Shown: one piece after another, positions 1 through 64,000 of the stretch
Position numbering within the stretch: the stretch's first letter is position 1
Layout: each line of letters begins with the position of its first letter
Assembly: GCA_964016885.1 (NCBI GenBank)
Contig: OZ024742.1
Coordinates: 308,760,001 to 308,824,000 of the forward strand
Source of the DNA: Eledone cirrhosa
Lineage: Eukaryota
Direction of reading: 5' to 3'
Length of the DNA: 64,000 nt
Notes under the pieces: model-generated
Told to the model about the DNA's origin: nothing
Databases searched by the model: none
The model's input: only the letters and a program-made list of their open reading frames with translations
Program-made: the position numbers and the translations under genes

Positions 1-199
1 TGAAGCTAGTATTGTTACGGACAGTGTCAGTTGTAAATGTTAAATATATTTATGAAAGAAGTCAACCTTCTGAAGTTATTAAGGTGTTTTGAGGATTCAT
101 CATTTTAAGTAACTGCACCAAACAGCAATCCATTGCCCACAATGTTCACCTCAGATAATGTGTAAATAGCAACACACCACTCTCAATTTGCATCTGCAT

Positions 200-285
200 T
201 TGTATTAAGTCGGATTAAGTGGTGTCAAGCACGGGATTTGCTTTTCGGGGTCATGAGTCAAGCGAACAAACTCTGTCATATCAAT
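200..285 (+). pseudogene. Degenerate hAT-type (ZMYM/DUF4371-like) transposase fragment
   Basis: The frame starting at 234 reads GFAFRGHESSEQ, resembling the hAT GLAFRGHDES motif; the flanks are disrupted. Confidence 0.35.
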
Positions 286-1093
286 AATTGATACGTTAAT
301 GAACAGAAATCCTCTTAAAGTTAATCTATTTCTCTTCTGTATTTCTCGTTGTTTCTCTCTGGTCAGCATATTTCACTCTTTCTCTCTTTCTCTCCTTCTC
401 TTTCTCTTTCTCTCTCTTTCTTCCCCTCTACCTCCCTCTCTCTATCTATCTATCTATCTCTCCATCTCTTTCGTTCACTCGTTCTTTCTCTTTCAATCTC
501 TCACATACACACTTCTCAAGAAAAACGGTAATTGTAGCTGTAATCAATGTCATTATGTTCCCTTTTACCCAACAACAACACCGAAAATCAGATATATTCA
601 AACATCACAGTAAAGACACATCTGGGGAAGGCACTGTGATTTGCCTAAAACATGATTCACACTACACAAAAAACAAAGCATTACTCGATATTTCAGTATA
701 CATTGGTTACACAGTTCTTCTTACCAATGAAGCATTGGTTGCAATCATAGCTGCGCTCTCCGAATCATTGATAACCATTAGGATTTAAGTTATGGAGTTT
801 AGCTCTTTTGGCACGAAGCCGTCTAAAACCACCTCTAGATTTATGATACGAAAGTGTTTATTTTAAAGTGCTTACATTTATCTAAAAACCTTCCATCCTA
901 GTTTTCAATGAAAGCATGTATAAAGGAATATTCCAAACACCAATGTAATAATTAGATAGTTAGCTACTTTAGGAAATCTCCCCAAATTCTTGATTAGTTT
1001 CAAAATGATTTAAGAATTATACACTGTGTCTTTCATTCGAAATATGGTAAGGTTAAATAAAAGATTTAGGCCTTTTAGAAACAATATTATAAG

Positions 1094-1451
1094 TCAGGTC
1101 AAGCTTCTCCCTGCTACTGGTACCATGTAATCCAGTACAACATGCCTCATGGTCGAGTGATCGGCGACTAAACCAGTTCCTCCACCAGACTCTGTTCCGG
1201 TGAGGACGGTAAGTGGAACCCCAGCAGCACAAAAGATAAAAGCTATTAAAAGGGTAGATCAATTCCTCAGAGTCAACATCTATTCACCCCAACTTAAGGT
1301 TAAATAGCCTCACCAACCCGTAATTGACCAAGCATGGAGAGTACGACTACACACCTTACATGACCAAAACCAAATAGAAAGCGGTGGAGGTGAACAAGGC
1401 AGGGGTTCCTCCAACAGGGATGAGAAAGCCCTGGATTGAATAATAATAATA
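1094..1451 (+). mobile_element. Short non-autonomous LINE-derived element with (TAA)n tail
   Basis: The 5' ~90 nt (tcaggtc...ctactggta...ccagtacaac...ggcgactaaacc) is homologous to 25021-25110; the element ends in gattgaa(taa)n. Confidence 0.5.
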
Positions 1452-1532
1452 TTTAAATTGAATGTTGTAGAAAATATTTAAAAAGAACACTGAGTGAAAA
1501 GATAGGTTATTGCGTTACTTTTATTTTATTTA

Positions 1533-2042
1533 TAATAATAATAATTGTTTTTGATTTAGGCACAAGGCCAGCAATTTAAAGGGGAGGGGGAAGTCGATTA
1601 AATCGACTCCGGTGCATTACTGGTGCTTTATTTTATCGACCCCGTAGGAATGAAAGGCAAAGCTAACCTCAGCGGGATTTGAACTCACAACGTAAAGGGA
1701 TGTAACTCTATGCTACAAAACAGGGTGTCCGGCGCTCTACCAATACTGGCAATCCACCGCCCTATTTATAATATTAATAATTGTTTCTACTTTTGGCACA
1801 AGGCCAGCAATTACGCCAGTGCATTACTGGTGTTTTATTTTATCGACCCGGTAAGGTTGAAAGGCAAAGTTAACCTCGGCGGATTTGAACTCAGACCGTA
1901 AAGGGCCGTAACTCTATGCTGCAAAACATAGCATATAATAATTGTTTCTACTTTTGGCACAAGGCCAGCAATTATCCCAGGATTTGAACTCAGACCGTAA
2001 AGGGCGTCCGACCCTCTACCGATACTGCCAATCAACCACCTT
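1533..2042 (-). mobile_element. Cluster of ~3 tRNA-derived SINE copies (Meta-domain-like family)
   Basis: Reverse complement shows box A/B (ggattggcagtatcgg; gagttcaaatccc), the gccgaggttaactttgcctttcatcc...gtcgataaaataaagtaccag core and an (ATT)n tail. Confidence 0.8.
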
Positions 2043-2570
2043 CGTATAATAATATCTATGATATCTCCAGTATTTTACTTCTGAATTCTATCAAAATATA
2101 TTCCAACTACAACAGATCAATAGGAAACTACTTCTATTCTATTCTTGTTTATTATATCTCATCCATAACAACCCAAATCATCATGTTTGCTGGTTATCGC
2201 CATCGTTCTGTGTGATACACGCTGTCAGCAAACTAGTCTGTGTTTTTCTTTGATTGAAGATGATTTTTATCTGTCGGTAAAGATCAAAAGAGTTCAACAG
2301 AATCACCTTTTATGCCTTAGCAATCACTTGTCAATGTATTATCGTTAATATCTTTTGTGTATAATGAAATACACATAGATGTGTTTGATAAAATAATTAG
2401 TAACACACGTGTCTGTCAGCGTTCTTGTTAGTTTCAGTGTGATATTTTAATTATACGTCGATTGGGTCTTTTTGTGTTTTAACCACCTGCGTTCATTTTT
2501 CATTTCCAACTATTAATTTAGGCCAATTTGCATCCAATATCTGTCACAATCTATAGAAATATTACATCAG

Positions 2571-2611
<41 letters not shown>

Positions 2612-2833
2612 CTCTGGGATGGACACACGCGTATAACTTGCTGAGTAAGTTCTGTTTAAATTTCTATAGAAATTCTTGTCTGATAACTTTAATTTTTGTA
2701 CCATTTTGTAGAGGGACTGCCAGGTCAAACTTTGATCTGGTCAGTCTCTCAAAATATTCTACGCCTTTAGGCGAAATAGTTAAACAAAAAAAAAAAAAAG
2801 TTTTTTCTTGTTGAAAAGTCAATATTTTTTTAA

Positions 2834-4635
2834 ATGGCCGAAGCTTCTTCACCAAAATTCGAAGGAGGAAAGGGGAAGATGAACTTACAGCTTCCCCCTG
2901 CCACTGTCACAGTAGCAGAGGTCAAGAAGAAAGGTCAGCCAGAGGAAGAATTCTCTCCACCTGTTAACCGACAACTTGACGTTGCCATGGCAACAACCCA
3001 AAGAACCAGCAGCAAAAGCAACAACAACAACAATGCGACGGACGAAAACAACACCAATAACAATAACAATAACAACAACAACAACAACAAGACCAATAAC
3101 GGTGACAACATCAACAATGATAACAACAACAACACCAACGACAACAACAACACAAACAAACAAAATTCTCCTTCGCCGAGACGACAAGGAAAACCCTCGA
3201 CTATCTGCCAGTAGATATAACAAAAGCGAAGGAGCTACCGGCGGATGCGAAAAAATATATAGTGTACGGAGAAAATGGTTCATTCACAATCCATTCCCCC
3301 CCGGAACTAAAAAGCCAGAGACTCCTAAACACGGTCATGTTTAGGATAATCTCGAACAAAAGTAAAAAACCAGCTCAACCATCACAGAGCGAGATAGAGC
3401 TGGTTTTAAAAGACGTCATGAAGGATATCACCTTCATTCAGAAGGATAGACTCTACGGGAGTCTATCCATTCTCATGAAGGACAGGGACACAGCAGTTAA
3501 ACTGTCCATCAAACCAATCACATCCACCGCATACACCTTCTACCCTACGTACATGGGTAGAAGAACACAAAAAATAAAAAGCCACACCATCCTGCCGATT
3601 ATGGACATATGGTGGGTTTTGACAGGTTTTCTGGACCTGGAGGATGACATGCTGGTGTCCATGGGAAAGGCATCGGGTGACGCGTTCAGTGGAACGAGCC
3701 TCGAACTTGTAGTTCAAATGAGGCCCGAAAGGATCGCCCAGATCCCTAAACGCGTCATACTGGATGATCTAACCTTCATCAACATTACCGTTGAGGGTAG
3801 ACGGCCCTCGTGTTACCTCTGCGGAACCAGAGGTCACCTGAGGGCTGTCTGTCCCCAACTTAATAAGAAAACCTCAATCCTGCCTACACCACCAACAACT
3901 GCACAACCAACACAATCACCACAACTACCACTACAAAAACAACCACCACAGCTCAAACCAAAACAAAACAATGTCCAACCCATCCCCTCCACTCAAAAAA
4001 CAAAAACAATTTCCAAAACACCCGTACCGCAAACACAACCCGAAAATATACCCCTCCCCTCCAACGCGGAAGATGACCCTAGTTCGTCGTCAGACGAGGA
4101 GGAGCACTTCCACACAATCAAAAGAAAAAAAAAAGAAAACACACCTCAGACACACAAATGAAAACAACCCCTCCCCAAAACATAACACTGACACCAACAC
4201 AAAAGAGCTCACAACAACAGCAAACAAAAAACACTACACAAAAACAAAAACATGCATACACATACATAAATACAAGAAACAAAAAACTGTTAAACATTGT
4301 GTACAACAACAATCTAATAAAAACACAAGGGCCTAACTTCACCCAGGCAGGGGATTTCCCCCACCTCAAAATGATTAAGGCCCCACAGGACACCTATAAA
4401 ACTTTAAAAAACAATTTTAAAGAGGACGTGGGTCCCCCCTGCGACGGGCCCATTAACCGCGTCCTCCTAAAAAAACTATCCCACCCCCTCCCCAAACACC
4501 CACACAACTCCAAGCTCCCCAACCACACAACACACTGATGCCCCCACACTTCCACAAGCCACCACCCCACCCAAAAACCCATCCCCCACCCTAATGGAAA
4601 TTGTGCAGCCCGATACCCGGGACGCAGAGAGGTAA
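2834..4635 (+). pseudogene. Tx1 ORF1 (gag-like nucleic-acid-binding protein), frameshifted
   Basis: Pieces 2834-3214 (MAE, Asn-rich), 3262-4161 (CYLCGTRGHLRAVC knuckle, P/Q/T linker) and 4158-4635; homologous to ORF1 of copy 2. Confidence 0.8.
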
Positions 4636-4659
4636 GTGCCTTTTCTCTTCACCACCAAC

Positions 4660-7600
4660 ATGGCTATGCTAAGAGTAGGCTGTTTAAATGCGCGTGGCCT
4701 GGGCTCAACTTGGAAGCAAGCAATGCTTCTAAATGACCTCAGGTCACAACGTATAGATGTGATGGTTATTTGCGAGGCCCGGATCAGCAACGTGCGACAG
4801 CTGGCCCCCACCTTTGATGACTTTGAGATGCACGCATCTCTCTGTCAGCCCGGAGGTGGGGGTGGAGTTGTCGTTCTGCTGCAAAAACATCTGGGTCTCG
4901 CAACACAGATGGTACATTTGGACCCGGAGGGTCGACTAGTGGTTCTGGACCTTGGCAGTGGTAAAGGCGGAGCGTTTAGGTTGGTAGCCGCCTACGGCCC
5001 TTTCGAGTCAATGCGGCCGGACTTCTTCCATCGTCTGGAGACTTTTCTAGGGACGTCCCGCTCCTTGCTATTAGTGGGGGACTGGAATGGTATCCTAGAT
5101 GCACGCTGGGACTACGTAGGGGCCTGCCCCGATAGAGAGGGGTGTAATAGCCTCAAAGGGTTAATCGGTCGATTTGACCTGGCCGATAGATATCGACTAG
5201 ATTTTCCGACTGCGCCAACCTGGACTTGGGCAAATCGTAGCGGATCATCTAGGTCGTACCTAGATAGGTTCTTAGTTAGAATTAAGGATAAGGACTTTTT
5301 AAGTTGTCCAAAAATGCGCATGGTTGGCTATTCAGACCACAAATTAGTGACCTGCATGGTCAACCTTGACAGAACTCATAGACAGGGCCCCGGTTACTGG
5401 AAGCTCAACTTGTCCTTGCCGGCAAGTAGAGCCTACAGGAATCGGATTAGTACGTTAGTTAAGGAACGGTTGACTGGAGCGATCGTCAACAGCAGGTGGT
5501 GGGTATCTCTAAAGAGAGAGATTAGAGTAGTCTCGATAGAATTTAGTAAGGTTCTAGCTGCGGATAGGAATAGGAAGGAAAGGGAGCTAATAGATAGAGT
5601 AGAAGAGGCAATTAGAAGCGGCGACGTGGCCAGAGTGCTAGCGTCGAGAACGGCTTTGAGCCAGTTTTTCGACGCGAAGCACGAAGGCTGCGTTGTCCGA
5701 AGTAAAATACGTGCTCTAGGGAACGAGGGGACCAAAGCTGTTAGCTGGGCCCGCGTGACAGAGGCCAACAGTGGAACTAAATCCACCATCCGGTCTTTGC
5801 GAGACCTGGATGGACGGGCGATTCTTGAGCCTAAGCAGATGTGTGAGGCCTTTCAAAGGCACTTTGCCCGACTGTTCGGGAGGGGCGGGGAGCCGGTTGG
5901 GAACGTAGACTTCGGTCCATACCTCGACGGCCTGCCGCGCCTCTCGGACAGGGAGGCGAAGTCCTGCGAGGAGCCGATTTCAGCCGCTGAGATAGAGGAC
6001 GTGCTGAGCCAATGCGGCAAACGCAAATCCCCGGGTCTCGATGGTCTTCCTTACGAATTATATCTAGCTATGCCGGACTTGTTCCCCGATCTCCTCGAGG
6101 CGGTCTACTGCAACTGGCAACAGAACGGGAGAATTCCCTGTACTGTGACCAAGGGCGTAGTCACGCTAGTGAGGAAGGACGAGAACAAGGGGGACGAAAT
6201 AAGTAACTTCAGGCCCATAACTCTGCTAAATACAGAGTTACAGATTTTGGCCAAGGTGCTAGCAAAGAGGTTGGCGCTTGTCGTGGGCAACCTGGTGGGA
6301 GATGCGCAGACATGCGCTATCCCGTCCAGGTCCATCCATGACAACCTCCACCTCATGCGATACATCATAGAGAGGGTTGGGAACGAACCCGGCTTTGGTG
6401 GGGCTCTGATCAACTTGGATCAATCTAAGGCGTTCGATAGGGTCGACCATGGTTACCTGGATGCGGTGCTAGCGGCGGCAGGCTTCGGACCCGTTTTCAG
6501 GGGCTGGATCACTGCTATGCACAGCAGCCGCATCTGCTCTAGGGTCAAGGTGAACGGCTACCTCTCGGAGCCGTTCAAAATCGCGCGGTCCATCCGACAA
6601 GGGTGCCCTCTCTCCTCCCTTCTGTATGTGTTGACTCTCGAGCCACTACTGCGGAAGTTGGAGTTGTTGCAGGGCATCCCTTTGGAACCGGGATTGCGGA
6701 AAGCGGTGTCGGCCTACGCCGATGACGTGACAGTAATGGTGTCGACGGCCTCCGAAATCGAGGCGGTCGGCACCTTACTGGAGGAGTACGAATAGTTCAC
6801 AGGGGCTAAGCTGAACCGGAACAAGTCGATCGGTTTGCAACTCGGCACGTGGAGGGGCAGACAGATGCCCTCCGATGGCGTCGTCGGACGCTGGACGGAG
6901 GGCCCGGTGAAGTTGCTCGGGGTCTGGTTCGGACCGGACCTCCAGGTGGAGAAAAACTGGGCGGAGGTTACGAACAGGGTGTTTGCACTGACCCAGAAGT
7001 GGGCCAGTTGCAAACTATCCCTGAAAGGTCGGGCGGAGGTGGCGAACACCTACATAGCGTCCGTCATCTACTACCGCCTGACCGTAGTGCCCTGCCCAAG
7101 GGAAACCCTCACCAAGATGGAGCGCGCGCTCTTCCAATTCCTTTGGAAGAGGCGGGCTCCTATGGTGAGGAGATCCATCTGCTGTCAACACCCTTCGAAA
7201 GGAGGGCTGGGGATGCCGTGGCTAATGATGCGTAAACACGCATTAAGGCTACGGCACCTCTACGTATTCCTCACCGGACAACCGGTGTGGGCCTCGTTTG
7301 TGAGACGAACCTTTCCCAGACTCGTCTCACTCACCGAGCTGCAATCCTGGGTCAAGCAAAGACCGAGAAAACTGGGCGCCTGGCACACTGAGTGTGCCCA
7401 GGCGCTCACCGCCCTCTGGCAGGCGGATCCGGTTATCAGTGGAGACTCCACCGCAACATTCTATAAAGGGCTGGTATGCAGCAGGTGCGACGACGCCCTC
7501 GGAGAAGCCCTAGACATGGAGGAGGACGAACTGGCCAGCCTGTTCGGTAGGACATTCAGCCCGGGACCTATGGACAACTTCCAGAAGTCCCTGGCCTGGC

Positions 7601-8097
7601 AGTGCTACCGAGGAGCTTTACCCGTTCGAGAAAGGCTCTACAGACACGGGCGCCCGGGTAGGGACCCCGCCAAAAACATCTGCCCCAGATGCGTGTGCGA
7701 CGAGGAAACCGTTGCACACGCATTGGTACACTGCTCGGGCGTAGCCGATCTGTGGGGCTATGTCGAACAACTGCTGTCAAGGGTGGGACCGATCCGGTTG
7801 ACCACCGAGTCTATTGTAATGATCAAGCCGCCTCCCCCCTTCAAAGATGAAGCAGAGGCGGTGTTTCTGTGCGTAATAGCCATGGCGAAAGAGGTTGTAT
7901 GGTGGACGCGTCTGAAAGGACTGAGGTCAGGCACCTTTCTCTCTGGCCAACAACTGGTCCGTTTCTTCCGATATCATTTCGGAAGAAGGATCAGGATGGA
8001 GAGAGAGGTGCTGCACCCCAGTCGTTTTTATGAAAGGTGGGTGAAAGTGGCGAGAATGGCCCGTGTGAATGGGCCTTCTCTTTACATGAGCCTGTAG
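4660..8097 (+). pseudogene. Tx1 ORF2 (APE endonuclease, reverse transcriptase, C-terminal zinc finger) with one premature stop
   Basis: Motifs LNARG, GDWN, YLD, SDH, SPGLDG, FRPITLLN, KAFDRV, RQGCPLS, YADD and CPRC..ETVAHALVHC; the two ORF pieces are in one frame, split by TAG at 6793-6795. Confidence 0.93.
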
Positions 8098-8982
8098 GTG
8101 GAAAAGAGGAAGGAACGAGGGAGCACCCCCTCTCTGTGCTCCTGAGGAAAAGGGTTGCACACTTTTTTCGGGGGTGTGTGCGACCCCCCAAGGCGCCTCC
8201 TCTCTATTGAGGATTTTGTTATAAATTTTATTTTTTGTTATATTTTATAACAAAATCCTCTATTGAGGATTTTGTTATAATTCTATTTTTTGTTATATTT
8301 TATTTTATTTTTATATATTGTTATTGCCTCCTCCCTATTGAGGACGCCTTGTTTTGTAAACTCCCCCCATTGTACTTGTCCCACTGTTGATGCCCTTGTG
8401 GCAAATAAAAGAAACATATCTATCTATCTCTATCTATCTCTATCTATCTATCTCTATCTATCTATCTCTATCTATCTATCTATAAATCTATCTATCTATC
8501 TATCTCACTTTTTTCTCTTTCTCTCCCTTTCTATTATCTATCTCTTTCCCTATCATTCTCTCTCTCTCTCTCTCACACACACACACGACCACACACATAC
8601 CTATGTCATAAAATACCAAGATAACCAACGCATGTTTTCGGAATTAAAGATTGCTCTGTTGATGTCAATGAAACCTTCCATAATAAAGAAGGGGTGTCAG
8701 TAACATTCTCATACCACGTGAGTATAGAACAGAACCTGAACAACAAGAAATGATGGACGCTGATGTTGGCTATGGGGAGATTTGGAGTCGGAAGTTAAAG
8801 AAAAGTTATAACATATAAAGTTTACTGTCTAAAGATAACTTCTGTCAGTCAACCAATCTCAGCGAACCTGAAAGAGGTCATGGGCGTTGGCCTGCCTCTT
8901 CTGGCAAAGAGACTAAAGTATTTAATTGTTGAGGCCTTTCCGTTGTTTTTCCCATTATATTTGTACTGCGCGTTCCATATTT

Positions 8983-9041
<59 letters not shown>

Positions 9042-9045
<4 letters not shown>

Positions 9046-9088
9046 CTGATGATTTCTAAAGAATGAAACAGTTCTAGTCCTGTAGAAT
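9042..9088 (+). ncRNA. Type I hammerhead ribozyme
   Basis: attc-CTGATGA-t ttc taaa gaa t-GAAA-cag ttctagtc ctg-TA-gaat; all three stems pair; GUA cleavage triplet. Confidence 0.8.
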
Positions 9089-9163
9089 CTCATCTATATT
9101 AAAACTTTTATACTCTGCAATGTATTGAGTACCTTACTTACCTCCGATTCAACCCGGAATAAC

Positions 9164-9164
<1 letters not shown>
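9042..9164 (+). mobile_element. 123-bp hammerhead-plus-tail mini-element within (TA)n
   Basis: (TA)n on both sides; hammerhead at 9042-9088; tail motif ACTCtgcaatgtatTGAGTACC at 9112-9133. Confidence 0.75.
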
Positions 9165-9193
<29 letters not shown>

Positions 9194-9195
<2 letters not shown>

Positions 9196-9390
9196 CTAAG
9201 GAAGTGTGGTAAGGAACCAGGTAGACCATAACGCACCAGAGTACTCAATACTTAGGGTAGTAGAGTGGGTAATAGGAAAATGTTCAAGACCCCGACAGCA
9301 GAGATCAAGCCGTTTCGACGGCTATTACTGGACGGAAATAGACGTCGAAACGGCTTGAGCTCTGCTGTCGGGGTCTTGAACATTTTCCTA
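9194..9390 (-). mobile_element. Fold-back element, family A
   Basis: Inverted arms 9273-9326 and 9337-9390, ~80-bp tail on the left, (TA)n flanks. Confidence 0.8.
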
Positions 9391-9499
9391 TATATATATA
9401 ATGACTGCCCCTTCGTTATCGAGTATGGCCATTGCACGATAAACACACACACACACACACACATAACACACATATATATATATATAAATATATATTAAT

Positions 9500-9690
9500 A
9501 ATTAACGGTGCTGCAATCGAATGTGGCTTTTTAGCCAACCAATCAACCGGAAATTTATGATAAATTGAAGTGAAACCCAACAGGTGCGTGTTTTTTATTT
9601 GCAGCATGACCCTCCCTAAGTATAACAATATCTGTTTCAACACACGCTTTTAGATAAGAAATCTTGCAAAACAAATTCAAAAACGAAACA
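9500..9690 (+). mobile_element. Family D 3' end with tail
   Basis: catgaccctccc(t)aagtataacaatat plus tail; homologous to 41891-42247, 59604-60073 and 60439-60770. Confidence 0.65.
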
Positions 9691-9709
9691 TATATATATA
9701 TATATATGT

Positions 9710-9845
9710 ATAGGAACAAGTATGACCCCGACAGCAGAGCTCTGCTGTCGGGGTCATACTTGTTCCTATTACCCACTCTACTACTATAAGTATTGAGTAC
9801 TTTGGTGCGTTATGGTTCATCTGGTTCCTTACCACATTTCCTTCG

Positions 9846-9847
<2 letters not shown>
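9710..9847 (+). mobile_element. Fold-back element, family A
   Basis: Perfect 60-bp palindrome 9710-9769 centred on GAGCTC, then tail; (TA)n flanks. Confidence 0.85.
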
Positions 9848-9886
<39 letters not shown>

Positions 9887-9954
9887 ACGTAAAATAAGAA
9901 AATTTCTTTAAAAAAATTTTTTTAGAAAAATTAACTTACTTACTTAAATTTTCA

Positions 9955-10034
9955 CTCCAACTAATTAGTTTCTGCAATGGGATAAAGACAGTTACGCAAT
10001 GAACTGTTGAGAATTTCATTGCGTCATCAGGGAG
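9955..10034 (-). ncRNA. Type I hammerhead ribozyme
   Basis: ctcc-CTGATGA-cgcaatg...cattgca-GAAA-ctaattag-TT-ggag; palindromic stem III. Confidence 0.75.
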
Positions 10035-10507
10035 GTCATTCTCAGCCGAGTCTCCAGGCGATGCGCGGACACTGGGGACTCATATAAAAATAATAATAAT
10101 TCGGCAACTGGAACAGCTATCGAGGACTGGATTCCAGCCACTGAAAATTCTCACTGCCACTGATTATATGGCCGATTCTAAAGAATCAATCACGTGACAC
10201 AGAGGTTAGTCAGTAGGAATGGGATGGTAAGATGACAGACGCCTACTAACACCCCCAAAAATAAATTTAGAAGTGGTTTTGGCAGGTTTGCTCGACAAAT
10301 CAGTGATTTGGAGATAAATATAGATAATTTAATATATCTACTAACATAAGCGCACAGATGTACGCTAATGCCAGCAAATACACAGGTTATGTCATAGTAC
10401 CTAGGTGGTTCAATGCAGGAGAATGCAGAACAATAATATATAAGACGTAAAATAAGAAAATTTCTTAAAAAATTTTTTTTAGAAAAATTAACTTACTTAA
10501 ATTTTCA

Positions 10508-10587
10508 CTCCAACTAATTAGTTTCTGCAATGGGATAAAGACAGTTACATAATGAACTGTTGAGAATTTCATTGCGTCATCAGGGAG
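10508..10587 (-). ncRNA. Type I hammerhead ribozyme (second tandem copy)
   Basis: Same motif as 9955-10034. Confidence 0.75.
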
Positions 10588-12082
10588 GTCATTCTCAGCC
10601 GAGTCTCCAGGCGATGCGCGGACACTGGGGACTCATATAAAAATAATAATAATTCGGCAACTGGAACAGCTATCGAGGACTGGATTCCAGCCACTGAAAA
10701 TTCTCACTGCCACTGATCATATGGCCGATTCTAAAGAATCAATCACGTGACACAGAGGCTAGTCAGTAGGAATGGGATGGTAAGATGACAGACGCCTACT
10801 AACACCCCCAAAAAAAATGTTCACTCCAACTAATTAGTTTCTGCAATGGGATATATATATATCAAGCGTTATACTGATATGTATCTTCATTTGCTGTATT
10901 GTTTTTCGTTTACTTTTCACATACACTTATATATATGTGTGTAAGTCCCTGTAGAAGCCATTTCTATATTAAACATGATATTATATATATATACTCTCTA
11001 TTCTTAGTTTGTGTTTTTGGTGTGTTTTCAAAAAAATTTTTTTTTGAAAAATTAACTTACTTAAATTTAGAAGTGGTTTTGGCAGGTTTGCTCGACAAAT
11101 CAGTGATTTGGAGATAAATATAGATAATTTAATATATCTACTAACATAAGCGCACAGATGTACGCTAATGCCAGCAAATACACAGGTTATGTCATAGTAC
11201 CTAGGTGGTTCAATGCAGGAGAATGCAGAACAATAATATATAAGACGTAAAATAAGAAAATTTCTTTAAAAAAATTTTTTTAGAAAAATTAACTTACTTA
11301 AATTTTCACTCCAACTAATTAGTTTCTGCAATGGGATATATATATATCAAGCGTTATACTGATATGTATCTTCATTGTACAGTATCATTTGCTGTATTGT
11401 TTTTCGTTTACTTTTCACATACACTTATATATATGTGTGTGTGTGTAAGTCCCTGTAGAAGCCATTTCTATATTAAACATGATATTATATATATATACTC
11501 TCTATTCTTAGTTTGTGTTTTTGGTGTGTTTTCAAAACACAAGTACACAGGCATAAACATAATATACATAATGGGATATACATATGTATTTGTCTTCATA
11601 GCTGCTTGCGTGTTTGCGTTTATGTACGACTATTTCCGTGCGGATGTCTATGCCTAAGTATTCGCTATGACTGAAGAAAAATGCAAAAGTAAGGCGATAA
11701 ACAAAAACGATGACGGAGTGTGTGTGTGTGTGTGATGTGCGTGAATATATAGTTCGTTTGTGTAAACATGATTATTCATATGAAATAAGAATAAGAATAA
11801 TATATCGCTAAATAAAAACATCCAAAATGTATTAAGAAATATATGGATAAATTGATGTTTTGATCTGAAGATTAAATACGAAACATTTTAAGGGATAGAT
11901 AAGCATCAGAAATAAAAAGAAATCTATAGTAGTGACCGATTCTTTGGTGTAATCTGACATTTCAAGATGTTTTCGATTGAGATGGGAAGAACAAAGGTAT
12001 TATATATATACATACATACTTATATTCGGGAGGAATATATATATATATACATACATATGTAGACAAGCATATATATACAAAC

Positions 12083-12135
<53 letters not shown>

Positions 12136-12501
12136 AGCATATATGTACAAAAGTTTGTTTATATATAGTTATATATATATATATTTGTGTGTCTGTGTGG
12201 GTAAAAGTGTGTTTATAAATAAACAAAACCAGACAAAAGCGTGAGGGATTCTGGAAGTAGACGTACTTATAATGTTGCAAAACGCTTTTGACCTTTAGAG
12301 TGATCGATAACAAAGCAGAAATATTTTTCAAAATCTATACGATAATATAAGAGGGTTTGGTTACGTTACAATAAGCAATTAGGTTGGTTCAAGTATTATT
12401 TTCTCGAGAGCAGTTTGTGTGATTGTTACATTATTAAACTATATATGTGAGTGGATATAAATATATATTTATGTAGGTATGTTTGTATGTACACGTCTAT
12501 G

Positions 12502-12568
<67 letters not shown>

Positions 12569-12669
12569 GTGTGTGTGAGTGTGTGTGTGTGTAAACATAT
12601 ATATATATATATATATATATACAAATATATATATACATATGTATATATATAAATATATATATATATATT

Positions 12670-12743
<74 letters not shown>

Positions 12744-12747
<4 letters not shown>

Positions 12748-12971
12748 AAAGAGTTTGGGAATTAAAGGATCAAGGAGTCCCACATAAGATTACTTGGAAT
12801 GTACTTGAACAGTCCAGATGTTATATCAACTGTACCAAGAGATGTTTCTGTCTCAGTGAAAGAATTAGGATATTACATGATTTGTCCTCTGCAATCAATA
12901 GTTATTTGAACTCTCAGAGCGATATGTTTCAAGGATGTCTACATCTGAAGAGCCAACTCCTTGTTAAGTGA
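12744..12971 (+). pseudogene. Penelope-like GIY-YIG endonuclease C-terminal fragment
   Basis: VWELKDQGVPHKITWNVLEQSRCY...KRCFCLSERIRI...YLNSQSDMFQGCLH resembles the PLE pattern IWELK..I.W.IL...Y...RC.LCL.EK..I...LN.RSE....CRH. Confidence 0.8.
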
Positions 12972-13316
12972 GAACACTCAATGACTTCACCTGATTTTCA
13001 TCTACCTTGATATTGATTTCTATATTTTGTTAATAATATTTCTATTTTCCACACTTACATAATACCGTACACATTCTACACTATTTAACTCCAAAACTTA
13101 AATAGAAATAAAAATCTCTATATTGCATACCCCACATAATATTATAAAGCTGCTATATTGAGTGTACTCAAACACACGGACTCTAACCCTAACCATTTCA
13201 ATTTTACATCTTAAGCTATTTCCCTCCGTTATACTAGAGAAATAAACATATAAATATGTTTTCCATAAAGGAGCGTTTAACACGCTATATTTTTAACAGT
13301 ATCTTCAACATCGTCC

Positions 13317-13426
13317 AAGAGCCTGCTGACTAGGTCACAAATTTGATCGCTCTTCTCCTCTCTTTACCACAGTTTACAATGTGGAGAGATTGTCACAATT
13401 GAACCTTGAAACCTTAGGTAGCGCTT
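13317..13426 (+). ncRNA. Degenerate type I hammerhead ribozyme in the PLE 3' region
   Basis: aagagc-CTGcTGA (A6 mutated)-long stem II-GAAA-cc tta gg-TA-gcgctt. Confidence 0.55.
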
Positions 13427-13462
13427 TTTGTTCCGTGTATATATATATATATATGTGTGTGT

Positions 13463-13580
13463 GTAACGCGGAGTTACTGTAGGTTCACCCGGGTGAACAC
13501 TCGATGCTTAGGTTCACGTCAGTATCAAGGTGTAGAGCTAGACAGAGTATAATATAATAAGGAGTAACCACTCGTCCTTG
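13463..13580 (-). mobile_element. Isolated PLE-like tail
   Basis: Minus strand reads ACTCtg...atcGAGTGTT and ends at a (CA)/(TA) tract. Confidence 0.45.
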
Positions 13581-13803
13581 TATTATTATTATTATTATTG
13601 GTCTAAGCGGACGTATTTTGCTCGCTCCCAGTAAATCGCTTTATTTGCCTGTTAAAATTATTTGTTGTTAAATATTTCTTTTGGGTAAGGGATATAAGCC
13701 CTTAGACTTTGCCCCGGAAAGGGGAAAGTATAATATTTGGGCCTTTTGGCCCAAATATTTGAACTTTTTTTACATGTTAAAAAATTTACGAAGAAAAAAA
13801 AAC

Positions 13804-15751
13804 ATGGCTGAGCCACGCCCCCCAGCGATATGTCGGCTGTCGTGCGACAACGACGTAGAAGTTGAGAGGAGCGCTACAGCGAAATTTACACACATTGATA
13901 ACACAAACACCACCACAAACAAGGGACACAAAAACACCAATGATACCAATAAGAACTCTAATTTTGAAAAAAATGACAGTAACAGCGACAACGAAAATAC
14001 AGATAACAAAAAAAAATAAAAAAAATACAACAACAATATCAACACCACTAACATGAAAACAAATAGCGACAACACCAACAGCAACAATACCAACTGCACC
14101 GAGAACATCGGTGGCAAAAAAGACAACAATGATAACAGCGACAGTGCTAACAACAACACCAACAAGAACAACGTCAACAACACCCCCAACGAAAACAAGA
14201 ACACTTTCGCTGCGGCAGCAGCAAAAAAGAGGCCATGCTTCAACATGGACCTCTCAAACAAAGATGAAAAGTTGGCCCAGGCATGGAAGCTCATCAAGCA
14301 AGAGCAAACTTGGGCCAACTTAACTGTCCCGGTAGAAGCTATTGAGGCAGTGGAGCGCAAAACGGTGCATTATAGATGCATCTCAGCACAAACCAAAAGG
14401 GCAGCTTTAATCCCACAAGAAGATGTCGAAGTCGCGCTGAGGTGCATCAGAGAAGACACCCAGTACATAGAGAGGGGCAGACAGTACGGCACCATTTCGG
14501 TGTTGTTCAAGTCAGAAGCCCTCGCTATGAAACACGCTATGACTCCTTGCAAAACCAGCAAGGTCATAATGTACCCCTCCCACATGGGAAAAAGAACGGC
14601 TCGTCTCCGCATTCCCAGAATCCTACCAGGACTTGACATGTGGTGGCTTCTGGGATGTGTGATTGTGGAGGGGACGGATACAGTCCCTATAGAAGTGACC
14701 AGAACGGCCAGAGAGGACTGGTCCGGGGTTGACCTGGAGATCCTTCTCCAGATCAGGCCCGAGAATGTGAAGACAATCCCAGACCACATCCGCCTTCAGA
14801 ATGGGACGGTCATTCACATTATGACCGAAGGTAAAAGGCCGCAGTGTTTTGTTTGTGGGGAAAAAACCCATTTGCGAGCCTTCTGCCCTCAACTGCTGAA
14901 AGAGGCAAGGGGTCGAAAGGCTCCACTGCTGCCGACGCCTGGGCGAGGACCACAACCAACACCAATAGAAAGACCACCACCAACATTGACCACCCAGGGG
15001 GGAAACGAGGAAAGCTGTCAAATTCCCCCTCCCCCCAAAAAATACACACACCAATAAAACCATAAACATACATACAGACACACTTACAGACACAGACCCC
15101 TCATCTACCAGTAGTGAAAATGAGGGAAATCCCAAATCCCCCAAAATACAAAAAAAGGAAACACAAAAAGAAAAAAAAACTCAACAAAGCACAAAAGCAC
15201 CCACAATAAAAAACGCAGACACCACCCACGCAAACATCTCTCCAATAACACCAACATCAACACCACCATCACCATCACCAGAATCCCCCAAACGCAAACA
15301 ACCGAAACAGACGCAAGAACAAATATACACACAAACATCTGAAACCACAGACACCGCACTCACAACAAACACAGATACAACCGAAACAACACCACCAAAA
15401 CCATCACCACCACAGCCACGCAAACAAATAAAATCACACCAACAAAAGATAGAAAACTTCGTGCTTGTCAGGAGGGCCAACAAAGAACTGATGGCCCTCG
15501 TAGCACGAAGTGAAAATATACAAAAAGAGGGGGAAATTTTAAAATCGAGCACATTTCGCGTGCCGGAAGATTTGGTTCTGGTGCGAATGTCGCTCGACAT
15601 ATTCAAAGAAATACGAGACAGCTTTCCTCGGGACGTGGGAACCCCGAACGTAAAACCCACTTCAAGACTTTTAAAGGGGTTCCCAAAAGAAACCCCACTA
15701 ACTATGGAGGTCGAACAACCCGACCTTCACAAGAGCCCGGATGGTAAGTAA
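13804..15751 (+). pseudogene. Tx1 ORF1, disrupted
   Basis: MAE start, Asn-rich tract, CFVCGEKTHLRAFC knuckle, T/P linker and a C-terminal domain homologous to copy 1. Confidence 0.8.
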
Positions 15752-15782
15752 ACATTCCTCTCTCTCTGTTTAACCTGCCAAC

Positions 15783-18700
15783 ATGGCCGTATTAAGAGTA
15801 GGATGTTTAAATGTTTGAGGCCTGGGATCGTCCTGGAAGCAGGGTCACCTTCTCAACGACCTCAGGTCTATAGAAATGGATCTAATTGCAGTCAGCGAGA
15901 CCAGGATTTCCGACACGCGCGCACTAGCCCCCATTTTCGACGACTATCAGATCTTTGCATCTGTTAGCCGGCCGGGAATGGGAGGCAGTGCTGTTTAGGA
16001 AAGGCCTGGATTGCGAGGTAAGGTCGATCTTCCGGGACCCGGACGGGAAGTTGGTGGTCCTGGACGTGAACAATAATGAAGGTGGTGCCTTTAGACTGGT
16101 GGCCGTCTATGCAGGATTGGGGCAGGACGGCCGGACTTCTTTAGACGCCTGGAAGCCTTTCTGGGTACAGCTCGCCCTTTACTGTTAGCGGGGGACTGGA
16201 ACGGCATCTTAGACGCACGCTGGGACTGTGTGGGAGTATCCGATAGGAGCGGGATGTGCAAAAGCCTCAAGAACCTGATCAGCCAGTTCCAACTGTCTGA
16301 CAGGTACCGACTAGATTTACCTAATGCGCCAGTGTGGACCTAGGCTAACCGCATAGGGTCATCTAGATCGTATATAGACAGGATATTCATTAGGAAAATA
16401 GACAGAAATAGTGTAAGCTGTCCACGTTTTGAAACGGTCGCCTATTCAGATCACAAGTTTGTGATCTGTATGGTCGACCTAGATAAGACGCGTAGGTTAG
16501 GACCTGGTTACTGGAAGCTAAACATGTCATTTCCGGCACGTAAGGCTTACAGATACCAGGTCAATAATTTAGTTAAGAAAAGGTTGACAGGGGGAGTCGT
16601 CAACAATAGATGGTGGGGGGCTCTCAAAAGAGAGATTACGGTAATGTCGATAGAGTTTAGCAAAGAAGTAGCATTAGAGAAAAATAGAAAGGAGGGAGAG
16701 TTGGTAGGTTAGTTAGACGAGGCTATTGGTAGTGGCATTGCAACTGATGTGTTAGCGGCGAGAATGGCATTAGACCATTTCTTCAATGCGAAACACGAAG
16801 GTTGCATTGTCAGAGCTAAGGCGCGTGCTCTGAGAAACGAGGGAACCAAAGCTGTTCAATGGGCCAGCGTGGCAGAGGCGCAGCGTGGTAATAAAACCAC
16901 GATTCGGTCTTTGACGGACCGAGACGGGCACGAGCTGAGCGATTCCAAGAGGATGTGTGAGGCCTTTCGCCAACATTTTGCTCGGTTGTTCGGGGGAAGT
17001 GGCGGGTCAGAGATGGTGGCGGACTTCAGTCCCTACCTCGATGGCTTGCCGCAACTCTCGACGGCTGACGCTGGGCGCTGCGAAAGGCCAATTACTTCAG
17101 CCGAGATTCAGGGTGCCCTTGTAGGCTGCATGAGGCGCAAGTCACCCGGTTTGGATGGTCTGCCCTACGAGCTTTACGTAAATATGCCAGACTTGTTCTC
17201 CAATCTCCTCGAAGCCCTCTACTGCAACTGGCAGCAAAACGGGAGTATTCCCAGTTCTGTGAGCCGGGGCGTAGTGACGCTGATAAGGAAAGACGAGAAC
17301 AAGAGTGACACATTAGACAATTTCAGGCCCATAACTCTGCTCAACACAGAGTTTAAGATTTTGGCCAGGGTGTTAGCGAAGAGGTTGGCGCTTGTCGTCG
17401 GGGATTTGGTTGGGGAGGCGCAAACTTGCGCAATCCCAACCAGGTCCATACACGACAACCTCCACCTAATATGATACATCATAGAGAGGGTAATGTGTAA
17501 ACCTGGCTTCTGGGTGGGGGGGACTCAGATCAATTTAGATCAATCGAAAGCATTCGATAGGTTCGACCATCGGTACCTGGAGGCTGTCCTCAAGGCGGCT
17601 GGCTTCGGCCCCGTCTTCAGAAGCTGGATCGCTGCAATGCACAGCGGCACCTGCTCGATGGTCAAAATTAATGGCCACCTCTCGGAACCGTTTCAGGTCT
17701 CCCGATCGGTCCGTCAAGGGTGCCCTCTCTCCTCCCTTCTGTACGTATTGACTCTCGAGCCTTTACTGTGGAAGCTGGAGCTGTTGCAGGGCATCCCGCT
17801 CGAACCGGGACGAGGAAAGGCCGTGTCGGCTTATGCGGACGACATCACCGTGATAGTGTCGGACACCTCAGAAATCGAGGTGGTCGGCAACTGATTGGAG
17901 GAATATGAAAGGTTGACGGGAGCAAAACTTAACCCTGAAAAGTCAGTAGGCTTGCAACTCGGCACCTGGAGAGGCAAGTCCATGCCGTCCAACAGCGTCG
18001 TTAGGCGCTGGACGGACGGACCGGTAAAGTTGGTAGGGGTTTGGTTCGGGCCAGACCTCCAGGTGGATAAGAATTGGGACGAGGTGACGGGCAGGGTAGT
18101 CAGTCTCACCCAGAAATGGGCTGGGATGAAGCTATCACTGAAAGGTCGGGCGGAGGTGGCGAACGCGTACATCGCGTCCGTCATCTACTACCGTCCCTTG
18201 CCCCCGTCCGCGCCTCGCCATCTTGGAGCGGCACCTCTTCAAATTCTTGTGGAGGGGTCAGGTTCCGCTGGTGAGGCGGTCCATCTGCTGCCAGCACCCT
18301 CTACGTAAGAGGGTTGGGCATGCCGTGGCTAATGATGCACAGGCACGCGCTGAGGCTGCGGCATCTCCAGATATTCTGCCTCAACGGTGAACAGGTGTGG
18401 TCGACGTTTGTCAGACGGGCCTTTCCGCAGCTTGTTTCTTTGACTGAGTTGCAGTCCTGGATCATGAAGAGACCGAGACTGGGTGACTGGCATCTGGAAT
18501 GTTGCCAGGCACTCACTGCCCTCTACCAGGCGGGCAATGCGGTCAGTGGAACGAAGTCGAACTAACCAGTCTGTACCGGAGGACTTTCGATCCAGGGACG
18601 ATGGATAATTTCCAAAAATCCCTCGCTTGGCAGTGCTACCGGGGGCACTGCCGGTTCGAGATAAACTCTACAGGCACGGAAGTGCTGTCAGACGGACCTG

Positions 18701-19115
18701 CCCGAGATGCACGCAGAGCGACGAAACCGTTCTGCACGCACTCGTCCAGTGTCCGTGCATTACTGACTTGTGGAGTTATGTTGAACAGCTGTTGTCGCGT
18801 GTAGAACGGATCTGGCTATCGGCCGAGTCCATAGTGAAGATCGACCCGCCGCCTTCTTTTGGCCAGGAAGGGCAGGCAATTTTCCTCTGTCTGGTGGCAG
18901 TAGCGAAAGAGGTTGTATGGTGGACGAGGTTGAAAGGACTGAAGACAGACATTTTTCTCTTCGGCCAATCCCTCATCAACTTTTTCAAGTTTCACTTGGA
19001 AAGGAAGGTTAGGGTGGAGAGAGAAGTGCTGCCCACCAGTACATTTGCTGAAAGGTGGGTGAATGTAGCGAGAATGCCCCGTGTGAGTGGGCCTACTCTG
19101 GTCATGCGGCTGTAG
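15783..19115 (+). pseudogene. Tx1 ORF2 with multiple stops, frameshifts and a deletion near 18560
   Basis: Colinear with ORF2 of copy 1: SPGLDG, FRPITLLN, RQGCPLS, YADD, CPRC..ETVLHALVQC. Confidence 0.9.
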
Positions 19116-19410
19116 GTATGTAAATTTGAAGAGGAGAGGGGTGCCCTTCCAGGGTGCTCTCGAAGCGTCGGGTCGTTCAGGAAGGTGGGGTACCTGAGCG
19201 AACCCGAGGTGGTCATCCCCCCTATTGGGGAATTTTTTCTTGTTGTAATTTTATTGTTACTTTATTGTTACTTTGTTATTGTCACTTTGTTTATTCATAT
19301 TGTTTACTCGATTTTTCTGTAAAACCCCACTGTCCCAGTCTTTTGTATTGTCCCCTATATGTCGGCCCTTGTGGCCAATAAATGAAATCATTATTATTAT
19401 TATTATATAG

Positions 19411-19705
19411 TGCGGTGGATTGGCAGTATCGGTAGAGGGTCGGACGCCATGCTTTCCAGCATAGTTACGTCCCTTTACGATCTGAGTTCAAATCTCGCCG
19501 AGGTTGACTTTGCCTTTCATCCTTACGGGGTCGATAAAATAAAGTACCAGTAATGCACTGGATAATTGCTGGCCTTGTGCCTAAAGTAGAAACAATTATT
19601 ATTATTATTATATATAGAGCGGTGAATTGGCAGTATCGGTAGAGGGTTGGACGCCATGATTTCTAGCGTAGTTACGTCCATTTACGGTTTGAGTTCAAAT
19701 CCCGT
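19411..19705 (+). mobile_element. Meta-like tRNA SINEs (one full, one truncated)
   Basis: Same family as 1533-2042. Confidence 0.8.
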
Positions 19706-19750
19706 CGTGGTTTTCCTATTTTTGTACGCTCTTGTGGCAAATAAAGAAAT
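19706..19750 (+). mobile_element. Very short 3' end of the Tx1 copy-1 family
   Basis: cttgtggcaaataaagaaa matches 8395-8414 and is followed by (TA)n and (CTAT/CTAC)n. Confidence 0.5.
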
Positions 19751-20444
19751 ATATATATATATTTACCTATCTACCTATCTACCTACCTATCTATCTATCT
19801 ATCAATTTATCTATCATATCGACACATATTTAGTAATCTGTCTGTGTCGAGAAAAATTATGGTTTTTTGGGGGGTTTTTTCAAATCAGTAAACTCAAATT
19901 CAGTTCTAAATTTTTTTATCTACATGTACCTTATGGTTACAATAAATAGACATTTGTCTTTTTTTCCTTTAAATATATATTGATTAATCTGTGCATTTTC
20001 TTCCAGTTGAGTAGGAAAAACATGCTCATGATTTAAAAGCAATATCGACCGAACAATTCGTTTTCTACTTTTGTAATTAAATATTTCATTTAAAAGTTTA
20101 TTTTGGAACATTCTTACTAGAAAAAAATTAATCTCTCTTAAATATATTTTTGACATTTCACGTTATATGTGTTGAAATGTACCATCAGGTAATTATAGAA
20201 GCAAAGAGACACAGCACTATCGTGCTATATGTTACTACTAGTAGACCCGTGTCGCAAATAATGATGCCAATGCGCTGAACATGTTCAAGATTGGTATGCT
20301 ATATATATCAAGATTACTGGATATATTAACAGTGTTATAAACGGTAAATTTGCGTTATGATAGATTACTGAGTTGCATGAGAGAAAGCCTATAATTTATA
20401 TTGATTATTGACACGTGAAAATGATTTAAGATGAAATGATATTT

Positions 20445-20620
20445 TAATAATTGTTTCTATTTTTGGCACAAGGCCAGCAATTATCTCAGTGCATTACTGG
20501 TACTTTATTTTATCGACCCCGTAAGGATGAAAGGCAAAGTTAACCATGGCGCGATTTGAACTCAGACTGTAAATGGACGTAACACTATGCTGGCGTCAGA
20601 CCCTCTACCGATACTGCCTT
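20445..20620 (-). mobile_element. Meta-like tRNA SINE
   Basis: Matches the family consensus. Confidence 0.75.
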
Positions 20621-22115
20621 TGATATCTTAATGATACGTATATATATAGGATATAATTATATGAACCCTCGGCATATAGGCATACGTGACAAACAGGATT
20701 AAATGTATGAGCAACTTTGGAGAAATAACAGTGTATCAGTCAGTTATTCTTATTGTTCGTTCCCAGATCAACACTGGTCGCACAGACTTGTAGTCAGAGG
20801 TGTTCTATCTGTGACTTTCCCACCTTTTCAGGGATTTCTATCTATAATTATATCTTCTAGTATATCATCCACTGTTTCACACAGTCGGAGTTGATTTACT
20901 GGAGATGTTGCTGTATTAGTATATAAGCCTTTCAGTTTTTTAAGACTGTACGGTGTAATTTGAAAGGAATCTGGCTGGTATTTCGAGGTGGTCAAGCAAT
21001 CATATTAAGACTCCTTTAATAATTCGCTATCACCACGTTATTTCTATTTCTGATCGATAATTAACTACACAATGACGATTGCTCAATCAAAAGCTTGTCG
21101 ATTGAAATATGTGATTCTTCGTCTATGTCGACCTTATGTCTATCGCTTTCACACAGTTAACCTTCAGAACATATTTTTAACATATAGGTTCTAACATGTA
21201 CTTAACAAAGGCTGTGGAGATATTTAGAAAAACAAGACGAAAAGTATCTTCAGGTGTATATCTGCAGAGGAAATTAACACTATTATTAAAGACTGGAAAC
21301 AAAAAGAAAGAGAGAACAAAAGATATCTATCCAAGCTCGAAAGTTAATTATACAGCACCAAAGATTAAGATTCTTCAAAATAGAAGTAATGAAAAAGAAA
21401 ATGGCATGGTTTTGAAAGTATCTCGCTGAACTTTCAAATTATTGTGAAGAAGCAAATATAAGAGTTAAAAAGAAATAATTTGACAATACGTCTAAATAAA
21501 GAAATCGAAAATATTCCTAGAAATCGAACTGAAATAGAATATCAAATAGATGGTTATAGAAATATTAACAATAAAGAAAATTTTAAAGAAATAACGTAAA
21601 ACACAAAAATCCAAAATAAAGAACCCGCAAAAAAAAAAAATTCCATGGAGTACTAAAAGTATATTTTATTGGTATTACAGATCTAAATAATAGTTTTAGC
21701 GTTAAAGTTGATGAATAATTGTGAATGTATATTTCGAAAATGACAACGATATGAAAGAGAAGGTTCGAAACATCAGAGCTTTGCATAAATACATATGTGA
21801 GTTGAAAGAGGAGGAAGAATTCAACTACGGTAAGAAAATGTTGTTTATTTCTATCAATGGTATTTAGAAAAACGTATTGTGAATTTCAGAAGAGATACAG
21901 AAGTAAGATAAGGACAGACCTGCTAACTTCTATATACCAAACGGGGAGTACCGTGAAAAAGAAGTGCCCCAAAACGAGGAAAAATGAGGCAAAATCGGGA
22001 GATTTTACATATTGAAAGCTATACCCATTTTCACAAGAGAAAACATCTTTCACTAACCACAAAGTGGGTGGGAAATCTCACTTGACTGGTATAAAATCAG
22101 AGACATGGTCAATAC

Positions 22116-22280
22116 TAGGCATGGGCAACCTTTTTTCAAGCAGTGGGCCGCATAGGATATGGCTCATCATAAGGTGGGCTACACTACTGAAATATTCAAG
22201 ACAATTTTGAAATTAGGCGTGCCATTCAGAAAGCCAAACTAGCTACATGCGGCGCACGGGTTGCAGTTTGCCCATGACTA
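22116..22280. mobile_element. hAT (Charlie-like) MITE
   Basis: Terminal inverted repeats taggcatgggcaa / ttgcccatgacta; no clear target-site duplication. Confidence 0.5.
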
Positions 22281-23640
22281 CACCAACTCATTATAGTGGG
22301 TATTTTATAATATATCGAAGGGAGATCACCTTAACCATTTCGTAACAATATTTCATGTGAAAAAGATTGCCTGCGATTTTCAAATAATTTTGAAAATATT
22401 CAAGAACCTGAAGAGACTTAGTAATATAACTGACTTTCTCGTTATTTATCTGATGTGCAGAACATAACTTACCAAGGGTTCTTACATAACGCTATGGTGG
22501 AAGGTTTTTTAAATAAATATATATACTACAACTACAACTTTTTATCTTAAAGACATGTGGGGTTTCAAGCGGTTTTATAACAAAAGAGTTAAAGTGGTTT
22601 ATCTCAAAAGATATGACTTGTATTTACCTTCTTACTATAATGATCTGAGTTGAAATTTTGGCGATTGTTTACAATACTCATATAAAAGTGATCTACAAAA
22701 ATTAGTTGTTCTCGTAGTCAGCTGATTCAGGGACTCAATTTTTATTTCTGATTGCAATATCTATTAATTTTCAATGATAAATTACAACCCGTGGTTATAG
22801 AAATGGACCTAACCTTTAGTGAAGAACGATTTAGTATTCTGTTAACATTCCATTCTTATTTATGATGCTTTATATTTGTATATTAAAGTGATTCCCAGTA
22901 GTTGACTGGTACTTTATTATGTAATCGACCCGGATATAAACAACACAAAGGACCTTGACTTGATTTGAAATCAGTCCGTAACGGCTGTAACTAAATACTA
23001 CAAGTAATGTAATCAGTGATCTAACGGCTCTACTATGTTTCAATAATTTAAGGTCTCCATTGCATTTCACTCAAAATATTTTCAATCAAGTGTCTCTTTA
23101 CTTCCACATCCGAAACCCACCCCGCCTTATCTACATCCTATACATTCTACACTTTTAGTTGAGCGTACCCGTTCCATCATCTCTCTTATCTAACATATCC
23201 ACCTAGTGAGTGAAAGATTAAGAGCTACTAATATTATGATGATAGAAATATATACTTATTTGATGGATTGCTCCAGCCTCTGTTTTGGCAGCAGTAATAT
23301 TACTGAAAGCAGGGAGTCTGAATGATTTATCAGTAACTATTATACAAAATAAGGCGGTGAATTGACAGTGTTAGAGCGTTGAATTAACAACGCCTCGATA
23401 TTTGTTCCGGCTCAGCTTCTATCTTTCTTACTTTCTCTCTCTAGAAGAAATCAGTTGTTTCAACCTGGAGATGGATGAGCTCTACCAGAGTTAAAATGCC
23501 AAAGGCACGCCATATATCACTACAGCACCAGCTACGACTTCATCAAAAGTTAAAGGCCATTTATCTTCACGTCCATTAAACAAAATAAAATATCGATTTC
23601 TGTATTATTTATTTCAACGCATTATTTTAATATTATATAG

Positions 23641-23840
23641 GGTGGTGGATTGACAGTATCGGTAGAGGGTCGGACTCCATGCTTTGCAGCATAGAGTTAC
23701 GCCCCTTTACGATCTGAGTTCAAATCCCGCCGAGGTTAACTTTGCCTTTCATCCTTACAGGCTCGATAAAGTAAAGTACCAGTAATAAATACACTGGGAT
23801 AATTGCTGGCTTTGTGCCAAAAATAGAAACAATTATTTTA
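23641..23840 (+). mobile_element. Meta-like tRNA SINE
   Basis: Matches the family consensus. Confidence 0.8.
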
Positions 23841-23893
23841 TATAATAGCAGAAGGGAAAAGGGAAGAAAAAGGAATATATATATATATATATT

Positions 23894-24058
23894 TAGGAAA
23901 AGGTTCAGGACCCCGACGGCAGAGCTCAAGCCGTTTCGACGGCTTGAGCTCTGCCGTCGAGGTCCTGAACCTTTTCCTATTACCCACTCTACTACCCAAA
24001 GTATCGAGTACTCTGGTGCGTTATAGTCCACCTGGTTCCTTACCACACTTCCTCCGTT
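23894..24058 (+). mobile_element. Fold-back element, family A
   Basis: Palindrome with TTCG loop (23894-23979) plus tail; (TA)n flanks. Confidence 0.85.
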
Positions 24059-24164
24059 ATATATACTGTATATATATATGTGTGTGTGCGTGTATGTATA
24101 TATGTATATATATGTATGTATGCATGCATGAATGTATGTATGCATGTATGTATTTTTGCGGCGA

Positions 24165-24400
24165 AAATACATATGATGTTCAGAGTGTGGGATTGACCCC
24201 TGCAAGGCCTTTCCTCACTCAAAAAAGCTTCAAGCACAGGCATCGCTTGATATGTGACATTTTTTGCGATGCATGGTATTGCTGGCCATAGGCAAGTCCC
24301 TAGCAGGACTAAAGAGCCACGTCCTTGATGCCCTTGCTTAATTATGAAGCGGTGCCATTACTCGAGATCGAGTCGCAGCCACCATGTATGTATACATGCA
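24165..24400 (+). mobile_element. Family C (RTE-related) 3' part with (ATGT)n tail
   Basis: cagagtgtgggattg...ttcctcact...gcagccaccatgtatgta; homologous to 24797-25010 and 25290-25508. Confidence 0.55.
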
Positions 24401-24444
24401 TGTGTATATGCATGTATGTATGTATGTGTGTATGTATGTATGTG

Positions 24445-24745
24445 AAGTAGCGTGGCTTTGTGATCAGGGTGTTCAGCTCACGATCGTATGGTCTTAGTTC
24501 GAATCCCGGCGATGCGTTGTGTCCTTGAACAAGACACTTTATTTTACATTGCTCCAGTTCACTCAGCTGGCAAAAATGAGTTCTACCCGTAGTTCGAAGG
24601 AGCAGCCTTGTCACACACTGTGTTATACTGATCTCCCTGAGAACTACGTAAAGTGTACACATGTCTGTGGAATTGCACGTTAATTTCCCGAGCAGTCTGT
24701 TCCGTTGATCGGATCAACCTGATCACTCGTCGTCGTAACCGATGA
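24445..24745 (+). mobile_element. tRNA-derived CORE-type SINE
   Basis: Box A/B (tggctttgtg; gttcgaatcc) and core gtgtccttgaacaagacactttattttacattgctccagttcactcagctg. Confidence 0.7.
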
Positions 24746-24796
24746 ATGTTTGTATGTATGTGTGTATTTATGTATACATGTATGTATACATACATA

Positions 24797-25010
24797 CATG
24801 ATGGCTGCCCCCTCGTTATCGAGTATGGCCATTGCACGATATACCATTATTAATAATTATCAATTAATTCTATCGTGCAATGCCTGTGCGTGAAGATATT
24901 TTTTAAAGTGAGGAAAGACTGTGCACTGAGCCAATCCCACTCTCTGAGCGACAGTAGCTATAACCCGAAAAGAAGAAAAGATCAACATCATCCGTAACTA
25001 CTGAGCCGCA
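24797..25010 (-). mobile_element. Family C element in (CATA)n
   Basis: Near-identical to 61614-61828; a fragment also occurs at 9400-9441. Confidence 0.7.
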
Positions 25011-25020
25011 TACATACATG

Positions 25021-25508
25021 TCAGGTCGCTCTCGAGTGCTACTGGTAACATATAACCCAGTACAACCTGTCTCATTATCGGGTCGTCGGCTACTAAACCG
25101 GCAACCCCACCAAGCTTGCTTGGCGAGAAGGGTGATATTTAGACACCCTGCGGGATGAAATATAAGACCCGGCAAAGGGCGGTGGAACTCAGCCGAGTCA
25201 ACGGCCATCCAAATAGTACTTTTTATCGGCCTGGGCGTGAAAGGAGAGGGAAGCTCTGAAAATAACCCTGCGGCTTTGGATGCATCCAATGATGTTGACT
25301 AGTTCTCTTTTTGGGTAGTGTTTTCAATGCTCAGAGAGTGGGATTGGTCAAGTGCAAGTCCTTTCCCCACTTAAAAAACCTTCAAAGCTTAGGCATGCTT
25401 GTTGAGGTTTCTGTGGCTGGCCGTAGCCTAAAAGTGCACCAAACTCTATAATCTGACAAGCGATTGCAATACTCTTAGCAGAGTTTACAGCCATCATACA
25501 TGTATGTA
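25021..25508 (+). mobile_element. Non-autonomous RTE-related element (family C relative)
   Basis: 5' part shared with 1094; RTE 5'-UTR-like aaggagagggaagctctgaaaataaccc; 3' end cagccatcatacatgtatgta. Confidence 0.55.
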
Positions 25509-26032
25509 CTTATGTTAAGCTGAAAACTCTTTACGGGGATGTACAGCATTTCGATGATTATGGTTATTCACATGAAATAATTTTACTTGAAAAAGAATAT
25601 TCAATTTCATATGTAACATGCTAAAATACTGTCATTATATTTGGTAAAACATATACTGACATCCTCTTTCTTTCTTCAAGTAAGCATAAAGCACAACATT
25701 TCTTTAGTCAAGGGATTTATGATTATAAGTTATTTACTATGGAATATATTTTATTTTATCATTTCGATGTTTTGCTCGAAATATAAAACGCGGTTTTGCT
25801 GAATAACATTCAATATTTAATTATATTGACTAGAAATTTATTGATCAAATTGCTCGCGCCAAAAATACCTTTGAGAAAAACAAACTCCACATAATCTCAT
25901 TTACTGCTCCCATCTCTACGAATATTTTTAGACTGTTATAATATTTCTTCCTATAAATTCCACGACCTAGTTTCCATTTTACCCTTTAAGATATTTCCCG
26001 TCCCTTGAACCTGATGACTCTTGATCTAATTC

Positions 26033-26112
<80 letters not shown>

Positions 26113-26137
26113 GTATATATATATATGTATATATATA

Positions 26138-26326
26138 AGGAAAAGTATGACCCCGACGGCAGAGCTCAAGCCGTTTCGACGGCTATTTCAGTCCAGAAAT
26201 AGCCGTCGAAACGGCTTGAGCTCTGCCGTCGGGGTCATACTTTTTCCTATTTCCCACTCTACTACCCTGAGTATTGAGTACTCTGGTGCGTTATGGTCCA
26301 TTTGGTTCCTTACCACAATTCCTTTG

Positions 26327-26328
<2 letters not shown>
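26138..26328 (+). mobile_element. Fold-back element, family A
   Basis: ~52-bp inverted arms plus tail, between long (TA)n tracts. Confidence 0.85.
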
Positions 26329-26390
<62 letters not shown>

Positions 26391-26392
<2 letters not shown>

Positions 26393-26650
26393 GTGGAAAA
26401 GTAAGAAATCGGAGAACAGGCCGTTAATACATGTTTATTTAAATAAACATGTATTAACGGCCTGTTCTCCGATTTCTTACTTTTCCACGTGCTTACACTC
26501 TGCTAACTCTTTCGCCCACTAGATATTAACACATCTAATATTTAATACTGCCGGCACTAGTATTGAGCACCTTCTGCATACGCTATTTGGCAAATAACTA
26601 CATGTATCACCTATCCTTCCTTTTTTTCTCTCTCTCGATACGTAAATACT
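26391..26650 (+). mobile_element. Fold-back element, family E
   Basis: Perfect 100-bp palindrome 26391-26490 centred on TTATTTAAATAA; 160-bp tail with ACTCtg...tatTGAGCAC. Confidence 0.8.
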
Positions 26651-27012
26651 ATATATATATATATATATATAAAAAACATGAGAAGAAAGAAGAATACTGC
26701 GTGGTTGCACATGGGCTACATATGATAAAATAGTCCTTCGTCAGTGATTTGCCAACCATCATTGATAATTCATCGCATTAAAAATCATATACCTCAGGTT
26801 GGTGTGAGCAATAGCTAAATAAAGCTATTGGGACAAGTAAATCGCGTAAAGCGAGTGAGACAAGTAAACAACATAGAAGGATGAAAGCAACGTAAAGATA
26901 GGAATAAACAAGCAACATGGTTATCCGGTCAGCATAAGCTGGGTGGATTTCATGAGCGATCGCGATACAGACCGTCTGATGTGAGTGAGATGTGAGCAAG
27001 AAGAGAACCCAC

Positions 27013-27124
27013 TACAAGCCAAACGGGAGGAAGTGAGAAGGGGAGAAACAGAGAGTTATATATATATATATATATATATAACTCTCTGTTTCTCCCCTTC
27101 TCACTTCCTCCCGTTTGGCTTGTA
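27013..27124. repeat. Perfect palindrome centred on (TA)12
   Basis: 44-bp arms at 27013-27056 and 27081-27124. Confidence 0.9.
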
Positions 27125-27130
27125 TATATA

Positions 27131-27340
27131 TAAAATAAAATGAGGGGGTTTAATTAAAAGAAACGAGATGTCCTACACGGATAAAAGTATAAGGAAAAGA
27201 AATCGAAAATGTAACTGGAGTCTTTTTAAGAATGTTTATTTATTTCCTTTACTGGTTTCACAGTTCTTATGCTTTTCAAAAGGGAATAAATAAATGTTCT
27301 TAAAAAGACTCCAGTTGAATTTTCGATTTATTTTCCTTAT
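27131..27340 (-). mobile_element. Fold-back element, family F, with a degenerate hammerhead forming the loop
   Basis: Arms ~27188-27250 and 27279-27340; minus strand 27246-27283 reads cctt-tTGAAaA-gca..tgt-GAAAC ca GTA-aagg. Confidence 0.65.
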
Positions 27341-27350
27341 ATATATATGC

Positions 27351-27416
<66 letters not shown>

Positions 27417-27445
27417 GGCGTCGTTGTAATACTGACTAAATTACG

Positions 27446-27476
<31 letters not shown>

Positions 27477-27499
27477 ATTTATATATATATATATATATA

Positions 27500-27748
27500 C
27501 GTAATTTAGACAGTATTACAACGACGCCATACCAAGTACGTATGTTTCGTTGATCATTGACAACCAACTTGTTCAACCTGTGCCGATGAAAAGGAACCGG
27601 TTCTTTTTCATCGGTACAGCTTTAACAAGCTGGTCTTCAATGATCACCGAAGCGTACGTATATGGTATGGTGTCATTGTAGTACAGGCCTAATTAGTTAT
27701 AGTCAAACTCGTCCTACAGACTTGAGTTGCTCTACATCTTGTATTACT
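27500..27748 (+). mobile_element. Fold-back element, family G
   Basis: Diverged ~98-bp arms centred on AACCGGTT; hammerhead 3' half GAAAC gtac GTA; tail ACTCgtcctacagactTGAGTTGCT. Confidence 0.7.
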
Positions 27749-27984
27749 ATATATACGTATATATATATATATATATATACATAATAAAATATATGATATT
27801 TAAAAAAATGTACTTAGTTGAGAGGTCAAATTTTGTTGAGATATACCAAGAAAATTTAAGATTCGATGTGTGTCTATAATCCTCAAAGAGAACGAACCGA
27901 TTCATGCCTCCATAACTCCCGAGGGAGTTGTAGGTACGCATACGGTGTTTTTAGGTATTTTGTAAAACCTAGCGGAGCCTAATC

Positions 27985-28225
27985 ATCTCCAGGTCTAAAT
28001 GTTGAAGATTTCTTCCACAAAAGGAAAGAGAGTGAGAGAATGGAAGTCAGAAAGAGATATAGAAGAAAATTCGACCCCAGTACATGACTGGTACATTTTT
28101 TATCAAAGAATGGATGAAAGGCAAAGTTGACCTCGGTGGAACTTGAATTCAGAGAGCAGAAGGCTGAAACAAATATAGCAAAGCATTCTATCCAACGTTC
28201 TAACGACTCTGCCAATTCGCCGACT
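27985..28225 (-). mobile_element. Meta-like SINE variant with an alternative 3' tail
   Basis: Meta-like core plus a tail shared with 23350-23560 and 55898-56240. Confidence 0.6.
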
Positions 28226-28239
28226 CCTAAAATTAATAT

Positions 28240-28540
28240 CATGGCTTTGTAGTTAGAGTATTCGGCTCCCAATCGTATGGTCGTGAGTTCGATTACCGGC
28301 AACGCGTTTTGTCCTTGAGCAAGACACTTTATTTCACGTTGTTCCAATCCATTCAGCTGGCAAATATGAGTTGTACCTACCTTGTCGTATTCTGTGTCAC
28401 GCTGAATCTCCTTGAGAACTACATTAAGAGTACGCGTCTCTATGGAATGCTCAGTCACTCTCATGTTAATTTCACGAGCAGGCTGTTCTGTTAATCGGAT
28501 CATCTGGAACACTCGTTGTCGTAACCAACGGAGTACCAAA
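28240..28540 (+). mobile_element. CORE-type tRNA SINE
   Basis: Homologous to 24445-24745. Confidence 0.7.
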
Positions 28541-29338
28541 TTTCTTTTTAATCCTTAATATCTACGCCCAATTCTTGCAACTCAGAATGTCACTGCCTCA
28601 CCCCATCCTATCAAATTCTCCCTGACCATGTTTATCCTGCTACCATCAACTTGCAGTTAATCAAGTGGAAACTTAACGTTATCGACCCCATCGATTTCTG
28701 AGGGCCTGTAAATGCCTATACTATGAAAGCCGTTTCTCCAAGCCAAACCAATAAATAAATAAAAAAGAAATTTATAAATTAAACTATAATGCTTAAAATA
28801 TTTCAATAATGATTTCTAACAAAAATATAAGGGATGTATATAATTGATTTGATCGATCCCAAGTATTGACTGAAACGTATTTGTATTATCGATTCTAGTT
28901 GGATAATATGCGAAATCGAACTTAGCGGAATGCGAATAGTTGCAACAAAAAAGCACGTAATTATATACTGCGAGAAATTTAGTGACGAACGCACTACATC
29001 TTTTATCACTTCGCCGCCTTTGAAAATGTCAGTAATGTGTTTGTTTAAACGTAACAAATATTGCTGCACCAGAATGCTAACATTTTAAAGGATGCACTGA
29101 CAGAATACTATAAAATAATTTAAATATTATAACATCAAATTATTTGTTCCTGTCTCTCAATCATTAATATAAGTAGATGTTTTAGTGCAAAATATATAGT
29201 TATATATATATATAGTTATATATAAATATAAATTTATATGTGTGTGTGTGTGAGAGTGTGTGTATGCGTATGTGTGCGTATGTGTGTGTGTATGCGTGTG
29301 TATGCTAAGAGCGTAAACAAATGTTATTATATATATAG

Positions 29339-29427
<89 letters not shown>

Positions 29428-30270
29428 GGAGAGAGAGAGAGAGTTGCTACTAGTGTGTTATTTCTTTACTTTCACTATCAATTTCAGAAAATAATTTGTT
29501 GATAGATCTTTTATTTTTGTTCGTATTTTCCGTGTTCAGTCCTACACTTTGATTTGCTTTGTGCTTTGTATTTTCTACATTTTTGAAATTTAGAATATTT
29601 TGTTGTTCTCTTAAATATGATTAACAACTTTTATACATTTGGTTTGATGTTGTATTCTCAAACACCTAAAACAAAACAAATACGACATCAATTAGATTTA
29701 AGTTTTAAAAAAAGAGAAATGTTTCAGAAAACATTATATATATAAAAGAAAATTCTCTTTCTGGAATATGGTGAAAAATATGCTCGTGGATCTATCTACC
29801 ATTACTTCTAATCCACCGGCTATGAATGAGAAACATAATACAACTATTGTTTTATGCGTATATAACACACTAAAAGAAGCATTGTTGCTTATCGGAAGTG
29901 CTCTGTCCGAAAAGTTAGAATTTTAGCTTCCCCCTGAAAGGATGATGATTGACAGAGGACCTCTGTCGATTTCGAGGATGAGTTTTTCAGTTGTTCGAAC
30001 AACGGAACAGGCCGCTCATGAAATTACGTGTAAGTGTCTGCTGCCACTTCGAATACAGGTACAGTAGCCCATCCCACAAGCTTCTAAACAGCTTTCCTCT
30101 ACCAAATTTCTCTCAAAAGCATGGATCGACTTGGAGCTATGATAAATGACAATTTCCCAAGATAACACGCAGTAAGATCAAACTCGATACCTAATGATTG
30201 TTAAGTGAACCCCTTCTCCAGTTAACCATGCTGCGTCCACTCGCTCTACAATACAAACACATTCAACACT

Positions 30271-30420
30271 GTGAAGGCGCATGGCTTAGTGGTTAGAGCA
30301 TTGGGCTTGCAATCGAAAGGTTGTGAGTTCAATTCTCGGACCGGGTGATGTGTTGTTTCCTTGAGCAACACACTTTATTTCACGTTGCTCCACTTTACTC
30401 AGCTGTAGAAATGAGATGAT
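30271..30420 (+). mobile_element. CORE-type tRNA SINE, 5' part
   Basis: gtgaaggcgcatggcttagtggttagagc...gagttcaattc...ccttgagcaacacactttatttcacgttgctcc. Confidence 0.7.
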
Positions 30421-31569
30421 AGGACTGGGGGTCCATATCATTAAATCACCCAGGACACCGCCAACGAGATATACCTTGGAGGAGGCTAGCTAAACCTGCA
30501 TAGGTGTGAGCTGTAACACACACACACACACACATTCAGCATAATAACAAAGGAGGTTTTATGCTCTCCACCAACCTAAAAGAAATAGCAGTCAAATCTC
30601 ATTTAATATATTTAGGACCGGTAATGTACTTTAGGAAATTCGTAAATTTTAACCTTTCATTGCAAACCTTTTTTGGGGGGAGTAATAGTCCAAATCCGAT
30701 ATTTTTAATTTCAATTCTGTAAAAATCAGAATTATGTAAGGTTAATTGAATATCAATTGAAAATCTGTACAATCACATTTTCCATTTCACCTAGTTAAAC
30801 AAATGTTTCCTGGTAACATGATATAAATCTCTTTTCTATATTAAAAATGATACGCTTCATGCCTAGCTGGAGAAGATAACGAGAAATCATTCTAGTGAAT
30901 CTACGATAAATAGAATCATAGCGAACTCTATCTAGAAATTGATATGTTACTTAAAACAAAGTAGTTTACATATGAGTAAACACAATATCAGGATATTACT
31001 CTTGTGAGTAAAAGATCCCAACTGAAACGAAATACCGAAATACATGGTAAACAATTTATTACAGCCAGACAGAATATTCTCGATTGAATAACTACGAAGA
31101 TAAGTTTACATTACAAAACACAAATATCAGATATAGTAACTGATGTAACTGCAGCAAGTAAAATTTCGATTTATGTATGTTTATTATTATTATGAAATAC
31201 CTGTGTCATATGGAAGCAGCATAGGCGAATGATTAAGAAATTCGCTTCACAGTCATAAGATTTCAGATTCGAAACCACAGAGTGGCATCTTAATTAAGTC
31301 TCTTTTATTGTGGTTTCGCGTCAACCCAAGACTTATGAGGGAAATTGGGTGGTCGAAAATGGTTTGGAAGCCAGCCTCATGGACTCTGATAGTAATTTGA
31401 AATGCGAGCCTTGTCACTCACAGTGTTACGCTGAATCTCCCTCAGAATTACGTTATAGTTACATATATTCGTGCAATACTCAGCCACTTACAAATAAATT
31501 TAACAAGTAAGCTTACTTGTTCAATTATTCGAAGACCTGGAATATATCGTTAAATCCGAAGGTGGTTAA

Positions 31570-31830
31570 TACTGGGTGAGTCAAAAGAAGCGCCCAGTTT
31601 CTGGGAGGTCATGCTAATGTTGTTGGTGTTGATAATAGGTTACTTGGTGTGGTTAATACCTTTCTCTGTTTGAGGAAATTAATAGCGAACTCTGCAAGTG
31701 TGTGTCACTCTGTGCCTGCTCGATTGCAATTGTGCATTGAGCACGAGAGAGGACACTGTCAACATTGAAAGTAAAACAGCCTGTTACAATTCCTTATTCC
31801 CTGAATAAATGAAATAATTTGAAATAATTA
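31570..31830 (+). mobile_element. Tc1/mariner remnant
   Basis: Begins ta-ctgggtgagtcaaaa; translates to ASVCHSVPARLQLCIEHERGHCQH*, like a mariner/Tc1 transposase C-terminus. Confidence 0.5.
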
Positions 31831-32676
31831 ATTTGAAAACATGTTTTGTTTTGTTTTGTTTTGTTTTGTTTTGTTTTGTCTTTTTGGCATTTATTTCTAT
31901 CTTCTTGCACACTGTATTAAAATGGCAAACAAATAACAAACTTTTTTTAATGTGTCGTAAATGTTTTAGAGTGGAAACTGAATCTTTGTACCATTCATAT
32001 ATTCTCTATTATGTAAGACGCCAAGATATGTGGCTTATTGGTTAAAATGTTAAGCTTACAATCTTAAAGTTGTGAGTTCGATTCCGGACCGGGAGGCGTA
32101 AAGTAACACACTTTAATTCACGTTGCTCTAGTCCAATCGGTTGACAAAAATACGGTGTACCTGGAACGTAAATGTTCAGCCCTGTCACACACACTGCGTC
32201 ATAATGCATCATCCTGATAACTACGTTAAGCATACACATGTCTGGGGAATTCTCGGTAACTCACACGTTAATTACATGAGCAGGCGGTTCTGCTGTTCGA
32301 ACAACTACAACAATCGTACGGAGCCGACGGAGGTCGAACACATTATTATGTAATTATATATGGCAAAGTTTTGACATTGTTGATATATTGAATAGTCTGG
32401 GCTTTTTACCTTAGTCATTTATAAAATGAAATGTAGAAGAGATTTATATGTACGAAAAATTATTATTCGCCATTCTTAGTCGTAGGTTACTTCAGCTTTC
32501 TGGAGGCAGTCATCCATGTGATTAAGAAATCATAACGATGTATATTCTATTATTGACTTTGGTGATAGATTTGGTCAGGGAGTGAGCAATACTATGGATC
32601 AATAGCTTTGTTAATTGATTTTAGAGGCTAGTGAGTGGTGGCCATTTTGATAACACACACACACACACACACAGAT

Positions 32677-32754
<78 letters not shown>

Positions 32755-32990
32755 TGTGTTGGGGGGTGTAAATCGTAAATAGAAATAACAAAGCAAACGA
32801 CACAGTACAAAGCAGAAATATACTGATTTAACAGTTGAAATAATAGGAAAAGTCTTAAATTTTAGGACACAAGTCCCTCATCGGAAGATAGAATGTGAAA
32901 TAAACGATGAAATAGAAAGATAGACAGAGAGAAGTGGATGGAACTAGAAAAGTTGAGAAAAATATACACATACGTATTCAGTCAGCCATT
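32755..32990 (-). mobile_element. Family H element with decayed hammerhead (32851-32888)
   Basis: Homologous to 60990-61150; minus strand reads CcGATGA gggac ttgt gtcct aAAA. Confidence 0.5.
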
Positions 32991-33048
32991 GTGTATATAT
33001 ATATATATATATATGTGTGTGTGGGGTGTATATATATATATGTGTGTG

Positions 33049-33134
<86 letters not shown>

Positions 33135-33142
<8 letters not shown>

Positions 33143-33529
33143 AGAAAACGAAAAATCAGAATGCATCTGGACTTAGTTTATTTCGTGTTACAAATGTTTC
33201 GCCGGCATGTAGCTCGAGTCATGGTCCTTGTATGGATCTTGCTGATTCTACTTCTGCGGGTACTTTCAGACATGAGTGATAAAATTTGCTCCGGACATAG
33301 CACCCGTGTCTGAAAGAACCCGCAGAAGTAGAATCAGCCAGATCCATACAAAGACCATGACTCGAGCTACATGCCGGCGAAACATTTGTAACACGAAATA
33401 AACTAAGTCCAGATGCATCACTGATTTTTCGTTTTCTTTATAATATCTACACTCTATTCTGAGGAATATCGAGTGCTAATTTTGGCATACCGCCTATGGA
33501 AGCACCATAGCTACCACTATACACAACTG
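33135..33529 (+). mobile_element. Fold-back element, family B
   Basis: ~140-bp inverted arms and an 83-bp tail with the ACTC...GAGTGCT motif; (TA)n flanks. Confidence 0.85.
33305..33395 (+). ncRNA. Variant type I hammerhead ribozyme
   Basis: cgtgt-CTGAAAGA-long stem II-GAAAC attt GTA-acacg. Confidence 0.6.
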
Positions 33530-33848
33530 TATATATATATTAGGGGTAATATATTTTAAAGGGATTTGTTCGTCTATTAATTTGGCCGGTAATTGGCCGA
33601 AGTGCCATATGATAGCTAATGGTTCTTTCTGTCCGTTTATTTCCTTTCTCTGCGTTGACCTTGAAGGCTAGTCGCATTCTTAGGGACGGTCAACATAGGT
33701 AAGTCCAGTTTTGTTAATTAATTTTGCAAAATCTCTATTTGCGAGTTTGATCTTATTTGTACAACTAGGTTTGTGTATATATGATTTAATCTAAATCATG
33801 TTTTGCATTCGTGTGTGTATATTATATGTGTATGTAAATACTGAGATT

Positions 33849-34180
33849 GTGAAGGCGCATGGCTTAGTGGTTAGACCATTGGGCTTGAAATAGTAAGGTT
33901 GTGAGTTCCATTCTCGGACCGGGTGATGCGTTGTGTCCTGTCCTTGAGCAAGGCACTTTATTTCACGTTGCTCCAGTTTACTCAGCTATAGAAATGAGTT
34001 GCGACGTCACTGGTGCCAAGCTGTATCGGCCATAGCCTTTCCCTTGGACATCATCAGTGGCGTGGAAAGGGGAGACCTGTATGCATGGGCGACTACTCGT
34101 CTTCCACAAACAACCTTGCTCTGACTTGTGCCTTGGAGGGAAACTTTCTAGGTCATTCGTGACCGACGGGAGTCTTTATC
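33849..34180 (+). mobile_element. CORE-type tRNA SINE
   Basis: Same head and core as 30271. Confidence 0.7.
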
Positions 34181-34666
34181 TTTCACCTTGCCTTAGATCA
34201 CCTAGGGGCTCGATCCTTGTAAGGACATGGCACTTCATGCCATTTTAACAGATTTTCCTCCACCTATTACGGTTAGCAGCATATTCCTCAAATACTGATG
34301 ACTGTATTCCAATATGCTTTATATTTTTCTTCAGTTTATCTTTGTATCTAAGAAGAAGTCTTCCTATGTTTCGCACCTCCGCTTAAAGTTGGCCATAAGT
34401 GGAAATTGTAGGCCGTCTATCATCATTCATCCTAGCAAAAAAGCTAGCCCACCGTAATCGAGACTTTATTAAGAAGGCCTCAGTGACATGTATAACAGAT
34501 TTATGAAAGAACTGTTTATTTGAGGCTTTGTATATGTATAATATACATATATAAATGAATTATATATATATTGTATTTATGTACGTATGTATGTGTATAT
34601 ATATATGTGTGTGTGTATATATATATACTGTATATATAAGTATGTATGTATATATATATAAACAAA

Positions 34667-35315
34667 TAATAGCTTTCACTGTATTTTTGACTAAAGGAAT
34701 TTTAGCCTGATAATGGGGTTTAGAACCCTCAGATAAATGGAAAAAGATGAGTATTGACGTACATGGAAGTCGAACCCACATCTTTGGTTATCGCGACCGC
34801 TGTGCTACCATTACACCAACACATCACCCTTCTCTTTCCATTCAAATTAGAAACTACATTCTTAGCGAGTTTAAATGGCAAGTAAGTATGTTTTGAAACA
34901 GTTAGCAGGTTTGAAATTAGAAAATAGAATAGCTTTCACCGTATTTTTGACTAAAGGAATTTTAGCCTGATGATGGGGTTTAGAACCCTCAGATAAATGG
35001 AAAAAGATGAGTATTGACGTACATGGGAGTCGAACCCACATACTTACTTGCCATTTAAACTCGCTAAGAATGTAGTTTCTAATTTGAATGGAAAGAGATG
35101 GGTGATGTGTTGGTGTAATGGTAGCACAGTGGTCGCGATAACCAAAGATGTGGGTTCGACTCCCATGTACGTCAATACTCATCTTTTTCCATTTATCTGA
35201 GGGTTCTAAACCCCATTATCAGGCTAAAATTCCTTTAGTCAAAAATACGGTGAAAGCTATTCTATTTTCTAATTTCAAACCTGCTCACTGTTTCAAAACA
35301 TACTTACTTGCCATA
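34667..35315. mobile_element. Tandem plus inverted ~260-bp repeat containing a tRNA-like cloverleaf (family I)
   Basis: About 1.4 units in one orientation (34667-35040) followed by one inverted unit bounded by atacttacttgccat (35040-35314); TA-rich flanks. Confidence 0.8.
35104..35174 (+). tRNA. tRNA-like sequence (pseudo-tRNA or SINE head); mirror copy at 34755-34825 on the minus strand
   Basis: Acceptor gatgtgt/gtacgtc, D arm gtgt-aatggta-gcac, anticodon arm tggt-cgcgata-acca (lacks U33), T arm gtggg-ttcgact-cccat. Confidence 0.55.
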
Positions 35316-36054
35316 TAAACATATATATAAATATGTATATGTGTGTGTGTGTGTGCATGTGTGTGTTTGTATGCACTTATAGATACACACACACAGTTTC
35401 TGAGTAAAGGTGACTGTATTTATTGTTGTTCCAGTCGAATAATCAATATTGAAACGAAATTTAAATACCATTTTACACATGAAAGAGGAAACGTCCGGTC
35501 TGTATCCTCTTAAGACCAAACTTAGTTACCTTAGCAACAACAATGCGTCTTAATCGAATGTCTCGGCACACTGATTCGTTTATCTATTTATTGTATTTAC
35601 AAATAATCAGTAAATTGTTTTTATATCATCAAACTTGTTCAATGAATAATTCAAATATTCCGTTACTATTCCCTTCGTCTATAAAGAAGTAAACTGCCAT
35701 AGAAACATATCCAAATTAACATTAATGTGTAAAGGGATAGCATTCTATAGATAGATGTACCCTTGTAAGACAGTGTGTAATAAGGTTGGCCCTTTGAATT
35801 TGAGGTATTTGAGGTACAGCCCTTCCGATGGGCTTCCAAAACGTTTCTGTTTCTCCAAATTCACTCATGAGACTTGAGCCGATGAAAAGCTATGATAAAT
35901 AACACCTGTCCAAGATGCAACATTGTGGGATCAAACCCGGTACTTAATGATTGCGAAGCGAACCACTCAAATATTTGGCCATACGTCCCCTTAGAAACCC
36001 TGATGTAGCGTTTAAAGTGATATATTTATTGATTGTAAAAAAAGAAAAATCAGT

Positions 36055-36440
36055 ATTTATTTTTTCTTCGAATATTTAATTTTATTTGGTTAAACATGTG
36101 GAAAAAGAAAGCAGTATTGGAAAGGACTATAAATGCCATAAATGAGAGGAAAAGGAAGGGAAGAGAAAGGACTATTAGACAAAGGAAGAAAGAAATGGGG
36201 AAGTGGTGATGGTATCAGACTCTACCCATAAATCAGAGCGGTGTTTCGGCTGCACCCCACGGACAAAATTGCAAAGGCATTTCTGTGAACAATGGCCAGC
36301 GATACACGCTGCAACATCCATCCCACCTCGCGGGGCTTCTTACTCAAACGGACTGCTCTCGACCCGATTATACGGAGGCTATCAACTGTTTCGGGTCCGG
36401 AGATACCTGAGGTCTCGACGGCGGCCGGACAAGCGTTTCA
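36055..36440 (-). mobile_element. 3' fragment of a CRE-type non-LTR retrotransposon (restriction-like endonuclease C-terminus)
   Basis: Minus frame reads PAAVETSGISGPETVDSLRIIGSR...PREVGWMLQRVSLAIVHRNAFAIL, like the P.AVET.G..G...L.QR.S.AI.RGNA motif. Confidence 0.7.
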
Positions 36441-37076
36441 ATATCAGTCGGCTACGTATTCTTATTCAGCAGTATTTCTACTTTAGACTTAATAATCCAC
36501 TGCAATCTATCATCCATTAATTTAAACACAGCTATAGGTTCTTTATATCTCCGTAACAAACCGAACACTTTTGTAACCCTGATTTGAAAATCGTAGTTTT
36601 CATTCTATCTATTCAACTATTCGTTTGATTATTTATATATCCTTAGATAATCTTCATTCTATAGTATTATTGTTGTTCTATAACAGAGAATGGGATGGCA
36701 ACTTTCTGATATAAAATGTGATTAAAACAAAATCTAGCGTTATGATACATTTTCATAATTTGCTAAAACGTTTCAATTTCCGGACAATTTTTTTTTATTT
36801 AAAAATCAATTTAAGAAATAATGAAAATCTTTTTCTATTATGTGTAAAATTTGTGTTGATATAGATGTGGGTGTTACACTCTGTGTGTACGTGTTTGGTC
36901 AAGTTAACATGAAGTTCGATTCTATTGATGCATGTTCCGGGTTTTCCCAATGTTTGAGTATGATGTATATGTAGAGGGAGGGCGTGAATGCAGGCGTTTG
37001 GATTTACAAACACGATGAAAATGTGTTCAATACCAATGTAGAGTGTAATACTTATATATTATATTAGTAACATTAG

Positions 37077-37270
37077 GGTGGTGGACTGGCAGTATCGGTA
37101 GAGAGTCGCGGATCATGCTCTACAGCATAGAGTTACGGCCCTTTGCGGTTTGAGTTCAAATCCTGCCGAGGTTAACTTTGCCTTTCATCCTTACGGGGTC
37201 GATAAAATAAAGAACCAGTAATGTACTGGGTAATTTCTGACCTTGTGCCAAAAGTAGAAACAATTATATT
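37077..37270 (+). mobile_element. Meta-like tRNA SINE
   Basis: Matches the family consensus. Confidence 0.8.
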
Positions 37271-37754
37271 AGTAACATTACTCTCTGCTGCTACAAATTC
37301 CGTTCACAAAGAATCGATCGGTCCGACGTTATAGCAGAAGAGAATTGTCAATAGTATCACATAGTTGGATGGAACTTGGAACCACGTGTTTGTATACAGT
37401 CCTTTTAATGTTTTATAATGGAAAGTTTTATAATGTAACTGGTTCAATATGGGAAATTCACCGTCTGAGTAACTTATATAACATCTTCCTGAAACTATTT
37501 CTTAAACATATGAAAAGTCTTGCAAGAGACTGCCAGATATGTTGATTCACCTTCCGGAAACGGTTAATCAAAAAACACTTGTATCTTTTCATGTAGTAAA
37601 TGTATAAAAACCGCCCTCATGATTATTGAATACAAATAATAAAATTCTGTCTGGGAAGTTTTGCCAATGAATTACTAACATATAGAAAAATAATAATTGA
37701 AGCATAGAAATATATTTACCGAAATAACTATTATGTATCTAATATTAACTATTA

Positions 37755-37785
<31 letters not shown>

Positions 37786-37815
37786 CTTCTTCTTCTTCTT
37801 CTTCTTCTTCTTCTT

Positions 37816-37925
37816 GGGATGGTCGTGGGTGAAAAGTCGTAAAGCATGCCTTTGATACTATTGGCATGTGGTTAGAATGTCTCAAGAAAGAATTGCTGGA
37901 CAGATTTTATGGGCAAAAGCCAACC
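37816..37925 (+). mobile_element. RTE ORF C-terminal fragment next to (CTT)n
   Basis: Translates to WHVVRMSQERIAGQILWAK. Confidence 0.6.
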
Positions 37926-38080
37926 TTCTTCTTTACCCACATATTTCTGAGAGGGTCATAGGGAAAGAGTTCTCAAACAATATTTCAATCGAGTCTATTC
38001 AGAAGCAACCATCTCCAAATGATTCAACTGGATCCTCAAGCAAGAACCACTGAGTTCATGCATGTTATCTAACCATTTTG

Positions 38081-38392
38081 CTTCTTCTTCTTCTTCTTCT
38101 TCTTCTTCTTCTTCTTCTTCTTCTTCTTCTTCTTCTTCTTCTTCTTCTTCTTCTTCTTCTTCTTCTTCTTCTTCTTCTTCTTCTTCATAAGAGTGTCGTG
38201 GGGGCAGAGTGCTCAGACACTCCTGTCAGATGCAACCGTCTCCAACTGATCCGGCTTGATCCCCAAGCGTAACCAACCAATATCATGGATGTTATCCAAC
38301 CATCTTGCTCGGGGTCTACTCCTGGGTCTCTTGCCGGTTGGTTTGGCCCATAAAAATCTGTCCAGCGATTCTTTCCTGAGAGATTCTAACCG
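38081..38392 (-). mobile_element. RTE-clade LINE 3' end with (AAG)n tail
   Basis: Minus frame LWAKPTGKRPRSRPRARWLDNI...VASDRSV followed by ~35 AAG repeats. Confidence 0.75.
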
Positions 38393-38459
38393 CTTCCGTT
38401 TGTATACCGAAATTCTTAATAAAATAGACATGTAAGCGTCTATGCATATATATATATGT

Positions 38460-38511
<52 letters not shown>

Positions 38512-39185
38512 TAGTTGTTATATCTTAAATATTTGAGGAAAGTACAGCGTAGAAATTATTCTTTGGCCTTTGGCTAAACTTAAGCCATTTCGATAACTAA
38601 TGAGAAAAGAATGGGATTAATTTCTCATTTGCTATCGAAACAGTTTCAGCTTAGCCGTCGGGCAAAGAATACTTATAATATATATATGTATATCCATCTA
38701 TGTGCTTCTGTGTGTGTGTGTGTGTGTGTCTCTCTCTCTCTCTCTATCTCTCACTCTCTCTCTCTATCTCTCGCTCTCTCTCTATATATATATATATATA
38801 TATCTCTCTATCTCTCTATCTCTCTATCTCTCTCCCTCTCTCTCTCTCTCTCCCTCTCTCCCGCTCTCACTCTCTCTCTCTCTCTCTCTCTCTGTGCCAT
38901 AATAAGGCAAAGTGAACAAAGCAAGGTAGACAGAAACAATCACAGAAAAGTACAATTCGGAATACGGTCATCAGCTGTACGGTGCAGTTTCGATGACACA
39001 TCAAAAGAACTTCTTGCTTCAAGTACCCTTGCATTGTTTAGATGGAGAATGACAACCAACAAAATACGTTAAAGAAGAACCATTCAACAATTCAAAAACA
39101 AGATTCTGCCAATGGTGTTAGCTGAAACAATGAACGATTGAACACTAATGCATTTTCGACTAAGAAAAGAGACAATGTACGCACG

Positions 39186-39320
39186 ATAATAATTGTTTCT
39201 ACTTTAGGCACAAGGCCAGCAATTACCCAGTACATTTCTGGTACTTTATTTTATCGACCCCGTAAGGATGAAAGGCAAAGTTAACCTCGGCGGGATGTGA
39301 ACTCACACTGAGTGCGTAAA
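39186..39320 (-). mobile_element. Meta-like SINE truncated by the minisatellite
   Basis: Matches the family consensus up to 39320. Confidence 0.75.
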
Positions 39321-39324
39321 GGAA

Positions 39325-40190
39325 GAAAGACAGGAAGTTTAGGCAACCCCAAATAAAGACAGGAAGTGTAGGCAGCCCCAAATAAAAACAGGAAGTGTAG
39401 GCAGCCCCAAACAAGACAGGAAGTATAGGCAACCCCAAATAAAGACAGGAAGTATAGGTAGACCCAAATAAAGACAGGAAATATAGGTAGACCCAAATAA
39501 AGATAGGAAGTGTAGGCAGCCCTCCAAAAAAGACAGGAAGTGTAGGCAGCCCCCCAAAAAAGACAGGAAGTATAGGTAGACCCAAATAAAGATAGGAAGT
39601 GTAGGCAGCCCTCCAAAAAAGACAGGAAGTGTAGGCAGCCCCCCAAAAAAGACAGGAAGTATAGGTAGACCCAAATAAAGACAGGAAGTGTAGGCAGTCC
39701 CAAATAAAGACAGGAGGTATAGGTAGACCCAAATAAAGACAGGAAGTGTAGGCAGTCCCAAATAAAGACAGGAGGTATAGGTAGACCCAAATAAAGACAG
39801 GAAGTGTAGGCAGTCCCAAATAAAGACAGGAGGTATAGGTAGACCCAAATAAAGACAGGAAGTGTAGGCAGTCCCAAATAAAGACAGGAGGTATAGGTAG
39901 ACCCAAATAAAGACAGGAAGTGTAGGCAGTCCCAAATAAAGACAGGAGGTATAGGTAGACCCAAATAAAGACAGGAAGTGTAGGCAGCCCCCCCCCCCCC
40001 CCCCAAAAAAAAGACAGGAAGTATAGGTAGACCCAAATAAAGACAGGAAATGTAGGCAGCCCCCCAATAAGACAGGAAATGTAGGCAGCCCCAAAGACTG
40101 ACAGGACCTGTAGGCAGCCCCAAAGAGAGACAGGAAGTGTAGGCAGCCCAAAATAAAGAGAAGAAATGTAAACAGCCCCAAACAGGAAGT
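39325..40190. repeat. 29-bp minisatellite with a 58-bp higher-order dimer
   Basis: aaataaagacaggaagtgtaggcagtccc alternates with aaataaagacaggaggtataggtagaccc. Confidence 0.95.
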
Positions 40191-40805
40191 GAAGGTAGTA
40201 GGGAGAAGATAAGGAGCAGAGTTTAGGCAAAAGAGGAGGAGAAAGTGAGAGAGAGGTGGAAAAGTGAGAGTGAGGAAAAGAGGAAGGAAAGGAGATGAGT
40301 TAACAGAATGACAGTTGAGTGGTAAGAATGCACGTGTGTGTGTATGGCTATATATATATATATGTATGCGCGTGTGTAGGTATATGTGTGCGTACGTGTG
40401 TATGTCTATATGTGTGCGTGTTTCTCTGCATCTGTATGTGTGAGATGCGTAAAAATTATGCAGAAAAGGAGAGAGTGAGAGAGAGCAAGCAAGAAAGAAT
40501 CGCAGAAAGAGAGAGAGAGAGAGAGAGAGAGATGATGATGATGATGAGGAGGAGGAGGAGGAGGAGGAGGAGAAATATGACTAACAGAGTTCTGAACATT
40601 GAATTTCCGTCTCGTTGATAATATAAAGGTGGTATATATTATACATACATATTTATATATATATTTATATTTACACATATATTTATATATATTATATATA
40701 CACACACACACACACATATATATATATGTATATATGTATAATATATATAAATATATGTGGATATATATATATATATGTATGCATAATATATATAAATATA
40801 TGTGG

Positions 40806-40842
<37 letters not shown>

Positions 40843-40969
40843 TATATAATATATATAAACATATATGTATATATATATATATATGTATAATATATATAAA
40901 TATATATATATGTATAATATATATAAATATATATGTGTATATATGTGTGTGTGTGTATGTGTAATATAA

Positions 40970-41044
<75 letters not shown>

Positions 41045-41711
41045 TAATACATATAAGTGTGAGTATGTGTATGTATGTGTTCAACTATATATGGCTAGAT
41101 GGTCTAAGTATGTCTAAGTATGTTGTGTATGCATGGTGTGCAATTTAGTTCTTGATGTGGCTTTGGCTTAAAATATAAGCCAATCTTTTAAAGACTTTGA
41201 CCTGACCTTAACATTAAGTTTAATATCAGGAAAACGTATGAGGTGGCAGTAATTTGCTACACATCAATATCAGCTCGATCGACATCAAGAGACCCTGAAT
41301 GAACCTAAAGTTGACGTGCTGCTCTTATGACCCATAAAATCATTGGTATATATCAAAATAATAAACCAATCAATACTCTAGTGAAGCGCTTATATTACGA
41401 ATATCAGTGTCTTTCGAAATCTGGTTGCCAGCCTATTATTGCTAAATATATTGGTACATATACTGAATCTTGTTTATTTACACATCTTTTATTAGTTTCC
41501 GTTGTCCAGTTTAAGTATGGTTAACTCGTCTGGTTTAATCATGAGTAACCATCGGGTTTAACTATAGTTAATTCAACCGTTTAACAAGTATCTATGGTTA
41601 CTTTGTTCGGTTTGGTTTATCCGTAACTACCTCTACTGCGTGTGTATGTGGTAAAAATTATGCAGAAAAGGAAAGAGAGAGAGAGAAAGCAAGAAACAAT
41701 CTAAGAGAAAA

Positions 41712-41748
<37 letters not shown>

Positions 41749-41802
41749 GAAATATGAAAAACGAAGTTCTAAGCAGTGAATTTCCGTCTCGTTAATGTGG
41801 AG

Positions 41803-41890
<88 letters not shown>

Positions 41891-41893
<3 letters not shown>

Positions 41894-42240
41894 TTTTTCG
41901 AGGTTTTTGATATGAAATCGTGTGTCGAAACAAATATTGTTATACTTGGGGAGGGTCATATTTGTGTAGTAATATTGCCAGAATTACTAACAGAACACAC
42001 TCACTGTTTTACTTTTTTAGATTTCTTCTTGTCTACACTGGTTAGCTAATTTCCCTCCAGGGGTAGCGTCCACAAGCATGACACTCTGGTATCTCTGATT
42101 ATCGTACCATGAGGTGGCTTTCCCTATCTTATGTGTAGTCCTATCTAAGCTATTCCATGATTTGCTCCTGTATAATGGGCAAAGTGTGTGTGTTATTAAT
42201 TCTGGCAATATTATTACACAAATATGACCCTCCCAAGTAT

Positions 42241-42247
<7 letters not shown>
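41891..42247 (-). mobile_element. Fold-back element, family D
   Basis: Inverted arms ~41934-42000 and 42184-42247, tail on the left, (TA)n flanks. Confidence 0.7.
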
Positions 42248-42312
<65 letters not shown>

Positions 42313-42329
42313 ATGTATATATATATACA

Positions 42330-42670
42330 CCTCCATATTTATTTTAATTAAATATACAGTATATTGCCAAATATACTATACATACATTCATGTATACACC
42401 GCTATTTCAGAGCACCAATCCTAATTTTTAATTTTTGCTGGACCGGCAATCGCTCTGTATAATCAGTTCCTGATTATTACTGGAATTCTATAAGAATCCA
42501 GCCTCTATAATTTTCGGAAAAGGCCGGGAGTTCGATGCTCTGAGGATCGCCAACAGCGTGAAATAGAATCTGTCAGCTTCTCTCCCTTCTTTTGCCGAAA
42601 AGTGATATAGTCACTACTTTAAAGATGATAGCGCAAACATACAGTATATTGACAAATATACTATACATAC

Positions 42671-42675
<5 letters not shown>
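42330..42675 (+). mobile_element. Hammerhead element bounded by 35-bp direct repeats
   Basis: atacagtatattg(c/a)caaatatactatacatacatt at 42354 and 42639, with a hammerhead in between. Confidence 0.65.
42537..42577 (+). ncRNA. Type I hammerhead ribozyme
   Basis: gct-CTGAGGA-t cgc caaca gcg t-GAAA-tag aat ctg-TC-agc; GUC triplet. Confidence 0.75.
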
Positions 42676-42715
<40 letters not shown>

Positions 42716-42716
<1 letters not shown>

Positions 42717-43293
42717 ACACCTCCAAACTTAATAAAATTAACAAAGAGAGGACTACGAACGGAAACAAGACAAAACGAAAAACAGTTTTTTAAGGGGAAA
42801 CCTTAAAAAAAATGACAAATGAAGTACACAGAACTCCAGGATCATCGGCTGTAGAGATGGACTTGGGCAGTTTCGACCCCTACCAATGGTATTGCTGGTC
42901 CACCCGGGATCACAGCGTCTGACACAAGCCAAACGCTGTCCAGTGGAGTAAGAGACGAGAGAAAAAACCTTAAAAAGTGTATGACGTTTGGGTGTAGTGT
43001 TATTTAAAGGTTTTATACTAATAATTCAAATGTTGCCAGTCATTATTAATAAAAGTTGTTATTAATAAATCCGTAAAAATATAACTTAAGAAGTGCAATA
43101 TTCATTCTTATATGTTTGTTCAAAGGTGTTGCTGAGCACAAACGTTAGATATACACGAGTGACTTACAGGTAGAAACTGACCCCAACGAAACATGAGTAC
43201 CTATTTATGTCATTTTTGTAATTATTTATACTAAACTCATCCTATGGACTGAGTGCTCTTACTCTTGGATATTTCCACTTAACTTTCACTTCA

Positions 43294-43295
<2 letters not shown>
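42716..43295 (+). mobile_element. Family G-related element with tail motif
   Basis: caacGAAACatgaGTA hammerhead 3' half and ACTCatcctatggacTGAGTGCT (43235-43257); (TA)n flanks. Confidence 0.5.
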
Positions 43296-43335
<40 letters not shown>

Positions 43336-43472
43336 CCAAAGGTTAAACAAGGTTCATTGATTAATCAATGAATATAGTTTTACAATAGATTAGAAGCACT
43401 CAACAAAGAGTTTTCTGGAGTTATTAATATTAATTCAAAATATTAATAAATATAGACCTTCACGTAATCAAA

Positions 43473-43544
43473 ATATATTTTATTATATATATTTCGGAGG
43501 TACTGTGCTGTTTTTTCAGTACGTCCTCATCAGTTAAAATATAT
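43473..43544 (-). ncRNA. Type I hammerhead ribozyme
   Basis: Mirror of 43654-43725. Confidence 0.75.
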
Positions 43545-43653
43545 AAATTGATGTATGACATACCTCAACTGTGCTGATCGTTCAATTCCAGTTTTGACTG
43601 CCAAGACTGGAATTGAACCATCAGCACAGTTGAGGTATGTCATACATCAATTT

Positions 43654-43725
43654 ATATATTTTATCTGATGAGGACGTACTAAAAAAACAGCACAGTACCT
43701 CCGAAATATATATAATAAAATATAT
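43654..43725 (+). ncRNA. Type I hammerhead ribozyme
   Basis: atatattttat-CTGATGA-ggacgtact..agtacctcc-GAAA-tatata-TA-ataaaatatat. Confidence 0.82.
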
Positions 43726-44717
43726 TTTGATTACGTGAAGGTCTATATTTATTAATATTTTGAATTAATATATATATAATACCTGTCAACTAAATTTCCC
43801 CATCCATCCTAGGCTAGGGTGAAAGACTTTTGCTCTATGTGGCGTGCAATGGCATCGAACGTGAAACTATATATTTGTGAAACGAACATCTTAACCACGC
43901 AGCCATGTCTGTGTCCACACTTCGTATTAAACAATAATTATAACAACTAGAATATTGAGAAATTCTAAAAGCCATGATAATACTGGAATATATCAATCTA
44001 AGTTTGTAAGCTACTTGTAATCAAGAGTAATTTAGTAGTATGTAACATACCTTTGATAAGGGCTTTATGTGCTCTTACAGATGCGAGAAAACATAGACGC
44101 TCTCACAACTCTCAACATGTTGTTCTAGGTCTTCCATAACCATAAAAATTCGTGTCCCCAGGAAAGGTGCCACCTCAGAAGTTATACCTTCATATTTGGG
44201 AAAATATTTTTTATTTGCTCTTTGTAGAAACCTGGCACACCTGATCTCTCTCTCTCCTTCTCTCTCTCTCTCTCTCTCTCTCTCCCTCTCTCTCTCCCTA
44301 TCTCTCAATCTCCCTCCCTCCCTCTCTCTCTCCTTCTCTCTCTCTCTCTCTCTCTCTTATTTGATCCAGCGAAATGTCCAGGATGAGACTGCAGGAAGGA
44401 GAGGGGACTGCGCCACCACAGTGTTGGTACTTTATTTATCGATCCCAAAATGATGAAAGGTAAAGTGGACTACGACGAGATTTGAACTGAGAAAGACCGA
44501 CCTGGAACTCTTTAATGATTCTACCAAATCGACGGTATTTAAATACAACACAAAAGACATTACAAAAATTGTATTCTTCAAAACAACAAAAAGCTAAAAA
44601 GCAAAATCAAACTCAGACAGACTTCATTGAATGGATTTCATACAACTTTCGCCAACAACACAATCTACTGCAGCAATACAACAATATATATGTGCGTTTG
44701 TGTGTGTGCATATATGC

Positions 44718-44758
<41 letters not shown>

Positions 44759-44765
44759 CATATAT

Positions 44766-44830
<65 letters not shown>

Positions 44831-44852
44831 TGCATATATACATACACACACA

Positions 44853-44918
<66 letters not shown>

Positions 44919-47593
44919 GTGGCGGGTACCTGAGTTTGTTCTACAGTGTTAAGTTCTTTAGACATACGATTCCGAAGTCAGAAAAATACCATTTTCATAT
45001 CTAATCAGGTTTCGATCAATAGTTTAAATTCAGATCAAAATATGAGACTTATCTGTGATGCTATTAAATTTTATTTATCGCTACTATATACAGTTTCATT
45101 CTGCCATTTGTTAAAATGGAATAAAAATGAAAATATTCGGAAAAATATCTAATCTGGAACATTAATGTTGAAAATGCATCGTTTTGCAGTCACATATCCT
45201 AATGTTTTCGTTTAGTTCCTAATCTGACGCCTAAAAAATATTCTTTAGTTAGAATGTTTTCAGTATTATTTCAAAAAAGAATTTACAAAAGATTTTAAAT
45301 ATTTCCCTCACTCTATCAGATCTATTTGATATTTTGAAGAAAAAAACTGTTTATTATCTCAGCTGAATCTTCGGGTATGTAAAATCAATATCCATCAATA
45401 TCAGCGTTGTCGACATCACTACAATTTCTATTATATGTTATAAGATAAGGAATTGAGAATTTATCAAATGTTATATATATTGACGTATATGTGTATGAAA
45501 TCGTTTTTATTTATTCTTTGTATTCGTTTCATGAAAAGGAGTTTCATTTATACTTTGTAACAAAACTCTGTCAATAACCGACAAACATTAACATCAATAT
45601 AGATTTACATCCCGTCTGAGGATAGGACCTTCTGAGGTGGAATGTTAGACGCAGCGGGTGTCTCTGGATGTTCTCCGCGACAATGTTTTCGCCATCTTGT
45701 CCGCCGGTCGTAGCAGAAATACACCACTCAGTTAAGAGTGTAGAGCTTATCTTTGCTTTCCTCCTTCAGATTTTTCATTATTTATGTTCCCCTCCACATC
45801 TACGTTTTTTCTCTTATTTTCTCTTTCAGTTTATTATTTTAATCCACTTTTTAAAAATACTTTCATTATTGTATACCTCTATTCAATAATAAATTTTATT
45901 TTAACTGTTTTACTTAGAAAGTGAATTAACAGAACAATGAACGGGTTTACATGATCTATTTCTTGGCCTAAAAATTTTAGATTTCCAAAATTGTTGCTCA
46001 AATATTTAGAAAAATGAATAAGTACTCTAACAATCTCAGGTACAAATGTAAGTGTGTAATCTGAGTTAAACTGGTAGTAGGTCCTAGTTTGTTTATTTGT
46101 TTGTTTGTCGTTTACATGGTCTCTCGCTTAATATGTTTTGCTTTGAAATGCAATCATCGAGATCAACAAACTCATATAATAAATAGTAATATTGATTTCT
46201 AAGTTCGTCACAAGACCAGCAAATTGGCGGGAAAGAAAGAGTTGATTGAATCCACCCCAGTACTGGATTGGTACTTTATTTTATAGACACCAGAAGGATG
46301 AAAAACAAAGTTGACCTTGGTGAATTTTAAACCCAGAATGAGCCAGAACAAATACGCTATGACATTATATGTGACGCTCTACCGATTCTGCCAATCTACT
46401 ACCTTTAATAAATAGCAATTAAAATTTAAAATTATTTACAGAAGCTCTTAGTGAAACAAAAATCGTTTAAAAAAGAATTTTATGGATGCCTCGAAATTCT
46501 TTATATAAGGTAAATACAGTATAAAACGTAAATCACAGCATACCATGATCCACGTGGAAAGAATGGAGAATGCGTTACCTCAGGGTGACGATGAAGATGT
46601 ACTGAAAGAGCCACCCCACCTCACAGTATTTGTTTATGCAGATGACCGACTCCATCCCAATCGGAATTAATATGGAGGTAATTCAAGGAAATAGAAAACG
46701 TTTTCTTTCTAATCAAAGCACTGACAAGATGAATCAAACATCTTGTGTAATCCGAGGTTTTTCATTTAAAAATGCTAAAAAACTGTCCCTGATCACTCAA
46801 TATGTCTGATTCATCTAGTCAGTACTTTGATTAAAAAAACATTTTCGAGTTTGTAAATAACAAATACGTTCCCAGTCATATTCCTCTACGGAATACTGAA
46901 GTCTATGTGGGGGCAGTACACACATGAGTGTAGGCTTTCTCTTTTAACCTCTCAACTGCTATTTGAAAATAATAAAATATGCAACAGCTTTTAAGTAACC
47001 CTTCTACAAACTGACGAATATTCGGTTTTAAATTCTCAATCACCAGAAACCATATTATAACTGTCCACAAATGTTATTTTTGTCATCGATGGTCTCTGAC
47101 CTAAAAGTTAAAAGAAGGAAAATATACAAAAGCTCTCGACACAAGCCAATTCAAATTTATTTACAGACTTTAGCAACACTTAAAATTCGTTATTGTTTTC
47201 TTTCACAATTCAAATTGTTTTATTGATTAGTTTGAGAATAGTTTGGCCATTAATAGCTTTCTATAGATCACCGTTTAGATTCCATTCTTACCATTAAACA
47301 ACTGATTATTTTCTCACAATTCGCTTTTAAAATCCATTATTATCATCAGATATACTACAAATTGAAAGTAAAGAGATATTGCGTTTCATTTATATATTTG
47401 TTTTTGTCATTTGATTCTTATCGATTACATCATCAAATGTTTTTCGAAATATATTTAAGAACATTAACAGATAAACTGTATTTCCTGACGAAATGTGTGA
47501 TATTCTGGTCAGCGGGTCGTTTCTTACAAAATCCATTGTTTGGAACTCCAAAAGGACTTATGATATATGTTTTAATCAAAGGATTTACGTATG

Positions 47594-48320
47594 TCTATAT
47601 CTATACTATAAAGCTGACGTCCGTATGTAGGTAACAAACTTTCCGCCAAACGGCTGGACTTAACAGCACCAAATTTTCACCATAGAGGTAACTTTTTCCA
47701 AGTAAAAAAGTGAGGGTATTTTTGTCTACTGAATTTTGTTAAAAGATTAAAGCCATTATTTAAATATTTACTTCTTTAAAATTTCAAATATCAACACGTC
47801 CGGTTATACGTCACTCCTCACTTTTTCTTATGACGTCGCACAATATTCGGCTCTTTTTCATAGTCTGTCTTTTTAGATAGATACTTAGCTATAACGTAGC
47901 GCCGATATAATATGTCTCTGTATGTCTTGGCTGTCTGCATTAGATAACGTTTTTCGAAATATTTACTTCTGCGTTCACAGACGTATTTTTTAGTTTCAGA
48001 ATATCCCGTTGAGGGTGAAAGCAGCGATTCTTTGCTTAAACTTTAATATGTTATTTTAATATATATATTCGTGTACAGATATTTTTGCATACACAAAAAC
48101 CAAAACCTATTTATTTCATGAAAGCACAGACGGCTTATCGTCATTGTTACTGTTCGAGGTTAGAGGACCACAGTCTTTCCAAGATCTGAGAACCATCAAT
48201 GGCCATCAATGTTCCCCTTACCGTTTGGCTTGCCAGATGCGTGGTATGTTACACGATGACAGCCATTGGCACCTCACCCTGCACGAAGCAGCAACTGCTA
48301 AAGTCCCTTCTCAGCTGCGA

Positions 48321-48324
<4 letters not shown>
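47594..48324 (+). mobile_element. Helitron fragment
   Basis: 5' TCTATATCTATACTATAAAG..aaacggctggac..aaattt start; 48144-48324 encodes LLFEVRGPQSFQDLRTING...ACQMRGMLHDDSHWHLTLHEAA...PSQLR (RepHel linker region). Confidence 0.8.
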
Positions 48325-48387
<63 letters not shown>

Positions 48388-48428
48388 ATATTAAATAAAT
48401 GGAAACTATATTTATAAAACCATATTTA

Positions 48429-48485
48429 TTCTATTATATATATTTCAAGGGTACCAAAATTTTGGTACACTATCATCAGATAAAA
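48429..48485 (-). ncRNA. Type I hammerhead ribozyme (family J-related element, 48382-48552)
   Basis: ttttat-CTGATGA-tagtgtaccaaa..tttggtaccctt-GAAA-tatata-TA-atagaa. Confidence 0.8.
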
Positions 48486-48549
48486 TACGAAGTGTGTTTT
48501 ATAAATTTTGACATAACCAAGGAGAATATACCTTAACGGTTCAAGTTTT

Positions 48550-48620
<71 letters not shown>

Positions 48621-48624
<4 letters not shown>

Positions 48625-48770
48625 AAAAGAGTCAGGATCTAGCTGTCGAAATAGCCGGAGCTCAGCCGTAGGGGTCCTGACTCTTTTCCTATTATCCACT
48701 CTACTATCGTAAGTATTAAGTACTCTGGTGCGTTCTGGGGTACCTGGTATTTTACTACACCCTCTTTGTT
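48621..48770 (+). mobile_element. Fold-back element, family A (short inverted arm)
   Basis: taggaaaagagtcagga / tcctgactcttttccta plus tail. Confidence 0.75.
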
Positions 48771-48938
48771 ATATATATTTATATATATATATATATATAT
48801 ATGCAGAGGTTATATTTAATTTGTTGGGATTCAACAAGCTTAAAAATGTTTATAACTGATATATAGCACTCAACAATATTGTGGAGTAAATATTCAATAT
48901 ATTAATAAATGGAAACTATATTTATAAAATCATAATTA

Positions 48939-49000
48939 TGTTATTATATATATTTCAAGGCCAACCAAGGCAAATTATGGTGCGCTTTCATCAGATAAAA
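48939..49000 (-). ncRNA. Type I hammerhead ribozyme (family J-related element, 48802-49042)
   Basis: ttttat-CTGATGA-aagcgcacca..tggttggcctt-GAAA-tatata-TA-ataa; tail ACTCcacaatattgtTGAGTGCT. Confidence 0.75.
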
Positions 49001-49038
49001 TACAGATTTGTTTTATAAATAAATATTGACATACCAGG

Positions 49039-49104
<66 letters not shown>

Positions 49105-49574
49105 AGCAATAATGTACGTGCCAGTGATGTTTTAAAATAATTAATCACTCACTTTTAAAATCAATAAAATGTTACCACACATTGCCTCTCATCTCTCTTT
49201 CTCTTCAATGGCTCTCCTTCTCTCTCCACTCTCTCCTTCTCTCTCCCTCTCTCTCGCTCTCTCTCTCCTTCTCTTTCACTCACTTACTCAATTTCTATAC
49301 ATATCCTATCAACACCCCTTATACTTTTTTCCTCTTTCTTATTCTCTTTCTTCACCTATTTATATCCTTACCTCGTCTCTTCCTGCTTTCATCTCACTCA
49401 ACTGATAAGTCAAAATTTCGATCGCACCATCAGGTCTCATTGATCTTTATCGCAATCTTTAGAAATGCCATTATCGCCATCATCATCATCACCATCGTCG
49501 TCGTTGCCATCGTCGTTGTCATCATCATCACCATTATAATCGCCATGGTTGTCATCATCTCGTCATTCATATTA

Positions 49575-50480
49575 TTGTGGAGTGGCAGTATCGGTTGCGG
49601 CATAGAGTCACGACCCTTTACGTTCTTAGTTCAAATCCCGCTGATGTTAGCTTTGCCATTCATCCTCCCGGGGTCGATAAATAAAGCACCAGTAATTCAC
49701 TGGGGTCGATTTAACCGACATTCCCCTCTCCCCAAATTGCTGGCCTTGTGCCTATAGTAGAAATCATTATTATTTTTTATTGAGGGCAGTGGATTTTCTT
49801 CCCTATTATTTCTTCAATATTGGGGCGGTGGATTGGCAGTATCGGTGGAGGGTCGGACGTCATGCTTTGCAGTATAGAGTTACAGCCCTTTATGATCTGA
49901 GTTCAAATCCCGCTGAGGTTAACTTTGCCTTTCATCCTTGCGGGGTCGATAAAATAAAGTACCAGTCACGCACTGGGGTTGATTTAATCGACTTCCCACT
50001 CCCCCCCCAAATTACTGGCCTTGTGCCTATATACGAAACCATTATTTCTTCAATATTAAGGAGATCGATTTAGTTACGGCTCTTTATGTTCTGGGTTTAA
50101 ATTCCGCGAGATCAATTTTGATTTCTATCCTCAAGGCTCCAATAAAAATCCCGCTGAGGTTTGCTTTGCCTTTAGTCTTTACGAGGTCGATAAAATAAAG
50201 TACCAGTCACGTACTGGGATCGATTTAATCGACTTTCCCCTTCCCCAAAATTGCTGGTCTTGTGCCTAAATCAGAAACCATTGTTAGTGTTACTGTTCTT
50301 GTTGTTGCTTTTGTTGTTGTTAACTCTTTACGTTCTGAATTCAAATCTTGTCGGGATCAACTTCACCTTTCATCCTGCCTCTATCTATAAAATAAGTACT
50401 AATCAAGTACAGGGACCAATTTAATCACTTTCTCCTCCCCCTAAATTTTGCTGACCTTGTCCCTATATTAGAAATTATTG
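49575..50480 (+). mobile_element. Head-to-tail array of 4-5 Meta-like SINEs
   Basis: Repeated core ctttgcctttcatcc...gtcgataaaataaagtaccag...ggccttgtgcct. Confidence 0.8.
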
Positions 50481-50960
50481 TTACTGGTATTGTTGTTGTT
50501 GTTGTCGTTGCTGTTGTTGTTGTTGTTATTGTCGTTGCTGTTGTTGTAATAACAACTTCTGTCCTTATATCACCATACACGTCCCTATTACTTCCATCGT
50601 GTAATTGGCTTATTGTTAGTAATTATACTGAAATAGCGATTTAAATTATATGCTAACTAGAATAACTTCCTGTATACATCACTACTTTTCACAAGAAAGG
50701 CATGAACACCACAGAATTATCAGTGGTACATCCCCCCTATATTTAAATCTGATTGATGTGTTGTGTCTCGTCAAAGCAATAATCAATCAATTTTAACAAA
50801 CTGCGCCTATGTCACGTCAGGCGAAAGTAGCATTCTTCCTCCAATAACACAAACACTTTCCTTATTGATTAGTATATCGATTTAGATGTCACTTCTTGCG
50901 CCATGTAATCAGCAATGGTATTTAATTCTTATATTTTTTTGTCTCTTGTTGGATTCTTGG

Positions 50961-50992
<32 letters not shown>

Positions 50993-53900
50993 GCTTTCCC
51001 TTCGCTAAGTAGATAGAACAATCTTTACCGATTCTCTTGGAAAGTGCGAAACTATAAAATTTCCTCTTTTGTATTACTTTCTATAGATTTGTGTCCAGGG
51101 GACGATATGGCAACATTTGGTATGTCAGTTATTGAGACAGAGGGACGAAGAGAGGGGGGTGGAGAGAAAGATATATAGAAAAAGAGAGAACCGAAATAGA
51201 GGAGAGTAGAGAGATGAAAATGTAAGACTGAGTAAGAAAGAGGAAAAGAGAGGGGGAGATTAAAATGTAAGAGAGAGAGTGAGAGAGAGGCAAAGTCATG
51301 GGAACGTAAGAGAGGAAGTGACAGAAAGAAAGAGAAAGAAAGTTGAGTCAGCGTTGAGTGAGAGTTGTAAGAATGAAAGAGAGAAAGAGAGGAAAGATAT
51401 GAAAGTGTAATTGAAAAATAAAATAAATATAAAGCCCCTCCCATTTAACGGAAACTTAAAAGTTCACTCGATAATAAATTGTTTTATATGTATACTGATT
51501 AGCTACAGTTGGCAGAGTCAAGTATGTATCTGTGTCTGTGTGTGGGTGTGTGGGTGTGGGTGTGGGTGTGGGTGTGTGGGTGTGGGTGTGTGTATCATAT
51601 TTCATTATGGGTAGTGACTTCTGCATATCTGATTCTGGTTACGTCCGAGTGAGGTGCCTGTATATCTAGCGACATCAGTGAACTCGTCGTTTAAATCGAA
51701 GCTCAACTATCAGATGAAGGGTCATCTGGCTGAAAGATGAGCTAACTGAGTAAATGACACACTGAGCTGTCTGTTGATTAAACAAACAACCAACGAAAGA
51801 TAGTCTAACCCTAAAGTGCTGCCATTTTATCAAAATCGCAGACGCGGAACAACTTTTTATATATACTCATCGATTCAGTAAATTTTTCTTTAATAATTTA
51901 ATCAGAGGATGGATTAATGACCTTGGTCTCTACAAACTCTTCCTGACAAGTGAGATTGGTGCAGGTGATGTTCAGATCGAACACCTGTAGATCGTTGTCC
52001 ACAAGAATAACGTGATTGGAATGAAAGTTTCAGAAAGTTTCAGTTCAGTTCTAAGATGAAAGGATTGTGTAATGGAGGAGAGGACGGAGGACAGAGGTGC
52101 CTATTGTGCATGGGTGAAGGAAACATGCAGTTATCTAGGTTCTGAGGGATGTAGATATGTGAAGAATTACTGAACAAAATGTTTTGTGTGGAAATTGGAA
52201 GCTGAAGCACGGTGATGGTTAATGGGGTGGCGAAGGTTTGTGGAGAGGATTGATAGGATAGTTATTTCAGTGGAACAGATTTCGTTGCAGTGTAATGTAC
52301 CTCCGTCGATTTCGACGATGAAGGTTACAGTTGTTTGATCAATTGAATACCCTTAAAAGAGATTAGCCTGTCGATGGCTGAGCATTCCACAGACACATGT
52401 GCTAGGAGGATTTAGCGTGAGAAAACCTGTGACAAGGCTGGCATTTGAATTACAAGTACAGTTCATCAAACGGGTGTTGAATCAGTGTCCGTCTACCCAA
52501 TTTCACACATAAGGTATATATCGGCAAGAGCCAGTCGTAAATCACACTTGCTCAAGAAATCATGCAGTGAAATCGAACCAGGGGTTTAATGCAGACCTGC
52601 CAACCTCTAAAAACCTAAATGGGGAATACCATGATAAAACGGGGAGAAATGAAGCAAAATGGCAAGAATTTACATAATGAAAGCCAAACCCATTTTCACA
52701 AGAGAAGATATCTCTCACCCACCTCAAAGTTGATGGGTGATATCCCCGTCCGACTGGGAGAGTTGACGTGTTTGTAATGGGAACGAAGCGAACTTCTAAA
52801 CCGTTCAGCCATGCTGCATTCACTCATTGTAGTAGCGGTAGAAGAATAACGAAGGGAGTAGTGTTTGTTTATAAATGATGAGTGGTTTTGTTTAGTGAAG
52901 GAAATATACTTGACAGCTCGATCACCTACTTTGAGAATATTCTCCTGTCCTTGTTAATGAAAGCAATATATGTTTGGCATGATATACCAAATTGTATAAT
53001 ATTATTGCCGTTGTCATTGTTGCTGTTGTTATTGTTGTTTAACCACACCCAGCTTATCCTTGATCTAGATTACCAATGGATAAAGATATTTCCCCTGTGA
53101 TTACTTTTGTTTTTGCTTTTTTGTTTTAGATACAGTGTCCTTTTTAAGAAAATAACATGTATTCTGAGGAATTTCATTTTACAGCTATTTCTAGCGGGTC
53201 GAGCAACCATGTATAGGTTGACTCATGGTTTGTTCATAGTAATGATCGTTGTCTTATAGAGTTTGTATATGATGGGTTACAGGAAGTTACTTTTAGATTT
53301 GTGCCTGATTAATTTCGGAAGATTTTCAGATAAAAGAATGGAAAACAAGGGACAGAAAAAAACTGGGTTAATTGGTGCAATAATATTTTTACGTAAGGTG
53401 GATGTATGACTGTGTGATTAAGAAGGTCTCATCACAACTATTCTATTTCGGATTTATATCTGCAATGGAAAATATGAATAAGATCTTGTGCAATAAGAAA
53501 TAACTACAGATCTAATTGATTAGTCTGCTAGAAATAGCAGGCAAATTTCTATCAAATCATTCAACAGAGACAGGTTGGACCATTTGGTTCTGAAATTTCT
53601 AATAAAACTACGAATAGCCACTTCTCGTACACCTATGATCACAGATTTCCTCTAACATAGGGCTACACAACGACAAAAACAACCAGAGATTTAACGGTTT
53701 GTGTGACAAATGCACTACAAAGTTTTACTACTCTAAGTGTTTGTCCCAAGCCTGGAGGCTCAATAGACTGGTGTTTATCCCGGTTTCATCGGCGTTAAGC
53801 GACAATGATCACAAGACGGCAGTCCATCGCAGGATTAAACCCCCAGCTACTGCTGGTACTCATGTTTCAGCTGACTATGCTGGAGCAACGTGAAATGAAC

Positions 53901-55019
53901 TGTTTAGCTCAAGAACACAACACACCACCTGCTCCAGGAATAGAAACCACCACATTATGATCGCAAGTCCAACACCCTAACCACTCGGCCACGCTCTTAC
54001 TACAATAATTACACGAATTTGAATTGATAAAGTATATAACTGTCAATATTTGTTGTCGTTGTTGCATATTTTATAGTTATTACTGTTGTTTAACTCCAGA
54101 TCAGACTGATCCAGCACACGTATAATCAAAAGCGGTTCATCTATGATCATCGCCTCTTTTTTCCAAGCGATTGTACCACGTTATGACCAGATTATACAAT
54201 ATGTCCCTTTAATTTAAGAATCTGTAGGATGTAATATGAGAGAAATCTGGCTGGTGTATCTCACACGTCAATTAATCGCATAGAAGCTTTCTCGTTAACT
54301 CTTATAAAAACCAGTCAAAAGAGACAATGGGTTGTATAATTTCCCTGTCGCTTTTCAATTTGCTTTCTAAGCAAGACAATTAATTCTTAGATTAAAGAAT
54401 TCTATCTAACTGCAGATATGTATCACAAAGTAATGACAACACTTTGCTGTAAGCTATAATATAAGTACTGTTGAAATATATTTATAGTTGCTAATATTGA
54501 GATCAACTGTTCCTGTAGTTTGTGCTTTGTTGTGGAAAGTGAATCACTAAGATGTCATACTCAATAGGCACTACAAGACAACTAAATCTTCTGTAGTTGG
54601 TCCTACGACCTTAACAAGTGATGCCACTTATTATCATAGCTATAACTGCTGCAGAAAAAGTCAGCTACACGATGTTTGTAAATATATCTCGGCTAGGAAA
54701 AATAAAAGCACGTCTAAAATAATGGAACCGTTGTTGTTGCTGTTGTTTTCATGTGATTTAAGTTGTTTTTCATGGGGTTTAAGGTGTTGTTATTCGTGGA
54801 GGTTTAAGTTGTTTTTGTTGTTGTTCGTGGGGTTTAAGTTGTTCTTTGAGGTGATGAGGCTGTCTACATACTAATAAAGAGTACCAGTGATCGAAGGCTT
54901 TTCTATCATAGTGTAGCGATTCCCGCGAATCAAAGCTATGTAGCGAGCCACTTAAATCACTTCTGATCGATCGGGTATATAATTGAAAACGTTCCCGCAT
55001 TCCCCACTTCCTTTTGGAC

Positions 55020-55360
55020 ACAGCCTGACTCAGTGGTTAAAGAGTTCGCTTTGCCATCATTAGGTCCCGGGTTCTATCCCACTACATGACATCTTGAACA
55101 AGTACCACTTATCATAGCCCCATGAAATCCCATGATTGTAAGTTAAATTGGGTAGACGGAAACTACTTAATAGCCCGTCAAATAGATTCTACATGCAATC
55201 GAGTCAGACTTGTAATACAGTGTCACAATGTGCCTCCCTGAGAATTACACCAAAGGTACACGTGTCTGTGGAATGCTCAGATACTTACACGTTAATTTCA
55301 TTTACAAGCTGCTCTCTTGATTGCCCAACTGGAACACGCATCGTCGAAACCGATGGTGGC
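55020..55360 (+). mobile_element. tRNA SINE (CORE-type 3' part)
   Basis: Box A/B head; 3' part shared with 24600-24745. Confidence 0.55.
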
Positions 55361-55897
55361 CCATTCTATGTATATTTCTATTTGCAACACAGGATTTATT
55401 AAATCTACACATACATATCTTGTGTTTAAGTTATACCAACCACTGATGTAGTTCCTATGTAGTTATTACTCTATTCTAATATCAAAGTCCTTTCCTTTAC
55501 TTTCCTATACAACCAGATCAGCCCTTCTTTAATGTTATTATCAACACTACATATGTTTCACCGACCTCCTATAAGGTTAAATCTCGTAACATGTTCCTTG
55601 AGTGTTTAATGATAGGGGTTTCGGCCCTATAGTGTCCCTTTTCTTCGATAACAGGAATCGGGGTTTGAACTGAGAATACACAGAGCCGGAACAGATAATA
55701 CTGCAAAACACCTAGTTTAACGCTCTGTCAAATCCGCTAATGCGCCGCCACGGACAGATAGTTTATTTATCGATCCCGAAAGGAGGAAAGACAAAGTTTC
55801 CAACGAGCAGTAAAACAATGGCAGAAAGCAGTCGCCCCGACGCTCTAATGACTCTGATAATTCACCACATTTTTTAATAACATTATGCTTTCAAAAT

Positions 55898-56240
55898 AGG
55901 TGGAGGATTAACAGAGTCGTTAGAACGTCGAATAGAATGCTTTATGATATTTGTACCGGCTCTCTCTTCTCTGAGTTCGAATATCTCAGAGGTCAACTTT
56001 GCCTTTTATCCTTTCGAGGTCGAGATAAAAAGTACCTGTTTAGTACTGGGGTCGATTCTTCCTCTATATCTCTTTCTCATTTCCTCTCTCTCTCACTTTC
56101 TATCCTTCTCTGGAAGAAATCTGTTGTACTCAGGCTAGAAGAGGGAAGGGCTCCGCCAGGCTTAAAATGTCCAAGAAACGCCATATGTCAGTACGGTGCC
56201 CCTACTATCAGGAGTTACGAGACCATACACATTCTTTGAC
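55898..56240 (+). mobile_element. Meta-like SINE variant with an alternative tail
   Basis: See 27985-28225. Confidence 0.6.
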
Positions 56241-56482
56241 AGAGTTAACGCTATAATTCAAGGAGTCTTGCATTGGAAACTGCGAAAGTTTGTATCTTAC
56301 TATAATCAATAGTTGTACCTGGTAAGTGATTTAGTGTCAACCGGGAATCAAAACCAGACACACAGACTTTGCTTCTAGAAAGATTTAGCTGTCTCTTTTA
56401 CAACTTACATTTAATAAACTTAATAACATTAGTTTCGGACACATACACCATACGTGTGTGAAGAAAATACGTAAATTGAATA

Positions 56483-56770
56483 GTGTTGTATCATTGTTAT
56501 TATTGTTGTTGTCGTTGCTGTTATTGTCGTTGTTGTTGTTGTTGCCGTCGATGTTGTCGTCATGTTTGTTGTCATGGCTATTGTTGTTGTCGTTGTCATC
56601 GTTATCATTGTTGTTATTGCTCTCGTTGTTGTTTTTGTCGTTGTTGTTGTGGTCGTTGCTGTGGTTGTCGTTGTTTTTGCCGTTGTCATTGTTGTTGGTG
56701 TTGTTATTGTTGTTGTCATTGTTGTCGATGTTGTCGTTTTTGTCGTAGTTGTTGTTGTCGATGTTGTTAA
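56483..56770. repeat. Degenerate (GTT/GTC)n microsatellite
   Basis: Direct inspection. Confidence 0.9.
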
Positions 56771-58269
56771 GACCCGAGTGAACGACGATCAAGCAAGACC
56801 TATTATTAAAAACATTCCAGTCTTGACTATCCTATCTTTTTATATATGGGATTACATTGTCCAATATGTCCCTCCTGCTATAAAACAATAAGATGTTATT
56901 TGAGAGAATCTGGCTGATATCTCTTGCAGGTCTGGTGACCCGGTAAAACTCCCTCACTGACATCAATGTATGACTGCCACACCCAACAAGGGTATTGAAA
57001 GCGCAAGTAAAGATGAAATGCGTCAATCGAGAGTTGAAACCTGTTTTAACTGTTTTCAAGTTTAATTCCTTATCTACCTTATTCGGCATAATTAAACAAC
57101 TAATGCCGGTTTGTTTTTAACTGGTCAGAGGTCCCTCGCCATTAAATTGATCATATTGACAAATAGTAATAAAACCATCTATCAGCGTGTAGCACCATGT
57201 AATAGGAATACGAAAGCACATAGCTATTAGCTTTTGATCAAGATATTGCTAGAGAGGAACAAAGGTCAACTCTTAATATACTTCCTATATATCCTTTAAG
57301 TTCATTTAGAATTCTTGTCAGATTGCTTGCTAGTGAACATCCTATAACTATCGCATCTCATTCAAATAACGCATTCCGTTCGCGCTTCCTTTATCCATTT
57401 ATAATGCATCGACTTCCTATCTATCAAAGAGAATTTCTTCCAATATTTCCAATCTTTCTTTGAACAGATATTCGATTTGTAGCGAAGTAATCCCAGCTTT
57501 CTCCAGCCAATAACTACATTTTTCATAACTTGATTTCATTAACATTTTCTCTATATCACAAGAAGAGCTCTGATAAATTGAAGGAAATGTAGTGAGTATG
57601 TTGGAAAGATGGAGGTTAGTGGGGTAATTTTGAAATGCCTTACTATTAGTATGGACAAACGTGTCTGTTCGCAGCCTGAGTAACCTATGTATAAAGTAAA
57701 TCCGTCTTAGGCCCTTGACATCAATTGCGTTAAAGACATGCGATAGAATTAATTCATAAAATGTCACTCTCGGCCTAAGACATATTGGTCACTAAATCCA
57801 ACACTGAAAACGAAAGTGAAAACTTAAAGAAGATTATTAAATTATATTTCATCGAGGTAGTAGTAAACGATAATATATACTCTGACGTCACTAGGGAAAG
57901 TAGATCACAAGCTATTATAATATCGATTTTTTTTTTTAATTCAAGTAACAATATTTGCTTCAACTCAGCTATGCTATCTTCAACTCGTAACATGTACTGT
58001 TTCACTTCCATTAACGCTCACATAAATATCAATTCCGTCCCCAACCACCACCATTCTTATCATATTTCTATTGTCATTTTAATATCGGATAGTTTACACA
58101 AGTAGTGCCTGATCTTCGACGCTAGCCAGCTACTTACGCGACCATATATTGAATCGACATTATCAATTTAATGAGAAAATATATAAAATATTATATACTT
58201 CAAAAGTTAACTGCTACAAACGCACACACGAACATATATATATATCTATATATATATATATATATATAT

Positions 58270-58707
58270 ATAGTATAAAGAAACGAAAAATCAGTGATGC
58301 ATCTGGACTCAATTTATTGCGTGTTACAATTGTTTCGCCGGCAGGTAACTCGAGACATGGTCCCTGTATGGATCTGACTGATTTAACGGCTGCAGGTTCC
58401 TTCAGACACGGGCAGTTCGTTCGGAGCAAATTTGATCACAAATTGTATCACAAATTTTATCACAATTTGCTCCGAACGAACTGCCCGTGTCTGAAGGATC
58501 CTGCAGCCGTAGAATCAGCCAAATCTATACAGGGACCATGTCTCGAGCTACCTGCCGGCGAAACAATTGTAACACGCAATAAATTGAGTCCAGATGCATC
58601 ACTGATTTTTCGTTTCTTTATACTATCTCCACTCTACTCTGCTGAATATTGAGTGCTAATTTTGGCATACCGCCTATGGAAGCACCATAGCTACCATTAT
58701 ACACAAG
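58270..58707 (+). mobile_element. Fold-back element, family B
   Basis: ~160-bp arms 58270-58432 and 58464-58626; tail near-identical to 33447-33529. Confidence 0.88.
58486..58576 (+). ncRNA. Variant type I hammerhead ribozyme (mirror copy at 58320-58410, minus strand)
   Basis: cgtgt-CTGAAGGA-(t/a)cctgcag...ctgccggc-GAAAC aatt GTA-acacg; palindromic stem III. Confidence 0.68.
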
Positions 58708-58731
58708 TATATATATATATATATATATATA

Positions 58732-59283
58732 TGTAGATAAATCTACCAAGAGTTTACGGTAGTGTCCAATCCGTATGAAGAACTCAATGTAATCCGGATA
58801 TCATGGAAAGAAGAGATGCAATGAAAAATCACTTTCGGTGAAAGATAAACGGAATACAGAGTCAAGATAAAATATTAAAAAAATAATGAATAAAACAATG
58901 AAACAGTTCCTTATATTAAACAAAAAAAGTTCATTATTTAACGATCGTTTCTAGGATATATATGTGTTAGAATTGGCATGCATATTCAACAGATCTATGT
59001 ACAAAATTATACAAAATTATACAAACTATCAAAATTAAATATACATACCAACACATATATATGCCGTCTTCAGAAATAATTATTTCTGAAGACGGCATAT
59101 ATATGTGTTGGTATGTATATTTAATTTTGATAGTTTGTATAATTTTGTATAATTTTGTACATAGATCTGTTGAATATGCATGCCAATTCTAACACATATA
59201 TATCCTAGAAACGATCGTTAAATAATGAACTTTTTTTGTTTAATATAAGGAACTGTTTCATTGTTTTATTCATTATTTTTTTA

Positions 59284-59292
<9 letters not shown>
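58732..59292 (-). mobile_element. Fold-back element, family K
   Basis: Apparently perfect 426-bp palindrome 58867-59292 plus a 135-bp left tail with ACTCtg...atTGAGTTCT. Confidence 0.88.
59080..59225 (+). ncRNA. Type I hammerhead ribozyme with long stem II (mirror copy at 58934-59079, minus strand)
   Basis: ttattt-CTGAAGA-cggcatatatatgtgtt...aacacatatatatccta-GAAAC gatc GTT-aaataa. Confidence 0.8.
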
Positions 59293-59343
<51 letters not shown>

Positions 59344-59371
59344 TGGTTACACAACAGTTAGTTCACCATAC

Positions 59372-59409
59372 CGAGAATAATTGTTTCACCTTAGCGGATC
59401 TTCAGCTCG
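59372..59409 (-). ncRNA. Minimal type I hammerhead ribozyme
   Basis: cgag-CTGAAGA-t cc gctaa gg t-GAAAC aatt aTT-ctcg. Confidence 0.7.
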
Positions 59410-59423
59410 TAATGGGCATGGTT

Positions 59424-59592
59424 ATACGGAACGGATGTGGTAAGATACAAGGTGTACTATAACGCACCAGAGTACTCAATACATAGAGTGGTAGAGTGGG
59501 TAATAGGAAAAGAGTCAGGACCCCGACGGCTGAGTTCGGATCTAGCTGTCGAAACGGCTGGAGCTCGGCCGTCGGGGTCCTGACTCTTTTCA
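59424..59592 (-). mobile_element. Fold-back element, family A
   Basis: Tail on the left; arms gaaaagagtcaggaccccgacggc / gccgtcggggtcctgactcttttc. Confidence 0.78.
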
Positions 59593-59603
59593 TATATATA
59601 TAT

Positions 59604-60073
59604 CGTTTATGAATTTGTTTAGCAAGATTCTTTATCTGAAAACGTGTGTTGAAATCGATATTGTTATAACTTACAATTAAGGACAAAATGAAAACACACA
59701 CACATAGAACAAACAACCAACTAGTAACGTGTAAATAAACAAATAAATAAACAAATAAAAGCACACACAGACACCCGGATGTAACACATGCGCAAACTAA
59801 GCACACAACACACACAAAAACAAGATGGCGTAGGACAGAACAAAGGAGAGGCACAAAACAAAGAAAAGAATCCCCGGTCACTGATGAGGTCACAGAATGT
59901 GTGACGAAAGAACTTTGACACTATATGAACAACAGTCCGGTTGTGGAACCAACCACCCAACCGGAAATTTATAAATATTTTAAATTTATAATTTAATTTA
60001 TAATAAATTGGAGTGAAAGCAACTGGTGCGTGTGTTTCTTATTGGCAACATGACCCTCCCAAAGTATAACAAT
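59604..60073. mobile_element. Family D element (minus-strand tail plus a long inverted segment)
   Basis: Tail at 59604-59670; plus-strand segment ends catgaccctcccaaagtataacaatat-(TA)n. Confidence 0.7.
59877..59919 (+). ncRNA. Variant type I hammerhead ribozyme (family D)
   Basis: gtca-CTGATGA-g-gtcaca gaatg tgtgac-GAAA gaac TT-tgac. Confidence 0.78.
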
Positions 60074-60221
60074 ATATATATATACTTTCGGTAAATATTG
60101 ATGTAACTCAATTCAAGCACTCTACGTACTTTTTCCACATAGGAATGACGGAGTATATTTAGTTGAGAATAAGAAAATAAGAAAGAAGTAGTTTCAGATG
60201 TTAAAGTCCTTTATTGATAAG

Positions 60222-60285
60222 GCTGTGATACATATTTCAATGACGCCAGAGGCCACGCGATTCCGCCATGATCTCATCAGACAGC
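60222..60285 (-). ncRNA. Type I hammerhead ribozyme (element 60085-60400)
   Basis: gctgt-CTGATGA-gatcatggcg...cgtcatt-GAAA-tatgta-TC-acagc, followed by AATAAA and a tail with ACTC...AGAGTGCT. Confidence 0.78.
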
Positions 60286-60397
60286 TTCTTTCATAATAAG
60301 TATACGTTCTCGAGGCAATCCAAATTAAAACGACAAGGGAACGGACAAAGATGATATTCTTGAAGCCTTCGTCCGTTTCCTTGCGAGCCCTAATACC

Positions 60398-60438
<41 letters not shown>

Positions 60439-60442
<4 letters not shown>

Positions 60443-60770
60443 TTTGTTTTGCAAGGTTTTTAATATGAAATCGTCTGTTGAAACAGATATTGTTATACTT
60501 GGGGAGGGTCATATTGTTGTAATAATATTGCCAGAAATAATAACAGAACACACTCACTGTTTGGTTGGTTTTCGCTTCTGTATCTTTTATATCTCTATAG
60601 TTAATTTATTTGGCAATCAACGTTTATCATTGATTGACCAACGGTTAAAAATACAGATATAAATATATAGTCTATCAAAGTTCTTTCGTTGCACATCTAC
60701 AACATCATCAGTGGTACTATTATGTTTGCTCCTGTTGTATTGTATGTCTACGCCATTTTCAAAAAAAAAT
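60439..60770 (-). mobile_element. Family D element
   Basis: Homologous to 41891-42000; (TA)n flanks. Confidence 0.7.
60673..60716 (-). ncRNA. Variant type I hammerhead ribozyme (family D)
   Basis: tacca-CTGATGA-t-gttgta gatg tgcaac-GAAA gaac TT-tgata; stems covary with 59877-59919. Confidence 0.75.
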
Positions 60771-61077
60771 TATATATATATATATATATATGTAGAGAGA
60801 GAGGGGGGTGAACCCGGTATCCCTTGTATTTCAGGTATGCGGAGATCAATTCTCTGAAGTGGTTCCTGGAAACTTTTTACTGTCTCTCGGAATATTTTAC
60901 CCGATTTAGAAAATTTCACATCTCCCAGCGCTGACATATATGTATGCGAGTGTGTGTTCGTGTGCGTGTGTGTGTGTGTGTGTGTGCGCGCGCGAAAAGT
61001 AAACGGAAAGAACAAAGTAAACAAGACAGTACTATGAAGAAATATATTAGTTTAATGCTTGATATAGTAGCAAAAGA

Positions 61078-61113
61078 GTCTATATGTTTCGGACACTAGT
61101 CCTTCATCAGAAA
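61078..61113 (-). ncRNA. Hammerhead core with weak stems I and III (family H element, 60990-61430)
   Basis: CTGATGA-a-ggac tagt gtcc-GAAAC at ATA. Confidence 0.5.
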
Positions 61114-61613
61114 TAAAATATGAAATGAAATATGAAATAGAAAGAGAGTGAGAAGAGGAGGGTATGGAAAAACACTTTTTTGAGAAAAAACACATGTGAG
61201 AGAGGGAGAAGGTAGTGGTTAATGCGCTCACCTAGTATTCGTGAGGAACGACGTTCGATTCCTCGGAGGCGCTTCTGTCCACATTTTTCCGTCACTTGAA
61301 GTATTTTACCAATTATTTTCTCAGCTATTCTTTACCATCATTGACTGATATCCCAACCAATTTCTGCGTTTGTGACGCTCACATTTTCAAATTTCAAATT
61401 CTCCAATCGCTCCGATAATCATAAATTTGTATACATACATTCATACGCACGGAGCTATGTACGTACGTACGTAAGTACATACATACATACATGCGTGCAT
61501 ACATACGTACATACATGCGTACATTCATGCGTACGTACATACATAGGTACATACATACAAAAATTCCTACATGAATACATACATACATGCACGCGTGAAC
61601 ACATACATACATA

Positions 61614-61935
61614 CATGATGGCTGCCCCCTCGTTATCGAGTATCGCCATTGCACGATATACCATTATTAATAATTATTAATTAATTCTATCGTGCAATGC
61701 CTGTGCGTGAAGATATTTATAAAAAGTGAGGAAAGACTATGCACTGAGCCAATCCCACTCTCTGGGCGACAGTAGCTATAACCCGAAAAGAAGAAAAGAT
61801 CAACATCATCGGTAACTACTGAGCCGCAGGTTTTATATCGGAGTTATCCCAGTTTCCTGAGTTGCCTTCTCCTAGAAGAATGCCCTGACAAAGGCTAGGG
61901 ATCCTTCACTCTCAGTGGTTTAACCACGCGGTACA
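61614..61935 (-). mobile_element. Family C (RTE-related non-autonomous) element in (CATA)n
   Basis: Near-identical to 24797-25010; the minus strand has an RTE 5'-UTR-like ctaggagaaggcaactc...aaacc. Confidence 0.65.
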
Positions 61936-62215
61936 TGTGTATATACATATTTACACATTTTTGGATACATACATACATACATATATACATGCGTGCACAC
62001 ATACATACATATATACATACATACATGCGTGCACACATACATACATATATACATACATACATGCGTGCACACATACATACATATATACATACATACATGC
62101 GTGCACACATACATACATATATACATACATACAATCAACTATATTATAGATCTTTGGCAAACTGGAACTCCGACTTTTGCCTGCTTGTAGCTAATTATCC
62201 AATCTATATTATATA

Positions 62216-62311
<96 letters not shown>

Positions 62312-62314
62312 TGC

Positions 62315-62402
<88 letters not shown>

Positions 62403-62621
62403 CTATAATTGTTTATGTATAGGTATATATTCTTATACATGTGTCTGCGTGTGAGTGTGTATGCACGAGTGTTTTTGTGTATGTATATATCTATGTGTAT
62501 GCAAATATGTTTCTACGTGTGTGACATGAACTGAAAACTGAAGTAGAGCGAGAAACCAGGCTGATAAGCGAATATTTCATAATGAAATAGGTGCTACCAT
62601 CATCATCATCATCATCATCAT

Positions 62622-62659
<38 letters not shown>

Positions 62660-62789
62660 AATTATAATCACCATCATAATCCTCATCATCGTCATCATCG
62701 TTACCATAACCATCATAATCATCATTAGCATCATCATCATCACCATCATCATCGTCATCATGATCAACAACATTATCATTAGTTTAGGA

Positions 62790-63186
62790 AAATCGTGAGA
62801 GCGTCGGGCAACATGCTTTGCGAAATTTAGTTACGGCCCTTTACGTTCTGAGTTCAAATCCCGCTGAGTCCAGCTTTGCCTTTCATCCTTACAGGGTCGA
62901 TAAAAAAAAGTTCCAGTAATGTACTGGGGTCGATTTAATCGACTTCCCCTCTTCCAAAATGGTTAACCTTATTGGCAGAATTGGTAGAGTGTCGAACACA
63001 TGTTTAGCGGCATAGAGTTACGGCTCTTTACCATCTGAGTTAAAAACCCGCCGCGGTTAACTTTGCCTTTCATCCTTACAGGGGTCGATAAAATAAAGTA
63101 CCAGTAATGCAATGGTGTCGATTTAATCAACTTTCTCCTCCTCCAAAATGTTTGGCCTTGTGCCTAAATCAGAAACCATTATTATT
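62790..63186 (+). mobile_element. Two tandem Meta-like SINEs
   Basis: Matches the family consensus. Confidence 0.8.
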
Positions 63187-63559
63187 GAAATCTAATATTT
63201 TGCAATTGGAATAAAGCCAGCAAATGTTGGGTCGGGGGGAAATCACTTGTTTTAGTATCGGATATCGCGTCTTGCTCGTTTGATCGAATCCTATCCTATC
63301 CTCCCATCCCATTCCCATTCCACTCCCACCCTCAAGCTTCACATTTCCGCTGATGCCACTGCTAACTCACTCATACTACCCGCTACTGATCAACAACACT
63401 GAATGAAACCGAAGCTACTCACCACCTCCACCACTACCACACAGAAATCAAGTCTCCAGCCCAACCCACACACCAGAAATCTGAGATATTTATACAAAGA
63501 CATTACATACACACATATACATGCACATACACACACACACACTACACACATATATATAC

Positions 63560-63600
<41 letters not shown>

Positions 63601-63649
63601 TATACATATATATATATATACATATATATATATACATATATATATATAC

Positions 63650-63709
<60 letters not shown>

Positions 63710-64000
63710 GTATTGACACGTATATATATATATATATTTATTATGTAGTATGATTTCTATTTGATGCTGCCAATTGTAATAATCAATATTGACAGAAGAT
63801 CAATAAATACGAAGCTTAAGCTTTAAGTTCATTGCTTTCGTGTTTGTTTGTTTTTTTGTTTTTTATTTTTCGTATTAGTTATAGTCAGTTGAAGATAATA
63901 TATGTATGTCTTCTCTCTTTCTCTCTATCTCTTTTCCTCTCTTCCTCTCGATTTCTCTCTCTCTTTCACTCCCTTTCTCCCTCTCTCTCTCCCTCTCTCT

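Follow-up and report, generated by a model that had tools for sequence, protein, structure and literature searches.

The window analysed here is a 64,000-nt stretch of the Eledone cirrhosa genome (assembly GCA_964016885.1, contig OZ024742.1, forward strand 308,760,001-308,824,000), and all coordinates are relative to it. The window sequence contains six fold-back copies, all real, each set between its own (TA)n runs, with pairwise identities of 72-90%. Among copies of a 3.1-kb Penelope-like retroelement (PLE) they are the shortest, present as the following head-to-head stumps.

9194-9391, (-) strand: stump 1, with both arms (inverted and direct) and the tail of the PLE end, lying in (TA)n, with a short loop
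9710-9847, (+) strand: stump 2, arms meeting via the palindromic GAGCTC of the predicted hammerhead loop III, with a 6-nt overlap (9737-9742) and no loop
23894-24058, (+) strand: stump 3, arm junction across the AGCCGT/ACGGCT inverted repeat, with a TTCG loop at 23935
26136-26328, (+) strand: stump 4, main subfamily, inverted arm at about 26136-26189, direct arm from 26190, tail at 26251-26327, short loop
48621-48770, (+) strand: stump 5, second subfamily, asymmetric arms, inverted arm of about 17 nt
59424-59595, (-) strand: stump 6, second subfamily, asymmetric arms, the inverted arm having the mismatch form ATGAAAAG as its outer end

As stated in the preliminary description, the fold-back axes differ: the one at 9737 is GAGCTC without a loop, 23935 has a TTCG loop, the loops of 9194 and 26138 are short, and the arms of 48621 and 59424 are asymmetric. 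The inverted-arm outer end described as shared by all six, TAGGAAAA, is exact in three of them (9194, 23894, 48621), while the other three carry TAGGAACA, AAGGAAAA and ATGAAAAG. Similarly, the hairpin AGCCGT-CGAA-ACGGCT, within about 30 nt of which all 5' breakpoints were said to fall, is exact in three copies but imperfect in the subfamily of 48621 and 59424; this 'intrinsic hairpin' is an alternative fold of part of the predicted U3-A8 hammerhead, and the feature that actually marks the breakpoints is a sharp wall lying some 11 nt upstream. Four variants cited as private to single copies (atgttcaag, caagtatg, aggttcagg, agagtcagg) recur in slightly extended forms in 18, 4, 1 and 15 other arm contexts among the fetched loci, agagtcagg being common to two window copies, and are subfamily markers. 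No complete ribozyme is retained, as had been noted, although much of its 3' half survives in five of the six copies, and the part from loop III on in the sixth (9710).

A search for longer copies, which had been suggested, found arms of more than 1 kb and full-length tandems, with the predicted hammerhead and an ORF for reverse transcriptase (RT) and GIY-YIG endonuclease beyond the stumps; the architecture is the same throughout a continuous series that extends to copies with >1-kb arms surrounding ORF sequence. In the genome, 11,909 sites match a 29-base tail motif exactly. The unit is 3,101-3,139 bp long, and full-length copies are partial tandems carrying the pLTR and a 77-nt tail both before and after the ORF. 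The tail end, mostly with the pLTR, adjoins the ORF region upstream in most of 30 loci having the ORF start and in 18 of 20 extended loci.

Four features of endonuclease-bearing (EN+) PLEs were found: a single ORF with RT and GIY-YIG, with RT and VIY...YIG motifs in translated copies, partial tandems forming pLTRs, an inverted 5'-truncated copy with a one-sided tail, and a hammerhead motif in the pLTR. The features of the Hydra clade were DKT for DKG (SDKTGNLY in most copies), the CxCX5C linker (CNCPDRSTC), CxxC and CxH in the endonuclease (CNLC, CKH) with CCHH absent, and insertion into (TA)n, judged from the flanks. The GIY-YIG core contains one Cys only, and the N-terminal RWK position reads RWR, a conservative variant, in the copies read. 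The ORF is broken in every copy examined. It has 1,403 relatives at E<=0.001, one of which bears the name reverse transcriptase; Pfam returned no RT or GIY-YIG family and nothing relevant for five ORF pieces, nor did a PDB sequence search with one ORF piece return anything relevant, and the domain calls are based on motifs and by-eye comparison with published Hydra proteins. On these motifs, the element is an EN+ PLE, likely of the Hydra clade. Two other classes were considered and rejected. A MITE or foldback DNA transposon has inherited TIRs around a constant centre, which were not seen here; nor does the inverted repeat include the 77-nt tail. Non-LTR retrozymes are described as tandem units with a complete type I hammerhead in each (bioRxiv 10.64898/2026.07.22.740005); the stumps are dispersed, with at most half a ribozyme each.

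Positions within the element (-138, -78, -1) were counted back from the tail end. In stump 4 the features are as follows.

26190, (+) strand: breakpoint wall (-138), the A of an initiator-like TTAGTC and the predicted transcript start
26190-26234, (+) strand: predicted 3' half of a type I hammerhead, comprising the stem II 3' strand, GAAA (26208-26211), stem III with a GAGCTC loop, and the stem I 3' strand
26230/26231, (+) strand: GUC cut site of the predicted hammerhead structure
26248-26250, (+) strand: start site A (-78), the fixed outer end of tail-less arms, with a TAT overlap with the (TA)n target
26251-26327, (+) strand: tail, 77 nt, between the start sites; in full-length tandems it leads on to the 5' UTR and the ORF
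26256-26282, (+) strand: bulged hairpin ACTC-stem/loop-TT-GAGT-ACT within the tail, with a second copy after start site B (-1) in full-length elements

The pLTR hammerhead, as modelled, is of the U3-A8 type, a PLE variant already published (PMC4209133), and its 3' half is retained in the stumps. The core UUGANAA was present in 59 of 62 long arms matching the pattern, 93.7% of cells were paired, and three stem II pairs showed compensatory change between the two subfamilies. Minimum-energy folding supported the hammerhead stems of the main subfamily (z -2.75) and not those of the second (z -1.34), and it did not single out the twin bulged hairpins; an Rfam scan of the window gave one tRNA-like match and no hammerhead. 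A ribozyme cleavage product serving as template was rejected as the cause of the breakpoint hot spot, since the predicted cut site is the end point of just 2 of the 89 direct arms and 1 of the 66 inverted ones.

The outer ends of the arms are fixed at two positions, -78 and -1, and the inverted arm begins at -78 in 59 of 71 copies. Among the long insertions, 23 of 25 had one end with the tail and the other without it, the tail being on the direct or the inverted end (hand tally; L068, whose second end was not seen, was dropped); L031 and L252 were the exceptions to one site per end. L207 was removed from the set of loci as a duplicate of L206. As 32 of 52 one-armed copies lack the tail, site -78 primes alone. 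The target-primer mismatch form (ATA for CTA) was found in the inverted arm only in 7 of 54 copies and in the direct arm only in none. Both start sites lie 4-6 nt upstream of the same bulged hairpin, a motif with 23 matches in 584 kb versus 0-2 in 20 local shuffles, and its ACTC/GAGT and GCTC/GAGC forms are present in unrelated families. Literature searches of PMC open access and bioRxiv listed no paper with paired hairpins or a transcript-start wall in its title or opening abstract lines, though subscription papers, Repbase and supplements may describe them.

A breakpoint histogram, another check that had been proposed, placed the pile-up of inner ends at -138, about 11 nt upstream of the hairpin. 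With 8 of 60 loci set aside for arm remnants, 52 one-armed copies were left, of which 25 ended at -138/-139, 26 were shorter, and one extended beyond (search reach about -159). Ends within -146 to -128 were found for 50 of the 89 direct arms and 52 of the 66 inverted ones, and a minority of two-armed copies reach -140 to -172. Joining at -139/-138 is favoured by a TA shared by target and element, which makes the peak higher than it would otherwise be (14 of the 25). The wall recurs at the homologous AGT of the second subfamily despite a different stem II insert, the pattern that fixed the AGT, and copies of a third, unrelated family also end at an AGT, several with a preceding G, at few independent loci. 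The wall, at an initiator-like motif, is probably a transcript start inside the pLTR, where the promoter and RNA start of a PLE have been reported (PMC2377424). A TATA-like motif 31 nt upstream (-169) occurs in the main subfamily only; its absence from the second speaks against the transcript-start reading, and it was given no weight as promoter support. A 3' splice site at TTTAG was rejected because the AG remains in the copies.

Capped full-length L1 copies are marked by an extra G (PMC11702581). In hand tallies of the first 100 listed copies, the base before -138 was G in 14, C in 5 and A in 4 copies joined straight to (TA)n, and G in 23, C in 14 and A in 6 in the second subfamily. The scripted test was not significant (6/25 versus 3/27, Fisher p 0.28), and an extra cap-type G at -138 is suggestive only. 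A junction G or C may also come from the opposite arm, from TG/CA target variants or from a minor TCAGT master variant. This null result, together with the location of the breakpoints on the stem II 3' strand, is compatible with a different origin of the wall for the same twin-primed element, namely RT stalling or strand displacement in the long hammerhead stem II, where refolding RNA could push the cDNA off, or a processed RNA end. We consider this unlikely, given that the peak spans a single base, that hardly any ends lie upstream of it and that the AGT ends are found again in the second subfamily, with its differing stem II insert, and at the few loci of the third family.

The claim that the inversion is made anew at each insertion was borne out by arm likeness within loci, varied junctions and locus-specific shared variants. 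In an arm-versus-arm comparison of 56 short copies, left arms did not group with left arms: the left-right distance within a locus was 0.080, compared with 0.109 for left-left, 0.105 for right-right and 0.107 between loci (permutation p 0.0002). Of 53 doubleton variants at 19 long loci with two arms, 24 linked the arms of a single locus (2.7% expected), and in the tree 11 of the 19 arm pairs were sisters. The variable segment was identical between arms in 33 of 54 copies, with 11.3 expected and a maximum of 19 in 5,000 shuffles. Thus both arms of a copy derive from one source; gene conversion between arms could also have produced shared variants. Left and right breakpoints were uncorrelated (rho 0.002), and 71 copies had 61 distinct junction types.

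These data bear on two further explanations. An inherited palindromic non-autonomous element, either MITE-like or with a SINE-like master, whose centre decays after insertion, could account for the 15 of 50 first-listed loci with a single C:G pair between arms ending at -138 (hand tally) and for subfamily markers common to both arms. However, no column splits left from right arms except the priming mismatch, and the number of junction types, the continuity up to >1-kb arms and the pairing of arms by private variants all argue against it; this reading is already largely refuted, and we regard it as very improbable. A single tail-end cDNA that folds and copies itself into an inverted arm is only slightly less improbable. 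Self-priming has been proposed for rotifer PLEs (PMC3846280), snap-back junctions have been observed with R2 proteins (PMC11371274), and many junctions here have short overlaps, such as GAGCTC at 9737. Yet 25 of 66 copies have an inverted arm whose upstream end lies 12 nt or more beyond that of the direct arm (about four being alignment artefacts at -145/-146), a difference that one snap-back could not produce. Tail-less solo copies also exist, and self-copying leaves the fixed -78 stop and the target-type mismatch there unexplained.

We favour, with reasonable confidence, the reading that the stumps are short 5'-truncated EN+ PLE insertions in which both cut (TA)n ends primed on the same RNA. 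Transcription would start at -138, inside the pLTR, and the enzyme would bind the two bulged-hairpin copies as putative sites, with reverse transcription beginning 4-6 nt upstream of each. When the 5' site pair is used, each cDNA would reach the RNA 5' end and run off, one after about 61 nt and the other after about 138 nt; trimming and then head-to-head joining, through short overlaps or the addition of a few bases, would explain the varied axes. Long copies would result where priming takes place in the downstream unit of a tandem transcript. Two internal RT start sites that define the tail, and extension on both strands in vitro, have been reported for another PLE (PMC11167929). More tentatively, and with slightly less than even confidence, a clade-wide RCTC-stem/loop-NN-GAGY-RCT hairpin pair of Hydra-type Penelope elements may bind a dimeric RT-endonuclease, one hairpin per target strand, with run-off at the capped end giving a strong-stop-like palindrome. 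If true, the paired-hairpin model would unite the tail, inverted pLTR and junction palindrome of Penelope elements in one mechanism, and the ribozyme would determine how many stumps form relative to full-length copies, because an intact 3' pLTR hammerhead would cut off the downstream site pair, the 5' pair being cleavage-proof. With its tens of thousands of genomic records, its three landmarks placed to the base (-138, -78, -1) and a small candidate RNA signal before each start site, the family opens the twin-priming and run-off model to direct testing by means of short synthetic RNAs.

The element class is known, and an inverted end with a one-sided tail is the published PLE layout, the origin of which is posed as an open question in PMC8557442, with a partial in vitro answer in PMC11167929. 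The element resembles the Hydra-clade PLEs described by Craig et al. 2021 (PMC8557442) in its C-terminal GIY-YIG, DKT, CxCX5C linker, CxxC and CxH without CCHH, (TA)n target, 3'-end hammerhead, inverted 5'-truncated copy and one-sided tail. It differs in having RWR rather than RWK, a U3-A8 core with a long stem II rather than the canonical core, and a 77-nt tail, compared with the 30-40 stated there, in a 3.1-kb unit. In by-eye comparison it belongs to another family than Hydra-1_Obim, from which it differs in its hammerhead and ends. It shares with green anole Poseidon PAc (PMC11167929) two internal RT start sites bracketing the tail and an AT-rich target cut and extended on both strands, and uncleaved RNA as the main PAc template is counted as a further likeness; the PAc sites, however, lie within the ORF in an AC-rich stem-loop, whereas here they are in the 5' UTR, 77 nt apart, with a bulged hairpin after each. 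Adineta vaga Pen and D. virilis Penelope (PMC3846280, PMC2377424) likewise have an inverted pLTR, an optional tail, inverted-junction palindromes, and a promoter and RNA start within the pLTR, the latter predicted here; self-priming was proposed for them, whereas the counts here favour two target-primed cDNAs. Finally, as in L1 twin priming (PMC11702581), both target ends would prime one RNA and the cDNAs would be end-joined to give an inversion. The second L1 priming is internal and variable, and its pieces barely overlap, whereas here both sites are fixed and both cDNAs would copy the same stretch, giving a palindrome.

The six fold-backs of the preliminary description, short copies (stumps) of a Penelope-like retroelement (PLE) composed of an inverted arm, a direct arm and a 77-nt tail, were all confirmed in place, each within its own (TA)n run, and their axes differ among copies as described.

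9194–9391, minus strand: stump
9710–9847, plus strand: stump
23894–24058, plus strand: stump
26136–26328, plus strand: stump of the main subfamily (copy 26138)
48621–48770, plus strand: stump of the second subfamily
59424–59595, minus strand: stump of the second subfamily

Element positions are numbered backwards from the tail end, with -1 at position 26327 of the window. When the 3′ part of copy 26138 was used as a query against its own genome, near-identical copies were found on many contigs, some of them reaching far upstream. In copies retrieved via the start of the open reading frame (ORF), arm and tail also directly precede the ORF region. This makes the unit, 3,101–3,139 bp in size, a partial tandem; its first Met lies some 93 nt past -1. 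A Pfam search recognized none of the ORF pieces, and the ORF motifs agree with those listed for the Hydra clade in PMC8557442, with the exception of RWR versus RWK. The family was not found among six new published Hydra consensus sequences. The class and layout of the element are already known; the mechanistic reading had no match in the searched literature. The genome contains 11,909 exact matches to a 29-base motif of the tail, and nine copies in evenly spaced stretches totalling 520 kb suggest, by rough extrapolation, roughly 50,000 copies in the genome.

The origin of the inversions was investigated in 89 loci selected by the tail motif alone (the first 90 places listed on one contig, C1, minus one duplicate), plus the window copies. 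The 71 two-armed copies had 61 distinct breakpoint pairs, and left and right breakpoints showed no correlation. Arms of the same locus were nearest to each other (distance 0.080, below every between-locus class, 0.105–0.109), and in 33 of 54 copies the two arms did not differ in the variable segment (11.3 expected), though the variants named as private in the preliminary description are subfamily markers. The long arms of 19 loci, counted as a stronger test than these short-copy comparisons, gave sister arm pairs at 11 loci, and 24 of the 53 variants seen exactly twice paired the two arms of one locus (2.7% expected). Given this sharing within loci, both arms were therefore copied from a single source at each insertion; gene conversion between arms, which could also cause shared variants, is the alternative. 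Together with the distinct junction pairs, these doubletons support the earlier proposal that the inversion is created anew at each insertion.

Outward arm ends lie at -78 or -1, and at either position TAT overlaps the target sequence. Among long insertions with both ends visible, tallied by hand, 23 of 25 had one end at -78 and the other at -1, in either orientation, and solo copies without a tail were common (32/52). The outer end reads ATA instead of CTA in the inverted arm alone in 7 of 54 copies, as would be expected from a (TA)n primer extended over a mismatch. A single snap-back, as the origin of the inverted arm, cannot yield inverted arms reaching further upstream than direct arms, which were seen in about a third of the copies (25/66, about four of them artefactual). 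Pieces of the reverse transcriptase (RT) ORF lie between the two arms, as template switches at the junction, at three loci (L010, about 1640–1770; L219; L190). Multiple stumps, often of different subfamilies, adjoin one another within a single (TA)n run at L013, L063, L175, L193, L240, L261 and L278.

Inner ends fell within -146 to -128 in 50 of 89 direct arms and 52 of 66 inverted arms. This wall is clearest in copies joined directly to (TA)n (n = 52; the first 60 distinct places among 365 matches, minus eight arm remnants): 25 stop at -138/-139, 26 fall short of it and one is longer within reach of the pattern; 14 of those 25 are explained by a TA overlap. The base at -138 is the A in TTAGTC (second subfamily: TTAGTT or TCAGTT), a motif resembling the Drosophila initiator consensus. 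Hand tallies of the base before -138 gave G 14, C 5 and A 4, and, in the second subfamily, G 23, C 14 and A 6; junctions with a single C:G pair numbered 15 of 50, versus one with an A:T pair. An untemplated G would mark a copied cap (PMC11702581), and the hand tallies lean toward such a G; when G before -138 was compared with other positions by script, the difference was not significant (p 0.28). We consider it fairly probable that -138 is the transcript start.

The long arms have a predicted type I hammerhead fold: core UUGANAA, long stem II, GAAA, stem III closed by a palindromic GAGCTC loop, GUC and then stem I. In three stem II pairs both partners differ between the subfamilies, which probably represents few events because there are only two lineages. 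The hairpin described earlier as intrinsic overlaps the 3′ strand of stem II, GAAA and the 5′ strand of stem III and is thus an alternative fold. Arms ending at the predicted cut site are few (2/89 direct, 1/66 inverted).

A bulged hairpin motif, RCTC-stem/loop-NN-GAGY-RCT, begins 4–6 nt past each start site (-78 and -1), one copy within the tail and one just past it. In 584 kb there are 23 occurrences (0–2 in shuffles), spread over at least eight unrelated sequence families whose inner stems differ, and often followed by 35–65 nt and then (TA)n. The hairpin is a putative protein-binding site; alternatively, the palindromic GAG-YR-CTC within it could function at the DNA level. Other elements in the window were as follows.

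58270–58680 and 33276–33480: another fold-back family in (TA)n, unrelated to the first; hammerhead-like CTGAAGGA...GAAAC
43380–43776: palindrome with 175-bp arms, each bearing a hammerhead of canonical appearance (CTGATGA...GAAA); minus-strand tail hairpin
58867–59292: perfect palindrome with 213-bp arms, CTGAAGA...GAAAC, (TA)n at the end
34661–35320: nested inverted repeats in (TA)n, enclosing a tRNA-like sequence (35103–35175)
26393–26490: perfect palindrome, about 98 bp, directly past the (TA)n run of copy 26138
3124–8097 and 14020–17474: two LINE-like elements, identified by eye
19389, 23621, 37057, 49804, 62755 and others: dispersed SINE-like family, about 175 bp

The fold-back family at 58270–58680 and 33276–33480 shares the bulged tail hairpin, and its ends lie close to an AGT motif; it is likely another Penelope-like family, the palindrome at 43380–43776 likely a third of this kind, and that at 58867–59292 likely a further PLE stump. 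The tRNA-like sequence matched tRNA in Rfam and was called tRNA-Ser CGA by ARAGORN. By eye, the LINE-like elements carry ORF1 with a zinc knuckle and ORF2 with endonuclease and RT motifs, ORF2 of the element at 3124–8097 being interrupted by one stop. The SINE-like family may resemble an octopus SINE, which would suggest an octopus host.

Among published consensus sequences inspected by eye, the bulged hairpin was not seen in Hydra-1_Obim or Hydra-1_Amil, is present in altered form in Hydra-1_Crog, and is found at the ends of Hydra-1_Ajap (twice), Hydra-2_Ajap and Hydra-2_Amil. PMC2377424 places the RNA start of the D. virilis element within the pLTR, the repeat before and after the ORF in PLEs, as proposed here for -138. 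For an anole element, two internal RT start sites and extension on two strands have been shown (PMC11167929), and these fit the outer ends at -78 and -1.
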